Source of the DNA: a virus
Taxonomy: Duplodnaviria; Caudoviricetes
Direction: 5' to 3' (one strand)
IMG/VR virus record: IMGVR_UViG_3300032324_000909
Coordinates: 32,001 to 96,000 of that record
Length of the DNA: 64,000 nucleotides
Part shown: piece after piece, positions 1-64,000 of the stretch
Numbering within the stretch: the first letter of the stretch is position 1
How the letters are laid out: every line of letters starts with the position of its first letter
Translations under genes and position numbers: made by a program
Notes under the pieces: model-generated
What the model saw: only the letters and a program-made list of their open reading frames with translations
What the model was told of the DNA's origin: nothing
Databases searched by the model: none

Positions 1-17
1 GATAACGAGGTAAAGCT

Positions 18-1919
18 ATGAGCTTAATAGTAGGAAGTCAACGCAGTAAAAATCCCACTAACGTTAACGAGGAGTTATTAAAACTTACTGGTGAGCTTAG
101 TGATGAAGACGCTAGACGGTCACTGGCTAAATTCATGCGCCATAACTTGGGCTTTACCACTGAGTTAGCACTTGGCATTACTTTAGAGTCCTATCAGGAA
201 TTAACGATAAAATCATTTTTTAATCGTAATTATTGCATGTTGGTTTGGGGTCGTGGTTGCGCAAAAAGTTTTAGTGCAGCTGTTTACTGCGTACTAAAAT
301 GCATTTTCGAGCCCGGTACTAAAATATTAATCGCGTCAATCAACTTTCGTACAAGTCGAAGACTGTTTAATGAAATTGAGAAATTTTTAGCAAGTCCAGA
401 GGCATCGTTGGCAAGACAATGTTTTGGTGACAAAATGAAACGTAATGATCAATACGAATGGCTAATCAACGGTGGTAGCATTACTGCTATTCCACTTACT
501 GGCGAAAAGATTCGCGGTATTCGTGCAAACGTTCTTATTCTTGACGAGTTTCTATTGTTGCCTCCAGATATTATTGATAACGTGCTAATGCCGTTCTTGA
601 GTTCACCAAGAGATGTTAGTGATAGAATTAGAACTAGAAAGTTAGAAGAAGAACTTATTAAAAAGGGTTTATTGCATCCAGATAATAAACAAATTTTTGA
701 AAACACTTCTCAAATGCTAGCACTTAGTTCTGCTAGCTATACTTTCGAGCATTTGTTTAGGGTACACGAGCAATGGGCGAATTTAATTGAAAATCCAGAA
801 GAGCAAGAGGCAAAAGAAGGGGAATTACCCGGTACGTACTTTATATCACAGTTAGGTTATGAGGCATTACCTAATCACATGGTAGATCAGGCTGCAATTC
901 AATTAGCCAAAAATGGAGGCAGTTCACACAACTCATTCCTTCGAGAATATTGTGCAAGATTTATTGATGGTGGTGATAGTTATTTTTCGCCAAAGAAAAT
1001 GCATGTTTGTACAATACCAGATGGAGAATATCCAACTACAAAAATTATTGGAGATGCTGATAAAAAGTATATACTTGCTATAGATCCTAACTTCTCTTCT
1101 TCTAGAAGCTCTGACTATTTTGCAATGAGCGTTATTGAGCTAGACGAGGAAAAGAAACAGGGAATACTTGTTCATGGGTATCAAGCGGCTGGCAGTTCTT
1201 TACAGGATCATATTAAGTATTTATATTATATATTTAAGAATTTTAATATAACATTCATGATTATTGACCATGCTGGTGCAGATACCTTTATTGATGCTGT
1301 AAATAATTCTCAATATTTTAAAGACATGAACAGGTCTATTAAGTTTATAGATTTTGATTCCGATGCGGAAAATGAAGATTATAGTAAAATGTTAAAAGAG
1401 GCAGCTAGGCAATATAATAAAGATATTGGAGCGATTTGCGTAAAGCAGTATTTCACATCAGCGTTTTTAGGTAGAGCCAACTCTTATTTGCAGACTTGTA
1501 TTGATCATAAAAAAATATGGTTTGCATCTAGAGCTAGTAATCACCCTGAAATTCTAGAAAATATGTTTACTATGAATTTGCCAATGGATTATGTTTATCC
1601 AAGGGGTATTGGAGACCGTGCTGATAATGAATATGAAACAAAAAAATTAACAGTTAGAGAATTTATAGAACAGCAAGACTTTATTGTTAAGGATACAAAA
1701 GACCAGTGTGCCAATGTTGAAGTTACGACCACTTCTAGGGGAACACAAAGCTTTGACCTACCTTCGCACTTAAGAAAGTCAACTAGCGTTAATCGCGCTA
1801 GAAAGGATAATTATACCACACTAATGTTAGGTAATTGGGCTGTAAAATGTTATTTTGATATGATATCTGCAGAAAATAATAAGAAAAAGAACACTGAATT
1901 TGTAGCCGTGCTGATTTAA
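18..1919 (+). CDS. terL: Terminase large subunit
   Basis: Walker A-like GRGCAKS, GIRANVLILDE Walker B, C-terminal RNase H-like nuclease (ILAIDP...SDYFA...KDNYT); directly upstream of portal. Confidence 0.9.
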   Translation: MSLIVGSQRSKNPTNVNEELLKLTGELSDEDARRSLAKFMRHNLGFTTELALGITLESYQELTIKSFFNRNYCMLVWGRGCAKSFSAAVYCVLKCIFEPGTKILIASINFRTSRRLFNEIEKFLASPEASLARQCFGDKMKRNDQYEWLINGGSITAIPLTGEKIRGIRANVLILDEFLLLPPDIIDNVLMPFLSSPRDVSDRIRTRKLEEELIKKGLLHPDNKQIFENTSQMLALSSASYTFEHLFRVHEQWANLIENPEEQEAKEGELPGTYFISQLGYEALPNHMVDQAAIQLAKNGGSSHNSFLREYCARFIDGGDSYFSPKKMHVCTIPDGEYPTTKIIGDADKKYILAIDPNFSSSRSSDYFAMSVIELDEEKKQGILVHGYQAAGSSLQDHIKYLYYIFKNFNITFMIIDHAGADTFIDAVNNSQYFKDMNRSIKFIDFDSDAENEDYSKMLKEAARQYNKDIGAICVKQYFTSAFLGRANSYLQTCIDHKKIWFASRASNHPEILENMFTMNLPMDYVYPRGIGDRADNEYETKKLTVREFIEQQDFIVKDTKDQCANVEVTTTSRGTQSFDLPSHLRKSTSVNRARKDNYTTLMLGNWAVKCYFDMISAENNKKKNTEFVAVLI

Positions 1920-1930
1920 AACAGATTTTG

Positions 1931-1936
1931 GTGTAA
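1931..1936 (+). promoter_or_regulatory. GTGTAA putative late promoter (portal)
   Basis: Same hexamer lies upstream of most virion gene starts. Confidence 0.6.
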
Positions 1937-1955
1937 TTAATCTTTATAATAAAAT

Positions 1956-3905
1956 ATGAGCAATAAGGCGAAAAATTTATCTTTTCCAGAACCACAGATA
2001 ATCGAGGGTTCTAGCAATGGTAAGAAAAAAAATATAGAAATCGCGGCCTCTTCTCGTGGTGAAGTGGGTTCCGCCGTTCGTAGAAACGCGGCATCTACTA
2101 TTGCCCGTACTGATAAGTATGCAAATATAGAAGGTGGTGTTATACCATTCGCTTATGGTGGCGGTCTCGGCAAGTACACTTCTACAGTAAGTATTCGTGA
2201 TGCTATCATTCTTTGCCAAAAGGCTTATTATAATTTTTCAATTTTTAGAAATACAATTGACTTAATGACGGATTTTACATGTTCGTCAATATATTTTACT
2301 GGTGGAAACTCGCAATCACTCAAGTTTTTTAAAGCTTGGGGTGAAAGAGTTAACCTATGGAAATTACAAGATATGTTTTTCAGGGAGTTTTTCCGTAGTG
2401 GAAACGTATTTTTATATAAATTAAATGCAGAGTTCAGTAAAGATGATATGATGCAGATCAGCGAAATTCTAGCTGCCCAAAATCAGGATATTCCTATAAG
2501 ATATATAGTATTAAACCCAGCTGATATTCAATCTATTGGTTCGGCATCTTTTGTGAGTCCGCGTTACGTAAAAGTATTAAATGATTTTGAAATACAGGTA
2601 ATGACTAATCCACAAACGGATGAGGATAAGGAATTAGCTCAAAAAATAAAAGAATTCGGAGAAATACGTCAGGGTGGAAAAATGAATCAGGGAAATCAGT
2701 TTCTAATGTTTAATTTAGACCCTAGTCGCGTGAAGGCGGTTTTTTATAAAAAACAAGACTACGAGCCATTTAGTGTACCAATGGGTTTCCCCGTTCTTGA
2801 AGACATCAACTGGAAACAGGAATTAAAAAATATTGACATGGCAATTAGTCGAACCGTACAACAGGCCATCTTATTGGTTACAATGGGTAACGACGAGGTT
2901 GGAATGCCAAGTAAAGAGCAGATAGTAAATTTAAGAAAAATTTTCGAAAATGAAAGTGTGGGTCGTATTTTAGTAACTGATTATACTACTAATATAAAAT
3001 TTGTCATACCAGAAATTGGTCAAATACTAGATCCTAAAAAATATGAAGTTGTTGATAGAGATATTAGATACGGACTAAATAACGTACTAGTTGGTGATGA
3101 AAAATATTCGAATACTAGCACAAAGGTAGAAGTATTTTTGTCTAGATTAAAACATGCTAGAGAGGCGTTTTTAAATCAATTTCTTGTACCAGAAATGAAA
3201 GATATTGGTAAAAAATTAGGATTTAAATCTATACCTACTGCTAGATTTACAGATTCGGATTTTAGAGATGACGCAAATCTTACTCGTATATATACAAGAC
3301 TTGTTGAGTTGGGGGCATTAACTCCAGAGGAAGGAATGACTGCAATTGAAACTGGTAGGCTTCCGTTACCCGAAGAGAGCATTGAGTCTCAGAAAAAATT
3401 TGTAGAACTTCAAGATCAGGGCTTGTATCAGCCACTACTAAATAAGGTGCAACAGACTGGCTCAAGTGGCAAGCCAGAAGAAAAAAAATCTAAAGTAGCC
3501 AATAATATGCCCGGTAGACCAGCGGGTACAGGTACGCCTAAAATTACAAACAGAATAGGTAAAATTGGCGGAAGCAGTGAAGAAAAACAGCAGTCAAAAT
3601 TAAGTGCAAAAAAATTAGCAGAGAATCTAGTTAAATTTGATTCACTTATTTCCAGTATCGAAGACTCCCTCAAGAAGTCTTATAAGAAAAATAAGTTATC
3701 TAAAGAGCAAAAAAATATAATTAAAGAAGTTGCTGAGACCATTGCAACAAATGAAACTCCAGATAAATGGAATGAGAGTATCGCGTCTTATATCAATAAT
3801 CCAGTCAAGGTTACGGATAATATGACTAAGGTTGATGAGATATCTCAAAAACATTCGGTTGATCGTAAAACAGCTATACTTTTACTACACAGCGAAATAG
3901 AATAG
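1956..3905 (+). CDS. Portal protein
   Basis: Follows terminase; portal-like helical segments (FRNTIDLMTDF, FREFFRSGNVFLY), C-terminal PGRP low-complexity tail. Confidence 0.8.
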   Translation: MSNKAKNLSFPEPQIIEGSSNGKKKNIEIAASSRGEVGSAVRRNAASTIARTDKYANIEGGVIPFAYGGGLGKYTSTVSIRDAIILCQKAYYNFSIFRNTIDLMTDFTCSSIYFTGGNSQSLKFFKAWGERVNLWKLQDMFFREFFRSGNVFLYKLNAEFSKDDMMQISEILAAQNQDIPIRYIVLNPADIQSIGSASFVSPRYVKVLNDFEIQVMTNPQTDEDKELAQKIKEFGEIRQGGKMNQGNQFLMFNLDPSRVKAVFYKKQDYEPFSVPMGFPVLEDINWKQELKNIDMAISRTVQQAILLVTMGNDEVGMPSKEQIVNLRKIFENESVGRILVTDYTTNIKFVIPEIGQILDPKKYEVVDRDIRYGLNNVLVGDEKYSNTSTKVEVFLSRLKHAREAFLNQFLVPEMKDIGKKLGFKSIPTARFTDSDFRDDANLTRIYTRLVELGALTPEEGMTAIETGRLPLPEESIESQKKFVELQDQGLYQPLLNKVQQTGSSGKPEEKKSKVANNMPGRPAGTGTPKITNRIGKIGGSSEEKQQSKLSAKKLAENLVKFDSLISSIEDSLKKSYKKNKLSKEQKNIIKEVAETIATNETPDKWNESIASYINNPVKVTDNMTKVDEISQKHSVDRKTAILLLHSEIE

Positions 3906-3924
3906 TTAAAGTTATTAATATTAT

Positions 3925-3930
3925 GTGTAA
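3925..3930 (+). promoter_or_regulatory. GTGTAA putative late promoter, 8 nt before ATG
   Basis: GTGTAA-atcataat-ATG. Confidence 0.65.
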
Positions 3931-3938
3931 ATCATAAT

Positions 3939-4523
3939 ATGAGAATAGCATTTAATATATTAATTATATTAAGTATATTTGTACTAAGTGGTTGTACAGT
4001 TTATACCGAAAAGCAAACAGAGGCAGTAAGCCAATCTGTTTATGCTACCAAAGATTCTATTGATTTGGCTAGAATTGATTTAGCTGAAAGTTATATTAAC
4101 GAAACTGTAAAGTTAATTAATCCACCTAAAAAAAGAATTGGAATTAGTGCTATTTATCAAAATCCTATACAGGTAAATGATTCAAAACAGAGAATTGTAA
4201 TTGTTCCAGAGCAGTATAAAAGTGATAAAGTAGTGGTAGTTAACTCCACGGACTATGATAACTTATTAAAGGATAAAGATATTGCTGTTCAATTAAAGAA
4301 AGATAATGAAATTTTAACAAGGGCTAGAAGTGAGTTTGATGCTGAACGTACAAAGCAACAGGAAATGCAAAATAAGATGGTAAGGGATCTTAATGTTATG
4401 CAAAAGAAACTGCTAGAGAAAGACTTAGCTATACTTTGGAGAAATATTATTATTGCAGTTCTTATCGCAGTAATTGGTGGATATATCTATATTAGAATGA
4501 ATAGCGGATTTAGATTATTTTAA
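3939..4523 (+). CDS. Putative unimolecular spanin (lipoprotein with C-terminal TM helix)
   Basis: Signal peptide with lipobox VLSG-C, coiled-coil middle, C-terminal hydrophobic helix IIIAVLIAVIGGYIYI; next to holin and endolysin. Confidence 0.6.
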   Translation: MRIAFNILIILSIFVLSGCTVYTEKQTEAVSQSVYATKDSIDLARIDLAESYINETVKLINPPKKRIGISAIYQNPIQVNDSKQRIVIVPEQYKSDKVVVVNSTDYDNLLKDKDIAVQLKKDNEILTRARSEFDAERTKQQEMQNKMVRDLNVMQKKLLEKDLAILWRNIIIAVLIAVIGGYIYIRMNSGFRLF

Positions 4524-4524
4524 T

Positions 4525-4962
4525 ATGCGCTTATTTGAAAATATTACGGATATTGCAAGGTCAGCTAGTGCTTTTCTACAAAATGGTAAGGCGCCCCCGA
4601 ATACTCCTGATTATTTAAAACAAAAAATGGAAGAGACTAACCACCTTTCTTCAAAAAAATTCTTTGTTATATTTACCTCAATATTAATGTTGGCTGCCTT
4701 ATATTATTCTAGTGTTGCAATACTTTTTGCGATAAGAATGCCTGAACATGTGGCGGCCTTTGTTACCTTATTTTCTAAAACTATAGAAATATTTGCAATT
4801 ATCATCGCTTCGTACCTTGGTGTTGAGGCTGTTGTTGATTTAAAATATAACAGTGCTTCTAATGCAGAGGTTAGGGGAGAGATTGCAGTTGAAAAGAAAG
4901 AAGTTATTCTTACGCATAATACAAAAGAAGATGATTACGATATTTCTGAGATATTAATATGA
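4525..4962 (+). CDS. Putative holin
   Basis: SSKKF followed by two hydrophobic helices; immediately upstream of endolysin. Confidence 0.6.
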   Translation: MRLFENITDIARSASAFLQNGKAPPNTPDYLKQKMEETNHLSSKKFFVIFTSILMLAALYYSSVAILFAIRMPEHVAAFVTLFSKTIEIFAIIIASYLGVEAVVDLKYNSASNAEVRGEIAVEKKEVILTHNTKEDDYDISEILI

Positions 4963-5573
4963 AAAAACCTTCACCAAAAGCACTAGATTTAATATTGAAG
5001 TACGAAGTAGGGGGTGGTAAGTCGTATTACGATAGGTTTTTAGCCAAGCCAACGTGGCCCGGTGGCGCAAGTGGTATGACGCTCGGTATAGGAGTGGATT
5101 GTGGTTACTATACTCCTGCAGAACTAGAAAAGATATTTAATTTTTTACCTAAAAAGCAATTAGACATTGTTAAAGGCGCGTCTGGCAAAAAGGGGCTAGC
5201 CGGTAAGGAGTATACAAATCAATATAAAAATAGTGGTATAATTATAACTTGGGATCAAGCTATAGATATTTTTAATGATCTTATTTGGCCTAAGTTTGCC
5301 AAGCTTGCCGAAAGGGCTTTCCCAGAACTAGATAAGCTATGTGATAATGCGTATGGTGCAATTGTCTCATTAGTTTTTAACCGTGGGTCTAGCTTAACTG
5401 GTGATAGTCGTAGGGAAATGAGGGAAATAAAAACCCTTGTGCCGAAAAAGGATTATAGAAGCATTGCCCTTGAGTTTCAAAAAATGAAACGTATATGGAG
5501 GGACAAGGGGCTAGATGGCCTATTGGAAAGACGCGATGCAGAGTCAAGTTTAATCCTTTCCTGTATAAATTAA
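4959..5573 (+). CDS. Endolysin, lysozyme-like muramidase
   Basis: LILKYEVGG catalytic Glu, SGMTLGIGVDCG, AIVSLVFNRG, GLLERRDAE (GH24/pesticin-like motifs). Confidence 0.85.
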   Translation: MKKPSPKALDLILKYEVGGGKSYYDRFLAKPTWPGGASGMTLGIGVDCGYYTPAELEKIFNFLPKKQLDIVKGASGKKGLAGKEYTNQYKNSGIIITWDQAIDIFNDLIWPKFAKLAERAFPELDKLCDNAYGAIVSLVFNRGSSLTGDSRREMREIKTLVPKKDYRSIALEFQKMKRIWRDKGLDGLLERRDAESSLILSCIN

Positions 5574-5574
5574 T

Positions 5575-5603
5575 TTGTTTTTATTTGTAAAAATTTATAA
5601 TAT
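5575..5603 (+). promoter_or_regulatory. Sigma70-type promoter positioned for leaderless start at 5610
   Basis: TTGTTT-N17-TAATAT-N6-ATG. Confidence 0.45.
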
Positions 5604-5609
5604 AAATAT

Positions 5610-7322
5610 ATGATAATAGAAGAAAAAGCGCAAACAGGTTTTGATTATTCTGATCTAGAATACAGACCCGGTAGTAAAACTAATTTATGTGCATTTGAAT
5701 TTGCAAATAATGCAAATAATGAATTATTAGTAAATCGTAAATTAAAAAATATTGCGCATATTCAGGCAGACAGTGTAAATTTTAACATGGATAAATTTAA
5801 ATACCAAGTAAAGTTTGATGGCATTATAGTACAGGCAATGGTTCCATTTGAGGAAGATAAGTATTTAGCTGTAGCATCTATTGATCAATTAAAATCATAT
5901 CTGCCACAAAAAGTTGATTTGGATATAAATAAAGACTTAATGGGCGTAGCTTTTGACGCATTTGTTGTAAATCGTGGTAACAAAAATGGTCATATCATTA
6001 GTACAGAAGTAGCACTAGCTATGGTTGAAAATTTTGTTAATAAGCCTTTTAATATTGAGCATAATAGAAAAACTGTTGTAGGTTTTTGTACTGGTTATGG
6101 TTTTAGTGAATTTGGTACTAGCAATCCATTAACTCTTGAACAGGTATCTGCAAGTAACGAGCCTTTCAACGTAGTTCTTTCTGGCTATGTATGGAAAATT
6201 GTTAATCCAGAGTTTGCGGAAGAACTTGTTAAGAGCAGTGATCCAAGCTCTACAGACTATCTATCGGTTAGTGCGAGTTGGGAACTTGGTTTTAACGAGT
6301 TTAATATAGCTAAAGGAAGCAAGAATTTAGCTGAAGCCTATATAATAGACGATGAGGAAGAAATTTTAAAATTAAAAGATTCATTAAGAGTCTTTGGCGG
6401 AAAGGGTTCAGATGAGGACGGTAATTTACTTTTACTGAATCTGCAAGGAACAGTATTGCCATTAGGAATAGGCTTCACTAACAACCCGGCAGCGGAAGTT
6501 AAGGGTGTAGTTATTTCCTATGATAAGCAAGAAATTGAGATAGTACAAGAAGACGCTAATAATAAAAATGAAAATCAAGAGAATGAAATTAATAAAAAAA
6601 GTGTCCCTTGTGATAATTATGATGTAAAAAGTACTATGCAAATTAATAAGATTGAAGACATCACAGAAGATTCCATTAAGGAAGTTTCTGCAAGCGCAGT
6701 TCGTGAATTTATTTCTAATAGTATTGCTGACCTTTCAAGAGATTGGCAATCCAAAGTAGAAGAAAAAGATAACGCACTAGTTAATGCCGAAGAAAAAGTT
6801 AACATGCTTAAGGGCGAGCTAGAAGCGATGAAGACTGAGAGCGAAAAGCTTAAAGAAGAATTCAATTCCATTCAGGACGCTATCAAGGCTCAGGAAATTG
6901 AAGCAACTTTCCAGCGTCGTATGTCGCTTGTTGATGAAGAGTTTAATCTATCCAACGAGGATCGTGAAATTATTGCAGAAGATTTACATGCTATCGAGAA
7001 TGACGAGGCTTTCGAGAAGTGGTACAATAAATTCAGCACAATTGCTTCCGCTAAGAAAAAAACAAATAAAACAGTAGAAGTAGTTGCTAGTACCGTTGAG
7101 GAAGAAGCTGCTGTTGAAGCTCCTGCCAAAGAGGTCGCTGAAGAAGCTGTTGTTGTAGAAACCGAAGAGTCTCCATCAGAAGAGAAGTCTGTTGAAGAGA
7201 TTGTTTCTTCGGTAAAAGAAGAGAAACAAATCATCCCAAACACATCTAGCACACAAGAAATTAGCTTAGTTGAAAAAATAAGTGCCGCTTTCAATAAAAA
7301 TAGTGTAAAGATCAATAGATAA
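5610..7322 (+). CDS. Prohead protease fused to coiled-coil scaffold (alternative in-frame start at 5787)
   Basis: PFNIEH and SVSASWE motifs of HK97-type protease, then acidic coiled coil; upstream of decoration and capsid genes. Confidence 0.75.
   Translation: MIIEEKAQTGFDYSDLEYRPGSKTNLCAFEFANNANNELLVNRKLKNIAHIQADSVNFNMDKFKYQVKFDGIIVQAMVPFEEDKYLAVASIDQLKSYLPQKVDLDINKDLMGVAFDAFVVNRGNKNGHIISTEVALAMVENFVNKPFNIEHNRKTVVGFCTGYGFSEFGTSNPLTLEQVSASNEPFNVVLSGYVWKIVNPEFAEELVKSSDPSSTDYLSVSASWELGFNEFNIAKGSKNLAEAYIIDDEEEILKLKDSLRVFGGKGSDEDGNLLLLNLQGTVLPLGIGFTNNPAAEVKGVVISYDKQEIEIVQEDANNKNENQENEINKKSVPCDNYDVKSTMQINKIEDITEDSIKEVSASAVREFISNSIADLSRDWQSKVEEKDNALVNAEEKVNMLKGELEAMKTESEKLKEEFNSIQDAIKAQEIEATFQRRMSLVDEEFNLSNEDREIIAEDLHAIENDEAFEKWYNKFSTIASAKKKTNKTVEVVASTVEEEAAVEAPAKEVAEEAVVVETEESPSEEKSVEEIVSSVKEEKQIIPNTSSTQEISLVEKISAAFNKNSVKINR
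5773..5778 (+). promoter_or_regulatory. Internal GTGTAA late promoter, 8 nt before in-frame ATG 5787
   Basis: GTGTAA-attttaac-ATG; same spacing as at 3925 and 9508. Confidence 0.55.
7303..7308 (+). promoter_or_regulatory. GTGTAA putative late promoter for decoration/capsid genes
   Basis: Motif at end of scaffold gene, 45 nt before ATG 7354. Confidence 0.55.
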
Positions 7323-7353
7323 TTATATCTAACAAAAATTTAAACAAAAACAT

Positions 7354-7890
7354 ATGAGTAACTTAAAACCATTCCGTGATTATAGTGAACACGATGTTAT
7401 TAACCTATTCGCTGTCTCTGGCGCAAGTGTCGATAAGGGCACTGTCGTCGTAGCCAACGGGCAGGGTATTAACCTCAAAGATTCAACTTTAGTTGATAAC
7501 ATTTCCGTATTTGGAAATAGCGTTTCATCCCACCTAGGAGTTCCTTGGACAGTTTCTCCAGCACCATCTGGCGCAGCAAAGGGCCAGATTGTTGGTCTTC
7601 TTCTAAAGGACGTTCGTAGCGTTGATGAAAATGGCGAAGCACTTCTATTTAAGCCCCGTAAGGCCGCTGAAATGGACGTAATTATTAGTGGACAGGCAGC
7701 CCCAATTCTAACAAAGGGTGTTGTACTAGTTGGCCCTATCGTTGGAACACCAGCTTTCGGCAGTGGAGCAGCAGTTTCCGATTCCGGAAATGGCGATATC
7801 AAGGTTGTTACTTATGGTAATGCAACTGTAGGTAAGTTCCTTGGCCCTAAGAATGATGAAGGTTTCGCTCTTCTAAAAATCGAGCTATAA
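7354..7890 (+). CDS. Capsid decoration/cement protein
   Basis: Small Gly/Val-rich beta protein between scaffold and major capsid genes. Confidence 0.6.
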   Translation: MSNLKPFRDYSEHDVINLFAVSGASVDKGTVVVANGQGINLKDSTLVDNISVFGNSVSSHLGVPWTVSPAPSGAAKGQIVGLLLKDVRSVDENGEALLFKPRKAAEMDVIISGQAAPILTKGVVLVGPIVGTPAFGSGAAVSDSGNGDIKVVTYGNATVGKFLGPKNDEGFALLKIEL

Positions 7891-7909
7891 TATCTAAAAA
7901 TTTAAAAAT

Positions 7910-9019
7910 ATGAAAATCCAATTCGAAAAAAATCCAGAACAGGTTGAGCTAATCAAGGCTCTTGCCTCGGACAATAAATCAACAGCCCTAGAGGCTCAGG
8001 AAGCTTTCGCAGCTTTCATTAGTCAGGTAGTTCAGCAAGTGCTACTACAGACTGGTACTGCTAGCGCTATTTATCGTGATATTGAGTTTGATGAAGATGA
8101 TTCTCCATCAATCCCTCTAGATCTATACTATGGAGCACAGGAAGGAACCATTAGTGTCTGGAGTCAGACAGTAGGTGGTGGTCTACCAACTAACTTCGTA
8201 CAGGGCACTCAGGAGATGAAGGTTAGTACATATCGCTTAGATAGCGCAATCTCCATGGAGAAGCGTTATGTCCGCAGAGCACGTTTAGACGTTGTTGCAG
8301 CTGGATTAGAGCGTATGGCCAACGAGCTTCTTGTTAAGCAGGAGCGTAATGCGTGGGCAGTTGTCCTAAAGGCTCTTGCCGAGGCTTCTACTCAGTCCCA
8401 GAAGCACATCATCCGCTCTGGAACAGCTGGTACATATCAGCTAGACGACATGAACAAGCTATGGACACTAGTTCGTAGATTGAATGCCGCCTACACTGGT
8501 GGAACACCTTCCGCACTACAGAGCCGTGGTCTAACAGACTTATTCGTAAGTCCAGAGGTCAAGGAGCAGATCCGTGGGTTTGCTTATCAGCCAATGAATA
8601 CTCGTACTGGTTCCACTGGATCCACACAGAGTAACACAGCCATTGCACTACCTGATAGTATCCGTGAGGAAATCTATCGCAGTGCTGGAACAAGTGAGAT
8701 CTTTGGTGTTACAATCCATGAGTTACTAGAACTAGGTGTTGGACGTAAGTACAACGATCTATTCGCCGCCTTCGCTGGTGGAACTTCCTACGGTGGAAGT
8801 ACTTTCAATGGATCCACAAGTCAGGTAATCGTTGGTGTGGATTCCACACGTAACGCTTTCTTACGCCCAGTTTCCATCCAGAGTGAGACACGTGGACAGG
8901 TTAAGGTTCTTCCTGATGACCAGTTCCTAGCTCGCAGTCAGAAGGTTGGCTTCTACAGTTATGTTGAAGAGGGCCGTGTAGTAACTGACGCTCGTGCAGT
9001 TTGCGGTTTAATCGTCTAA
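7910..9019 (+). CDS. Major capsid protein
   Basis: 369 aa, position after protease/decoration, strong codon bias, followed by strong terminator. Confidence 0.8.
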   Translation: MKIQFEKNPEQVELIKALASDNKSTALEAQEAFAAFISQVVQQVLLQTGTASAIYRDIEFDEDDSPSIPLDLYYGAQEGTISVWSQTVGGGLPTNFVQGTQEMKVSTYRLDSAISMEKRYVRRARLDVVAAGLERMANELLVKQERNAWAVVLKALAEASTQSQKHIIRSGTAGTYQLDDMNKLWTLVRRLNAAYTGGTPSALQSRGLTDLFVSPEVKEQIRGFAYQPMNTRTGSTGSTQSNTAIALPDSIREEIYRSAGTSEIFGVTIHELLELGVGRKYNDLFAAFAGGTSYGGSTFNGSTSQVIVGVDSTRNAFLRPVSIQSETRGQVKVLPDDQFLARSQKVGFYSYVEEGRVVTDARAVCGLIV

Positions 9020-9042
9020 TAAGACTTAAACAACTATCAAAG

Positions 9043-9074
9043 AAAAGCCGCCAGAAATGGCGGCTTTTTCTTTT
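9043..9074 (+). terminator. Rho-independent terminator after major capsid gene
   Basis: AAAAGCCGCCA-GAAA-TGGCGGCTTTT then T tract. Confidence 0.9.
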
Positions 9075-9117
9075 GTAATTAAAATTGATAATTAATATTA
9101 ATCAGTTAATAATATAT

Positions 9118-9492
9118 ATGAGCAAAACTAAAAAGAGTTCCGTAAAACTAGATAAACAGGCACAACTAGATGGAAAGTGCGATGAAAAACCACAAGTTCA
9201 GATTGCTGGTTCTTTAGATTCGATTATGGGTGAGTGCTTGTCCTTGTATTCAGTTACAAATATAGAAGATTATAAAAATCAGATTTCCGAAATGAATCAA
9301 ACAGACCTGCAGACCCATGCCTATAAAATTGGATTAGTTCCAATAGAAGATCGCAGGGTTTTGATTTCAAGGCTATGTACGGAATTTGAACGCTGGAATA
9401 CTCGTATGACTCCACACGATGTTGGTGGGCTATCTAAGACAATTAACGATATTAACCAAAGAGCGCAAAAGATACTTAGAGAAGGTGCGTGA
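9118..9492 (+). CDS. Hypothetical protein (likely start ATG 9118)
   Basis: ORF track starts at TTG 9085 in AT-rich intergenic-like sequence; ATG 9118 is more plausible. Confidence 0.6.
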   Translation: MSKTKKSSVKLDKQAQLDGKCDEKPQVQIAGSLDSIMGECLSLYSVTNIEDYKNQISEMNQTDLQTHAYKIGLVPIEDRRVLISRLCTEFERWNTRMTPHDVGGLSKTINDINQRAQKILREGA

Positions 9493-9507
9493 TTGCAACG
9501 ATATTAT

Positions 9508-9513
9508 GTGTAA
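9508..9513 (+). promoter_or_regulatory. GTGTAA late promoter, 8 nt before GTG 9522
   Basis: GTGTAA-aatagtat-GTG. Confidence 0.6.
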
Positions 9514-9521
9514 AATAGTAT

Positions 9522-10052
9522 GTGAGCAATAATTATTTAGACAACTTTGTAAATAGTATTTATGGGCAGATTGGGGAACCTACCGCTTATTCTTTAAGTA
9601 GAGTAAGTGGATGGGTGTTGGATAATTCAAATTTAGGTAAACTAAATAACCTAATTGGGACAAATTATATTTCAGAATATATAACTGGGGTAACTGGATA
9701 TGCAATAACCCCACAGCCGGGCAATAATGAGTTAGCAATTTATTCTTTAGTATTTGAATATAATTATTATTCACAACTAGCTAGAGACACGGCAATTAGC
9801 GCTAGCACAGCGGCTGGAGACTGGACATCGCTTGCTGAGGGAGATAGTAGAATAAGTCGCGTAAATAAAAATGAAGTAAGTAAAACCCTCAGGGGTATTG
9901 CGTCCGACACCAAGCAGAATTTAGATAAATCTGTAAAAATGTATCTAAAGTATGAAGCTACCCCAAATCAGGTGGTTGGAGATGATACAGTGGCTTTAAA
10001 TAATTATGTTATTGTAGAATATAATAGAAATTATTATAGGGAATTATATTAG
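9522..10052 (+). CDS. Putative head-tail adaptor
   Basis: Position and size; SLAEGDSRIS resembles the adaptor beta hairpin. Confidence 0.5.
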   Translation: MSNNYLDNFVNSIYGQIGEPTAYSLSRVSGWVLDNSNLGKLNNLIGTNYISEYITGVTGYAITPQPGNNELAIYSLVFEYNYYSQLARDTAISASTAAGDWTSLAEGDSRISRVNKNEVSKTLRGIASDTKQNLDKSVKMYLKYEATPNQVVGDDTVALNNYVIVEYNRNYYRELY

Positions 10053-10053
10053 T

Positions 10054-10491
10054 ATGGATTTATTAACACTGGGCGAAAAAAATGCATATAGTCAAGTATT
10101 TGTTAATATACATGATACTTTTTCTAGGCCTATTATAGTATGGAAAATACCAAATAGGACAATTATATCCACAACTCAAAACTATAATTTTTTATATCAA
10201 GAACAGCCAGATATTGACCAGTCTTTTGTTCCATCAAGTGGCGTCTTTAATGCCCGCATAAAGTGGAGTGATCAAGCTATTACACACGACCAAAAAGATA
10301 TAAGAGAAAACATACTTGGAAATACTTGTAGAATCAAAGTTCAGGCCGATGCTGTTGCCTATATAAGTGGTTCGGAAAAAATAGAAATAGATGGAAGGGC
10401 ATTTAGTTTAGTTAGTGCAAATAAAATAGGTAAATCACATGGTCTATTCACTGGTGATTTCTATACTTTATATTTAGAGGAGTCGCTATAA
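10054..10491 (+). CDS. Putative head-closure (stopper) protein
   Basis: Position; beta-rich with KIEIDGRAF motif typical of stoppers. Confidence 0.5.
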   Translation: MDLLTLGEKNAYSQVFVNIHDTFSRPIIVWKIPNRTIISTTQNYNFLYQEQPDIDQSFVPSSGVFNARIKWSDQAITHDQKDIRENILGNTCRIKVQADAVAYISGSEKIEIDGRAFSLVSANKIGKSHGLFTGDFYTLYLEESL

Positions 10492-11069
10492 TGGCAAAGG
10501 GTACGATAAATCTCAAGCAACTTAATAGGGAAATTTTTTCCGATAAGGAGCTTCAGGCATATATACAAACACAAGCAGAGAAAATTCTTGTGGTAAATAA
10601 AAACAATTTACAAAAAGAGTTTAATGATCATCCAGTTACTAAGGAAATTCAGGCTGGGCCAGATACTTTAAATTCTTCGGGTACTTTGGGTGGGATAGGA
10701 AATTTATTTTCATTTATAGGTTTTAATAGGGGATCAAATCCAATAAAACCAGTTAGTGATTTAATCAGTAAAATAACATTAGGTAAATTATCAAAGACAA
10801 GCGATGATGGAGTGTTTACTTTTACCGTTAATATACCTGCAAAGTCAGAGTTTGAAGCGGTTACTAAAATGCCTTGGGAGACTGGTAGGAGTTGGTTGTA
10901 TGATGTAGAGAGATCGATATCTGGCTTGGGTCAGTATCTTTATGGTAAATATAATAAATCAAGATCTGGCTCTGGAGTACAATCCGAAAAAAGTGTAAGA
11001 AGTACGGGTTTTAAGCCCGTGCCATACTTTTCTAGTATGCTTGAAAACTTCGTAAAAAGACTAAAATGA
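10491..11069 (+). CDS. Putative neck/tail completion protein
   Basis: Position between stopper and terminator; C-terminal KPVPYF. Confidence 0.45.
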   Translation: MAKGTINLKQLNREIFSDKELQAYIQTQAEKILVVNKNNLQKEFNDHPVTKEIQAGPDTLNSSGTLGGIGNLFSFIGFNRGSNPIKPVSDLISKITLGKLSKTSDDGVFTFTVNIPAKSEFEAVTKMPWETGRSWLYDVERSISGLGQYLYGKYNKSRSGSGVQSEKSVRSTGFKPVPYFSSMLENFVKRLK

Positions 11070-11920
11070 AACCTACTTATTTAAATAGTTTAACATCTAG
11101 TTTTTATTTATGGTTAGACCATGAAATGCTTTATAATGGAGAGGCCTTTCAGAATTTTAGTGGTAAGTTATATTTATCTCAAGACCCAACTTTTTCACAA
11201 AATACAATTTATGGCTCGCCTTTTAAGCAGTGGGTTTTAGACACTAGTGTACAGAACGCCTTGGTTCCTAGTGGCGTTTTTTCAAGTGGCAGTTTTATTC
11301 CTAGAGGGGTAAGTGGAACTGCTTTAGATTTTAATAGAGGAAGAGTGTTATTTAATAATACGGTATCTCAAAATTTACAAAACTTATCTATTGCCTATTC
11401 TTTTAAGGAATTCAATCTGTACTATACAGATGAAAAAGAAGAAAACTTACTATTTGAGAAAAGATATGACCCAATGCCGAAAGTAACTAGAGTTACTGGC
11501 GCATTAGCTTGGAATGATGATCCATATCCCTGTATATTCTTTAAGAATACAAGTATTCAAAATAAACCATTTGCTTTTGGTGGGCAGGATAATACGATGA
11601 GTTCTATGAGATGTGTTATTTTGGCGGAGAACATATATTCGCTAGATGGTGCAATTTCTATTATGGCGGATAGTGCTAGAAAAACATTCCCACTAGTATC
11701 ACCGCAAAAATTACCATATAATATATATGGAGATTTAAAATCTGGATTATCTAGTTATAATTATTTTGATTTATGTACTGGACAAAATGATTGGGTTTAC
11801 GTAGATAGGGTGACTGTTTCTAGATTGTCTGAAACAGAAAATAAAAAAATGAATAGCAAGTTAGTGGCGGCAATCGTTGACTTCGAGCTATCTGACGTAA
11901 GAACCCCAAGATTTAATTAA
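11066..11920 (+). CDS. Putative tail terminator protein
   Basis: Immediately upstream of tail tube; YPCIF motif. Confidence 0.45.
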   Translation: MKPTYLNSLTSSFYLWLDHEMLYNGEAFQNFSGKLYLSQDPTFSQNTIYGSPFKQWVLDTSVQNALVPSGVFSSGSFIPRGVSGTALDFNRGRVLFNNTVSQNLQNLSIAYSFKEFNLYYTDEKEENLLFEKRYDPMPKVTRVTGALAWNDDPYPCIFFKNTSIQNKPFAFGGQDNTMSSMRCVILAENIYSLDGAISIMADSARKTFPLVSPQKLPYNIYGDLKSGLSSYNYFDLCTGQNDWVYVDRVTVSRLSETENKKMNSKLVAAIVDFELSDVRTPRFN

Positions 11921-11978
11921 TTCTATAGTGTCTATTTTAGGTAGATGAATGTAATTAATAGTAACCTTTTAAAACTTT

Positions 11979-13070
11979 ATGCCAAGAAATCGTACAATAT
12001 ATAATGTGTTATCACTCTTTGCGGGGCAAGTTACTGGTAGCGCTACAGGTCAACATACTGGAGTTGGTGCTATCAAGCAACTAACTCGTGTTCAATCTTT
12101 TGATGAAGACTTTTCAAGAAACTTCACTGATGTTAACCAATATGGAAATCTTGCCGCTATAGACCGTGTTGAAGTTGAAGCACCAACCGTAAGTTCTAGT
12201 TTCAGTTACTATCCTACAGATGGCAGTAATGAAAAATATCTTGGATTAACTGTAACAACTGGTTCGCAGGCAGCAGTTTCTTGCTTATCGGGTATCTTGA
12301 ACAAGACAAGTGACGAAAAGAATTACTTCCTCTTGATTGCTGACGAAGGAAATGATGCCGTTGGGTATGCTGGAACACGCAGTGGAGTTATAGGTGTTGG
12401 AAATGCTTTCATTACCTCCTATTCGATAGAAGGTGCCGTGGGTGATATCCCAACTACAAGTGTTGACTTAGAGGCCCTAAATATTAGAGTTTATTCAGAT
12501 ATTACTGCATCAACTGTAATCCCAGCTATTAATGCAGCTAATGGTCAGCCAGTTACAGGATCGTTTTTCAAGTTGCCAGTTGCAAGCACTAATGACAATG
12601 CTTCACAAGTAACAGCCCTACAGCCCGGAGATATTACTTTAAATATTGATGGTTTAACTGGGGTTAATATGAATGATTTAAAGATTCAGAGTTTTACATT
12701 AAGTTTTGATCTAGGCAGAACCCCGCTACAAAGACTTGGTAATAGATTTGCCTTCTCTCGTGAAATTGATTTCCCTGTAGAGGCGACTCTTTCTGTAGAC
12801 GCAATTCTTGGGGATTTACAAGATGGTAATTTAGCAGATATGATCTGTCAGACTGGAACTTATGACTTATCTGTTATCATGAGAAAGCCAGCATGTGGAG
12901 CACTAGGAACACCTGCATTAGCCTATACGCTAAAGGGTGCTAAAGTAAATTCACAATCGATCTCTACCGCGATTGGTGATAATGCCACATTTACTGCAGA
13001 ATATCAGGTACAAATTGGCGGACCTCAGGATTTAGATAGAGGCGTTTTCATCTCTGGAAGTTACATTTAA
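11979..13070 (+). CDS. Major tail tube protein
   Basis: Beta-rich, apparently two tube-like domains, own ATGTAA promoter variant at 11949, followed by terminator and chaperones. Confidence 0.7.
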   Translation: MPRNRTIYNVLSLFAGQVTGSATGQHTGVGAIKQLTRVQSFDEDFSRNFTDVNQYGNLAAIDRVEVEAPTVSSSFSYYPTDGSNEKYLGLTVTTGSQAAVSCLSGILNKTSDEKNYFLLIADEGNDAVGYAGTRSGVIGVGNAFITSYSIEGAVGDIPTTSVDLEALNIRVYSDITASTVIPAINAANGQPVTGSFFKLPVASTNDNASQVTALQPGDITLNIDGLTGVNMNDLKIQSFTLSFDLGRTPLQRLGNRFAFSREIDFPVEATLSVDAILGDLQDGNLADMICQTGTYDLSVIMRKPACGALGTPALAYTLKGAKVNSQSISTAIGDNATFTAEYQVQIGGPQDLDRGVFISGSYI

Positions 13071-13097
13071 TTAATAAAAATTAAACTATAATTATAG

Positions 13098-13129
13098 TGG
13101 GCACCGTAAAAGGTGCCCATTATTTTTTT
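13098..13129 (+). terminator. Rho-independent terminator after tail tube gene
   Basis: TGGGCACC-GTAAAA-GGTGCCCA then T tract. Confidence 0.9.
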
Positions 13130-13133
13130 ATAG

Positions 13134-13176
13134 GTGTAATTATATTTGGTATAATAAGGTATACAAAGGTAAAAGG
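13134..13176 (+). promoter_or_regulatory. GTGTAA promoter plus leader with repeated (AA)GGTA
   Basis: GTGTAA at 13134; GGTA at 13148, 13158, 13168. Confidence 0.55.
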
Positions 13177-13401
13177 ATGAGTTTTGATATTAATAATTTT
13201 GTCATTGGCGCGACCTCACGTGAGGTGAAAAAGCTATACTTGTCACTTCTATACACAATAGAAGATTTGAAAAATAAAGATAAGATAAGCGAAGAAGATT
13301 TTCAATATACCAGAAAGCGTATATTAGATTATGGAAATAACTGCATTCGTAATATGGAAGAACAGTTAGATAATTTTGATTTCACGTTTAAACAGAAATA
13401 G
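13177..13401 (+). CDS. Small hypothetical protein in tail assembly region
   Basis: 74-aa helical ORF directly after late promoter. Confidence 0.7.
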   Translation: MSFDINNFVIGATSREVKKLYLSLLYTIEDLKNKDKISEEDFQYTRKRILDYGNNCIRNMEEQLDNFDFTFKQK

Positions 13402-13409
13402 TATATTAT

Positions 13410-14171
13410 ATGCAACAAAATAACAAGAAATGGTATTATAAATTTAGTACTGAAAAAGAAGTAAAAAACTCGGACGGAACCTCTAATAAGGAAGTTTTAA
13501 ATTTTGCTCTGCTTAAACCAAATAGGAGACTGCGTGAGGATGGCGAATTATTTTTTGCTAGTGAAGTTTCTAGGTTTGCAAAAGCTGGCGTTTTACCAAA
13601 GGCCGCTTGGAATACAATTTTGTCAAATGGTGGTGGAAGCATAAGCGAGCAAGATAGGGAAGTATATGGAGAACTATTAACCGCATTTCGTGATAAGACT
13701 TTTGACATTCAGTCTCTTTTGATTAAGACCGATGGTGTTCGTACGGAAGAAGACAAGCAATTATTAAATAAACTAACAACAGAATTAGATGAGGTTAGAA
13801 GGCAAATTCAATCTTTTGAAAGTGCGCAGATTAATATTTTTGAAAACACTGCCGAAGCAAAGGCTAGAAATCGCACTATCCTATGGTGGATTACAAATCT
13901 ACTTTATCAAGAAAAGGGCACTGATTTTGCTAAATTCTTTGACAAGAATACGTTAGATGAAAATCTTGATAGATATGATGAGATTGAAGAGTCCGACGAC
14001 GAGGCATTACAATCATCAATTAGACGTGTTTCTTACCTAATTACTTTATGGTTCCTAGGTCGCGCAGAAACCGAAGAAGACTTCAAGGAACTAGATGAGG
14101 CCGCTAATAAACAGCCAGATAAAACCGAAACTAAGGAGTTGGAAAATACCACCCCTGAAGGTAACTCTTAA
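13410..14171 (+). CDS. Putative tail assembly chaperone
   Basis: Acidic helical protein between tail tube and tape measure. Confidence 0.5.
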   Translation: MQQNNKKWYYKFSTEKEVKNSDGTSNKEVLNFALLKPNRRLREDGELFFASEVSRFAKAGVLPKAAWNTILSNGGGSISEQDREVYGELLTAFRDKTFDIQSLLIKTDGVRTEEDKQLLNKLTTELDEVRRQIQSFESAQINIFENTAEAKARNRTILWWITNLLYQEKGTDFAKFFDKNTLDENLDRYDEIEESDDEALQSSIRRVSYLITLWFLGRAETEEDFKELDEAANKQPDKTETKELENTTPEGNS

Positions 14172-14176
14172 GCGAT

Positions 14177-15196
14177 GTGGATAAATCTACAGAGTACGGC
14201 AGGATTTATAATGAAATAGCCTGTGGGTTTTCCAAGAAAACGATAAATGGTGTAGACTATTTCTTTAAACACCCAAGTCAAGCCGAGCACTTTAGTATAT
14301 ATGATAGGTATGATGTAATCTATAAAGATGCAAAAAATCGCGGCTTAGAGACAGAAGCAGAGAAGTTGGAAAGAGCTATTGCTGAAGGGTGGTGGTCGTC
14401 ACAAAACGAAGTTACCATAGATTTCTTAAAAAAGACTGTTAAAAACTTATATAAAACAAAAGAAAAGTTATTATATAAATCGCAAAAAGAAGATATTCAA
14501 AAACAGATAGTTAGAAATGAAAGGGTGTTACTTACTTACCATAAGCAAAGAAATGAGGTTGTGGGCTATACTTTGGAGAAGTATGCTAACGATAAATTTT
14601 ATGATGAAACAATCTTGAAATTAACCTATAAAAACGAAGGTTTGACAGAAAGGGTGTTCGAGTCAGAGAATGATTATTATTATTTATCTGAAGACGTTGT
14701 GGAGGATATACGGACGGGTTTTAATGGACATATATCAAGATTAAGTCTAGAAAATATCAGATTAGTATCTGCTTGTATGTTTTTTCAAAATTTAATTTAT
14801 ATTACAGACTGTATTCCCATGAATTTTTGGGGTAAGGCGACGGCTCTTTGTACAAAGTATCAAATAGATTTACTTATTTATGGTAAAATGTTTAAAAATA
14901 TAATACAAAATTCTGCGGAGGGTGGCAAACCGATCAATGATGAAATACTGTCTGATCCAGAAAGGCTTGTGTCTTGGGTGGATTCACAATCTAGTGGTTC
15001 TAGCGCAAAAAGTAAACAAAACTTAAAAAATAGTTCTACCAGAGTAACTGGTCATGTTGGCGCCACCCAATCAGATTTAAGGGACTTGGGAGTAAAGGTT
15101 GAAAAAATTGGCGGTAAAAGTTTATTACAGTTGGCCGAAGAAAGTGGTGGTACACTTGAAAAATCCGAATATCTTAATGCGCGTGATAAGTTGTAA
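14177..15196 (+). CDS. Putative second tail assembly chaperone
   Basis: Position immediately upstream of tape measure. Confidence 0.45.
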   Translation: MDKSTEYGRIYNEIACGFSKKTINGVDYFFKHPSQAEHFSIYDRYDVIYKDAKNRGLETEAEKLERAIAEGWWSSQNEVTIDFLKKTVKNLYKTKEKLLYKSQKEDIQKQIVRNERVLLTYHKQRNEVVGYTLEKYANDKFYDETILKLTYKNEGLTERVFESENDYYYLSEDVVEDIRTGFNGHISRLSLENIRLVSACMFFQNLIYITDCIPMNFWGKATALCTKYQIDLLIYGKMFKNIIQNSAEGGKPINDEILSDPERLVSWVDSQSSGSSAKSKQNLKNSSTRVTGHVGATQSDLRDLGVKVEKIGGKSLLQLAEESGGTLEKSEYLNARDKL

Positions 15197-15197
15197 A

Positions 15198-15235
15198 GTG
15201 TAAATAAGTGTGAGTGAAATCACTCGGAACAAGGT
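15198..15235 (+). promoter_or_regulatory. GTGTAA promoter, leader hairpin and AAGGT before tape measure start
   Basis: GTGTAA 15198; GAGTGA-aa-TCACTC 15212-15225; AAGGT-ATG. Confidence 0.55.
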
Positions 15236-18200
15236 ATGGCCGCACAAGCAACAATTAATATTAATGCCAATGTATCGTCAGCGCAGGCTGCAATACAAAA
15301 ACTAGTTAATCAACAGTATAATCTTAATTTAAATTTAAGTACTAAGGGAAACCAGCCATTAGGTAGAATTACTGGACAACTTTCTGAATTTAATAAATCC
15401 TTAGATGCGGCAAACGCGCGTGTTGTTGCTTTCGGTGCTAGTGCAACTATTTTATATGGTTTAAACAAAGCTTTCGAGTCGTTAATAACATCTACTATCG
15501 AAGTACAAAAATATCTTGCAGATATTAATGTAATTTTAAATGTTTCTGATAAACAGATAAGTAAATTTGGCGACTCTCTTTTTAATGTTGCAAAAAATAC
15601 CGGCCAGTCGTTTGCGGAAGTTGCAAAGGCGGCTACAGAATTTTCACGTCAGGGTCTTGGCGTAGAAGAGACCTTAAAACGTACTAGCGAGGCCCTAATT
15701 TTATCAAGATTAAGTGGTTTAGATACGGTAAAGAGCGTTGAGGCGTTAACGGCAGCTGTTAACAGTTTTGCTTCTCAATCTGTAACTGCAACGCAAATAG
15801 TTAATAAGTTTGCAACAGTTGATGCGGCATTCGCGGTTAGTTCCGCTGACTTGGCAGAGGCAATTAGTCGTGTTGGTAGCAGTGCTTCGCAATCTGGTGT
15901 TCAGTTAGATGAACTTATTGGTTTGGTTACCTCTGCACAGCAGACAACTGCCCGTGGTGGTGCAGTTATTGGTAACTCATTTAAGACAATTTTTACAAGG
16001 CTTCAGCGTGGTAAGGTTGTTGACTTGCTTGGTAGTCTCGGTATTGAAACCACGGATGCAAGTGGTCAACTAAGATCAACTATTGATTTATTAAAAGATC
16101 TTGGAAGGGTTTATGATACTCTTGGCTCTCAACAACAGGCTTCGGTTGCTGAAGCTGTCGGTGGTGTTTTCCAGATTAACATTTTAAAGGCCGCTTTATC
16201 TGATTTGGGTAAAGAGTATTCTATTTATAATAATGCCGTTCAAATATCTTCTACGGCAACAAACGAAGCTACTGTAAGAAATGATCAATTAAACAAAACT
16301 TTAGCTGCGCAAGTTAACGCCCTAAAGCAAAATGCAACCCAGTTTGCCGCAAAATCTGGAGAGTCTCTTTTTGGCCCAGCGCTAGAAAATTTAGTTGGTG
16401 GTGGAAATAGTTTGTTAGAGTCTTTAAATAATGTAGATAGCGAAAGTGTTGGTGGCAAAATTGGAAATGGCATCTTAAAGGGGCTAGGAGATATTATCGC
16501 TGGTCCCGGTTTGGCACTTGTTGGTGGTGTTTTATTAAAACTTTTTGGAGACTTCGCGAAATTTTCAGCAGGAAGTGTGAAGGAGTTGCTAGGTTTAAAC
16601 GCAACGGCATCTCAACAGCAAGGTATTCAAGCTAGTATTTCTGCAATATTAGCAAAAAATCCACAGTTGTATCAACAAATGGCAAGTGGGGCAATGAGTG
16701 TCAATCAGGCTTCTCAAGTTTTATTAACAGTTCTTCAGCAACAAACTACACAAATGCAGCAACAGGCCGCATTAACTTCCCAAATATCAAAAAATTTATT
16801 TGGCGCTGGTGTTAGAGTTCCAAAGGGCAGTCAAGTCCCAGTAACTACAAAAGCCGCTGGTTATATTCCAAATTTTGCTGATCAGTACGCAATGGAAGAA
16901 GCTCAAGCTAAAGCATTAGGTGCTAAAAATCCAAGGGCGCAATTAAGTAGAGGAACTATTGATGGTAAGAAATTTATTAAGAATAGTGAAGAAGTGGAAA
17001 TACCAAGATTTGGTAAAAATGGTGATTCTGCTGTTATTCCAATGTATGGTCGTGGATATATTCCTAATTTTGCAGAATCTAATGCAAAAACTAGTATAAA
17101 CTCTAATGCAAGCGTGTTAGTTCCAGAATATGGAACATTTCCGAACGCAAATTCAGTTGGAAAAAATAATAGAGATATATTAGTAACGGATATACCAATC
17201 CGTGGATATACAAAGGGCGCAGTAAAACCAGCTGGTAATTTAAATGAGTTGATAAAAAAACAAGGATTACAGACAGTTGCTGATTATATAAAAACTTTAC
17301 AACCACTTGGTCAGGGTGTTGATGAATCAGTTCTGAGTCAGAGTTTTTTAAGTGAAAAAGATGGTGGGTCTAGGGGTGCTTATGGCGCTTTGCAGGGTTT
17401 TGTTGGGTCTGCGTTTGAAGTTGCTATATCTAAATCGTTAGATTATATAGCGGCAAAATCTACAGCAAATATGGCAGATTTTGACGTAAGGGGTGGACAA
17501 AACGCTGATAAATTAAAACAATTATTTGGTTATGCTGGAAATCTTGCTGATTTTAAAGTATCCGCATCTTCTGGTAATCTTTTAAGTTTTGCTGATAAAG
17601 TTATTAAAGAAAGGGGTGGTAGAGATGCCATACTTGGAAGCAGTGCCGAACAGCGAACGAAAAGAAAAGCACCCGGTAAGCCAGCAAGAAGAAAGCCCGG
17701 ATTTGCAAGTGGCTATATTCCTAACTTTGCAAATGCCTTAAACGAATCAATATCACGCGAAATTGGCGCTGGAGTACCGAAGAGCGGCATATATACCAGA
17801 CAGTATCCAGAGCTAGTAAATTCTAGTAATCCAATGGGTGTTGGCGTGTTTAACAAGCGAGACGAGGGCTCTACCTCAGCCGATAAACGCGCGATGTCAA
17901 ATCGTGGTTATGCAAAGGGATATATACCAAATTTTGCAGAGGGAGATGGTACTAGTATTAGTTCAACTGTTACAGCTGTTGGCGCGCAACTTACAAGTTT
18001 TGCAACACTGCTAGCTTTTCAAATTCCAAATGTCAAGCGCTCGTATCAAGAAGAAATTGCCACAAGAAAAGCGGCTTTAATACAGGTTACTACCGAAGAA
18101 ATTTCCCAGAGGCGTGAGGCGGCAAAACAATTAAGCGCAACACAGACGCAGGAAAGAAATCAGCTTGCCCAAGAAATTAAAGACAGGCGCGCAAAACTAA

Positions 18201-21025
18201 AAACAATTCAAGCTGGTGGTGCCGAAACACTGAGTCGTGGCGCCCGTAACGCATCAAGGCTACAGGCTGGTGCTGGCGCTGCTGGAACAGCGTTGGCTTT
18301 TGCACCGATTATAGCTGAAACCGTTGCCTCATCTATAGATACCACAAATAAAGAAGGTAGAGTTAAATCTGCCGCAGTTACTGGCATTGGAACCGCCCTA
18401 TCTGCCGCTGGTACTGGGGCTTTAGTTGGTAGCGCCTTAGGGCCTGTCGGAACCGCTATTGGTGGGGCGCTTGGTTTGGCTGTCGGCGGATTAACTGCTT
18501 GGACTAAAGCGTTAAATGAGTCGAGGACAAACCTTCCAGAATTGCAGGCATCCACCAAAAAAACATCGGAAGAGCAATCAAGGCTTGCCGAAGTTACTCA
18601 AGCTGTACTTCCAAAATTAGAACAACTGCAAGAATTAAGACAAGGTGGTAATGCTGGTTCTAGAGAGGCCGTAGCGTTAGAAAAAGAAATTAGAGCTATC
18701 GCAAGTAATGCAAGTCCAGAAGCACAAAAGGCTATAAGTGCTGGTGGTCTTGATTTCGCAAAAACTCAAAAAAATCTAACTGATGTATTAAAAACTTTAA
18801 GTGATAGACTAGCAAAACAAGGAGCGGCAGTTCAGTCAACTTCTATTGCTGAAGCCGCTATTGGCGGAAAAATTAATAAAGAACAATTTGGTGCGCAAAT
18901 ATCAAAGCAAGCTATTAGCGGAAAGACTGACGCTGAACTTAAGGCAATGGGTGATGAATTATCATCTGCAACTATTGATTTAAGTAAATTGAGAGGTGCC
19001 CTAGGACTTACTGAGGAGCAAGCTGGAAAATTAGAAGAACAGTTTGGAAATTCTTGGCAGAGTTTTGCACAAGATTTAGCCAAGGCAATTTCAGAAGAAA
19101 AAAGAATAAGACTAGATGGGGCTAGGAATACGGCCAAGGGTTTTGTGGATCGTAATCAGGCGGCCGTAAAAGCCTTACAAGATTTTGAAAACAAGTTGAA
19201 AAAAGTAATATCAAGTATGGATATTGCAACGAGAACAAGCATTGCAACTTCAGGTGCAGAATTTGCTTCGGATTTTAAAAGAACAAAATCAACTGGACAG
19301 GTTGATATTTTAGAGGCACTTGGGTTTGAAAAAGCTGCATCAAACCTTAAAACAAAAAATATATATCAAGATACTATTGGCGCACAGCAAACTAAATCTG
19401 CGGCAGACATAGATGAGGCCATTAAACAGTCTTTAAATACAGCGTTCGAAAAAGCAATACCAACAGCCACTGGAGTTAAAGATGTTAGTCAGTATAATGA
19501 TATAAGAGGTCAGTTAGGTGACTTATCTGGAGTGACTGGCAATCAAGATTTTTCAAAAAAAATTCAAGATATATCTGCTAAAATTGGGTCAGTTAAAACT
19601 AATACAATACAAGGGCCCTTGGGACCATTAGAGCAATATGATACTGAGGGAATGATTTCTGCATTAAAAGAAAATGGGGTTAAAGATGAGGAGCAGCTTA
19701 ATAAACTTAGAGAAACATTCAATAGTAATAATAAATTACTATTCGCTGCGCAAAAAGATGCTGCTACCAAAACTGTTCAGCGTCTGGACGAGTTAATTAA
19801 AGTAACTATTCAGGAAATGGATAAATTGGGTGGAACGATGGATCAGATGTTTAACGATGGCGGAATGGGAGACAATTCAGTGTCAGATAAATTTACAGAG
19901 GCCACAGATAATTTTATTGCCGTACAAAAAGACACGACAGCTACGGACGAACAAAGGGGACAGGCCGCTAGCGATTGGATAAAAGCCTATCAAGCCACAG
20001 GAGGCACTATAGACACAAGCAATCCAATGTATCAAATGGCGGTAGAATCTATGGCTAAAATTGGTCAAAAACAACAGGCGTCAATTGAGGCTAATTTAGC
20101 GAAAGTTGGTTTGGATCCAGCAATGGCTGCAAGAACCGTTAGGCAAACCACTGGTGCGCTTACTTCAGAACAGGGCTTGATGGAGGCGGCAAAGGTTAAG
20201 GCTGGTATAGCATTTAAGCCAACTGATGCTAATATACAAAGCGCGCGAGTTGAACAACTTAGGGGCAAGCAATCTGATATAATAAGCAAACTAGGTCCGG
20301 AAGGCGCTGCTTTATCGGCAACATACGGCGCGGCTACAGAAGAGGCCAATAAAATTCCAGACGGAATAAGAAGTCTAGGAGATGTTTTTACAACGCAGAT
20401 AGGAATGTCAAATGGCTATCTTTCTAATATGGTAAGTATTTTGGGAGGGTTAGCTGGACAAGGTGCGCAGCTTCCGGGCATGGCGGCACAAGAAGTACAA
20501 AAAGGGGGAGACTTGTCAACAATATTTAATCCAGCTGTTGGCATGAATAGTGCGGCTTTAATGGGTGGGCGTAATTTACTAGAATCAGCACCTAACCAAA
20601 TGTATAGAGAAAGGTTCACAATGCCAGATGCCGCACTTGAATCACAAAGGGCTCAGGCCTTACCGGGTTCCCCTCTAGCAAATCCATATCAGGGTATGAT
20701 GCTAAGTACTCAGGGGGAAATGGATGTTATACAAAGACAAAAAGAAGAAACTCAAAGAAATATGACTCAAGCACAAGCGGGCGAATCATCTCTTAGTTTT
20801 AATTCTCCAATTACAATCGCAATAAATGCCGCATCACAAGCTCAGGGGCAACAAATTCAACAAGAGCTTCAAGGTGTTGATCAGGAAATTATTGATGTTA
20901 TACAGGGAAGATTAGCCAAAGTAGAGGCAATAGCAGCCGCAACCGTAACTAAGGATCCAAGTTTAAATCCGCCGCCAAAAAAACCAAAACCTCTTTTCAA
21001 CGTTCTTGGTCTTGACATCACTTAA
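15236..21025 (+). CDS. Tail tape measure protein (TP901-like core) with GYIPNFA repeats and glycine-zipper segments
   Basis: 1929 aa, Ala/Gln-rich helices, core motif GAVIGNSFKTIFTRL, position after chaperones. Confidence 0.9.
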   Translation: MAAQATININANVSSAQAAIQKLVNQQYNLNLNLSTKGNQPLGRITGQLSEFNKSLDAANARVVAFGASATILYGLNKAFESLITSTIEVQKYLADINVILNVSDKQISKFGDSLFNVAKNTGQSFAEVAKAATEFSRQGLGVEETLKRTSEALILSRLSGLDTVKSVEALTAAVNSFASQSVTATQIVNKFATVDAAFAVSSADLAEAISRVGSSASQSGVQLDELIGLVTSAQQTTARGGAVIGNSFKTIFTRLQRGKVVDLLGSLGIETTDASGQLRSTIDLLKDLGRVYDTLGSQQQASVAEAVGGVFQINILKAALSDLGKEYSIYNNAVQISSTATNEATVRNDQLNKTLAAQVNALKQNATQFAAKSGESLFGPALENLVGGGNSLLESLNNVDSESVGGKIGNGILKGLGDIIAGPGLALVGGVLLKLFGDFAKFSAGSVKELLGLNATASQQQGIQASISAILAKNPQLYQQMASGAMSVNQASQVLLTVLQQQTTQMQQQAALTSQISKNLFGAGVRVPKGSQVPVTTKAAGYIPNFADQYAMEEAQAKALGAKNPRAQLSRGTIDGKKFIKNSEEVEIPRFGKNGDSAVIPMYGRGYIPNFAESNAKTSINSNASVLVPEYGTFPNANSVGKNNRDILVTDIPIRGYTKGAVKPAGNLNELIKKQGLQTVADYIKTLQPLGQGVDESVLSQSFLSEKDGGSRGAYGALQGFVGSAFEVAISKSLDYIAAKSTANMADFDVRGGQNADKLKQLFGYAGNLADFKVSASSGNLLSFADKVIKERGGRDAILGSSAEQRTKRKAPGKPARRKPGFASGYIPNFANALNESISREIGAGVPKSGIYTRQYPELVNSSNPMGVGVFNKRDEGSTSADKRAMSNRGYAKGYIPNFAEGDGTSISSTVTAVGAQLTSFATLLAFQIPNVKRSYQEEIATRKAALIQVTTEEISQRREAAKQLSATQTQERNQLAQEIKDRRAKLKTIQAGGAETLSRGARNASRLQAGAGAAGTALAFAPIIAETVASSIDTTNKEGRVKSAAVTGIGTALSAAGTGALVGSALGPVGTAIGGALGLAVGGLTAWTKALNESRTNLPELQASTKKTSEEQSRLAEVTQAVLPKLEQLQELRQGGNAGSREAVALEKEIRAIASNASPEAQKAISAGGLDFAKTQKNLTDVLKTLSDRLAKQGAAVQSTSIAEAAIGGKINKEQFGAQISKQAISGKTDAELKAMGDELSSATIDLSKLRGALGLTEEQAGKLEEQFGNSWQSFAQDLAKAISEEKRIRLDGARNTAKGFVDRNQAAVKALQDFENKLKKVISSMDIATRTSIATSGAEFASDFKRTKSTGQVDILEALGFEKAASNLKTKNIYQDTIGAQQTKSAADIDEAIKQSLNTAFEKAIPTATGVKDVSQYNDIRGQLGDLSGVTGNQDFSKKIQDISAKIGSVKTNTIQGPLGPLEQYDTEGMISALKENGVKDEEQLNKLRETFNSNNKLLFAAQKDAATKTVQRLDELIKVTIQEMDKLGGTMDQMFNDGGMGDNSVSDKFTEATDNFIAVQKDTTATDEQRGQAASDWIKAYQATGGTIDTSNPMYQMAVESMAKIGQKQQASIEANLAKVGLDPAMAARTVRQTTGALTSEQGLMEAAKVKAGIAFKPTDANIQSARVEQLRGKQSDIISKLGPEGAALSATYGAATEEANKIPDGIRSLGDVFTTQIGMSNGYLSNMVSILGGLAGQGAQLPGMAAQEVQKGGDLSTIFNPAVGMNSAALMGGRNLLESAPNQMYRERFTMPDAALESQRAQALPGSPLANPYQGMMLSTQGEMDVIQRQKEETQRNMTQAQAGESSLSFNSPITIAINAASQAQGQQIQQELQGVDQEIIDVIQGRLAKVEAIAAATVTKDPSLNPPPKKPKPLFNVLGLDIT
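16859..17938 (+). repeat. Four GYIPNFA peptide repeats in tape measure
   Basis: At 16859, 17054, 17711, 17918; identical peptide, synonymous DNA differences. Confidence 0.95.
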
Positions 21026-21028
21026 TAA

Positions 21029-22564
21029 ATGAACTTTAATAATGCTACATTACTTTCTGTTTCCAGAACTTCTGAGTTTTTTTCAGATACAGTTCGTTAT
21101 AGAACAGTTAAAAAATTAGCTATAGAAGGTTTATTATTAGACCTGACAAATTCTGATGGTGTTACTGGTATTATTACTGATTTAAAATCTTTTGAACTAG
21201 ATTCTGAAAATTGGCAACCAATAGTAATTAATGGTAATGATTTTGGACTTGGTACAATAACAAGTATTAGTTTTGCCAATGGTAATGATGTAAGAACAAA
21301 AACTTATACTGTCAATATAGACATTCCAGAAGAAGGGGATTTTTCTAGTTTATTGGGAACTGATTATGGTGGACTAACATTTACTTATTCCAAGTACTTG
21401 GAGAACTTCTCCGAATCTAGTACGTTTGATCGTAACTTAAATAAAGATAATTATTCGCAGTCAATTAATTTTAGTTTAAGGGGGCCGTATTCTTTGGACG
21501 CAGTTACAGCGGCCAAAACAATGGCCGAAAACTTCTTTAACAATAATAATTTAATTAATACTGTTGGAAATAAATACAACGATTCGCAGATTAAAAAATA
21601 CTATGATGAAAGTTATGATAGTATTAATAATGAGTATCAATTCTCAAGAAATTTTGAAATAAATAAAGACTCTAATTCTGTTTATTCTTTAAGTTTAAGC
21701 CATAGTATTGATTTTGATAACGCTGGCGTTGGTAAAATAACAGAAAAAGCTGAATATCTTGGACATACAACAACTGCATTTGATACTGCAAACACTCAGG
21801 CAAAAGCTGATATTGCTAATGCTTATTCAAGATGTAATGCTATTTTTACAAACTACCTACCAACTGCTAGTAATAATACTTTAGCTACAAATCCAATAAC
21901 TAAATCTTGGACAGCGGCCCCATTTGAGGGCACTGTTAGTTATACTATAGTTTTCTCTAATACAGAAAGAATTCAAAGCTCTTATTATTGGCAATATGAA
22001 ATTACAGTAGATAAATCGGAAGCTGGGCAATATACACTGACAGAACAGGGAAGTGTTGTTGGTTTTGACCATATTATAGATGTAAAATATCAAAATGCTA
22101 GAAACGGTTGGCTAGCAATTAGTCCAGATATATCTTCAAGATTATCTTCTTATATTAATGGTATTAAGATTGTTACACAGTCAACTACATTTAATAAGGT
22201 TGCTGGAAAAGTAGATTATACTGTAAAATATACAAATTCTGATTCTAATTTGGGTGACAATATAAATATAAGAAAAGCTCTAATAACAATTAGTAAAACT
22301 TTTAATAGAAACTTGGCTAGTACTTTTAATATTATTAATTATAAGGAAATATTACAAAAACAGCCAAATTTATTACCAAATACAATTTCCTATACTGTAA
22401 ACTTGAATGGTAAGGCTACAACCAGTTTGGGGACTTACTTGGCGGCCGCAAGGTCTTATATATCGTCATTAAGCTCTAACGAGTTTTTGTCTGATGTTAG
22501 CTATACTTATAACCCATTTTCAAGAAGTTTTTCTCTAAATGTGTCGATAACTTCATTGCCATAA
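21029..22564 (+). CDS. Tail-tip/distal tail structural protein A
   Basis: Follows tape measure; beta-strand pattern; similar to next gene. Confidence 0.55.
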   Translation: MNFNNATLLSVSRTSEFFSDTVRYRTVKKLAIEGLLLDLTNSDGVTGIITDLKSFELDSENWQPIVINGNDFGLGTITSISFANGNDVRTKTYTVNIDIPEEGDFSSLLGTDYGGLTFTYSKYLENFSESSTFDRNLNKDNYSQSINFSLRGPYSLDAVTAAKTMAENFFNNNNLINTVGNKYNDSQIKKYYDESYDSINNEYQFSRNFEINKDSNSVYSLSLSHSIDFDNAGVGKITEKAEYLGHTTTAFDTANTQAKADIANAYSRCNAIFTNYLPTASNNTLATNPITKSWTAAPFEGTVSYTIVFSNTERIQSSYYWQYEITVDKSEAGQYTLTEQGSVVGFDHIIDVKYQNARNGWLAISPDISSRLSSYINGIKIVTQSTTFNKVAGKVDYTVKYTNSDSNLGDNINIRKALITISKTFNRNLASTFNIINYKEILQKQPNLLPNTISYTVNLNGKATTSLGTYLAAARSYISSLSSNEFLSDVSYTYNPFSRSFSLNVSITSLP

Positions 22565-22576
22565 GTGTTCAAAAAA

Positions 22577-22582
22577 GTGTAA
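22577..22582 (+). promoter_or_regulatory. GTGTAA late promoter
   Basis: Intergenic GTGTAAATAAGT, identical 12-mer to 15198. Confidence 0.6.
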
Positions 22583-22598
22583 ATAAGTATTGGTACTT

Positions 22599-24191
22599 AT
22601 GGTAAAGGTTTTTTACAATGGAATTGATGTTTTTAGTGGCGTAGCACCTACGCCATTCATAGGTATTGATGACGAGTTTATTAGTTATGGTCAGAGATGG
22701 GGGGTGTCAAAAAAGATAACATTACAGGGAATGGTTACTGGTATATGCTCTGATTCTTACTCGGATTTAATATTTAAACAAAACAAGGTTTTTTCTGGTT
22801 TTCGTGAGGATTTTAAAAATCTTGAAATCAAAGAAGATGGGCAATCTCTTTTTAGTGGCAAATATATAAAAATAAACTCTATTGACTTTGATCAGTCTAA
22901 TTATGTTGGTATGTTAAATTTTACTATAGATTTAACATCTTATTCGGAAAACTTATTTACGGGTACGTATGGAGTTTTAGATCCGGTCTCGACTATTAAA
23001 TATACGGAACAGCAAGATGGAACAGTGGCAATTACTAGATCATTTTCAGCGCGAGGATTTAATACTTCAAATGGTACAAATAATGCCCTAAGTAATGCTA
23101 GGTCTTATGTACAATCTTTAACTGGCACTAGTTCTTTAATTCTACCGAAATTTATTAGCGTCACGCCATCGGGATCTAACCTATGCCCAAGAAAAATTTC
23201 AGAAACGGTCAATAGATTTAATTCCGAGTACAGTATTGATATTGATTATCTTTTAAGAAAATGCGCGAAAACTTCTAGTATAATATACTATAATATAGAT
23301 GCAGATTACGATGACGAGAGGGGTTTATATACCGCATCTATTAATGGTAATTTAGATGGTGCTTCGTGCAAAACAATGGCAGAATTAAGGGCGGAATTTG
23401 CTAATTTTAAACCGTATGATATAACATTAACTAATTTTAATAAATTAACTAATTATAACTATTTAAATATTGAACCAGAAAGTTTCTCAATTAATGAGAA
23501 TGATATTGATAACAAGATAGATTTTAATTATAGTTATACAAGTGATCCTCAAAATGTAAAATTTGATTATAGCATAGATATTAATAATGAATTTCTAACC
23601 GATCAGGTTTCAGTTGGTTTTAATGGAACTTTAACAGCAAGGGGGCCAGAGTCTGGCAGGCTGGACAAAGCAGAGGCCGCTTTAAATAATTTGAATATAA
23701 CACCACTATGTCAACAGTTTTATTTACAAAACGTAACTAATCCCAGTTTGCCGATGAATACCAACGCTAAAAATTATAGCGTTAAAAGAGATAAAATAAA
23801 TGGAACTATTTCTATTCAGTCAAGTTTTGATAACAGTCAGATTCCGCCAGCTGGTTTTAAAACTTTTGAATGGAGTTTGTCAATAACCCCTTCAATAAAT
23901 AAATATAATCCAATACAATATCTTAATGGCAATAATGGTGCTTTTAATTTAAACATGTTTAGTCGTGGACAAATTTCAGTACAGGGTAGCGCAACTTTTG
24001 AAACTTCGGATGACAAAACTTCGTTAGTAAGAAACAAGGCAATAGAAATTTTAAATTTATATACTGTGGATTTTAGCAATAGATTAAGAGTTGAAGATAG
24101 GGTTGAAAGAAATTTGCGAGCAGAAGATAATGGATATACATATTCTTTCACTATAAGCGATACCGCAGAAACATCAATTTTTTCAATATAA
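22599..24191 (+). CDS. Tail-tip/distal tail structural protein B (start 22599 ATG or 22590 TTG)
   Basis: Paralog-like to 21029 gene (KKITLQG / KKLAIEG; INSIDFD / ITSISFA). Confidence 0.55.
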   Translation: MVKVFYNGIDVFSGVAPTPFIGIDDEFISYGQRWGVSKKITLQGMVTGICSDSYSDLIFKQNKVFSGFREDFKNLEIKEDGQSLFSGKYIKINSIDFDQSNYVGMLNFTIDLTSYSENLFTGTYGVLDPVSTIKYTEQQDGTVAITRSFSARGFNTSNGTNNALSNARSYVQSLTGTSSLILPKFISVTPSGSNLCPRKISETVNRFNSEYSIDIDYLLRKCAKTSSIIYYNIDADYDDERGLYTASINGNLDGASCKTMAELRAEFANFKPYDITLTNFNKLTNYNYLNIEPESFSINENDIDNKIDFNYSYTSDPQNVKFDYSIDINNEFLTDQVSVGFNGTLTARGPESGRLDKAEAALNNLNITPLCQQFYLQNVTNPSLPMNTNAKNYSVKRDKINGTISIQSSFDNSQIPPAGFKTFEWSLSITPSINKYNPIQYLNGNNGAFNLNMFSRGQISVQGSATFETSDDKTSLVRNKAIEILNLYTVDFSNRLRVEDRVERNLRAEDNGYTYSFTISDTAETSIFSI

Positions 24192-26335
24192 TGTCAAATC
24201 ACTCAGTTCCATATTTTTTAAACTTATATAATAGCGTTGCAAACGATAATTGCAAGGTGTTTTTTGATTTTAATTTAACTGGAAATTCTATTACTAATAT
24301 TAGTGGAATTGGTCCGGAAGTTAGTGGGCAGATAGTTCCAACATTAAATGGTTTCTGGAATAATTCTGGAAATGGATTTTTTTCTGGTAATTCCGTTAAG
24401 ATAACAAATACTGGAAATAATATTAATTTATCAGATAGTACTTATGTAGTAGTTTATGAAAATTTGGCTAGTGGAGGAGGGACTTTAATATCAACAGTAG
24501 ATACCGGAAATAACGGCTCAGGATTATATTACAAGGGCTTTGAATTTGGTTTCACTGCTAATAACACTTTATATTTTGAATATTATACAAATAATGGCCC
24601 TCAGGTTTTCACTTCTAGTTCCACGCTATCGGATAAGGGTTCTGTATATTTAACGGTAACCAATAATGAAATTTCATTTGGTGATTATAATTATTTTTAT
24701 AACAAACTAAATTCTAATAATTTTTTAATTGATAGTAATTATATTTTTGATCCTAAAAATATATACTTAGGTTATAATAGCAATGTAGTAAATAGTTATA
24801 ACTATAATAAAAGATTCACTGGCTATATGCAGCAGTTTATGCTATTTAGTCCTTATGTTTATCTAAATGATATTGTATACTTAAATACTGGTTTTGCGCA
24901 TACTTTTATACCAGATATTACCTATGTGGAACAGGTTACTATTAATGAAATAACTGGATATTCTACTGGCATAGTTCCGTATTATTCAGGTGTAACCGGC
25001 TATTCAATTGTTCCTACTGGTGTTCTTGCTGATGATTTTTGTATTGAGTATACTGGCTATTCCCAAATAGCACTTACTGGTGCAGAATATGGTACTGGAA
25101 TAATACCTCTTTCTGGACAAAGGGTAGTTCAGTCAACTGGATATAGTGGTGCATACGTTGTTTTTAACAGTAATTTTGTTAATTCTTTTGGTAGATCGAA
25201 TATTAATGTATTAAAGAGTATAAAAGATAATGCAGTTGTTGATATGAGTATACCAACTGGTAATTATGATTATACGTATAGAACAAATTTAAGGGGTCAA
25301 TATGACTATGTCAAAAACTGTTTTTTTAATAATTATGACGCTAATTATTTTTACTATATTTCGAAAAATGGATTGGCAAAAATTTCTGGAATAAATATTA
25401 CGAGTGGTTCTGTATATAATACAAGCAACAGTATATCAAATGACTACTTAATTAATTCTAGAAATGAAGTTTTTTTTAGTGATAATTCTAGTGATAATGA
25501 CATGGTTATAATTGATAGCGCTGAAAACGCTTATAATACTAATTTATATATAAAAGATTTTAGTTTGGGCGACTGTTATTCCGAATCCGCAGAAATAAAA
25601 ACTGGATTTTTAGCAACCGGACAGTCAGTAGGTTTTACTGGTGATTGGGTTGACGTATCTTCAGGGGAAAGTTCCTTAATATTTATATATGCTAGTGGCA
25701 CTGGAAGTGGATCATTATCTTTAGAAATTTTAAGTGAGATAAGCGGACTTCAAAGTGGAATTAATATAGCATTAATTAATAATATATCTGGTGGATATTC
25801 GAGTATTATACCTAGATTGAATAATAATTTCAGTAAAATAAGAGCAATTGGTAATGGTTCTTCGCTCAACATGTGGTCTTGGATTACATATAGATTAATT
25901 AATTCTTCCGGCTGCGTGACTTCTGGTTATTACCCATCTGGACTTGGATTTATTCTTGATTGGCCGACCAATAATAGGCTATTCTTTTCTGGCAGGAAAA
26001 TGATTTCTGGAAAAATTGAAAATATTGGAATTAATTGTGATTATGCTGTAACCCCATCGGGTTTATATTTTGATGAATATAATGGGATTTTTTCTTACGG
26101 CTCTGGAGATTTGTTATTACTGCCAACCATATTTGATTATAATATCACTGGAAATAGTAATTTACTTAAAGCTAAAAATAGATATTATACTAACTATTCG
26201 GAAGTATATTTATCTGGAAAACGTTTAAATATTGGAATGGATTATTTAGAGCTACCTAATTTTGACAGTAATGCTGGCAGTGGTATTTTTGATATAAATA
26301 CTGATATATTGTATAATAGTAATATACTCCTCTAA
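24191..26335 (+). CDS. Virion protein with N-terminal LamG/concanavalin-like domain, S/T-G rich
   Basis: IYLG...FTGYMQQFMLFS LamG-like ending; about 45 SG/TG dipeptides by manual count. Confidence 0.55.
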   Translation: MSNHSVPYFLNLYNSVANDNCKVFFDFNLTGNSITNISGIGPEVSGQIVPTLNGFWNNSGNGFFSGNSVKITNTGNNINLSDSTYVVVYENLASGGGTLISTVDTGNNGSGLYYKGFEFGFTANNTLYFEYYTNNGPQVFTSSSTLSDKGSVYLTVTNNEISFGDYNYFYNKLNSNNFLIDSNYIFDPKNIYLGYNSNVVNSYNYNKRFTGYMQQFMLFSPYVYLNDIVYLNTGFAHTFIPDITYVEQVTINEITGYSTGIVPYYSGVTGYSIVPTGVLADDFCIEYTGYSQIALTGAEYGTGIIPLSGQRVVQSTGYSGAYVVFNSNFVNSFGRSNINVLKSIKDNAVVDMSIPTGNYDYTYRTNLRGQYDYVKNCFFNNYDANYFYYISKNGLAKISGINITSGSVYNTSNSISNDYLINSRNEVFFSDNSSDNDMVIIDSAENAYNTNLYIKDFSLGDCYSESAEIKTGFLATGQSVGFTGDWVDVSSGESSLIFIYASGTGSGSLSLEILSEISGLQSGINIALINNISGGYSSIIPRLNNNFSKIRAIGNGSSLNMWSWITYRLINSSGCVTSGYYPSGLGFILDWPTNNRLFFSGRKMISGKIENIGINCDYAVTPSGLYFDEYNGIFSYGSGDLLLLPTIFDYNITGNSNLLKAKNRYYTNYSEVYLSGKRLNIGMDYLELPNFDSNAGSGIFDINTDILYNSNILL

Positions 26336-26337
26336 TC

Positions 26338-28920
26338 ATGTCAAATAAAATTTTAACAGTTAGCGATATTGGGGGGAATTTTTTTGGAGGACTTCCATAT
26401 AATATATCTTGGGATTTTAATGATGGGTCATCCCCATCCACGCTATCTGTAAGTGTAATAACTGAAAATGGCCAATATCCGGATATTGATGGTCAATTAA
26501 CTTTTAATAATGTGGCTAGAGTTACGATAGGTAATTTTATTTTTAATGGGTATCTAGTCGCTTATGATATAAGCAAGTCACCAGATCAGAAAATATTAAA
26601 TTTAAAATATATAGATAAGAGTGCGGACTTGGAAAGATGGTATGTTGGTCTTCGTAAGAGGCATGGAAGTCAGACAGGTACTTCTGGAAAACGTTTAATA
26701 ATTGTTGGAAAAGAATATCATCCGTGTGATCAAAATTATGATTCCACTGTAAGTTATCAAGAATTAAATTCAAATATTATAGACCCTTGTGATCCTTGTC
26801 CTTTTACTCCAGAAAATAAATATCAAAACACATGCGATCAAACTTTGGCAGATTTTCAAATCTTAGAAGTGTATTATACATTTAATGAGTTACTAAATCA
26901 ATTGCCACTACCCTACGATGCGCCCTCTAATATTAATAATAGATTTCGCGCACAACATACCGGCAAATTAAAGGATGTTTTGGGTGCATGGTGTTCTGAT
27001 TTGGGATTGGCTTATTATTGGGATCCAATAAATAATAAGTTGTTTTTTGTAGATAGAAAACACCCATTAAAAATCCCCGCAATTTCGGAGTTAGAAGGAA
27101 TTAGTAATGTTATTGATTTGCAATATGGGGGTAGTAAACAAAATACATTTAGTAGGGGGTTCTTAGGTTACTTTGCCAAAGAAGGTAAAGTACAAAACTA
27201 TACATGCGAATTATCTCAAAGCCAATCTTTCCAAAATCTCAAGTGCTTAACAATGAAGGATCTGCTTAATCCAACAGTTTCTGCAGAACAAAATCCTGCG
27301 GGAGTTAATTTTTTAAAAATGAAGGAATTTCAAGCTATGCTATCTCAGTATGGTAGGGCAACTAGGGATGCTGTTTTATGGTTTTACTCTTATAGGATAC
27401 TAAATGCAGCTAATTTAAATGCATATAAGTATAGTTCAGGTGGTGGTGGTCAGGAACAGTTAAAAATATTGCAGGAACTTGGTAATATGAAAATATTAGA
27501 TATTTATTCAATTAATAATAATAGTGCTAATTTTATTTCATGTAAGAAAAAACTTTCAAAAGAAGAGATAAATGCATTAAAAGAGTTCGATATAAGTAAG
27601 GGAAGAGATCCGGCCACAAATCCTTCTTATTATTTTTTTGTTGCTGAACTTAGTGAAGATTTGGCGGAGCAGCAGTTTAATGATTCTGAATATATAGCCA
27701 AAAACTTTTTGGGTAAATTCTGGCTTAAAAAATTTAATACCCCAATACCCGGAGCGACTAACAGTAGCACTCAAATGACAGCAGAAGGTCCAGACGGTAA
27801 TGTAAATTGGTATCCAGCGCGTGAAGACTTGAGCGGCTTGGATATTTTTAATTTTGGACATCAGACTGGTTCTTTAGTTGGTAATTTAAAGGATGCTTTA
27901 CAGTCAGAACAAATAAGTAATCAAAACCCATTTACTCAGGCTAATGGCGGAGACTCGGCTAAAAAAATTCGTGCAAATAGTTCTTTTTTATTGTTAAATA
28001 GAGATGCTAAATGGAGTCCAAGTGGTGATAATTTAAAATATTATGATACTCTTTTTAAATGGTACGAAGAGCACGTACCGAAGGTATTTGGCAATGCAGA
28101 GGGAAGGCCAGATTTTCTTTATAAGTTATATCCAGAAGCAAAAAAAAATCCAAATATTAAATTATTCTTTGCAAGGGAATTACCATCCTTCAATGTAACT
28201 GTGGCTGATAGCAATCACCCTTTGGACACACCAAGCCCAACCGATAAAACAGTATCGCTAGAGGCAACTGATGGGTCACAAGTAACCAGATCCTTGGGTA
28301 GGTATGGCCTCAGAAGCAATAAATGTGTTAAAATTACATTACCGGGCATGGAAATATTTACTCCATCGCAATGTTTAAGTGATGCATGGACTAATATTAA
28401 TGATGGGGATTCTGGTTATGATATTTATTTGGAAGCTCGTACTAATTTCCCTAAAGTAATACCAAAAATTCAATATACTATAAATAGGGATATAAATAGT
28501 GAAGATGCGGCACAAATTGATTATTATTTAAAAGAAATTAGAGAAGATAACTTAAACTCAATAAGAGGTCCTAATACAAATTGTATTATACCAATAGATG
28601 ATATCAAAAGATATGTAGATTCTATTTATGAAAACTCTAACTATGAAATGACAGAAGTGCAAAAAACGGCATCATTTAAGGTAGCTGGTTTAATGCCAGT
28701 TCAGAATTATGGTGTAAGCGATGGACTTTCTTCCGTACAGATAACTGTATCAGATAATGGTATATATACTTCTTATTCATTTGAAGATAAAGTAGTACAA
28801 CCGCCAAGTGAAGACTATATAATGCAGAATTTAATAGATAAAACTAAACCAATTGGTAGTCTAGATGGCAATATGCCCACAACAAATCACATTAACTTCC
28901 TAAGAGATTCTGGTGTATAA
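26338..28920 (+). CDS. Putative baseplate hub/tail tip protein
   Basis: Hub-like N-terminus (FNGYLVAYDI...YIDKS; LKDVLGAWCSDLGLAYYWD). Confidence 0.5.
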   Translation: MSNKILTVSDIGGNFFGGLPYNISWDFNDGSSPSTLSVSVITENGQYPDIDGQLTFNNVARVTIGNFIFNGYLVAYDISKSPDQKILNLKYIDKSADLERWYVGLRKRHGSQTGTSGKRLIIVGKEYHPCDQNYDSTVSYQELNSNIIDPCDPCPFTPENKYQNTCDQTLADFQILEVYYTFNELLNQLPLPYDAPSNINNRFRAQHTGKLKDVLGAWCSDLGLAYYWDPINNKLFFVDRKHPLKIPAISELEGISNVIDLQYGGSKQNTFSRGFLGYFAKEGKVQNYTCELSQSQSFQNLKCLTMKDLLNPTVSAEQNPAGVNFLKMKEFQAMLSQYGRATRDAVLWFYSYRILNAANLNAYKYSSGGGGQEQLKILQELGNMKILDIYSINNNSANFISCKKKLSKEEINALKEFDISKGRDPATNPSYYFFVAELSEDLAEQQFNDSEYIAKNFLGKFWLKKFNTPIPGATNSSTQMTAEGPDGNVNWYPAREDLSGLDIFNFGHQTGSLVGNLKDALQSEQISNQNPFTQANGGDSAKKIRANSSFLLLNRDAKWSPSGDNLKYYDTLFKWYEEHVPKVFGNAEGRPDFLYKLYPEAKKNPNIKLFFARELPSFNVTVADSNHPLDTPSPTDKTVSLEATDGSQVTRSLGRYGLRSNKCVKITLPGMEIFTPSQCLSDAWTNINDGDSGYDIYLEARTNFPKVIPKIQYTINRDINSEDAAQIDYYLKEIREDNLNSIRGPNTNCIIPIDDIKRYVDSIYENSNYEMTEVQKTASFKVAGLMPVQNYGVSDGLSSVQITVSDNGIYTSYSFEDKVVQPPSEDYIMQNLIDKTKPIGSLDGNMPTTNHINFLRDSGV

Positions 28921-28923
28921 AAA

Positions 28924-28929
28924 GTGTAA
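28924..28929 (+). promoter_or_regulatory. GTGTAA late promoter, 9 nt before ATG
   Basis: GTGTAA-ataattttt-ATG. Confidence 0.6.
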
Positions 28930-28938
28930 ATAATTTTT

Positions 28939-30876
28939 ATGGTAATTACAGGTGAAAGGCATAGGACAATCTATCCACAAAAAAGTATAAATTGGACTTC
29001 TTCATATGAAATTACAAACACTTATGGAAGATTTTCGGCATCTTTTTCTGGGATCGGTGGTAATTGTAATGTATTTACTCTTCATAACGGTAAGGTTCTT
29101 TCGCCAAAAAATGAAATGGTTGGTTCGTATTTAAATAATGAAACCTTGTCGTTATCAGGAAATATTGGCACAAAAACATTAGATTTATATAAGAATAATG
29201 TGCCCTTATATTTGGGCCTAGAAAGAACCACTACTGGAGATTTAAATACAGTTATTCTTAATGATGTGAGTGGACAGTCTGTTACTCTTAACAATCTAAC
29301 GCTGATTGGTGGAGTTCCAGAACTAATATATAATAAATATTTGACTTTTAATACTGGAGACACTATACCATTTACTATATATAATACAGGTTTAAATAAT
29401 TTAACTATTTTTTCGGGAGCTGTTAATAACAGCAATTTTACATTAATTGGTATTGAAAATTTAACAGTTCCAGCTAGTGGTAGTGGTACTTTTTTTGTTC
29501 AGAGTTTGTTAAGTGGAATAACTTATACTCCGCAGGATATTCCAATATTAATTGATAGCAGCATTGGTAAAAAAAACTTATTATTACAAATATCTGGTAT
29601 ATTACCTCAAGATAATTTATATTACATATCTCTTGGACCGGAAGATGGTAGTGTATATGATGCTACGTATAATACATATAACGTATCCATTGGTAACCCT
29701 TCGGGAGTTGGTTTGTCAATTGGTTTGAATTATATTAGTGGTATAACTGGAGACTATTACCGTATTACTGAAGCCACTGGATTCAAATCTTCTGGAATAG
29801 TATCTGGATTTATATCTGGCACTGGCTATTTAAATGGCAATATTACTGGCGTGATTAGCGGTTTTAATACATTAAACTCACAATATGAATTTGGTGTCGG
29901 AACGGGAAATGCCTATTCTTTATATAAGATATCTGATGATAAGCTTGTTACTGGGTTTTATAGTGTATTAGGAACTGGAATTGGAAATATAAGTGGCCAA
30001 TCAGGGGTGACTGGATATTTTTATTTAACTGGTATTACTGGGGGGCTTTCTGAAACTGGTTATTACAAAAAATCTTTTATAGTTACTGGTAGTGGATACT
30101 ATGTTGATAGTGATAATTATCCATATTACCCATTAGTGACTGGAACTAAACAAGCCAGTGGGATTGTTTTTGTAGATGAAATAAAATTAAATAGTTTTGA
30201 TTATATATCTATAAATAATAGGCCTATATATTATAACAGTGGTACAAATTATTTGCCTCCAAATTATTTTAATAGTAGAACTGGTTTAATTAATATTGTT
30301 AATAACTATACTGGGATTTTTTTATGTACTGGATTTTCTTTTGGGTCTAGTGGTGTAATTTTGAATTCATTACTTATTGGTAATTCAGGTAATTTTATTG
30401 GTTTGGCCGCAAGTGGCTCGGGAGTCAGTACTTCAAGCCCAACATTAATTGATGGTAAAACTTATTATCTACAAATGTCTCCATCTGGTAATTTTTCAGG
30501 GATTGCATCTGTATCATTTGCTTCAACAGGTTACTATACTGGATATAGTTCTGGCAATATAACAGGATATATTAATAAATTTACTGGAGTAAGGCGTTTT
30601 ACTGGTATTTGGGATATACAAACTGGATCAAATTTTAATTTTATTTCATATAGAGATAATAATCTTTTAAGCGGGATAAATTATTATAATTCTATACAGC
30701 CAAGTCCAACAGGTAGCAATTCCGCATTAATTCAGGTTAGATCTTTTTATTCTAATAGTTTAAATACCTTACAAAGCGAGCAAACAGATGTAGCAGATAT
30801 AGTTATTAGTGGTGTAAATTTTGGCCCTTCTGGCAGTGGGATTAATTTTAGATTAGTTGGTATAAAAAATTTATAA
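28939..30876 (+). CDS. Tail-associated structural protein, extremely S/T-G rich
   Basis: Own late promoter; roughly 57 SG/TG dipeptides in 645 aa by manual count. Confidence 0.6.
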   Translation: MVITGERHRTIYPQKSINWTSSYEITNTYGRFSASFSGIGGNCNVFTLHNGKVLSPKNEMVGSYLNNETLSLSGNIGTKTLDLYKNNVPLYLGLERTTTGDLNTVILNDVSGQSVTLNNLTLIGGVPELIYNKYLTFNTGDTIPFTIYNTGLNNLTIFSGAVNNSNFTLIGIENLTVPASGSGTFFVQSLLSGITYTPQDIPILIDSSIGKKNLLLQISGILPQDNLYYISLGPEDGSVYDATYNTYNVSIGNPSGVGLSIGLNYISGITGDYYRITEATGFKSSGIVSGFISGTGYLNGNITGVISGFNTLNSQYEFGVGTGNAYSLYKISDDKLVTGFYSVLGTGIGNISGQSGVTGYFYLTGITGGLSETGYYKKSFIVTGSGYYVDSDNYPYYPLVTGTKQASGIVFVDEIKLNSFDYISINNRPIYYNSGTNYLPPNYFNSRTGLINIVNNYTGIFLCTGFSFGSSGVILNSLLIGNSGNFIGLAASGSGVSTSSPTLIDGKTYYLQMSPSGNFSGIASVSFASTGYYTGYSSGNITGYINKFTGVRRFTGIWDIQTGSNFNFISYRDNNLLSGINYYNSIQPSPTGSNSALIQVRSFYSNSLNTLQSEQTDVADIVISGVNFGPSGSGINFRLVGIKNL

Positions 30877-30887
30877 TTTAATATATT

Positions 30888-31979
30888 ATGTCTTATTTTA
30901 GAAGAAAGAGTTCTATACCGGAACAGCCTAGTGCCGCTAGGTTTCAATTGTCGGTTGTTTCGGTCACGCAGGGTGGCAATGACATAAGTAAAATTAAGGT
31001 TCATTACGGAGAGATTGATGGAGTTCCACCAGAAGGTCTAACGCCAGAAGAAGAAGAGTTAGATTATCTTATTGAACCGGGCAATTCCTTTATTTATTTA
31101 ATAGTAACATTTGATGGAGATGGAAGGATTAATAGTAGGACTATTGGGTTTGATAATCCAGTGCCAGACGATACGGACGATCAGAAACACATCGTTATTG
31201 GGGAAGTAAAATATGAAGATGGACAGTATACAATTATCAGCCAAAATATAACACAAGATATTTATCCAGAAAAAGCGGTAGTTGTGGACAGAAGCAATGA
31301 CGCATTCGTTTATTCGCTATTTGCTGATCCAAGGAGAATTCACATTATTAATGAACGTGAGATTTTTGGCGTGGATGTTAATGGGGATGGGGCGGTATCT
31401 AAAGTTTATTTAGCAGATCAAGATTATAGGGATTACATTGAAATTAAAAAAAGTTCTTTTGGCGCTCAGGAAGAGGTCTCTGTTAATGGGTACGTAGTGG
31501 ATGCAGGAGAAAATTTTATTTTAAACGCCAAAGCGGATGAGTCTGCTCTCACATTATTTAATGGAGGGAGTAGTTCTTATGTAAAATTAAAACAATCAGT
31601 GCAAGAAACTTCATTATATGGATACGTTGCAAGCGAAGCTGAGTATTTTATATTAAAAGCAGAACTGGAAGGGGCTAGCTTGTATTTGACTAGAGGTACA
31701 AGTGACAGTAATTTAGATGGAGAATCGCTTGTGTTTAATGAAGAAGGAGGCACTACAGCAAGTATTTCGGCGCAGATCCTTAACTTTCAAGGAAGTGAGC
31801 AAAGTACAAGTATCAACAGATCTTCAATATCGATAGATGACTTGTCATCTAGCCGTAGTGTGTACATAAATGTTCCTACTGCTGATGGATCTTCAGTGAG
31901 CGCAACTTGGAAGGAGATTGACGTTTGCGTTAACGGAGTTACAAAGAAGATGCAAGTCCTTGCCACAGATCCTTATTAA
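30888..31979 (+). CDS. Putative tail fibre/spike (receptor-binding module)
   Basis: End of tail module, acidic beta-repeat, C-terminal WKEIDVCVNG. Confidence 0.4.
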   Translation: MSYFRRKSSIPEQPSAARFQLSVVSVTQGGNDISKIKVHYGEIDGVPPEGLTPEEEELDYLIEPGNSFIYLIVTFDGDGRINSRTIGFDNPVPDDTDDQKHIVIGEVKYEDGQYTIISQNITQDIYPEKAVVVDRSNDAFVYSLFADPRRIHIINEREIFGVDVNGDGAVSKVYLADQDYRDYIEIKKSSFGAQEEVSVNGYVVDAGENFILNAKADESALTLFNGGSSSYVKLKQSVQETSLYGYVASEAEYFILKAELEGASLYLTRGTSDSNLDGESLVFNEEGGTTASISAQILNFQGSEQSTSINRSSISIDDLSSSRSVYINVPTADGSSVSATWKEIDVCVNGVTKKMQVLATDPY

Positions 31980-31986
31980 CCTATTT

Positions 31987-32391
31987 ATGGCAATTTATAT
32001 CAAATCAACTTGTGATGACTGCACCAATTCTGTCTGTCCTCCAGACACTTGTTTTGCTGTCTATAAGGTCGGAGGACTTGGCTTTGGCCCAATGGGAACG
32101 ACCTGCATAGGTTGCGACCCTATTTTTATAGGCTACATCACAGCAGAAGAAGGTGCTGGATCTTTTGTTACTGTAGAATGCGGTCCGGTTAATCAGTATA
32201 ATAGTGTTGAGGCTGCTGGAGTAAATTCAAACGGAGTTGTTGTATCTTATAAAAACGCATTTTCAAATACCATTGATATAACCTACGACGATTGTGTTAA
32301 TGGAGTTTTTTCCAATGTGTTCGTGCCACCTGATATGCCTTGCCCCTACTACGATTACACCTATCCGAGCTTTACTTGCCCTCCAGAATGA
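31987..32391 (+). CDS. Cys-rich small protein (start ATG 31987)
   Basis: 10 Cys in about 134 aa; stop overlaps next ATG (ATGA). Confidence 0.65.
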   Translation: MAIYIKSTCDDCTNSVCPPDTCFAVYKVGGLGFGPMGTTCIGCDPIFIGYITAEEGAGSFVTVECGPVNQYNSVEAAGVNSNGVVVSYKNAFSNTIDITYDDCVNGVFSNVFVPPDMPCPYYDYTYPSFTCPPE

Positions 32392-32795
32392 CGCATTGCC
32401 AATACGCATCTCAGTTAGTTGAAAGAGGCCAGATTTTTTGTTCTCTGGGTCTTTACGATGGACAACCATTGGCGAGGAATTGTAGTCGGTGTCTCTTTGA
32501 AAGACACACTAATACAAATGCCATTACTTCGACAGATCACTCCCTACTCCACAAGGCTTCATTATTAGCCCACAGCATTGCGCCTTGGGCAATCAACGGA
32601 TTTAAGCTGGTTGACGAAGCAACCTTGGCAAGCCGCCTAGACATTTGCAAGGGTTGCGAGTTTTGGGATCAAGCTGGATTTGCTGGCACAGGCAAGTGCA
32701 AGAAGTGCGGTTGTAGCACTCAGGCAAAGCTAAGGATGGATACTAGTGTCTGTCCATTAACGCCACCAAAATGGGGGACTGTTATCCAGAAATAG
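32388..32795 (+). CDS. Cys-rich metal-binding protein (start ATG 32388)
   Basis: RLDICKGC...CKKCGC...AKLRM...CP...KW pattern, recalled as DUF6171-like (unverified). Confidence 0.6.
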   Translation: MTHCQYASQLVERGQIFCSLGLYDGQPLARNCSRCLFERHTNTNAITSTDHSLLHKASLLAHSIAPWAINGFKLVDEATLASRLDICKGCEFWDQAGFAGTGKCKKCGCSTQAKLRMDTSVCPLTPPKWGTVIQK

Positions 32796-32797
32796 GA

Positions 32798-33013
32798 TTA
32801 ATGCTCATACTTATCACATTTTTCACAATGTTGTATATAAGAGAGTGGGAAAATATTTCTTAAATTACATTTATATCCTGAAACATTATTCATAGAACAG
32901 CAAGACTGTTTAGTAATTTTTTCACTTGTTCTGAATAAACATGTTTCAAATTTTGAAATTCCTAATTCATGCGTGGGGTTGTTGTCCTGAGCAATGCTTT
33001 CAACGTGTTTCAT
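32798..33013 (-). CDS. Small Cys-rich protein, paralog of 44778..44963
   Basis: CxFR...CC...GYxCxxRxIF...CxxCxxYE. Confidence 0.7.
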   Translation of the reverse strand: MKHVESIAQDNNPTHELGISKFETCLFRTSEKITKQSCCSMNNVSGYKCNLRNIFPLSYIQHCEKCDKYEH

Positions 33014-33834
33014 TAAGATAATTTATTTTTACTTTTTATTCCACTAACTATAGTAAATATAGATAATGGAGGAATATCATCACAAGATGACCATGTTTCT
33101 GCGCCTTCTATACCCTTCTTTATTGCCCCATCTTTAATTTTATCGAATGATATATTATAATCATTCATTGTTTTTTGCAAAAGTGATACTGGGTCTGGGC
33201 CTGTAGATGGCTCGTATTCAGTATTCGAAACTGGGGAGTTCTTACCACCCATTTCGTCACTTCCAACAATATTAATTTTTAAGAAATTTCTAACAGCACG
33301 AACAAATGCTCTATTTTCAGCAATTGCCATTAAAAAGTTTTTTGCAAAATTATGTGTATTATCCCAATGAGCATCCGCTAGTGCAGAAAAACTGACTTTT
33401 GAATTTCTGGTTTCATAATTGCCTATCCAGTTAATCGTGCATTTTACCGCAACGTAATCCGGACGAGCCTCTATTACCTCGTATTCTACGTTTTCATAAC
33501 CACGAATTTGCGCCAGTTCTTTAATACCAGCAAGTAAAATCAGGAGCTTGTTGTCTGGAAGTGTTGATACATCTATTTCCTTTAGATTTATGTCTGGAGA
33601 ATTTTTAAAGGAATCTCTATTAGGCACTAGATGTTCAGGTTTAATCATCCCACGCCAATTAATTGTATTATCTGGATTGAATCCGTAATCTATGGAGTGT
33701 ATGAATCCATTATTATCTCTAGAAAAGCCATCTACCTTGTCTAGATAACGACTAGGTGTAGGTGCCTCTAGCTCTGCATTGAGGGAAGAATCTTTCTCTA
33801 TTGATTCTGTATTTGATAACTTTTGTCTTGCCAT
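33013..33834 (-). CDS. Putative Rad52-like single-strand annealing protein
   Basis: LLAGIKELA...MAIAENRAFVRAVRNFLKI...DEM resembles Rad52/Sak-type SSAPs. Confidence 0.5.
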   Translation of the reverse strand: MARQKLSNTESIEKDSSLNAELEAPTPSRYLDKVDGFSRDNNGFIHSIDYGFNPDNTINWRGMIKPEHLVPNRDSFKNSPDINLKEIDVSTLPDNKLLILLAGIKELAQIRGYENVEYEVIEARPDYVAVKCTINWIGNYETRNSKVSFSALADAHWDNTHNFAKNFLMAIAENRAFVRAVRNFLKINIVGSDEMGGKNSPVSNTEYEPSTGPDPVSLLQKTMNDYNISFDKIKDGAIKKGIEGAETWSSCDDIPPLSIFTIVSGIKSKNKLS

Positions 33835-33840
33835 TTACAT

Positions 33841-33869
33841 ATTTTCTGAAAAATTTCTAAATAAGTCAA
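33841..33869 (-). promoter_or_regulatory. Sigma70-type promoter positioned for leaderless start at 33834
   Basis: Minus strand TTGACT-N17-GAAAAT-N6-ATG. Confidence 0.45.
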
Positions 33870-33871
33870 GT

Positions 33872-35050
33872 TTAATTTTCAGTATATAAGAAACAGTAAT
33901 CAACATCTTTTAAAAACTCTTTTTTATCTTTAATATCAGAGTATTTTATTGGCGCATTCGGCGCGACAATCGGTATATCGCTAAGCTGGGCACTTCTACT
34001 ATTGTAGATTTTACCATTGCTTAAAATAATTCTATTAGATTTAAATAGGGTTTCATTTTTAATTTCTAACGGTACGTTTTCAGGAGTAGAAAAATATAAA
34101 TTAATATTACAAAAGTCCATTAATTCAAATTTTCTTGTTTCTATAATATCTTCATTTGCAGAACTTTTATCTATTGTGCAGACATAATTTATGCCAAACT
34201 TCTCTAGTTTTTTTATAAAACTAATATCAACATTTTTACTAACATCGTATATTACTATTTCGATGTTTTGTTTTACATTTTCTAAATTTTCTATATTTAT
34301 GGTCTTATCAGTAACAATGACACACTTTCTTTGCGATAAATTATAAAAAGTACTAGAAAGATCACTTACGTCATCTAAATAATCAAATCTTAGATTTAAA
34401 ATGGTATCTTTAAAGAATTCTTTGTTTATAACTTGATTGGGGATACTTTCTATTATTCTATCATTATATCTAGAACCAATATAGTTCGTGGTTATATTTA
34501 TAGATTTTTTTTCAAAAAGGAGTTTTTCACATGCCTCAACCACTTCTTCTATTTTTATATTATTAACAGTTTTGGGAGACTCGTTTGGGTTAAAGCTTGG
34601 CTTGAATTTATTTGAGTATAAATTAATCTTTTTATTCGACCAGTATGGCCCAGCTATTTCTGGAGTTGTTATTCCATAAAGAGCAACTGTTGGAATGTCA
34701 AACGCGCTGGCCATGTGAACCGCGAAACTATCATTGCCCAAATGAAGTGAGGATCTTGATATTACGTATGCAGTTTGATTTATATTAGTTTTACCAGTTA
34801 AATCTAAGGCTTCGGATATTTTTCTATCTTTTTCGTCTCCTATTTGTACTACTTTATAATTGTTACTATCCAGTAATGGTTTTAAAAATTTAACAACTTC
34901 TTCAAAAAAATCATAACATTTGCCGGGCATTCCGCTACTATTTTGAATAGTTATATATTTTTCCGCATCTATTGGAAAATATTTTTTAAGTATATATGGC
35001 TTTCCTATCTTACTTGCTGTAGATAGGGCGTATGTTTCTAGTAGGTGCAA
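33872..35050 (-). CDS. GT9 (heptosyltransferase-like) C-terminal domain plus unknown domain
   Basis: DLTGKT...HLGNDSFAVHMASAFDIPTVALYG GT9 signature; lacks GT9 N-domain. Confidence 0.75.
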   Translation of the reverse strand: MHLLETYALSTASKIGKPYILKKYFPIDAEKYITIQNSSGMPGKCYDFFEEVVKFLKPLLDSNNYKVVQIGDEKDRKISEALDLTGKTNINQTAYVISRSSLHLGNDSFAVHMASAFDIPTVALYGITTPEIAGPYWSNKKINLYSNKFKPSFNPNESPKTVNNIKIEEVVEACEKLLFEKKSINITTNYIGSRYNDRIIESIPNQVINKEFFKDTILNLRFDYLDDVSDLSSTFYNLSQRKCVIVTDKTINIENLENVKQNIEIVIYDVSKNVDISFIKKLEKFGINYVCTIDKSSANEDIIETRKFELMDFCNINLYFSTPENVPLEIKNETLFKSNRIILSNGKIYNSRSAQLSDIPIVAPNAPIKYSDIKDKKEFLKDVDYCFLYTEN

Positions 35051-35075
35051 AATAATTCCTCCATTTTTATTGATA

Positions 35076-37007
35076 TTAATTATGTATATCTAAATCAATT
35101 TTATCAATACCATTGTGTGTATAATCTAACAATCTTTGGGTTGAAAAATATGGATGGTAAACAATATCACAATAACCATTGTCTTCTCCTCTGCCCTCCA
35201 TTGCTAGTGCGGAGTCCATTATTTCATGGTATGGTATCCACTTATCAATAAATGGGTTACCATCTATAATGTCTCTATATTCTGGCTTTGTTGCTATATA
35301 GATTTTATAAGTATCTTGAGGGTATCTTTTTCTCAAGGATTCGAATAGCGCCGTAACAAGGAAAACGTCTCCCAAGCTTTCTGGCTGAACTAGAAGAACT
35401 CTTTTAAGTCCTTCATCTTTATCAAAAATATCAGATAACTGAATGGGTTTATTTTTAATTTCTTCGTTAATGGCTACATTTCTAAAGTATTTTTCTATAT
35501 CATTCCTTTGTGCGCCAATTGATAATTGCTTTTCCCAATGTATTAGACCTTCGTCATTATTTTCAATAGATTCCCTACCTAGAATTTTGCAGTAAAGTTG
35601 TTTTATCCATTCTCTATTCTCTTCAATATGAATAATTTCAGCTTGAGGATTTGATTTAGTTTTCGAACCTTCGAAGTCAAAATCTTTTTCTTCTAGTGTT
35701 TTTAAGCTATCAATAAAATTTTCTATTTTTTCTCCATTAACGTCTATAGAGTAATTTTCCAGCGCCCACTCTCTTGAGAGTTTTTCAAGACCACGCTTCT
35801 TGTCTTTATTCATGTCATATATTTTTTTGAAAACTTGTGACATGTTTGAAGCGGATGGTTGGGATTTTAAAAACTGTGTACCATGTTCAGTATAAAAACT
35901 AAACTTGTATCCTATTGAACCCTTGTTTAATTCTATGATATCTTCCCCAAACGAGTAAGCGCAAGTAGCTATTATTTTTTCTGTTAACGCTGCTTCTACA
36001 CATGGCAACTCACAAGCTCCGGAAGTGGCTGGGTGCGAGTAAAAGCTAAAAATATTATATATTTCATTTAGCTGTTCATCAGTTATACCAAAGCCGGAAT
36101 TAGATGTTATTAGTGTTTTTTCTTTTGTTTTGGGATTTTCAATGTCTTGTCCAGTATATGGCAATATGAAATATTCTTTTGTTCTTTTGCAAATATATGT
36201 ACACAAGATTTCTTTTTTATCTACGCCGTATTGCTCACATAGTCTGTGTATATCCCAACCTTCCCCATAGTGAGTATGGGTGTATAAAAATGTATTTTTA
36301 ACCTCTGGATTAAGTCTTTTAAATTGCGCGTAAGCTTCAATTTGAGTATTAATTAGTTTTCTTAATTGATTCCTAAATACAAAACCAATAATAAATGAGT
36401 CCTCTGGTAGACCATGCTTTAGTAGAGTTTCTTTTATTTTACTTTCCGGTAACTTATAAAAGTTATCTGTATTAACTAGCGGATATTGATTTTTTACATG
36501 TGAATGATTGTATTTATGAAATACTTTTGTAGCAAAGTTACTCCATGTCCAATAATGCTTTATTTTTTTACTTTTTTCTACAGTATCCGGAAGTAGGGGG
36601 AGTGAATCAAAAGTATTCCAGCATACCGTGGGTATTGTGTTAAAGAAATTTTTCTCTACCACAAAATGCGATCCCCAAGTATCATTTACTGAAAAAATTA
36701 CGTCTGGTTTAAATTCTTTAACTATATTTTCTATTTCCATGTCACCATAAGCAGCCATCCTGCCTAGGTTTGGATCTTTTTGTATTTGATTAATTTTTGC
36801 CGGATCGCTTGGGAGTACTCCAACTGTTTTCCAAGGAAATCTATCATTATGTGGGCCATCTTTTGGTAAGCCCTGTGCGGCATTACATATTTCGTATTTT
36901 TTGGTTTTGTATAAATACTTTAATAATAATTTAGTATTTTTACCGAATCCAGTAAACGCTCCGGCATAATCGCTAAGGAATAGAACCCTCTTCTTTCTAT
37001 TTGTCAT
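35076..37007 (-). CDS. GT4 glycosyltransferase fused to GT9 N-terminal domain
   Basis: TGFG start, RNQLRK, SGACELPCVEA (GT4); C-terminal VLLVQPESLGDVFLVTALFESLRKRYP...GNPFID (GT9 N-domain). Confidence 0.8.
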   Translation of the reverse strand: MTNRKKRVLFLSDYAGAFTGFGKNTKLLLKYLYKTKKYEICNAAQGLPKDGPHNDRFPWKTVGVLPSDPAKINQIQKDPNLGRMAAYGDMEIENIVKEFKPDVIFSVNDTWGSHFVVEKNFFNTIPTVCWNTFDSLPLLPDTVEKSKKIKHYWTWSNFATKVFHKYNHSHVKNQYPLVNTDNFYKLPESKIKETLLKHGLPEDSFIIGFVFRNQLRKLINTQIEAYAQFKRLNPEVKNTFLYTHTHYGEGWDIHRLCEQYGVDKKEILCTYICKRTKEYFILPYTGQDIENPKTKEKTLITSNSGFGITDEQLNEIYNIFSFYSHPATSGACELPCVEAALTEKIIATCAYSFGEDIIELNKGSIGYKFSFYTEHGTQFLKSQPSASNMSQVFKKIYDMNKDKKRGLEKLSREWALENYSIDVNGEKIENFIDSLKTLEEKDFDFEGSKTKSNPQAEIIHIEENREWIKQLYCKILGRESIENNDEGLIHWEKQLSIGAQRNDIEKYFRNVAINEEIKNKPIQLSDIFDKDEGLKRVLLVQPESLGDVFLVTALFESLRKRYPQDTYKIYIATKPEYRDIIDGNPFIDKWIPYHEIMDSALAMEGRGEDNGYCDIVYHPYFSTQRLLDYTHNGIDKIDLDIHN

Positions 37008-37008
37008 A

Positions 37009-37452
37009 TCAGGAATATAGATTTTGCAGTGATGCTTTAATATACTCTCTTAATTTGATTGACTCTACAAGATTAAAAGCTATTCCTACTCCATCTATTT
37101 TTAATACGTGACCAATAAAAGCCCCATCTTTGATATATGGCTCGAAGAATATTGGGGTGGTCTTATCTCCATTTTTATGTACTGTTGAGAATTTTTTTTC
37201 AGAATTTGACTCTAAAACATATAGAATATTACAAAGCTCTAAATCATTTAGTTTTATTTTCTTATGTTTTTCTGCGATATTTACATTCTCCTTGAATGAC
37301 CCTGTCTTTGAAGAGTCGTTCCATGAGTGCTGCTTTAATAGGTTTACATAAAACCCATTTTTCTTCTGGTCATCTATTGCAGTTACGTTCTCAAAAGTTG
37401 CACAAGTGCCATTTCCAGATTTCTGTGGTTTATAAAACTCTATTCTTTTCAT
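37009..37452 (-). CDS. Hypothetical protein, possibly Whirly/PC4-like ssDNA-binding
   Basis: Beta-beta-alpha repeat pattern; weak motif resemblance only. Confidence 0.35.
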   Translation of the reverse strand: MKRIEFYKPQKSGNGTCATFENVTAIDDQKKNGFYVNLLKQHSWNDSSKTGSFKENVNIAEKHKKIKLNDLELCNILYVLESNSEKKFSTVHKNGDKTTPIFFEPYIKDGAFIGHVLKIDGVGIAFNLVESIKLREYIKASLQNLYS

Positions 37453-37471
37453 TAAAAGATGATAATAGGAA

Positions 37472-37870
37472 TTAGTGAATTTTTAAAAAATAATTTAACA
37501 CGCTATCTGTAGCCCTAATTAAAACAAAGGCAAAACCAATAAAAAGTAAACTAGATCCAGATAACAGTACTGAAAAAATAGAAAGCCACATGCCTAAACA
37601 CAACTGACATGAAAAAATCTTTAATATAAAGACTATTGTGAAATTTTTTGAAAACTGTTTCTTTTCAGATAAATACTCTATATAAGAAGAGTAGTTCATC
37701 TCGTTCACTGGCCGATTAAAATATTCTTGTATCAGTAACCATGAATAAATCTTCTTTGGACAGAGTGGTTTAAATAGTTTAACGTAGAAAGGGAAAAAGT
37801 CAGTATTAAACCATAAATGTGATATAGAAGAAAATAAAATACAGAGTAAGATTAAAATTAATATTGACAT
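37472..37870 (-). CDS. Membrane protein with CxxCxxxW motif
   Basis: Hydrophobic helices, FSCQLCLGMW. Confidence 0.6.
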   Translation of the reverse strand: MSILILILLCILFSSISHLWFNTDFFPFYVKLFKPLCPKKIYSWLLIQEYFNRPVNEMNYSSYIEYLSEKKQFSKNFTIVFILKIFSCQLCLGMWLSIFSVLLSGSSLLFIGFAFVLIRATDSVLNYFLKIH

Positions 37871-37908
37871 AGGTATAAAAAAATATACATATAGGTATAT
37901 ATTCGTTG

Positions 37909-38001
37909 ATTGTATGTTCGCAAGCTCACATACAATATTTACTCACGTTGTTCGTAAATGTTTATTACTCACTCCGTTCGTAATATAATTATTATTATAT
38001 T
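37909..38001 (-). repeat. Three tandem hairpins with internal GA/GA mismatches plus an AT-rich palindrome (candidate origin/ssDNA signal)
   Basis: Hairpins 37909-37936, 37937-37959, 37963-37985; AATATAAT-N4-ATTATATT 37982-38001. Confidence 0.75.
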
Positions 38002-38067
38002 TAATATTTAAAAAATCTAATTAAATTGACTTTAAGTATAAAAAGGTTTATAACTAATCTAGTTTAA

Positions 38068-38652
38068 ATGAAAACTACAAAATCTAAAAAAATAGTCGAT
38101 GATAATTATCTAGTTAAACAGATAAAGTTAAAATCATGTAACGATAGTCTAATTGAGCTTATATCTAGGCATAGTGGCATATGCTTCTCAATTGGAAAAA
38201 AAATCTTAAATGCGTCTACTGTCCAGTTTAATGAGCTTAGTGATAATAAAGATTGGATAATATACTCTTCAGCTCTATCGTTTAAGCCAGATATGGGATC
38301 TAAATTTTCTACATGGTTAGCAAATAATGTTAAATATTTCTGTCTGAACTTAAAAAATAAAATATCAAAATATGTAAACTCCGAAGAAGATTTAATTGAA
38401 TTTCTCTTAAATAAGAATAACTGCGAAACAAGAGATTCAAATAAAGTAGAAGCTATCAATACTATTATAGATCTTTTAGACAAGATTGAAGATAAAAATA
38501 TTAAAGATGCTATCTATTACAGGTATTTATCAAATAAAAATAAAATTTTGAATTATGCAGAAGTTGCTAAGATTCTTAACGTTACGCCTCAAACAGCCCT
38601 GAATTGGCACAACAAATTCATAGATCTAGCGAAAAAAAAATTGACATCGTGA
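38068..38652 (+). CDS. Phage sigma-70 family RNA polymerase sigma factor
   Basis: Region 2 FKPDMGSKFSTWL and region 4 HTH YAEVAKILNVTPQT. Confidence 0.8.
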   Translation: MKTTKSKKIVDDNYLVKQIKLKSCNDSLIELISRHSGICFSIGKKILNASTVQFNELSDNKDWIIYSSALSFKPDMGSKFSTWLANNVKYFCLNLKNKISKYVNSEEDLIEFLLNKNNCETRDSNKVEAINTIIDLLDKIEDKNIKDAIYYRYLSNKNKILNYAEVAKILNVTPQTALNWHNKFIDLAKKKLTS

Positions 38653-38669
38653 AACATTAATATTATAAT
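38641..38669 (+). promoter_or_regulatory. Consensus sigma70 promoter
   Basis: TTGACA-N17-TATAAT, 10 nt before ATG 38680. Confidence 0.85.
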
Positions 38670-38679
38670 TTGAATTGTT

Positions 38680-38952
38680 ATGGAAAATACAAACACATCA
38701 AACAAGCCGAAGCTAGAAGAAGCTGGAGCACTATGGAAGCGCGTTAGTAAGAGTGGTACCACCTACCTAAACGGTAGCGTAAAGACCAAGGACGGTCAGG
38801 AAATCAAGTTGCTTATTTTTAGCAACTCTAATAAGCCAGAGGGTTCTAACCAGCCTGATTATAGGGTTTATTTTGATAACCCAGTCGGCACAAGCAACTC
38901 CGCACCTGTTAAGCAGGCTAAGCCAGAGAAGTCAGACGAGATTCCTTTCTAA
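38680..38952 (+). CDS. Small ssDNA-binding protein (DUF736-like) with SSB-type acidic tail
   Basis: GALWKR..SG..YLNG, QPDYRVY, C-terminal DEIPF. Confidence 0.7.
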   Translation: MENTNTSNKPKLEEAGALWKRVSKSGTTYLNGSVKTKDGQEIKLLIFSNSNKPEGSNQPDYRVYFDNPVGTSNSAPVKQAKPEKSDEIPF

Positions 38953-38956
38953 TCTT

Positions 38957-40045
38957 GTGAAGATAGCCCTACACCTACCTCTTAATTCGACATCTCTAGG
39001 GCAAGTAAGTCTTTCCATCCTGCGAGAAATATATTCTCGTGGGATGGAAGTCTGCCTATTTCCGATTGGAGAGATAGACTTATCTACTCAAAAACACGAT
39101 TCTAACTTTTTCGAGTGGATACAAAAAAGTGTTCTTTCTTCTAATAAAAAGCATAATAGAAATGTTCCAGTATTCAAACTGTGGCACATATCTGGTAGCT
39201 TAGAAAGTTTTTCAGACAAACAAGTTCTTCTTAGTTTTTACGAACTAGATTCCCCAACCGAGACAGAAATAAACATTGTAAAAAATAATTCCAATGTTTT
39301 ACTATCCAGTAATTACTCTGTAGATATATTTTTTTGGGCTGGATGTGAAAATGTTAAATTTATTCCATTAGCTTTTGACGATACCCATTTTAACTTAACA
39401 GAAAAAGAACAAAATAATGATATAATTCAATTTGGAATGTTTGGAAAATTAGAGCCAAGCAGAAAACGTCACTTGAAAATCCTAACCTCTTGGGTGAGAA
39501 AGTATGGTAACAAACAGGGGTATATGTTAAATTGCAACATATTTAATAGGTTTTTAGACCCCAACACGCAATCTCAGCTGATCATGCAAGCACTGAATGG
39601 ACAAAAATATTGGAATATAAATTTTATTCCATATATTGGCCCAAATGAAACTTATAATAAATTCATTAATAATAATGACATAGCAATTGCCATGAGTGGC
39701 GGCGAAGGTTGGGGACTGCCAGAGTTTCAGAGCGTGGCCCTAGGCAAGCACTGCGTAGGTTTAAATGCCCATGCCTATAAAGACTGGATGACAGATAAAA
39801 ATACAGTTCTAATAAATCCATCTGGAAAAATCCCAGTATATGACAATATGTTCTTTAAAGAGGGCATGGATATTAATCAAGGAAATATCTTCGACTGGAA
39901 TGAAGACGACTTTATCAATGGACTAGAAGAAGTTGAGAAAAGGTTTAGAAATAACCCTGTAAATACCGATGGTCTAGAACTTCAAAATAAATTTACCTAT
40001 AAAAAAATGGTAGATTCAATACTAGAAATAATGAAATCACTATGA
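38957..40045 (+). CDS. GT4 glycosyltransferase (start GTG 38957)
   Basis: GKLEPSRK, SGGEGWGLPEFQSVALGK. Confidence 0.85.
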   Translation: MKIALHLPLNSTSLGQVSLSILREIYSRGMEVCLFPIGEIDLSTQKHDSNFFEWIQKSVLSSNKKHNRNVPVFKLWHISGSLESFSDKQVLLSFYELDSPTETEINIVKNNSNVLLSSNYSVDIFFWAGCENVKFIPLAFDDTHFNLTEKEQNNDIIQFGMFGKLEPSRKRHLKILTSWVRKYGNKQGYMLNCNIFNRFLDPNTQSQLIMQALNGQKYWNINFIPYIGPNETYNKFINNNDIAIAMSGGEGWGLPEFQSVALGKHCVGLNAHAYKDWMTDKNTVLINPSGKIPVYDNMFFKEGMDINQGNIFDWNEDDFINGLEEVEKRFRNNPVNTDGLELQNKFTYKKMVDSILEIMKSL

Positions 40046-40215
40046 CAACTGAAAATACTGACAATTCAAATAATAAAGATATAGAATTAATAAAATCTGC
40101 ATCAGAATCTTTACAACAGATAGTGTTTAAAGATGGGACATCTTATTTTAGAATGCCAAATGGTCAACTGGTAAGATCTTCCAAACGTGCGTATATAATT
40201 AGAAAAGAAAAGTAA
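40042..40215 (+). CDS. Unlisted 57-aa hypothetical protein
   Basis: ATGA-coupled to upstream stop; MTTENTDNS...YFRMPNGQLVRSSKRAYIIRKEK fills the gap. Confidence 0.6.
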   Translation: MTTENTDNSNNKDIELIKSASESLQQIVFKDGTSYFRMPNGQLVRSSKRAYIIRKEK

Positions 40216-40219
40216 AATT

Positions 40220-40537
40220 GTGGCAAATTACGTTTTTGAACATCCCAAAACTGGACAAACTATAGAATTATCATTCGGAATGAATGATAAGAAGTTTTAT
40301 ATAGATGAGAATGGTACGGAGTGGAATCGTGTTTATTTTCCAACATTATTTGCCTTTGACACTAAAATAGACCCACATGACTCCAAGGCTTTTGTTAAAA
40401 AAACAGATAAGGGTGGCACATTGGGAGATATTATGGATTTGTCTAAAGAAATGAGTGAAAGAAGGGGTGGTAAAAAAAACGACCCAGTAAAGAAAGAATT
40501 CTCTAAAGATTGGAAAAAACGCAGAAAGATGCAATAG
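40220..40537 (+). CDS. FmdB-like small protein lacking Cys
   Basis: MANYVFEHPKTG N-terminus resembles FmdB ribbon. Confidence 0.4.
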   Translation: MANYVFEHPKTGQTIELSFGMNDKKFYIDENGTEWNRVYFPTLFAFDTKIDPHDSKAFVKKTDKGGTLGDIMDLSKEMSERRGGKKNDPVKKEFSKDWKKRRKMQ

Positions 40538-40642
40538 TACAATCAAATTTTTTAAATATTACCCCAAAATTTTAAGTTTTTCATTTTTTATTTTCAATGC
40601 TGTCCAATATATTGTAATATTACTACAACACTATAGTATAAT

Positions 40643-41614
40643 ATGATATTTCAAGAACAGATTTCCAGAAAACCAAACTTATACCCTTGGGTAGATAGTT
40701 TTATCGAGTCAATGCATAATGGGTTTTGGACAGATAAAGAATTCTCTTTTAAATCAGATATACAGCAATTTAAGGTAAATCTCTCTGAGCAAGAGAGGGA
40801 AATTATTATTCGCACCCTATCGGCCATTGGGCAGATAGAAGTAGCTGTAAAGACCTTTTGGGCAAAATTAGGGGAAAATCTCCCACACCCATCGCTTCAA
40901 GATCTTGGCTATGTAATGGCCAATGTGGAGGTTATTCATAATAACGCATATGAAAGGCTGATTTCTGTATTGGGACTGGAAGAGATCTTTGAACAGAACC
41001 TTAAATTAGAGTGGATACAAGGCCGTGTAAAATACCTAAGAAAATATACCCATAGATTCTATAAGGATAGCAAGAAACAGTATTTATATGCTTTAATTCT
41101 TTTTACTCTTTTTGTGGAAAATGTATCCCTGTTTTCCCAGTTTTACGTAATTAACTGGTTTGCGCGCTTCAAAAATGTGCTAAAAGACACTGATCAGCAG
41201 GTAAAGTATACCCGTAATGAAGAAAATATTCATGCACTAGTTGGTATTAAATTAATTAATACTATTCGTCAGGAATATCCAGAGTTATTCGACTCTGAAT
41301 TAGAGGAAAAAATTAATAAGGAAGCATTACAGGCATTCGAGTCAGAGTCTAAAATTGTAGACTGGATGGTAAACGGAATTAAAGAAGAGGGGCTTAATGC
41401 AGATATTTTAAAGGAATTTATTAAAAATAGAATTAATGAATCTCTCTTACAAATTGGTTTTAAAAAAGCCTTTGATGTTGACATGGAATTGATAAAAAAA
41501 ACCAAATGGTTTGAAGAGGAGCTTTTGGGGAATAATATGACTGATTTTTTTCACAGTAGACCAGTAGAGTATTCAAAGAAAAATCAATCTTTTGACGAAG
41601 ATGACTTGTTTTAA
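40643..41614 (+). CDS. nrdB: Ribonucleotide reductase beta subunit (class Id-like)
   Basis: QIEVAVKTFW, EVIHNNAY, VENVSLFSQF, EENIH, DFF...VEY. Confidence 0.92.
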   Translation: MIFQEQISRKPNLYPWVDSFIESMHNGFWTDKEFSFKSDIQQFKVNLSEQEREIIIRTLSAIGQIEVAVKTFWAKLGENLPHPSLQDLGYVMANVEVIHNNAYERLISVLGLEEIFEQNLKLEWIQGRVKYLRKYTHRFYKDSKKQYLYALILFTLFVENVSLFSQFYVINWFARFKNVLKDTDQQVKYTRNEENIHALVGIKLINTIRQEYPELFDSELEEKINKEALQAFESESKIVDWMVNGIKEEGLNADILKEFIKNRINESLLQIGFKKAFDVDMELIKKTKWFEEELLGNNMTDFFHSRPVEYSKKNQSFDEDDLF

Positions 41615-41634
41615 TTGATAAAAAAGTATATCAT
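41606..41634 (+). promoter_or_regulatory. Sigma70-type promoter positioned for leaderless nrdA
   Basis: TTGTTT-N17-TATCAT-N6-ATG. Confidence 0.5.
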
Positions 41635-41640
41635 ATACAA

Positions 41641-43302
41641 ATGAGCATTGAAATTAACGGCGATATTTACTGGCTAAATAAAGATTCTAGAAAATTCCTA
41701 CAAAGAGGATACCTTTTAGAAGGCGAGACTCCAGAGCAGAGAATCTCTGATATTTCCAAATCAGCAGAAAAAATTCTCGGTCAAAAAGGATTTGCTAAAA
41801 AATTTGAAAATTACATGCATCGTGGATTTTATTCACTTGCGTCCCCTATTTGGTCAAACTTTGGTCGCAAGCGCGGACTCCCTATATCGTGTTTTGGTTC
41901 TTACGTTCCTGATACAATGGAGGGTATTTTAGAAAAGATTGCCGAAGTAGGAATGATGACAAAAAACGGTGGTGGAACTTCCGCTTATTTTGGCGCTCTT
42001 CGTGGAAGAGGTCTACCAATTTCATCTGGTGGAGAATCTACTGGTTCTGTTCATTTTATGGAAATGTTTGACAAACTGATGAATGTAGTTTCTCAGGGCA
42101 ATGTCCGTCGTGGATCCTTTGCAGCCTATCTTCCAGTTGACCATATTGATATTGAAGAATTTCTAAAGATTCGTTCCGAGGGAAATAGTATTCAAGATCT
42201 TTCTATTGGTGTAACGGTTTCTGACGAATGGATGAAGTCCATGATAGATGGAGACAAGGAAAAGCGTAGAATTTGGGGATTAGTTCTAAAAAAACGTTTT
42301 GAATCTGGATATCCTTATATCTTTTTTACTGACAATGTAAATAATCAGGCACCACAAGTTTACAAGGATAAAAAACTAAATATTAGTCACTCAAATCTTT
42401 GCAGTGAAATTATGTTACCAGATTCCGAAGAAGAGTCGTTTGTTTGCGACCTTTCATCAATGAACCTTGAGCGTTGGGAAGAGTGGAAGGATACTGATGC
42501 AATCGAAACCATGATCTATTTCTTGGATGCTGTTATGTCAGAATTCATCAATAAAACAGAAGGAATCAAGTTCATGGATGCACCTCGTAACTTTGCAATT
42601 AATCATCGCGCACTAGGTCTTGGCGTTCTTGGTTGGCATTCCCTCCTTCAATCTAAGATGGTCGGATTTGAGTCAATGGAAGCAAAGCTTCTTAATTCAA
42701 CTATCTGGAAAACAATTCGCGAGAGAGCGGACAAAGCCAGCTCCGAGCTTGCTGGAATATTTGGTGAACCAGAACTTCTCAAGGGATACGGTCGTAGAAA
42801 CACAACAACTCTTGCGGTTGCCCCAACTACTTCAAGCTCCTTTATTCTTGGTCAAGTATCTCCAAGTATTGAGCCTCTTGAATCTAACTACTTTGTTAAG
42901 GATCTGGCAAAAGGCAAATTTACCTATAAGAATCCTTATCTTAAGAATCTTCTCAAGTCCAAGGATAAGAATGATGAGGAAACTTGGAAGTCCATTCTAA
43001 TTCATGGAGGATCTGTTCAGCATCTCGATTTCCTTACCCAAGAAGAAAAGGATGTATTCAAAACATTTGCCGAAACATCTCAAAGAGAGATTGTCATTCA
43101 GGCCTCTTCTCGCCAGAAGTTCATCGACCAAGGGCAGAGTTTAAATTTAATGATTCCTGCTGGAACTCCACCAAAAGCAGTTAATGAGCTTATTATCTTT
43201 GCATGGGAAAACGGAATTAAAAGCCTTTATTATCAGCGCTCTAGCAATCCCGCAAAAGAATTAGCTCGCTCTATAATGACGTGCAAATCTTGCGAAGCAT
43301 AA
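41641..43302 (+). CDS. nrdA: Ribonucleotide reductase alpha subunit, no ATP cone
   Basis: PISCF, SNLCSEI, APTTSSS, KSLYY, C-terminal CKSCE. Confidence 0.95.
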   Translation: MSIEINGDIYWLNKDSRKFLQRGYLLEGETPEQRISDISKSAEKILGQKGFAKKFENYMHRGFYSLASPIWSNFGRKRGLPISCFGSYVPDTMEGILEKIAEVGMMTKNGGGTSAYFGALRGRGLPISSGGESTGSVHFMEMFDKLMNVVSQGNVRRGSFAAYLPVDHIDIEEFLKIRSEGNSIQDLSIGVTVSDEWMKSMIDGDKEKRRIWGLVLKKRFESGYPYIFFTDNVNNQAPQVYKDKKLNISHSNLCSEIMLPDSEEESFVCDLSSMNLERWEEWKDTDAIETMIYFLDAVMSEFINKTEGIKFMDAPRNFAINHRALGLGVLGWHSLLQSKMVGFESMEAKLLNSTIWKTIRERADKASSELAGIFGEPELLKGYGRRNTTTLAVAPTTSSSFILGQVSPSIEPLESNYFVKDLAKGKFTYKNPYLKNLLKSKDKNDEETWKSILIHGGSVQHLDFLTQEEKDVFKTFAETSQREIVIQASSRQKFIDQGQSLNLMIPAGTPPKAVNELIIFAWENGIKSLYYQRSSNPAKELARSIMTCKSCEA

Positions 43303-43309
43303 CAGTACA

Positions 43310-43684
43310 ATGGAAGAAAACAATAGTGAAATTGAGGATATTTCCGAATTAATAGAAAAAAAACTTCTAGATAACCTGCAATGGTCTATGTTATTATTTG
43401 TTTTTAAACAAATTTGTGAACAAATTAATAGCCAAAACGACTTTGATAGCAAGGTAAAAATACAGAATATTTTCTTTAAAGAATGGAAGAAGTTTGCTAT
43501 AGAAAATATAATTAAACAAGATTTAAACGTAATTAATAACGTACTAAATTCTCCAGTTAATATATTTTATTCCATTTTACAGAATAAGGGAGAAGAAGCG
43601 TCAACAACAGAAGATTACCAAGAAATATATAACAATATTATAAAAAAAATTGAAAAGCATTTTAACGAAAATATTGATAAATAA
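43310..43684 (+). CDS. Hypothetical protein
   Basis: 124-aa ORF in operon context. Confidence 0.6.
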   Translation: MEENNSEIEDISELIEKKLLDNLQWSMLLFVFKQICEQINSQNDFDSKVKIQNIFFKEWKKFAIENIIKQDLNVINNVLNSPVNIFYSILQNKGEEASTTEDYQEIYNNIIKKIEKHFNENIDK

Positions 43685-43690
43685 ATTTAT

Positions 43691-43719
43691 TTGAATTACA
43701 ATAGGTATTAATCTATAAT
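43691..43719 (+). promoter_or_regulatory. Sigma70-type promoter before gmd
   Basis: TTGAAT-N17-TATAAT-N4-ATG. Confidence 0.6.
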
Positions 43720-43723
43720 AAAC

Positions 43724-44767
43724 ATGGTTAAAAAAATTATAGTAACAGGAATAACTGGTCAAGATGGTAGTTATATGGTTGATTATCTACTTGAAAATAC
43801 TGATCACCATATTTTTGGAATGGTTAGAAGAAGTAGCAATTTAAATACTGTTAACATATCACACTTACTTAATAACCCAAGATTAACTATTATTACGGGA
43901 GATTTATCTGACAGTCAATCAATAGATTCCATTATTAAAGAAATTAATCCAGATTATTTTATTAATCTAGCAGCACAAAGCTTTGTTGGTAGTAGTTGGC
44001 AAATTCCAGAACAAACATTCGATGTTGGCGCTGTCGGGATTATTAGGTGTTTAGAGGCAATTCGCAAACACGCACCAAATTGCAGGTTTTATAATGCAGG
44101 CTCTAGCGAAGAACTTGGTAATGTTGATTACTCGCCACAAGATGAAAACCATCCGTTAAAACCTAGAAGTCCGTATGGCGCAGCTAAAGCTGCCGCTAGG
44201 CATATTGTAAAAGTATATCGTGAGAGTTATAATTTATATGCAATTCAGGGGTTATTATATAATCACGAATCAGAACGTCGTGGTGTAGAATTTGTTACTA
44301 GAAAAATCACAAAGGGAGTCGCCAGAATTAAAAATGCTATTAATAACAATATTCCATTTGCCCCGTTAGAATTAGGCAATATTGACGCAAAGCGTGACTG
44401 GAGTCATGCGCTTGATTTTGTAGATGGTATTTGGAAAATGTTAAACCAAGAACAGCCCAAGGAACATCTACTTTCTTCTGGAGAAACACATACAGTAAGA
44501 GAGTTTATTGAATTAGCTTTTGAAAACGCTAAAATCCAAGGAAATTGGAAAGGTGATGGCATAGATGAACAATTTATTGATAAGGATGGGTCTATTTTAA
44601 TTAAAATTAATTCAGAGTTTTATCGTCCAGCGGAAGTTGATTTACTTTGGGGCGATTCATCAACGGCAAGAATTGAACTAGCATGGGTTCCAAAAATTTC
44701 CTTCAAAGAACTTATAAAAAGAATGGTTGAAAGGGATTTAGTTATTGAAAATAGTGTAAATATGTAA
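43724..44767 (+). CDS. gmd: GDP-mannose 4,6-dehydratase
   Basis: TGITGQDGSY, AAQSFV, PRSPYGAAK, NHESERRG..FVTRKI, RDWSHA, YRPAEVDLL. Confidence 0.95.
   Translation: MVKKIIVTGITGQDGSYMVDYLLENTDHHIFGMVRRSSNLNTVNISHLLNNPRLTIITGDLSDSQSIDSIIKEINPDYFINLAAQSFVGSSWQIPEQTFDVGAVGIIRCLEAIRKHAPNCRFYNAGSSEELGNVDYSPQDENHPLKPRSPYGAAKAAARHIVKVYRESYNLYAIQGLLYNHESERRGVEFVTRKITKGVARIKNAINNNIPFAPLELGNIDAKRDWSHALDFVDGIWKMLNQEQPKEHLLSSGETHTVREFIELAFENAKIQGNWKGDGIDEQFIDKDGSILIKINSEFYRPAEVDLLWGDSSTARIELAWVPKISFKELIKRMVERDLVIENSVNM
44754..44759 (+). promoter_or_regulatory. GTGTAA motif before small Cys-rich gene
   Basis: 18 nt upstream of ATG 44778. Confidence 0.4.
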
Positions 44768-44777
44768 CATAATCCTT

Positions 44778-44963
44778 ATGAATGGAGAAGAAAAACTTAG
44801 CACTTGTAAATTCCGCTCACAAGATGAGCAGGAAAGACTTATTACTAGATGTGCCTGTAGAGGGGGAAACTATACAGACAAAGGATTCTTCTGCGAAAAG
44901 AGGGAAATTTTCAAAATCCAAAAAGAAACCTGCGAAGGCTGTTCGGAATACGAGTCTAAATAA
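44778..44963 (+). CDS. Small Cys-rich protein, paralog of 32798..33013
   Basis: CKFR...CxC...GFFCEKREIF...CEGCSEYE. Confidence 0.65.
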   Translation: MNGEEKLSTCKFRSQDEQERLITRCACRGGNYTDKGFFCEKREIFKIQKETCEGCSEYESK

Positions 44964-45300
44964 AAGAGATTTTGTTTTAAAGTTTACTAAACCAGACGCG
45001 AGTATAGTCTGGCCAAGAGAGATGAAGATAGTAAATTCTCTCCTAAAGATTTTTCCAAATGATTTATTCTGGAATTCTTTAACATTAAGATTTCAGTTAA
45101 ATAGTCTTTGCTGGTTCCTTTCCGACGAAGGAAGGAAAATGTTAAATACTGAATACAAAAAATTCATTTTTGAACCTGAAAAACCACAGAATTTTGTTCT
45201 GGAAAATAATAATATTGAGTTTCAGGGAAAAATAGGTGAAACTGTACAAGCACCTATGACAGTGCGAGAATTTTTAAATTTATGGCAAAAGAAGAAGTAA
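44782..45300 (+). CDS. Hypothetical protein overlapping the 61-aa gene (start uncertain)
   Basis: Fills gap to recA; globular-looking WPREMKI...FWNSL...LNSLCWF region. Confidence 0.55.
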   Translation: MEKKNLALVNSAHKMSRKDLLLDVPVEGETIQTKDSSAKRGKFSKSKKKPAKAVRNTSLNKRDFVLKFTKPDASIVWPREMKIVNSLLKIFPNDLFWNSLTLRFQLNSLCWFLSDEGRKMLNTEYKKFIFEPEKPQNFVLENNNIEFQGKIGETVQAPMTVREFLNLWQKKK

Positions 45301-46382
45301 AATCAAACTCAAGTCAATCCGTATTAGCATCCTTTCTAAAGAGCACGAAGGGCGAACACTATAACTTTGAAGACGAAAAAATTTTTAACGTATCTACAGG
45401 CTCACTCCTCTTGGATTCAGAGATGGGAGGATCGTTAGAAGTTCCAGCAATTTTACGTTTTACTGGCGTAAGTGGTGGTGGAAAAACCAGTTCCGCTCTT
45501 CTTATTATGAAGAATTTCCTAGATACGGTACCAAAGGGTAAGGGTTTTCTAGTTAAAGCAGAAGGAAGGCTTAACTCTAATGTAAAAAATGTATCTGGAG
45601 TTAAGTTTGTAGACAAGGCCGAAGATTGGGTTGATGGAACTTGCTTCGTATTGCGTACTAATATTTATGAAAATGTTGCAAGTATTATCTTGGAATTAAT
45701 TAAGAATAATCCAGACGAATCTAGATATTATTTTTTAATTGATAGCATGGATGCGCTTATCGCTAAAAACGATGCCGCCAAGGGCTTTGAAGATAGTCAA
45801 AAAGTCGCCGCTGGAGCAGTTATTAGTTCGCATTTTCTAAAAATGATCATGTTGCCACTATCAACTTTTGGACATGTTTGCGCGCTAATCTCACAGGTGC
45901 GTTCTAATGTTCAAATTAATCCGTACGCTAAAACAGACCCAAAACTTACAAATAGTTCTGGTGGCAATGCTCTACAGCATTATGCTGATTGGATTTTCGA
46001 GTTCCAACCTAGATATAAAGCAGACCAGATAGTTGAAGATGGAAAAATTATTGGCCATTGGGCAAAAATTCTTCTCCGAAAGACCACAAACGAGAAGGAA
46101 GGAACTGAAATATTGTACCCAATTCGCCATGGTAGAACTGGTGGAAATAGTATTTGGATAGAATATGAAGTATCCGATATGTTAATTCAATGGGGCTTTG
46201 CAAAAAAGGCTGGTGCTTGGATCAATCTTGATTCTAAATTAATAGACGAAGTCTCAAAAGAGACTGGGCAAGCAGTACCAAGTACAATTCAAGGAATGGA
46301 AAAGTTAAGAACTTTCTTGGAAGAAAATAAAGAAATTTGTCTTTACTTATTCAATAAGTTCAAGGGCGCACTAGCAAAATAA
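45282..46382 (+). CDS. recA: RecA/UvsX-like recombinase
   Basis: VSTGSLLLD, GVSGGGKTS, IDSMDAL, ISQVR, SGGNALQHYAD. Confidence 0.85.
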   Translation: MAKEEVKSNSSQSVLASFLKSTKGEHYNFEDEKIFNVSTGSLLLDSEMGGSLEVPAILRFTGVSGGGKTSSALLIMKNFLDTVPKGKGFLVKAEGRLNSNVKNVSGVKFVDKAEDWVDGTCFVLRTNIYENVASIILELIKNNPDESRYYFLIDSMDALIAKNDAAKGFEDSQKVAAGAVISSHFLKMIMLPLSTFGHVCALISQVRSNVQINPYAKTDPKLTNSSGGNALQHYADWIFEFQPRYKADQIVEDGKIIGHWAKILLRKTTNEKEGTEILYPIRHGRTGGNSIWIEYEVSDMLIQWGFAKKAGAWINLDSKLIDEVSKETGQAVPSTIQGMEKLRTFLEENKEICLYLFNKFKGALAK

Positions 46383-47326
46383 TGTCCCAAGAAACGGTAT
46401 CTATTCGTTTAGAAGGCGGCATCGGTGATCATCTATTAGCCAATAGGTTCATCGGTGCTATAAAAGAAAAGCACCCTAATGCTCAATTAAATTTCTATTC
46501 AGATACTGAAAATAACGACAAACAGATAAATTTGCTTAAGTATGCTTGGCCAAGTATTTATACAAATAATAATTGCAAAGTAATTGAAAGTAGAAAAAGT
46601 AAAGATTTTAAAGTAAAAAGTCAGTTTGGAGAAGAGGTTTATAACTGCCATCTAGATAATCTACCAGATCAATATATTAAACTATTTAACGACTCAGATT
46701 ACTTCTATAATCTATGTATAGACAACCTTGACTGGCTAAATTATAGTTTTGATTGGAAACGATATTTTTATTTCTTTCCAAGACCAGAGATAAATAATCA
46801 GTTGTCTGATATTAAAGATAGTTATATTCTTACACATCTTTACCCAAGGCCCAACTCTGATCATAATGTTGAACAGTGGTATGTTATAGCACTGCTTAAA
46901 AAGCTATTAGCGTCTGGTAAGCAGGTTGTTTCGGTGTGCCAAACCGAATATATGGATTTTTATAAAGAAATCTCAGATCTTCAATATCCAAACTTTACTT
47001 TGACAGACTGCTCACTAGAAGATTTTTTTGCATTAAGCGAGGCATGTTCCGCCTTTATTGGCGTAGACTCTGGATTGAGATATTTCCCACTACACTATGG
47101 AAAACCTACCTATGTATTTTCAAAATATTGCAAAGAACCCCTTCAGGCATGGCCATCCCATGTGCTTCGATGGCTAGTGTTCGAAAAGTATGTTTTTCCA
47201 ATGCATTATGACATCAATACGGTTTGCAATGTACTGATTAACTCTACTTCCCATCCAGCATGTAGCCTATTCCCAAACCTTGGAGATAAAATAGAAAATA
47301 GCATTATACAAAGATTTTATAAATAA
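46382..47326 (+). CDS. GT9-like glycosyltransferase
   Basis: GGIGDHLL and FIGVDSG motifs. Confidence 0.7.
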   Translation: MSQETVSIRLEGGIGDHLLANRFIGAIKEKHPNAQLNFYSDTENNDKQINLLKYAWPSIYTNNNCKVIESRKSKDFKVKSQFGEEVYNCHLDNLPDQYIKLFNDSDYFYNLCIDNLDWLNYSFDWKRYFYFFPRPEINNQLSDIKDSYILTHLYPRPNSDHNVEQWYVIALLKKLLASGKQVVSVCQTEYMDFYKEISDLQYPNFTLTDCSLEDFFALSEACSAFIGVDSGLRYFPLHYGKPTYVFSKYCKEPLQAWPSHVLRWLVFEKYVFPMHYDINTVCNVLINSTSHPACSLFPNLGDKIENSIIQRFYK

Positions 47327-47338
47327 ATTAGAAAAAAT

Positions 47339-48145
47339 ATGATCATAGACTGTTTTACATTTTTTAATGAATTAGATATATTAGAAATAAGGTTAGAAGA
47401 ACTTTACAATACGGTTGATTATTTTGTTTTAGTAGAGGCATCGAAAACACAAAGCCTTTTACCTAAAAAATATTATTTTGAAGAAAATAAGGAAAGATAT
47501 AAAAAATATCTAGATAAAATTATTCATGTAAAAGTAGATGACTGTCCAGACAATTCTTCTGATTTATGGACTATGGAGAATTTTCAAAGAAATGCTATAG
47601 TTAGAGGTATAAATCAAATATCTAATATATCAGATAATGATGTAATATTAATATCAGATTTAGATGAAATTCCAAATCACAAAATTTTAAAGCAAATTGA
47701 TTCCATAGAAGAAGAAGCTTTTTCGTTTGAAATGTTATTTTGTGCATATTATTTGAACCTAATAGCCGCACACAGACAGTGGATTGGAACAGTTGCTTGT
47801 AAATATAAAATTTTTAAAAACCTTATTCCACAGCACCTTAGGAATGTCAAAGACCAATTACCTTGCATACGCAATGCTGGTTGGCACTTTAGCTGGATGG
47901 GTGGTTATGAAAAAATTTATGAAAAATCCCTATCCTGTATAGAACCATTTAATAAGAAAGAATTACCCTCAAAAGAAGAATTTAAAAAGCATTTTGAAAA
48001 CTTTGCGATAAATGATAACAAGTTTTTTATTCATTTGGAAAATTTATCTAAAAAAGAAACAGAATTTAAAAAAATACAGATAAATGAAATATTTCCTATC
48101 TTTGTAATCGAAAATCAAACCAAATTATCTGAATTCATAATATGA
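47339..48145 (+). CDS. GT17-like glycosyltransferase
   Basis: DCFTFFNELDILEIRL, ENFQRN, ISDLDEIP, GWHFSW. Confidence 0.85.
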   Translation: MIIDCFTFFNELDILEIRLEELYNTVDYFVLVEASKTQSLLPKKYYFEENKERYKKYLDKIIHVKVDDCPDNSSDLWTMENFQRNAIVRGINQISNISDNDVILISDLDEIPNHKILKQIDSIEEEAFSFEMLFCAYYLNLIAAHRQWIGTVACKYKIFKNLIPQHLRNVKDQLPCIRNAGWHFSWMGGYEKIYEKSLSCIEPFNKKELPSKEEFKKHFENFAINDNKFFIHLENLSKKETEFKKIQINEIFPIFVIENQTKLSEFII

Positions 48146-48173
48146 ACCAAGAGATAATAAGCTTAACATTAAT

Positions 48174-49025
48174 ATGAAAATATGGGGAACAAGATTTAGT
48201 CTAATAGGTGATATCGTAATGTCCTTGCCAATTTTAGAACATTTAAAAGATATTTACAGTACATATTATTGTTATTTTAGTATAGCGCAAAAATGCAAGC
48301 AATCTTTACCTATATTTATTAATCAACCCCTCATCAATGAAATAAAAATAAGTGATTTACCAGAAGAACTGGGAGACTTAGATAATGCCATTATATCTAA
48401 ATGTGATATAGTATTAAATGTAAAGCCACAACACCCAAACGAACAAGATTGGTATAACTATAGATCCTGCGTAGAAGAAACCGCATTAATGGCCGGATTT
48501 GACCCCTACAAATTTACAGGCAAGGTTCCAAAATTATTACAATACTGGCCAGACGACCATAAAATAAACACAAGCTCAAAAAATATAGTTATATGGCCAT
48601 TTGCTGGTTATGGCCAAGGCATTGCCAGAAGCCCGTCGCTAGAATGGTGGAAAAAATGTTTAGAAATATTGATAAACGATTTTGGCTATAAAATTATTCA
48701 CGCCGGGGTAGATTCCGAACCAGATATTATAAACCATCAAAACTATAAAAGAATTACTCAAATGTCATTTTTCGATCAGATTAAAGAATCTCTAAAAGCA
48801 GACCTCGCCATAGGTACAGACTCTGGATCCATGTGGGTTATAGGAGCATACTCTAAAATTCCACAAATTAATTTAATTACTAACTGGTTACCAAATCACC
48901 ATACAAACTTATTATCATTAGCGCCAACTGGAGATAAGACAATAAATCTTTTTGCACAAGATGGGTGTGATAATATCTCTATAAATGATTTAATTAATAA
49001 AATAAATGAAAATATTTGCATATAA
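48174..49025 (+). CDS. GT9-like glycosyltransferase
   Basis: SLIGDIVMSLP and IGTDSGSMW motifs. Confidence 0.75.
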   Translation: MKIWGTRFSLIGDIVMSLPILEHLKDIYSTYYCYFSIAQKCKQSLPIFINQPLINEIKISDLPEELGDLDNAIISKCDIVLNVKPQHPNEQDWYNYRSCVEETALMAGFDPYKFTGKVPKLLQYWPDDHKINTSSKNIVIWPFAGYGQGIARSPSLEWWKKCLEILINDFGYKIIHAGVDSEPDIINHQNYKRITQMSFFDQIKESLKADLAIGTDSGSMWVIGAYSKIPQINLITNWLPNHHTNLLSLAPTGDKTINLFAQDGCDNISINDLINKINENICI

Positions 49026-50028
49026 TGATAAACTAAACGTACCAACAGAGTTCGGCTCTTTTACGGTCGTTGCCAGAAAATTAAACGAGCAATTTAAAAA
49101 AATTAATGTATTAGGTAATATAGAAGATCCCGAAACCTTTGTTATTTATCCAGAAGTTTTCGATACAGCGCAAAGATGGCAGAGACAAATTCCATTATTA
49201 GCATGTGAATATAGTTTAATGCCACAAATTGTATTACAAAAATTAAATTCATATAATCCAAAAGTACTTGCTATTAGCGATTTTGCTAAAAATAATATAA
49301 TTAACTCTGGATATACTAACGTAGAGACAGTCCTATTGGGAAGCGATCCAATTCTATGGCGACCCATGGATATAAAAAAATTTGACACATTTACATACCT
49401 AACCGTAAACAGTAGCAATGAAAGAAGTGGATTTGAAAAGCTTATTCCAGCATTTATAGAGTTTAGTAAAGATAAAAATGTAAACCTAATAATCAAGGAT
49501 GGTAACAATCCAGAATTTAAAGAATATATAAAGTCACTGAATAATCCCAAAATTATCTATATGGACACGATAATGTCACAAGAAGAACTTTGCGAATTAT
49601 ATAATAAATCACACTTGTTTATTTACGCCAATAATACCACATCATTTGGCATGAATATCTTGGACTCCGTACTGTGTGGCATTCCCGTTATAGCAACATT
49701 CGGATCAGCCGTAAAAGAGTTTTTACCAGAATGGACACAACCATATAAAATTAAAACCGAAATCAAACATTTAAACTCTCAGTCTATTAAAAACTGGACA
49801 GATATTGGAATTAGATGTTTTCCCGAAACATTTCTTAATCTTTTTGCAGGAGACATTTATGGAGAAAGGGTAATACAGGAAGATATTCTTAATGCTCTGG
49901 ATTTTTCTTTTATAAATTATGATATGTATACTATAATATCCAAACAGCATAGAGAGTTTATTTTGGCCAACTATACTTGGGAAATATGCGCTAAAAATAT
50001 TATTCAAAAGCTACAAAATCATGATTAA
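49006..50028 (+). CDS. GT4-like glycosyltransferase
   Basis: AISDF, ERSG, SFGMNILDSVLCGIPVI, YTWE. Confidence 0.75.
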   Translation: MKIFAYNDKLNVPTEFGSFTVVARKLNEQFKKINVLGNIEDPETFVIYPEVFDTAQRWQRQIPLLACEYSLMPQIVLQKLNSYNPKVLAISDFAKNNIINSGYTNVETVLLGSDPILWRPMDIKKFDTFTYLTVNSSNERSGFEKLIPAFIEFSKDKNVNLIIKDGNNPEFKEYIKSLNNPKIIYMDTIMSQEELCELYNKSHLFIYANNTTSFGMNILDSVLCGIPVIATFGSAVKEFLPEWTQPYKIKTEIKHLNSQSIKNWTDIGIRCFPETFLNLFAGDIYGERVIQEDILNALDFSFINYDMYTIISKQHREFILANYTWEICAKNIIQKLQNHD

Positions 50029-50365
50029 TTTACAAGTAGACGAGGCATACGCATTTGATTACCTAACTATTTTAGAGGTAAAAAAAGACTTGTTTCCAGA
50101 TAGTCCTAAAATAATAGGATATGAAAACTGTTATAAGTTTTTATCAGATCAACTCCATAATTTTAATGATATAGTTAATTCAAAAGAATACCGCAGTTTA
50201 TACGAATCAAATAAAATTACCTTTGACTTAGTAGATAAAGCTAGAAATAATTTAAACGTAACAGCAAAAGAAGTAGATGATGCAAACATGGATAGATTTT
50301 ATTGTAAACAAGCGCTACAGAAAGCTTTTTTTTCTACGGCTTTAGTTGAATCCAAAATAGTATAA
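50021..50365 (+). CDS. Hypothetical helical protein in glycosylation cluster
   Basis: DYLTILEVK...N..RF..KQ...E.K pattern. Confidence 0.6.
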   Translation: MINLQVDEAYAFDYLTILEVKKDLFPDSPKIIGYENCYKFLSDQLHNFNDIVNSKEYRSLYESNKITFDLVDKARNNLNVTAKEVDDANMDRFYCKQALQKAFFSTALVESKIV

Positions 50366-50367
50366 AT

Positions 50368-51024
50368 ATGAATATTGAAGAACACTGTTATAACAATTTC
50401 GTTAAAAATGGAGACATTGCCTATGATATTGGGGCACATATTGGTTCAGTGTCTAATCGACTTATTAGTATTGGGGCGAGCAAGGTATTAGCGTTTGAGC
50501 CATGCGAAGCAAATTTTATTGATCTAAAAAACAATACAAAAGGAAACAATGTTGAATGCTATAACATAGCTTTTCACGATAGAGAATATACATGTAAAAC
50601 AAAATTTAGAGACTGCAGACAGGGTGTCCCATTAGACATGGAGCAAGAAATTAAGTATGTTAAATTTGATAATTTTATTCTATCCAATAATTTAGATTTA
50701 CCACAATTTGTTAAAATAGACATAGAAGGTATGGAAAGTCTTATATATAAGAATATGGAGTTTTTGTTTACAAGTAGTCGTCCAGTAATTTTTACAGAGT
50801 TTCATGTACCAGAAATAGGAAATACAGCACAAGATTACGAAGATAATCCCCACTGGAGGAGGCCAGAGCAAGGAGGGTATAACTTTAATAATCTTCGAGA
50901 CAACAATTATTCCTTTATAGACAAAACACTAAAATTAACAACGGATGGAGAATATAATCCCACAGCAGGACACTTTGGAAGAATTTTCATTCCAAACGAA
51001 AAGATATCTATCTATATAAATTAA
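50368..51024 (+). CDS. FkbM-family SAM methyltransferase
   Basis: YDIGAHIG, VLAFEP, VKIDIEGME. Confidence 0.85.
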   Translation: MNIEEHCYNNFVKNGDIAYDIGAHIGSVSNRLISIGASKVLAFEPCEANFIDLKNNTKGNNVECYNIAFHDREYTCKTKFRDCRQGVPLDMEQEIKYVKFDNFILSNNLDLPQFVKIDIEGMESLIYKNMEFLFTSSRPVIFTEFHVPEIGNTAQDYEDNPHWRRPEQGGYNFNNLRDNNYSFIDKTLKLTTDGEYNPTAGHFGRIFIPNEKISIYIN

Positions 51025-51028
51025 AAAC

Positions 51029-52195
51029 ATGAAATGGCTTCTGAACATTAATAACTTTTCTTTTTTAGAAAAACTCAAGATTTGTCTTTTTCTTTTAAAT
51101 CCTGAAAATCGATGGACGCAAGACAAGCAAGTTAAATCTTTTGAGAAAAAGTTTGCCGAGTTTGTGGGATGTAAATATGCCGTGTACGTTTCAAGCGGTT
51201 CCACTGCAAACATTCTAATTGCACAATATCATAAGAGCATACAAAAGAATAAAAATAAGAATATAGTAGTATTACCATCTACTACATGGCAAACATCTTG
51301 CGCACCTTGGATACAAGCTGGATTTGATCCACACTTTATAGATATTTCCTTAGAGGACTTTAGCATAGATAAAGAGAAACTAACAAATTTTGTAAAAAAC
51401 AATAAAAGTAAAATTGCCTGCATTTTCCCAACTTCCCTAATCGGCTACGTTCCAGACATGGAATACTACAAAGAATTACAAAATAAATATAAAGTTTCGA
51501 TAGCATTTGATAATTGCGAAAACACTCTTGGCAAATTCAACGGCAAAAATGTATCTTCATTCTTTACTTCATCTACTTCTACATATTTCGGTCACCAATT
51601 GCAATCTATTGAAGGTGGGTTCATATTTACAAACTCTGAAGATGAGTACAATTATTTCTTAATGGCCAGAAACCACGGCATGACAAGAAGTCTTACCGTA
51701 TATGGTATTGATAATTCCAAATTTGTTAACAATAAAGTAGATTCACTTTTCGATTTTAACATGCTGGGGTATAATTTTAGAAATACGGATCTAAATGCAT
51801 TTATTGGTCAAATAGATCTTGCTAAAGCATCGTTTTATACAGAAAAAAGAAAATCACTTTACTCCCTATATAAACTGAACAACGAAAAATTCTTTCTTCC
51901 AGAAATTTCAGAAGACAAAGAAAACGTCCCCTTTTGTTTGCCAGTAATAGTAAAAAATTCAAATAAAGAATTATTTAAAAAAGCACTAGAATTATGTAAA
52001 GAACAGGGCATAGAGTATAGGCCAATTATTTCTGGATACCTAGGCTACCAAACATGCTATAAAAAATATTTCAAATCTTCAAAACAGTATCCAAACTCTG
52101 TTGATATACACAACTATGGATTTTATATTGGACTACATTCTGGCGTAAAAGAAAAACAGATAATTAATCTTGTAAAAGAATTAAATAATTTGTAA
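51029..52195 (+). CDS. DegT/DnrJ-family PLP enzyme, ColD-like 3-dehydratase
   Basis: VSSGSTAN, DNCE, STYFGHQLQSIEGG (His at the usual Lys position), RNHG, GYNFR. Confidence 0.75.
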   Translation: MKWLLNINNFSFLEKLKICLFLLNPENRWTQDKQVKSFEKKFAEFVGCKYAVYVSSGSTANILIAQYHKSIQKNKNKNIVVLPSTTWQTSCAPWIQAGFDPHFIDISLEDFSIDKEKLTNFVKNNKSKIACIFPTSLIGYVPDMEYYKELQNKYKVSIAFDNCENTLGKFNGKNVSSFFTSSTSTYFGHQLQSIEGGFIFTNSEDEYNYFLMARNHGMTRSLTVYGIDNSKFVNNKVDSLFDFNMLGYNFRNTDLNAFIGQIDLAKASFYTEKRKSLYSLYKLNNEKFFLPEISEDKENVPFCLPVIVKNSNKELFKKALELCKEQGIEYRPIISGYLGYQTCYKKYFKSSKQYPNSVDIHNYGFYIGLHSGVKEKQIINLVKELNNL

Positions 52196-52206
52196 ACTTA
52201 TTTTAA

Positions 52207-52623
52207 GTGAAATTTAAGAACTTATATGGTAAATATGTAAATAAAAACATAACCCCATATTTAGCAGAATGGAATAAGCCCTGTAGAAGTAAGGCCCAAA
52301 CCAATGTTAAAAAATTCTTTGAACTGTATTGGAACACTCACATAGTGTGCGAGGAATTTCCAGTTTTAGGCAGTAGAATGAAATGTGACCTCTTAAACCT
52401 AACCAAGAAAATTGCCGTAGAAACCCACGGACAACAGCACGATAAATTCGTACCCTTCTTCCATAAGAACCGTACGGCATTTAAAAAATCATTTAAAAGA
52501 GATCTGCAAAAGTACAACTGGCTTGAAGAAAATGGATTTAAGGTTATAGAGATATTTGACCACGAAATCAAAGACCTCACAGTAGAATGGTTTAAGGAAA
52601 AGTTTGATATAGAAATAATTTAA
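52207..52623 (+). CDS. Vsr/DUF559-like endonuclease
   Basis: EEFPV...CDLL...AVETHGQQH...RDLQK..W. Confidence 0.7.
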   Translation: MKFKNLYGKYVNKNITPYLAEWNKPCRSKAQTNVKKFFELYWNTHIVCEEFPVLGSRMKCDLLNLTKKIAVETHGQQHDKFVPFFHKNRTAFKKSFKRDLQKYNWLEENGFKVIEIFDHEIKDLTVEWFKEKFDIEII

Positions 52624-52652
52624 TTTACTTCTCGATAAAGATATCATATCTT
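52624..52652 (+). promoter_or_regulatory. Sigma70-type promoter, near-leaderless
   Basis: TTTACT-N17-TATCTT-N5-ATG. Confidence 0.45.
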
Positions 52653-52657
52653 TAGAT

Positions 52658-53266
52658 ATGAGTATTTTTTATATAGGCATTGGAGGGGTCGCTAGATCCG
52701 GAAAAGATAGTTTCGCCAATAATCTTTTAGAAATTTTAAAACAAAATAATTTTAAAGTAATTAAAAGCTCTTTGGCCGAACCGTTAAAGCATGATTGTAA
52801 GGAGTTTATATCATCCAAACTTAATCTTGACGTTTGGACTGACAAGACAGAAGAAAAGGCTATTTTTAGAGAAATGCTAGTTTGGTATGGTAAAGTAAAA
52901 AGACAGCAATCAGAAGGAAAGTATTGGACTAACCTTCTCACTAAAAAGGTAGAAATAGAGTCTCCAGAAATTTGCATAGTTCCAGATGTTAGATACCTAC
53001 AATATCCAGAAGACGAAGTTTTTTGGCTTAAAGAAAAAATGAAAGGTATTCTAATCCATATAGAAAGAAAGGACATTAATGGCGATATTGTTCCACCAGC
53101 AAATATGGACGAATCAATTAATGATAAATTAATTAAAGATAGCGCAGATTACTCTGTAGTTTGGCCAACATATGCTCCGGAAGATCTTTCTGATCTTGCA
53201 AATGATGTAAAAAAGGTTTACCATGAATTTATAGAACAAAAAATATATGCAGCAAAAAATTCGTAG
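52658..53266 (+). CDS. Deoxynucleoside monophosphate kinase
   Basis: IGIGGVARSGKDS, LAEPLK, VPDVRY. Confidence 0.8.
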   Translation: MSIFYIGIGGVARSGKDSFANNLLEILKQNNFKVIKSSLAEPLKHDCKEFISSKLNLDVWTDKTEEKAIFREMLVWYGKVKRQQSEGKYWTNLLTKKVEIESPEICIVPDVRYLQYPEDEVFWLKEKMKGILIHIERKDINGDIVPPANMDESINDKLIKDSADYSVVWPTYAPEDLSDLANDVKKVYHEFIEQKIYAAKNS

Positions 53267-54734
53267 CGTTAACGTAGAAAAACATGTACTTGCGGGATTC
53301 ATAAAACATCCAAAAGTATATCATGACGTTTCTCATTTTATCAATGAGCAAGACTTTACGAATGGGCACAAGACTATTTTTAATGTCATAAAAAACCAAA
53401 TAATGCATAACCATCCTTTGGATGCAGTTATTCTTTCGGAGAAGATAAAGAATTTAGGGATTACATTTAATAAACAGGATTTTAATGTTTTTGATTACAT
53501 CGAGGGCTTAACTTTCATCAAGATAAGCGAAAAATCTCTTCTTGAGGCCTGTAAAGAACTGAAAACAGTTACTATTCGCAGGGAACTATTTGACACCTGT
53601 TCCCAAATTCAAGACTCAATGTTGAACTCTGGAGATCAAAATCCAGATCAAATTATTAGTCTTGCCGATAAGATGTATAATGACAAGATTAGCGCGTATG
53701 ATTTAGATGTAAAACCAGAGGATTTGTTTGCCAATATAGAACAATTAATTGAAGAGAGGGCCAATGCGCCAGTTGCGGAACTTGGTTATATGACACCATA
53801 TAAACATTTTAATCAAATGTATGGTGGACTGAGGCCCGGTGAATTATATGCTTGGGTATCTAGGCCAAAGCATGGTAAAAGTACTATTCTTAATGATATA
53901 GCAACTAAATCTACTATTATCAATCCTAATATGCGAGCACTTATCCTTGATACGGAAATGCAAACTAACGTAATGAAATTTCGTATCGCTAGTAGCATAA
54001 CAGGTATTCCGATGTGGTATTTGGAAACTGGTAACTTTAAAAATAATAAAGAATTATTGGCCAGATGGAATAGCAAGAAAACAGAACTCTCGCTAATTCA
54101 AGGCAGGGTTAATCATATGCAGGTAGCTGGAAAACCAGTTCAAGAAATTGAATCTATTATTCAGAGATGGTATTTAAGTGAAGTTGGTCGTGGTAATCCA
54201 GCTATGGTTGTTTACGATTACATCAAGCTTACTGGCGAAACTGGCGATAAAAATAAACAGGAATATCAGTTAATTGGCGACAAGGTTGACTCGCTGAAGA
54301 ATCTTTCTGTTAGATTGAATATACCACTATTAACAGCATGTCAGCTAAATAGAAGTGCGGAAAATGGCGCTGATGATAGTTCAGCAATCTCGCAGAGTGA
54401 TCGTCTACAGTGGTTTGCAGCATACGTCGGTATCTTTAGAAGAAAGACTCTAGAGGAACAGGCTGAAGATGGAATTCAATATGGAACACATAAGATGATC
54501 GAACTTGCAGCCAGATATCAAGGTAAAAATGCTCATGGGCATAATGATTTAATTAAAGTTAAAGATGGCAATCAATTCAAATATAAAAAGAACTTTATTT
54601 CGTTTAATGTAAATAATTTCGATGTTCAGGAAAAGGGAACGTTGCAGGATATTGTTGACTCAAAATCTGGCGTAAAGGTTGATATATTTGATAGAGATTA
54701 CAAGGAAGAACAAGATGGCGAAGAGTTGCTATGA
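53247..54734 (+). CDS. dnaB: DnaB-like replicative helicase
   Basis: RPKHGKS Walker A, LDTEM, VYDYIK, CQLNR. Confidence 0.9.
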   Translation: MQQKIRSVNVEKHVLAGFIKHPKVYHDVSHFINEQDFTNGHKTIFNVIKNQIMHNHPLDAVILSEKIKNLGITFNKQDFNVFDYIEGLTFIKISEKSLLEACKELKTVTIRRELFDTCSQIQDSMLNSGDQNPDQIISLADKMYNDKISAYDLDVKPEDLFANIEQLIEERANAPVAELGYMTPYKHFNQMYGGLRPGELYAWVSRPKHGKSTILNDIATKSTIINPNMRALILDTEMQTNVMKFRIASSITGIPMWYLETGNFKNNKELLARWNSKKTELSLIQGRVNHMQVAGKPVQEIESIIQRWYLSEVGRGNPAMVVYDYIKLTGETGDKNKQEYQLIGDKVDSLKNLSVRLNIPLLTACQLNRSAENGADDSSAISQSDRLQWFAAYVGIFRRKTLEEQAEDGIQYGTHKMIELAARYQGKNAHGHNDLIKVKDGNQFKYKKNFISFNVNNFDVQEKGTLQDIVDSKSGVKVDIFDRDYKEEQDGEELL

Positions 54735-55633
54735 ACCTAATAGATATATTGCGCAGTGCTGGTTGTCAGCCTAGAAACCATGGTACATATTTAACATGTA
54801 CTGCGAAATATCGTGGTGGCGATGACCCAACTTCTGTTGCCGTTTATTTACAAACAAATACTGTTCATGATTTCGTTACTAGCAAAACAATGTCACTTGA
54901 GGATTTTTTGAAGAAGACGTTAAATTTAAAATCTTACGAACAAGTAGAAAAAATAATAAATGGAACAAAAGAGTATTACTCATCCTGTTTCGCATCAATA
55001 GATGATCAAGACCCATTCAATAAAACGGTAAAATACTATTCTAACGATGATATTTTATCCCTCAAGGATGATCATTCTTACTGGAATGGTAGAGGAATAA
55101 AAAATGATACCTTAAAAGTATTCCAGAGTGGAGTATGTGGTAGTGGTAAAATGCAAAATAGGTATGTTTTTCCAATTTTTAATTCTAGAAAAAAAATAGA
55201 AGGATTCTCGGGAAGAGATGTATCTGGAAGTTCAAAAATCAAGTGGAAACATATTGGCAAAAAGAACGACTGGGCATATCCATTAGTTTTTAGTTATAAA
55301 TATATAAACGATAAAAATGAAATTATATTAGTTGAAAGCATAGGAGACATGTTGTCATTGTGGCAATCTGGAATCAAAAATATAGGGATAACATTTGGAA
55401 CTGATATAGGCAATGGTTTAATAAAAGCAATATTGCGCTTAGACCCAAAAAGTATTATTATTGCAACTAATAATGATGCAAACCAAGCCGGACAGAAAGC
55501 AGCGAAAGGAATCAAGGAAAAACTTACTGAATTTTTTGACGAAAATCAAATCAAAATCGCGCACCCTATCAAGAATGATTTCGGTGAACAGAATGATCAG
55601 GAAAACATTAGCTGGTACAACAATTTAAAATAA
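54731..55633 (+). CDS. dnaG: DNA primase (TOPRIM)
   Basis: RYVFPI, GFSGR, ILVESIGD, NNDANQAG, NDFG; zinc-binding domain degenerate. Confidence 0.85.
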   Translation: MNLIDILRSAGCQPRNHGTYLTCTAKYRGGDDPTSVAVYLQTNTVHDFVTSKTMSLEDFLKKTLNLKSYEQVEKIINGTKEYYSSCFASIDDQDPFNKTVKYYSNDDILSLKDDHSYWNGRGIKNDTLKVFQSGVCGSGKMQNRYVFPIFNSRKKIEGFSGRDVSGSSKIKWKHIGKKNDWAYPLVFSYKYINDKNEIILVESIGDMLSLWQSGIKNIGITFGTDIGNGLIKAILRLDPKSIIIATNNDANQAGQKAAKGIKEKLTEFFDENQIKIAHPIKNDFGEQNDQENISWYNNLK

Positions 55634-55634
55634 T

Positions 55635-56120
55635 ATGAACTGGACAGAATACTACATACGCCATCAATATTTGGCATCTCAGAAAAGCAAAGACCCTAGC
55701 ACTAAAATTGGTGCCGTACTAGTTCGTGATAATAATATCATATCAATTGGATATAACGGCTTCCCAAGAGGAGTAAAAGATACCGAGGAGAGACTAAATA
55801 ACAGAGAAGATAAATATTTTTATATTACCCACGCAGAACATAACTCTATTCTTTCGGCGGCTAGAAATGGAATTGCCACCAAGGGTTCTGCGCTTTATAC
55901 TTCTGGAATGCCATGTAATGAATGTGCCAAAGCAATCATTCAGGCCGGAATAAACACTGTGGTACTGCACGAGCAATATCCAACACTGTCACATGGAAAG
56001 TGGTCAAAATCAGTATCAAAAGCCGAAGAAATGTTTGCCGAGGCGGGAGTTACAATATTATTGTTAAATAAAGAACTAGGAATTAAGTGCCTAATCAACG
56101 GAGAAGAAGTTGCCGTATGA
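55635..56120 (+). CDS. dCMP deaminase
   Basis: SKDPSTKIGA, GYNGFP, HAEHN, PCNEC. Confidence 0.92.
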   Translation: MNWTEYYIRHQYLASQKSKDPSTKIGAVLVRDNNIISIGYNGFPRGVKDTEERLNNREDKYFYITHAEHNSILSAARNGIATKGSALYTSGMPCNECAKAIIQAGINTVVLHEQYPTLSHGKWSKSVSKAEEMFAEAGVTILLLNKELGIKCLINGEEVAV

Positions 56121-57118
56121 GCGAAGAACTAGTTAGGCTTTCTGCAAGTAGAATTAAAACCCTTCAGTCATGTACTTGGAGTTATTATTCGAATTATGTA
56201 TTAAAATTGCCACAAACAAATAACTCTGGTGCAATGAGGGGTACTATTGCGCACTTAATATTTGAAATCCTCTCAAACCCAAGGCATCACAAGTATGTAA
56301 AAAAAATAATAAAAAAAGAAACATGCAAGGCCGTTCCCTCTGTTTGGAATCTTATATTCAAGACCGCAAGAAAAATTGGACTAGATTTAGATGAAATGGT
56401 AAAGCCCCTTAAGAAGGAGCCAGAAGTTACGAATCTAAAATGTATAGATCAAATGATTTTAGTTGGTTTAAAGTTTGATTTTATCAATATAGATGGATTT
56501 ATAGGTAGTGAGTGGGCTTTTGATATTACAAACGAAAGTCCAAAATATAGAATTGTAGGATTTGTTGATAGACTTTTAAAAGACAAGGATGGAAAATTAA
56601 TAGTAAGAGATTATAAAAGCAGTAAAAAAACATTTGATACCGCAGAACTTGAAAGTAATCTGCAATCAATGATGTATTCCCTAGCCCTTAAGAAAAAATA
56701 TCCAAATCAATATAAGGAAATTATTGCGAAATTTCTTTTCTTGAGATACCCAAATGATCCAGAAAAATCTTCTCCAGCTTTTTCAGATAACGAACTTGAT
56801 GGGTTTGAGCATTATCTAGAATATACTTCTAATTTATTACAATCATTTAACGAACAATCTGCAAAATCCAATTTTGCAAAAAACGAGTTCAGTAAAAAGT
56901 GGATGTGTAAAACAAAATCTGGATGGAAGTGTCCATATCTTGAAGCAATGAATTATAAAGTTTTACTTGATAAAGATAAAAAAATAATTAAATCAGTATT
57001 TGCCTCGGAAGATATTAACGCAGAAGACATTAAGGAAGGTTTTACTGTCGAGGAAAGGAGATACGAAGGGTGTCCGGCTTGGGAAGTGAAAAAACAAAAA
57101 GATGCATTTGACTTCTAA
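56117..57118 (+). CDS. PD-(D/E)xK exonuclease, Cas4/AddB-like (start ATG 56117)
   Basis: LSASRI..LQSC, GTIAH, GFVDRL...DYKS, Q..MY, three C-terminal Cys (possible Fe-S). Confidence 0.8.
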   Translation: MSEELVRLSASRIKTLQSCTWSYYSNYVLKLPQTNNSGAMRGTIAHLIFEILSNPRHHKYVKKIIKKETCKAVPSVWNLIFKTARKIGLDLDEMVKPLKKEPEVTNLKCIDQMILVGLKFDFINIDGFIGSEWAFDITNESPKYRIVGFVDRLLKDKDGKLIVRDYKSSKKTFDTAELESNLQSMMYSLALKKKYPNQYKEIIAKFLFLRYPNDPEKSSPAFSDNELDGFEHYLEYTSNLLQSFNEQSAKSNFAKNEFSKKWMCKTKSGWKCPYLEAMNYKVLLDKDKKIIKSVFASEDINAEDIKEGFTVEERRYEGCPAWEVKKQKDAFDF

Positions 57119-57136
57119 TAAAAATATTGATAATAT
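57108..57136 (+). promoter_or_regulatory. Sigma70-type promoter, leaderless arrangement
   Basis: TTGACT-N17-TAATAT-N6-ATG. Confidence 0.65.
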
Positions 57137-57142
57137 AGAAAT

Positions 57143-57706
57143 ATGGAATATATCTGCGTAAACCAAATTAACGAGCACGGCCTTAGAAAGTTTCGTCAAG
57201 AGTTCTGGAACCTAGACAGGAATACCGATCAACCTATAATACCAATAGTTATTGATTGTTATGGTGGTGAAGTTTATTCTGTTCTTGGAATGGTTAGTAT
57301 CATAAAGAGCACTGAAAAGCAAGTATGCACAATAGTAGACTCAAAAGCAATGAGCGCCGCCGCAATCCTGCTGAGCTGTGGAACAAAGGGGCTTAGATTC
57401 GCAAGTGAATATGCGCACATCATGGTTCACGAAGTTCTCACTGGCACTGGCCAAACAAAAGTTAGCGATGTGAATATTGATACAAACCATGCTCTCGCAC
57501 TTAATAAACAGTTATTTTCCATTCTAGATAAAAATTGCGGAAAGGCTAGTGGCTTCTTTTACAGGGCTGTAGAAAGTAATAAAAATAGTAATTTATATCT
57601 AAACGCGAAACAGGCTAAAAAGTATGGTATCGTTGATCATATTGATAGTCCTAGATTAAATATTTCCAGAGAATACTCCATATCTACACTAATTAATCAA
57701 GGTTAA
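57143..57706 (+). CDS. ClpP-like protease
   Basis: IDCYGGEV, AMSAAA, IMVHE, YLNAKQAKKYGIVD. Confidence 0.8.
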   Translation: MEYICVNQINEHGLRKFRQEFWNLDRNTDQPIIPIVIDCYGGEVYSVLGMVSIIKSTEKQVCTIVDSKAMSAAAILLSCGTKGLRFASEYAHIMVHEVLTGTGQTKVSDVNIDTNHALALNKQLFSILDKNCGKASGFFYRAVESNKNSNLYLNAKQAKKYGIVDHIDSPRLNISREYSISTLINQG

Positions 57707-58452
57707 TGATACCAATATTTAGATCAAATTATTCTCTAACGTCCATACTAACCCTTGATAAGGGTACGGATATTAGCGATAGGAAATTGAATCGAGCAGA
57801 TTCAGTATTTGATATCTGTAAAGATAACGATATTAAAGATGTTTTTATTGCAGACAATAATTTAAGCGGCATGGTTGAAGCGTATGAAAACGCATCTAAT
57901 GCTGGTCTAAATCTACGTTATGGCCTTAGAGTAAGCGTATGTAATAATATAGAAGATAAAACAGATGCCTCTACTCAAACAGAAGGCAAGTTGATTATTT
58001 TCGCTAAAAGCAATAGCTTTACCGATCTAGTTAAACTTCATAATATCTCAACTACTATTGGTAATTTTAATGGTAAGCCACGGTTAGATTATAATATCTT
58101 AAAAAAGAATTGGACTAAAAATTTATTAATGCTAATTCCATTTTACGATTCATTTATATTCAATAATTTATTACATGGTCACTATTGTATTCCGGACATA
58201 GATTTTACAAGCCCATATATTTCAATAGAAAATAACAATTTACCATTTGACAGCATTGTAAAAAAACAGATACAATCAAGTATAAAGTATGACCAGATAG
58301 AAAGTAAGACTATCTATTATAATAATAAATCAGATTTTAATGCTTATATGACTTATAGATGTATTTTAAATAGATCAAACTTTCAGAAGCCGGAACTATC
58401 CCACTTTGGAAGCAATGAATTCTGTATGGAGGCAATGAACAATGCAAGATAA
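57706..58452 (+). CDS. DNA polymerase III alpha PHP domain (stand-alone)
   Basis: FRSNYS, IADNNLSGMVE, RYGLRV, LIIFAKS, KPRLD. Confidence 0.75.
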   Translation: MIPIFRSNYSLTSILTLDKGTDISDRKLNRADSVFDICKDNDIKDVFIADNNLSGMVEAYENASNAGLNLRYGLRVSVCNNIEDKTDASTQTEGKLIIFAKSNSFTDLVKLHNISTTIGNFNGKPRLDYNILKKNWTKNLLMLIPFYDSFIFNNLLHGHYCIPDIDFTSPYISIENNNLPFDSIVKKQIQSSIKYDQIESKTIYYNNKSDFNAYMTYRCILNRSNFQKPELSHFGSNEFCMEAMNNAR

Positions 58453-59074
58453 TCTTTTACGCTTTCAGAAAAAACAGAAATATTTAATTTTCGACACTGA
58501 AACCGAAAGTTTAAACTTGGCAAATTCAAGGCCTTGGCAATTAAGCTGGTCAATTGCAGAAGGTAATAAAATTATAAAAAATGAAGATAGATTTATTTAT
58601 TGGGATGATTTAAAGATGTCTGATGGTGCCGCCAAAATAACACGCTTTGATAGGGCGGCTTGGGCAAAAAAGTCAGAAGATCCTAAAAAGGTTGTTACTG
58701 ATTTTGATAAATATCTTTATAATAAAGACTATATAATTATTGGCGCAAACCTACTTGGTTTCGATGTTTATCAACACAATAACTTAAGAAAGGCGGCGGG
58801 ATTAGAGACTGATTATTCTTATGTAGATAGAATTCTTGATGTACAATCAATGCAAAAGGGTATATACTTAGGGCTTAAATCAATACCCGAAGACCGTAGT
58901 GGTTGGAATTTTCAAATGCAAAACTTTAGACAAAGAGGATTAAAGACATCTGTCAAACATCTTTGTAGCGTATATGAAATACCATACGATGAAAATCGTG
59001 CGCATGATGCTATTTATGATAATGAATTAGTATTTTCTATTTTCAAAAAACAAATTTTTTCAATCGAAGTATGA
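58442..59074 (+). CDS. DEDDh 3'-5' exonuclease (DnaQ-like)
   Basis: FDTETE, N..GFD, AHDAIYD. Confidence 0.85.
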   Translation: MQDNLLRFQKKQKYLIFDTETESLNLANSRPWQLSWSIAEGNKIIKNEDRFIYWDDLKMSDGAAKITRFDRAAWAKKSEDPKKVVTDFDKYLYNKDYIIIGANLLGFDVYQHNNLRKAAGLETDYSYVDRILDVQSMQKGIYLGLKSIPEDRSGWNFQMQNFRQRGLKTSVKHLCSVYEIPYDENRAHDAIYDNELVFSIFKKQIFSIEV

Positions 59075-61608
59075 ACAATAAATTTCTTAAAGAATTCAGT
59101 CAAATAAAAATAGATAACATCAACTTGGTTCGCTTGCCAAGCATTGATCTTACGGATAGTGAGAAAAACATTATTGCGAAACCTGTAAATAATAATGATG
59201 AATTTTTACAACAGTTAATTAACCAAGGCTGGATCTCTTTTAGAGATAAGGTAAATAAAGATTTATGGCCTAAATATATCGAGAGACTTCAAGAAGAATT
59301 CGTAATTGTTCAGGATCTAGGATTTGTGGATTATTTTCTGTTAGTTTGGAGGGTAATTAACAAAGCACGACAAATGGGCGCATTCATTGATTGGGGTCGT
59401 GGTAGTGCGGCTGGTAGTTTAATATTCTTTTTGATTGGGGTAACAGGGGTTGACCCAATAGATAAAAAACTATTTTTTACACGATTTATTTCGAGAGTAA
59501 GAGCAAAGAAGGAAATTATTGATGGTGTGACATATATACAGGGAGATCTTGCTCCAGACGTTGATATTAACTTGGGTGGCGTTAGGGAAGAGATAATTGA
59601 ATGGCTAAAATCTTGCTATCCGAACAAGGTTGCTAAAATTGCAGCACTTTCAACTTTTTCTGGTAAAATTCTAGTAAAAGATGTTTTTAAAATAATAAAT
59701 GAAGCTACAGAAGAAATGGCTTCTGACCTATCCGACACCATTGGCAAAACCTTTGGAGTAGTTGAGGATATTGAGGACTCTTACAAGAATAGCGAAAAGT
59801 TTAAAGAATGGGCGGACTCGTACCCCGAGTCTTATAGAGTGGCCCTTAAGTTAAGAGATCTAATTCGTGGTAAATCAACACATGCTAGTGGATATTTCAT
59901 ATCTTATTCATCATTAAACGAATTTATTCCAGTAGAATTAAATAAAGAAGGTGAGATAAGTATTTCTTACGAAATGAACACTGCCGCAAAATTTGGCATT
60001 AAGCTTGATCTTCTTGGTCTAACAAGTAATGAAATTATTAAAGATATTTTCGAAAATATTCCAGAATCAATTGAAGATATCGAGCTTGATACAAATATTG
60101 ATGTTTATAAACATTTACAAAGCGATAATTTAAAACCCTACGGCCTTTATCAAATCAGTGCTGATTGCGCGTATAGAGTATGTCAAAAAATCAAACCAGC
60201 AAATATTCAGGAACTTAGCGATGTAAACGCTATAGCTCGACCTGGCGCGCTAGCATATGAAGATAAATATGTCTGTATGTCAGGTGAGCCGCCACACGAG
60301 AAATTGAGGGAGGTTTTTGCGGAAAGTAGAAATCTTCCGCTTTATCAAGAACAACTTATTCAAAGTCTGGTGGCCGTTGGGTTTTCAGCAGATGAGGGGG
60401 AAATCATTAGACGAGTTATTGGCAAAAAGAAGCGTGATGAGATGCCCAAATGGAAGGATAGAGTATTTGAAACTTGTGAAAAGAATGGATTCGGTGAGCA
60501 AGTAGCAGAGGCTATTTGGAAGGTTTGTAGCGATTCGGCGGACTATTCATTCAATAAGTCACATTCAATGGCAACAGCTTACCTTGGCGCGCTTACCGTC
60601 TATCTTAAGTATAAATATCCATTACAATTCTTTACAGCATGTCTAAATGCTAGCCAGCGTCTTCCAGACCCAATGGAGGAAATTAGAAAAATGCAGCAAG
60701 AACTTCCCCATTTTGGAATTAAGTTGCTACCCCCACACTTATTAAAGTCTGACATGAAATTTAAAATAGATGGAAATAATATTCGTTATGGACTAAGCGC
60801 AATTAAGGGGGTTTCAGATAGCGCGATGGAAAAATTAATCAAATTCCGTGGCGAATATGATAGCAAGATCGACTGTTTTGTTGCCGCAAAACAGGCAGGT
60901 TTAAATATTGGAGTGCTTTCCTCTTTGATACAGGCTGGTTCTTTAGATGATTTAGAAACGAAAAGAACTAGGCTAGTTCTTGAGGCACAAACCTATAATT
61001 TACTAACTGATAGAGAGAAGCGTTTAGTTAAAGATGTACATGACGACACGGATAATAAGGATATCTTGCTAATCATTAAGCTATTGAATGACAAAGCTCA
61101 GATTAAGGATAGTCGTTTTGAAACTATAAAAAGTAAATATAATACCTATAAGGATATCTATATGCTAAATAGTAGAAACGAAGACGTAACAAATTATTTC
61201 TACGAAAGAAATTGCCTTGGTTTTAGCTATAGCCAAAACCTAACAAGACTATTTAAAAAGAAAAATAATGAATTCAATACCATAGAGTATATTAAACAAA
61301 ATAGAAAGGAAAATGACAAAGTTTTAGCGGTTGGGCAAGTGCTTGAGTGCAAGCAGTCCAAATCCAAGAATGGTAATAAATTCTATAAAGCGGTAGTCGC
61401 AGATGACACGGGAACAATTACTTGTTTATTATTTGATGGAAAGCAGGGGTTATTAGATGAATGTAAGTATGATAATGGAGGTAGTTTTCCAGAGGAAGGC
61501 GATATAGTAGCTATTAAGGGTAGATTAAAGGGCAGTGATGCAATCTTTGCTGACAAGATCATCAAGCAAGACTGCAAGATATACAAGAATATGCGTGATT
61601 TAAAATAA
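59071..61608 (+). CDS. dnaE: DNA polymerase III alpha catalytic subunit
   Basis: GRGSAAGSL, PDVD, HASG, KLDLLGL, YQEQ, YSFNKSH, IRYGLSAIKGV, C-terminal OB fold. Confidence 0.92.
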   Translation: MNNKFLKEFSQIKIDNINLVRLPSIDLTDSEKNIIAKPVNNNDEFLQQLINQGWISFRDKVNKDLWPKYIERLQEEFVIVQDLGFVDYFLLVWRVINKARQMGAFIDWGRGSAAGSLIFFLIGVTGVDPIDKKLFFTRFISRVRAKKEIIDGVTYIQGDLAPDVDINLGGVREEIIEWLKSCYPNKVAKIAALSTFSGKILVKDVFKIINEATEEMASDLSDTIGKTFGVVEDIEDSYKNSEKFKEWADSYPESYRVALKLRDLIRGKSTHASGYFISYSSLNEFIPVELNKEGEISISYEMNTAAKFGIKLDLLGLTSNEIIKDIFENIPESIEDIELDTNIDVYKHLQSDNLKPYGLYQISADCAYRVCQKIKPANIQELSDVNAIARPGALAYEDKYVCMSGEPPHEKLREVFAESRNLPLYQEQLIQSLVAVGFSADEGEIIRRVIGKKKRDEMPKWKDRVFETCEKNGFGEQVAEAIWKVCSDSADYSFNKSHSMATAYLGALTVYLKYKYPLQFFTACLNASQRLPDPMEEIRKMQQELPHFGIKLLPPHLLKSDMKFKIDGNNIRYGLSAIKGVSDSAMEKLIKFRGEYDSKIDCFVAAKQAGLNIGVLSSLIQAGSLDDLETKRTRLVLEAQTYNLLTDREKRLVKDVHDDTDNKDILLIIKLLNDKAQIKDSRFETIKSKYNTYKDIYMLNSRNEDVTNYFYERNCLGFSYSQNLTRLFKKKNNEFNTIEYIKQNRKENDKVLAVGQVLECKQSKSKNGNKFYKAVVADDTGTITCLLFDGKQGLLDECKYDNGGSFPEEGDIVAIKGRLKGSDAIFADKIIKQDCKIYKNMRDLK

Positions 61609-61631
61609 ATATTGATTTTTATTAATTAAAA

Positions 61632-61637
61632 GTGTAA
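61632..61637 (+). promoter_or_regulatory. GTGTAA late promoter
   Basis: Intergenic, 19 nt before ATG 61657. Confidence 0.55.
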
Positions 61638-61656
61638 TAATATATACCATAATTCT

Positions 61657-62958
61657 ATGCCACTTCCTAGCCCCAAAAAACAAGAAAAGCGTTCTGAGTT
61701 CGTATCACGTTGTATTGGCGACGACCAAACAGCTAAAGACTTTCCAGACCAAAAGCAAAGAATTGCTATCTGCTATACGCAGTGGGACAGTGCAAAAAAA
61801 GAAGCAACCGCAGTAGTAGGCAGTGGTGATAATGAAGTTTTATTTTCCGCCCAAAAAACTTATGGGGGCAAAAAGCGTAGTGAATTAAAAAATAGTGATT
61901 TCCTATATCCAAACGAAAGAAGTTTCCCCATCGTAACACCAGCTGATGTTAAGGATGCTGTTAGTAGTTTTGGAAGTAGTAAGGGGAAGGATTACAATGA
62001 TTTTAAGCGTAGACTAGTAAAAAAGGTAAGATCAAGAGGTGCTGACTTTGTAAAAGCACTTCCCCAGTCAATTAAGGATGAGTATAAAATCAAAGCCTCT
62101 GAAGATACCATTGAAGACTATCAAGCTGAATTTCTCGGTATGTCGCTATCTTCATTGAAATCAATTAAAGCTAGGATTGACTCTATTTTCATGGCATTGG
62201 AAGCTGACGAGAACGCCAAATATAACTTAACAGAGCCTTGGCTACAGGGGAAAATAGCCATTATTGATGACAATCTTAAGGATGTTGCTGATTACATACT
62301 ATTTACAGACGAATCCGACGAAGATGAAACTGAATCGGAAACAGAAAACGAGGACACCATGTACACCATGGACACCATGGAGACAGAAGATATAGAGGAA
62401 ACAGAAAATGAATCCGGCGAAGAAACCGAGAACGAAACTGAAGAATATATGACCGCAGAAGATCTTACGGTTGATAATCTTTATATTCCAGAAGAGAGCG
62501 AATATGTAAGTAATGAAGAAATTGCCCTTAATGAGGCGGATACGTTTCAATACGACATCGCAAAAGAAAGACCCGGTCTTTGGGAGAATATAAGACGCAA
62601 GAAAAAAAGAGAGGGGAAAAATTATAAACCAGCCAAGGTTGGAGATAAAGACCGTCCCTCGCCAGAGGCTTGGGAAAAAGCTCAAGGCGCTGAATACCAA
62701 GGCAGTAAAGTTACATTAAATAGGCCATTCAGAACTCCAAATGGCCCCAAAAAATTTGCGGTGTATACTAAAAATGAAAGTGGTAATGTTGTTATTGTAA
62801 GATTCGGTGACCCAAATATGGAAATTAAGCGCGACATACCACAGCGCAGAGAAAACTTTAGATCAAGACATAATTGTGACAATCCGGGTCCAAAATGGAA
62901 AGCAAGATACTGGTCATGCCAGTGGTCTTGGTCGCCTAGTAAGAAGGTTGGCGCTTAA
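61657..62958 (+). CDS. Multi-module putative internal head protein
   Basis: Late motif upstream; short basic modules separated by an acidic linker. Confidence 0.5.
   Translation: MPLPSPKKQEKRSEFVSRCIGDDQTAKDFPDQKQRIAICYTQWDSAKKEATAVVGSGDNEVLFSAQKTYGGKKRSELKNSDFLYPNERSFPIVTPADVKDAVSSFGSSKGKDYNDFKRRLVKKVRSRGADFVKALPQSIKDEYKIKASEDTIEDYQAEFLGMSLSSLKSIKARIDSIFMALEADENAKYNLTEPWLQGKIAIIDDNLKDVADYILFTDESDEDETESETENEDTMYTMDTMETEDIEETENESGEETENETEEYMTAEDLTVDNLYIPEESEYVSNEEIALNEADTFQYDIAKERPGLWENIRRKKKREGKNYKPAKVGDKDRPSPEAWEKAQGAEYQGSKVTLNRPFRTPNGPKKFAVYTKNESGNVVIVRFGDPNMEIKRDIPQRRENFRSRHNCDNPGPKWKARYWSCQWSWSPSKKVGA
62353..62379 (+). repeat. 9-bp tandem repeat x3 within acidic linker
   Basis: GACACCATG TACACCATG GACACCATG. 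Confidence 0.85.
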
Positions 62959-62963
62959 TTTAA

Positions 62964-62992
62964 TTGACATTAAATAAATATTAACTTATAAT
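62964..62992 (+). promoter_or_regulatory. Consensus sigma70 promoter, leaderless arrangement
   Basis: TTGACA-N17-TATAAT-N6-ATG. Confidence 0.85.
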
Positions 62993-62998
62993 GCAATA

Positions 62999-63295
62999 AT
63001 GAACGCATTATGGACAATTGAAGGTTGTGACTGGCAAGAACAGTTAACGGCACCTAAGGATTCTAACCCTATGGAATTAGCCACGCTAGTTATAGAAACT
63101 TTAATAAAAAAAAGCAATAGCGCCCTAGACATTCCGTCACCACCTAATTTGGGTATGGTAATTATGGTTTCAAATGACAAAATGTCCTCTGTAGACGAGA
63201 CATATGTTTGCTATACCCCATCAGTTTTGGCAAATGCTGGTTATTATACCGAAGCAGACAATCTACAAAAAAAGATTGACGGAATGTTAAAATGA
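62999..63295 (+). CDS. Hypothetical protein
   Basis: 98-aa ORF right after consensus promoter. Confidence 0.7.
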   Translation: MNALWTIEGCDWQEQLTAPKDSNPMELATLVIETLIKKSNSALDIPSPPNLGMVIMVSNDKMSSVDETYVCYTPSVLANAGYYTEADNLQKKIDGMLK

Positions 63296-63304
63296 TACTA
63301 TCTT
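63276..63304 (+). promoter_or_regulatory. Sigma70-type promoter, leaderless arrangement
   Basis: TTGACG-N17-TATCTT-N6-ATG. Confidence 0.65.
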
Positions 63305-63310
63305 CATTAC

Positions 63311-63562
63311 ATGAAGACAATATTATTAGCAATCCTATTAGGAACGAGTTCAGCTTTTTGTTCTGATATCAAACCTCCAGAGTATAGGCAAGTAACAATA
63401 ATTGGACTTGGCTCAACATCATTTAATGCATGTAATGATGCAAATACCAGAATGTACAATAGTAAAAAAAGATTTACAGATCAGTGCAGGGTGGACCTAA
63501 GACCATTGCCCAATGGTGGATATATTTCTATAATAACCAGAACTGAAAAAATCATACATTAA
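63311..63562 (+). CDS. Small secreted protein
   Basis: Signal-peptide-like MKTILLAILLGTSSAFC. Confidence 0.55.
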   Translation: MKTILLAILLGTSSAFCSDIKPPEYRQVTIIGLGSTSFNACNDANTRMYNSKKRFTDQCRVDLRPLPNGGYISIITRTEKIIH

Positions 63563-63563
63563 A

Positions 63564-64000
63564 ATGTCAAAAGCATTAGATTTCCAAGAATATCAAAAAA
63601 TTTTAAATTCTTTGGTAAATTATCATGCAATATTTTACCAATTCTGGAGATTAATAAAGCCATGTTTTTCAGAAGAAATCGACACAGCGTGTGTTAGCTT
63701 TAATAACGATGGCAAATGTGTGGAATTTTTAATTAACGAAGATTTCTGGAAATCTATTTCAGAAAGAAAAAAGCAATTTGTTATTTGTCATGAGTGTATG
63801 CATGTAATTAACTCTCACGGCAAACGCGGGAAGAAAAAACTAGCGCAAAATATTGAACAAGCTAATTGCGCGATGGATATAGTAGTAAATGAGTCACTTG
63901 TAAAGTATTTTGGCTTTAATAAAATAGAAATAGATCCGAAAAATGAATATGTTTGGTTTAATTCTATATTTAAAAATAAACCAGAAATTTTAAGGGAAAA
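63564..64000 (+). CDS. Metallopeptidase-like protein (DUF2201-like), truncated by window end
   Basis: Manual translation: IDTACV...FVICHECMHVINSH...ANCAMDIVVN. Confidence 0.75.
   Translation, partial: MSKALDFQEYQKILNSLVNYHAIFYQFWRLIKPCFSEEIDTACVSFNNDGKCVEFLINEDFWKSISERKKQFVICHECMHVINSHGKRGKKKLAQNIEQANCAMDIVVNESLVKYFGFNKIEIDPKNEYVWFNSIFKNKPEILRE

Follow-up and report, generated by a model that had tools for sequence, protein, structure and literature searches.

Two genes in the tail module of the window, by which we mean the whole 64,000-nucleotide stretch analysed here, encode distal tail or fibre proteins in which most glycines are directly preceded by serine or threonine ([ST]G). The explanation that we favour, with a confidence just short of even, is that hydrophobic-[Ser/Thr]-Gly is a purely structural motif of the beta-rich distal tail fibre proteins of an uncultured freshwater phage clade. 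These proteins form a previously undescribed set. The source phage is uncultured, comes from a lake and measures 140 kb. Its fibre genes occupy hypervariable receptor-binding slots of the tail module, in which we defined the following features:

21029..24191, + strand: two conserved tail-tip proteins of about 510-535 aa, immediately following the tape measure and without [ST]G enrichment.
24191..26335, + strand: distal tail or fibre protein A (P0001, 714 aa), [ST]G-rich, in a conserved slot.
26338..28920, + strand: conserved tail-tip protein of 860 aa between the P0001 and P0002 genes, 9 [ST]G against 8.0 expected.
28939..30876, + strand: distal tail or fibre protein B (P0002, 645 aa), [ST]G-rich, all-beta in its AF2 model.
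30888..32795, + strand: variable cassette 3' of the fibre genes (363, 157 and 151 aa), with 0, 0 and 1 [ST]G.

Expected [ST]G counts and z values were determined from composition-preserving shuffles. P0002 contains 30 SG and 27 TG, that is 57 of its 85 Gly, against 18.3 expected (z 10.4), and P0001 contains 26 SG and 19 TG, or 45 of 72 Gly, against 13.4 expected (z 10.0). The reverse pairs GS and GT are not enriched in either protein (16 in P0002, z -0.7, and 11 in P0001). On recount we thus reproduced exactly the figures of the initial annotation, which had counted 57 of roughly 85 Gly in the one protein and about 45 SG/TG in the other and had described the reverse pairs as much rarer. Ser (O/E 2.6) and Thr (O/E 3.2) are the only residues enriched directly before Gly; Ala stands at 0.72, Asn and Asp at 0.61, and Ser or Thr at positions +1 and +2 of the Gly at 0.8-0.96. 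A longer motif of the type [ST]-G-S or [ST]-G-x-T is absent. An ordinary turn preference is not supported, since the residues that usually accompany Gly in turns, Asn and Asp, show no enrichment. Avoidance of the deamidation-prone Asn-Gly and Asp-Gly pairs is not supported either: before Gly, Asn and Asp are at the level of all other non-Ser/Thr residues (0.61), indicating that they are displaced and not specially avoided. At most of the conserved sites a hydrophobic residue precedes the Ser/Thr and the flanks are hydrophobic or aromatic. Ser and Thr, which are equally frequent, are exchanged freely at many sites while the Gly is retained.

This signature is confined to particular genes. The neighbours that had been singled out beforehand as poor in SG/TG are indeed poor, with 1 [ST]G against 5.8 expected in 21029..22564, the 9 against 8.0 listed above for 26338..28920, and 0 against 4.6 in 30888..31979. 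The second protein of the 21029..24191 pair has 8 against 5.9; the homologues of this pair in relatives are likewise not enriched, and those of the 860-aa protein (800-880 aa) have 1-9 [ST]G observed against 5-10 expected. The sole match obtained for the cassette was to DUF6171 / phrog_13558, in its last protein. Apart from P0001 and P0002, no protein of the window exceeds z 3.1, and the product of 7910..9019, assigned as the MCP homologue from its synteny and from 41% identity with the gene of a relative, has z 0.1. Pooling the head and tail genes 3939..15196 gave 52 [ST]G against 33.6 expected (1.55x), compared with 1.22x for non-virion genes, so that the proposed sharing of SG/TG by decoration, tail tube, terminator and adaptor proteins holds only weakly (z at most 3.1). 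With no clear enrichment in capsid and tail tube, the general target named in the initial annotation, exposed virion proteins, is unsupported as such. A capsid or tube protein without the dipeptide may still have another acceptor site. Elsewhere in the phage proteome [ST]G is not avoided (O/E 1.2). A general property of phage fibres was rejected too, as in T4 gp34-37 and T5 pb1, pb3 and pb4 only 13-31% of Gly follow Ser or Thr (z at most 3.4).

Within the clade, the enrichment was found in every homologue tested (135 proteins), with a median of 56% of Gly after Ser or Thr. It is present in all 160 representative homologues of the P0002 family (clusters at 50% identity) and, in all relatives, in the P0001 slot, whose position after the tape measure and the two proteins of about 510-540 aa is conserved. 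P0001 and P0002 have no BLAST relationship to each other, and altogether the signature occurs in at least eight BLAST-unrelated protein groups, all of them encoded, in this phage clade, by genes of the distal tail or of fibre-like type. Neither protein had matches in Pfam, in PHROG, in DNA and tblastn searches against cultured phages or in a profile search against the PDB. Atlas look-alikes of P0001 carry Laminin_G_3, which we take as a lead only. About half of the sites are position-fixed in homologues of 23-37% identity: 56% of sequences retain Ser/Thr at these sites and 28% at other Ser/Thr positions, and the corresponding values for Gly are 56% and 45%. Such positional conservation is typical of fold-defining residues and therefore favours a structural role.

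The AF2 monomer model of P0002 (mean pLDDT 87) is all-beta, with an N-terminal ConA/galectin-like domain, further beta-sandwiches, a long-stranded beta-meander at about 261-400 and a C-terminal beta domain. Residues 1-126 matched galectin/ConA-like folds at Z 13-16, among them the CBM of sialidase BT_1020 (Z 15.8, rmsd 1.8 over 126 residues), with many galectins scoring Z 12-13; the modelled N-terminus thus has a concanavalin-A-like lectin or galectin-like fold, an assignment that concerns the fold only. A Foldseek search with the whole model returned only generic multi-Ig chains (TM about 0.1). Of the 57 [ST]G sites, 30 lie within modelled strands and the others at strand ends or turns. The initial annotation had stated that sites buried in the turns of a beta-solenoid would speak against its proposal, and this is not what the model contains: the monomer is predicted to consist of sandwich domains with long hairpins and has no solenoid, and the sites have no single period. 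In the region 261-400 the density reaches 14 sites per 100 residues, as one would sooner expect of a repeat architecture than of tags scattered over a surface. There, at residues 286-308, one sheet face reads G-V-G-I-G-G-L-G-I-G-I-G and the other S-I-S-F-S-T-Y-N-N-T-V-S-F in the model. Modelled alone, the dense region reached pLDDT 59 and gave no solved structural analogue (Z at most 2.3), which makes plausible a fold of its own kind with its own sequence rule.

As a structural element the motif could operate in two ways. In sandwich domains it would end beta-strands, the Gly starting the turn and residue alternation putting the Ser on the face opposite the buried hydrophobics. In the long-stranded region it would recur every 3-6 residues inside strands, giving one Gly/aliphatic face and one face on which Ser/Thr alternates with aromatic or hydrophobic residues, a two-faced pattern that may fit close packing, or bulges, in a fibre that is strongly twisted and probably oligomeric. 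The hydroxyl, presumably left unmodified, would contribute a side-chain-to-backbone hydrogen bond or belong to a polar/aromatic surface binding host glycans, and the neighbouring glycosyltransferases (GT) would act on something else, for example the host envelope. The hydrophobic residue before Ser/Thr at most of the conserved sites, the modelled placement of the sites in strands, strand ends and turns, and the lack of clear enrichment in capsid and tail tube all agree with this. So does the lack of [ST]G avoidance elsewhere, because a promiscuous cytoplasmic enzyme reading a bare dipeptide predicts avoidance. However, the signature is independent of fold and family, appearing in ConA-like, sandwich and long-stranded domains and across the BLAST-unrelated groups, while adjacent baseplate-type proteins and the T4 and T5 fibres are without it. 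Also difficult for a purely structural motif are the restriction of the enrichment to Ser and Thr, with Asn, Asp and Ala excluded, the free exchange of these two residues at many sites with the Gly kept, and the conservation of GT genes beside the fibre genes, in two contigs even inside the operon. The genes concerned and the other sugar genes are:

33013..33834, - strand: third member of a conserved trio, 273 aa; relatives have a homologous slot of 247-276 aa beside the GT pair.
33872..35050, - strand: GT9 C-lobe protein (P0155) with a further domain of about 210 aa (PF01075, E 9e-15).
35076..37007, - strand: GT4-like, DUF4214 and GT9 N-lobe fusion (P0156, 643 aa; PF00534, DUF4214).
38873..40045, + strand: conserved 390-aa protein with sub-threshold GT4 similarity (PF00534, E 3.9e-4, 16 bits).
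43724..44767, + strand: GDP-mannose 4,6-dehydratase (Gmd; PF16363, E 7e-111).
47339..48145, + strand: GT17-family glycosyltransferase (PF04724, E 4e-28).
49006..50028, + strand: GT4 glycosyltransferase (PF00534, E 4e-11).
50368..51024, + strand: FkbM-type methyltransferase (PF05050, E 5e-9).
51029..52195, + strand: DegT/RfbH/ColD-type PLP sugar enzyme (PF01041, E 3e-47).

In the relatives examined, a trio made up of a GT4-like protein with a GT9 N-lobe, a GT9 C-lobe protein and a protein of about 250 aa adjoins the [ST]G-rich fibre genes and is convergent with them, an adjacency that persists down to 39-42% GT identity. In P0155, residues 30-154 match profile positions 105-238 of PF01075 (55 bits against a cut-off of 22) as well as the C-lobes of PDB 3tov and 1psw, identifying it at the sequence level as the nucleotide-sugar-binding half of a heptosyltransferase-type GT-B. 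A match to PF01075 restricted to the C-lobe was also obtained in 8 of 14 related records, and the Atlas look-alikes of P0155 form virus-only clusters of 109-472 members. All 15 P0156 homologues match PF00534 (best E 8.5e-7) and DUF4214, and profile positions 529-589 correspond, weakly (E 0.09-0.4, with 0.09 for 3tov), to residues 7-67 of the GT9 structures 3tov and 1psw. The two GT9 lobes are accordingly not in one polypeptide, an N-lobe-like segment lying at the C-terminus of P0156 and the C-lobe in P0155, and this split is common to all relatives. The product of 33013..33834 had no Pfam, NCBIfam or PDB match. The GT genes are conserved while the fibres are hypervariable, and the fibres nevertheless keep the motif. 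Two contigs (37% identical) have, flanked by two enriched fibre genes and co-oriented with them, a GT47 gene (E 3.5e-17), and in the relatives L120 and L124 Gmd-type genes adjoin the trio.

The sugar cluster 43724..52195 lies within the replication module and is variable. Its GT17 gene is restricted to this phage and the relative nearest to it, and was present in one of the 14 related records searched, G001. The Gmd protein also matches TIGR01472 (E 1e-110, 370 bits, below the 415-bit cut-off of the model), and the product of 51029..52195 matches the RfbH and PseC models at E 1e-36, under their cut-offs. Homologues of 38873..40045 were found in relatives, including the distant contig JAAURC010000035.1. 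For ADP-heptose synthesis in the phage, no gmhA match was obtained. The inventory drawn up in the initial annotation is retained for GT17, the GT4 at 49006..50028, the GT4-like N-terminus of P0156, one split GT9, Gmd, the DegT/RfbH/ColD-type enzyme and FkbM. Its count of three GT9 has to be reduced, there being one Pfam GT9 match genome-wide, and the GT4 match of 38873..40045 is sub-threshold only.

These genes raise the substantial, if not probable, alternative that hydrophobic-[Ser/Thr]-Gly is a sequon at whose hydroxyl phage enzymes carry out O-glycosylation during infection. The foremost candidate would be the conserved GT4/split-GT9 pair, with GT47 in some relatives, and GT17, GT4, Gmd, the ColD/RfbH-type enzyme and FkbM may extend or vary the glycan. 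A sugar-coated distal fibre could provide stability, resistance to proteases or grazing, masking or adhesion. A sequon would account for an enrichment that is hydroxyl-specific, one-directional and indifferent to Ser or Thr, that recurs whatever the fold and that only distal tail and fibre proteins show. At strand-end sites, the alternation would put the Ser on the exposed face of the model. The persistence of the trio beside [ST]G-rich genes, the retention of the motif in hypervariable fibres beside conserved GT, the inserted GT47 gene and the Gmd-type genes of L120 and L124 point in the same direction, and precedents exist in TibC acting on TibA (PMC4358343) and in the mycobacteriophage capsid glycans, added by phage GT, that are cited in PMC11256854.

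On the other hand, a structural role would explain the strong positional conservation and the mid-strand sites just as well. Capsid and tube show no clear enrichment, and [ST]G is not avoided in the other phage proteins. The usual substrates of GT4 and GT9 enzymes are lipopolysaccharide (LPS) and polysaccharides, and GT genes beside receptor-binding genes are also expected of receptor-modifying enzymes. In NCBIfam, P0155 gave weak matches to LPS heptosyltransferase models only, far under their cut-offs, and not to autotransporter heptosyltransferase models, and it is without the CxxC iron finger. In JAAURC010000035.1, a distant and probably incomplete contig, the terminase comes immediately after the enriched fibres, and the trio is absent from the 54 kb examined. 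GT4 and/or GT9 matches are present in all 14 related records except two short fragments; since no relative without GT-like genes was found among the records searched, the co-occurrence of enrichment and GT cannot discriminate between the explanations. From the earlier proposal of a glycan on S/T-G sites of exposed virion proteins we keep an enrichment that is real, one-directional, hydroxyl-specific, conserved and located beside conserved GT; its extension to capsid and tube is not supported.

In a fuller version, which we consider doubtful, the large freshwater phage clade would sugar-coat its distal fibres by means of a phage-specific GT4-like and split heptosyltransferase-type GT-B, which would recognise hydrophobic-Ser/Thr-Gly where strands end or bulge in folded beta domains and O-glycosylate its hydroxyl, assisted by GT47 in some lineages and by variable sugar-nucleotide genes. 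A minimal sequon read from structure would be obligatory for hypervariable receptor-binding proteins, and because it must be kept, the motif would survive wholesale domain swapping.

It is improbable that the motif forms a glycan-binding surface in which Ser/Thr hydroxyls alternating with aromatics bind carbohydrate, as in lectins and CBMs, with the Gly/aliphatic face packing the fibre core and the GT unrelated to the motif. The two-faced pattern at P0002 286-308, the predicted galectin/ConA-like fold of the P0002 N-terminus, the Laminin_G_3 lead for P0001 and the location of the genes in hypervariable receptor-binding slots would all suit such a surface. But binding surfaces usually vary with host range, whereas the motif positions are conserved across hypervariable proteins, and the motif also lies at strand ends in domains without such a ladder.

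An artefact of composition, low-complexity repeats or a DNA motif, as the richness of P0001 and P0002 in Ser, Thr, Gly and Asn might suggest, is hardly credible and already refuted: composition-keeping shuffles still give z of about 10 without enrichment of the reverse dipeptide, the sites have no single spacing period (a 15-residue period included), their positions are conserved at 23-37% identity, and their codons are mixed (both Ser families and Thr, as ACT, AGT, TCT, TCA and ACA, with four Gly codons), which places the signal at the protein level and not in a DNA motif.

Should the hydroxyls carry sugars, a protein-glycosylation sequon would be defined for phage tail fibres for the first time, and actinobacteriophages would no longer be the only case. 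A virus-specific candidate enzyme family of hundreds of members would come with it, and fibre structures, host-range predictions and the surface chemistry of environmental phages would be read differently. If the motif is purely structural, it still delimits a large fibre family that lacks annotation, with 160 clusters at 50% identity and no relative in Pfam, PHROG or the PDB, and such distal tail proteins could be picked out of metagenomes by a simple sequence rule.

Known systems resemble these fibres in part. In the triple beta-spiral of adenovirus and reovirus fibres, and in other viral fibre repeats with a conserved Gly turn, the turn between short strands is marked by a Gly with a small or hydroxyl residue before it. 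Unlike these, the phage sites lack a 15-residue period, are much denser and also occur in globular sandwich domains, and the structural search with the dense region gave no match. Eukaryotic proteoglycan xylosylation uses Ser-Gly as acceptor, needs acidic neighbours and does not use Thr. The dipeptide is shared; the analogy drawn in the initial annotation fails on context, because the flanks at the phage sites are hydrophobic or aromatic, not acidic, and Thr is as frequent as Ser.

Virion glycosylation of the mycobacteriophages Che8 and Rita was reportedly described by Freeman et al. in 2023. According to PMC11256854, which cites that work, the major capsid protein carries the glycan. Common to both cases are phage-encoded GT and a glycan coat on virion proteins, which is a proposal in the present phage. 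They differ in host, phage lineage and GT families, and in that the candidate carriers here are distal tail fibres, capsid and tube not being clearly enriched.

TibC and AAH are cytoplasmic heptosyltransferase-type GT-B enzymes encoded beside their beta-rich adhesin substrates, in which many Ser are modified at strand-loop-strand positions. The GT9-like TibC, which modifies Ser and not Thr, heptosylates Ser313 within N-S-G-G of the TibA beta-helix, one of the mapped sites. A four-cysteine iron finger and an N-terminal beta-barrel characterise these enzymes, and the finger ligands of TibC are Cys339, 342, 358 and 370 (PMC4358343). In contrast, P0155 and P0156 had no TibC match in searches against PDB chains (for P0155 by phmmer, E up to 1), and the P0155 translation contains six scattered Cys and no CxxC pair. 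The phage GT9 is, moreover, divided between two polypeptides, with a GT4-like domain and DUF4214 fused to it. Ser and Thr interchange in the phage fibres, and the candidate substrates are not beta-helices in the model. As for TibC/AAH on TibA/AIDA-I, a GT9-type gene nevertheless adjoins beta-rich, adhesin-like fibres dense in Ser/Thr-Gly, which we regard as a resemblance only.

Two fibre proteins of the window are strongly enriched in the dipeptide Ser/Thr-Gly ([ST]G). In fibre protein B, P0002 (28939..30876, 645 aa), 57 of the 85 Gly residues have Ser or Thr before them, where composition predicts 18.3 (z 10.4), and in fibre protein A, P0001 (24191..26335, 714 aa), 45 out of 72 do, against 13.4 expected (z 10.0). 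On recount, the manual figures of the initial annotation for both proteins proved exact. The reverse pair, Gly-Ser/Thr, occurs at expectation (16 times in P0002 and 11 in P0001). The codons at the [ST]G sites belong to both Ser families, to Thr and to all four Gly codons, indicating that selection acts on the protein. The most frequent Gly codon of the two genes is GGA after Ser/Thr (45/102) and GGT elsewhere (28/55, with 13 GGA). No single period was seen in the spacing of the sites.

The source record (140,531 bp, about 33% GC) has direct terminal repeats, and the window, its bases 32001-96000, is organized as follows.
18..1919 (+), large terminase, with PHROG terminase matches
after the terminase (+), head and tail genes
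15236..21025 (+), tape-measure-sized gene of 1929 aa
after the tape measure (+), tail-tip genes including both enriched fibre genes
33013..37870 (-), short minus-strand block following the tail-tip genes
after the minus-strand block, replication and nucleotide-metabolism module (RNR, RecA-like, DnaB, primase, dCMP deaminase, Clp protease)
The last module includes a ClpP-type protease (57143..57706, +, E 4e-27) and a small protein (43310..43684, +) with a faint match to the T4 late-transcription coactivator family (E 0.006).

Three neighbours described initially as poor in the motif were indeed so, with 1 [ST]G observed against 5.8 expected (21029..22564), 9 against 8.0 (26338..28920) and 0 against 4.6 (30888..31979). 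The last of these products (363 aa) has no [ST]G although it contains 60 Ser/Thr and 28 Gly. The tape measure and non-enriched tail-tip genes pooled (15236..24191, 30888..32795) are depleted (39 [ST]G for 55 expected, 0.71x). A signal had also been claimed for the decoration, tail tube, terminator and adaptor proteins, and this turned out to be weak: pooled head and tail genes reach 1.55x expectation, non-virion genes 1.22x, but no other protein of the window exceeds the z of 3.1 found for 11066..11920, the third highest. The capsid homologue (7910..9019, +) has a z of 0.1 for [ST]G and is biased in the opposite direction, with Gly-Ser/Thr present 12 times (z 3.8). Elsewhere in the genome the next-highest proteins are likewise fibre-like and moderately enriched (z 4-6); they include a Phage_tail_C/BppL_N protein with N-P-S-G-F-I repeats (z 6.1), a PATR beta-helix protein (z 4.6) and a PTR tail-repeat protein (z 4.3). 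The moderately enriched fibre-like genes outside the window are, in genome coordinates:
122147..124057 (-), fibre-like gene
100486..103109 (-), small three-gene enriched cluster with no family matches
23403..25334 (+), fibre-like gene
131835..133103 (+), fibre-like gene

The enrichment extends to the whole protein family and to the phage clade. An exhaustive HMMER search with P0002 yielded 160 representative clusters, and all homologues of at least 300 aa are enriched, with a median of 56% of Gly after Ser/Thr and a median z of 10. P0002 is modular: many homologues, 900-2400 aa long, match it only over residues 1 to about 390 (N-terminal part) or about 250-645 (C-terminal part), the two parts being found separately at the ends of such proteins. 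The nearest relative (L002:9992-19287) has them in different genes, 1305 and 1495 aa long, with a 275-aa gene of RCC1 (beta-propeller) repeats in between. In an alignment of 16 full-length members (23-37% identity) both residues of a P0002 site are retained, as a mean per site, in 45% of the other sequences; Ser/Thr is retained in 56% at sites against 28% for other Ser/Thr, and the figures for Gly are 56% at sites and 45% elsewhere. Some conserved Gly columns are preceded by Ser only (e.g. 38, 74, 160, 220, 268), others mostly by Thr (563, 304) and others by Ser and Thr freely mixed (290, 521, 539, 625, 634, 641). Family-wide, the observed/expected ratio of the residue before Gly is 3.2 for Thr and 2.6 for Ser, 0.72 for Ala, 0.61 for Asn and Asp, and below 1 for every residue other than Ser/Thr. 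Ser/Thr is itself mostly preceded by I, V, L or F, and across the family no preference was found for the residue following Gly.

All related records examined share one gene order: the tape measure, two non-enriched proteins of about 540 aa, the enriched P0001 slot, a non-enriched protein of 800-880 aa, at least one enriched, length-variable protein (the P0002 slot), a variable cassette and, convergent to these, a trio of genes for products of about 250, 400 and 640 aa. The arrangement is kept in the nearest relative (154 kb), in contigs whose 640-aa trio protein is just 39-42% identical, and in G003, G004 and G007, three records without a match to P0002. Across these loci 46 out of 390 ORFs are enriched (z of at least 5 and fraction of at least 0.45), forming 8 groups between which BLASTP shows no relationship; P0001 and P0002 themselves have no detectable relationship. 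The classical fibres T4 gp34-37 and T5 pb1, pb3 and pb4 lack the enrichment (13-31% of Gly after Ser/Thr, z of 3.4 or less).

An AlphaFold2 monomer model of P0002 (41-sequence alignment, mean pLDDT 87) is all-beta and, as a monomer, not a beta-solenoid, the fold whose buried turns the initial annotation had named as a counter-explanation. In the model, residues 1-126 form a galectin/ConA-like jelly roll, with the sialidase BT_1020 CBM as best structural match (Z 15.8, rmsd 1.8 over 126 residues) and many galectins at Z 12-13, followed by further sandwich domains; strands of 16-23 residues are predicted in region 270-400. The dense region alone (166-aa homologue, pLDDT 59) had no solved analogue (best Z 2.3). 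The model places 30 of the 57 sites within strands and 9 on strand boundaries; a further 14 are in coil and 4 are helical. At 286-308 one face alternates Gly and aliphatic residues and the other Ser/Thr and aromatic or hydrophobic residues. At strand ends such as F-S-F-S-G and L-S-L-S-G, alternation sets Ser opposite the hydrophobic face, and if the sandwich has two layers the Ser-bearing face would be exposed. That [ST]G is a purely structural motif has close to an even chance of being right. The strong conservation of site positions, their hydrophobic flanks, mid-strand location and very high local density all favour it, as do a proteome that does not otherwise avoid [ST]G and a capsid and tube with no clear signal.

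The trio and its surroundings bring in the glycosyltransferases (GTs).
35076..37007 (-), P0156, the 640-aa trio member: GT4-like, DUF4214 and C-terminal GT9-like segment
33872..35050 (-), P0155: GT9 C-lobe at its start (PF01075, E 9e-15), then about 210 aa of unassigned domain
L108:5609-6391 (+) and L131:8460-9245 (-), GT47 (Exostosin-type), 260 aa, 37% identical to each other
PF00534 is matched by all 15 P0156 homologues (best E 8.5e-7), and the C-terminal segment of P0156 aligns weakly to the 60 N-terminal residues of GT9 structures. Since a GT9 N-lobe-like segment ends P0156 and a GT9 C-lobe opens P0155, a single GT9-type GT-B enzyme appears from sequence to be split across the adjacent genes 33872..37007 (-). 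The split persists in relatives as little as about 40% identical, their two genes either adjoining directly or sharing a few bases. Three GT9 domains had been counted initially; Pfam gives a single GT9 match in the genome, so that count was not reproduced. ESM Atlas look-alikes of P0155 form virus-only clusters (109-472 members); for the 273-aa trio member no relatives of known function were detectable. In two contigs the GT47 gene (PF03016, E 3.5e-17) is flanked on both sides by enriched fibre genes of its own strand, overlapping the upstream gene in L108. At L120:1382-4079 and L124:1376-4099 (-) two Gmd-type dehydratase paralogues and a 660-aa gene adjoin the trio; in these contigs (28-30% GC) the sugar island beside the fibre module is larger than in the window, where Gmd, GT17, GT4, FkbM and a DegT/RfbH/ColD-type enzyme are encoded inside the replication module. 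GT17 is confined to the present phage and its nearest relative.

Out of 14 related records, 12 have GT4 and/or GT9 matches, including ones where P0002 finds no match and the same gene slots are still enriched; the two others are fragments (about 35% and 53% complete). In the most divergent relative found, JAAURC010000035.1 (terminase 36% and capsid protein 41% identical), the fibres are enriched (z up to 13) with the terminase directly next (L132:11104-15565). The 54 kb read of this probably incomplete contig contain no trio, Gmd, GT17 or GT47, the sole GT-like gene being a homologue of 38873..40045 with sub-threshold GT4 similarity. Its terminase was matched in three tblastn pieces and may be interrupted; next come genes for an ERCC4 nuclease and a TnpB-like (Cas12f1-like_TNB) protein, and upstream there are two genes of tape-measure size (1058 and 1749 aa). 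No GT-free relative is thus known among the 14 records and JAAURC010000035.1, and the co-occurrence comparison suggested initially does not at present speak for or against a link between enrichment and GT genes.

These data bear on the initial proposal that [ST]G hydroxyls are sugar-attachment sites, which is plausible but unproven and which we rate as a real, if rather less probable, possibility. The motif is strictly hydroxyl-specific with Ser and Thr interchangeable, the usual partners of Gly, Asn and Asp, are missing, and it is independent of fold and family yet restricted to distal tail proteins, while model-phage fibres do without it. A conserved virus-specific GT pair adjoins hypervariable fibres that still keep the motif, GT47 is found within the fibre operon of two contigs, and TibC, a GT9-like enzyme encoded beside its substrate, provides a precedent. 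However, a location beside receptor-binding genes would also be expected of GTs modifying the host receptor, and for this reason we place the structural explanation above glycosylation. That the motif forms a glycan-binding surface is improbable, and that it is an artefact hardly credible. The [ST]G finding merits a direct biochemical test.

Literature searches turned up no account of glycosylated tail fibres bearing such a motif. TibC attaches heptose to Ser313, which lies within N-S-G-G in a beta-rich adhesin (PMC4358343). That P0155 belongs to the TibC/AAH family is not supported: only LPS heptosyltransferase models match it, below cut-offs, no TibC match was obtained against PDB chains and the CxxC iron finger is absent. 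The likeness between the two systems is one of logic, not of family. Virion glycosylation is established in mycobacteriophages, whose capsid proteins carry the glycans (cited in PMC11256854); the present case would differ from it in target, motif, enzyme families and phage lineage.
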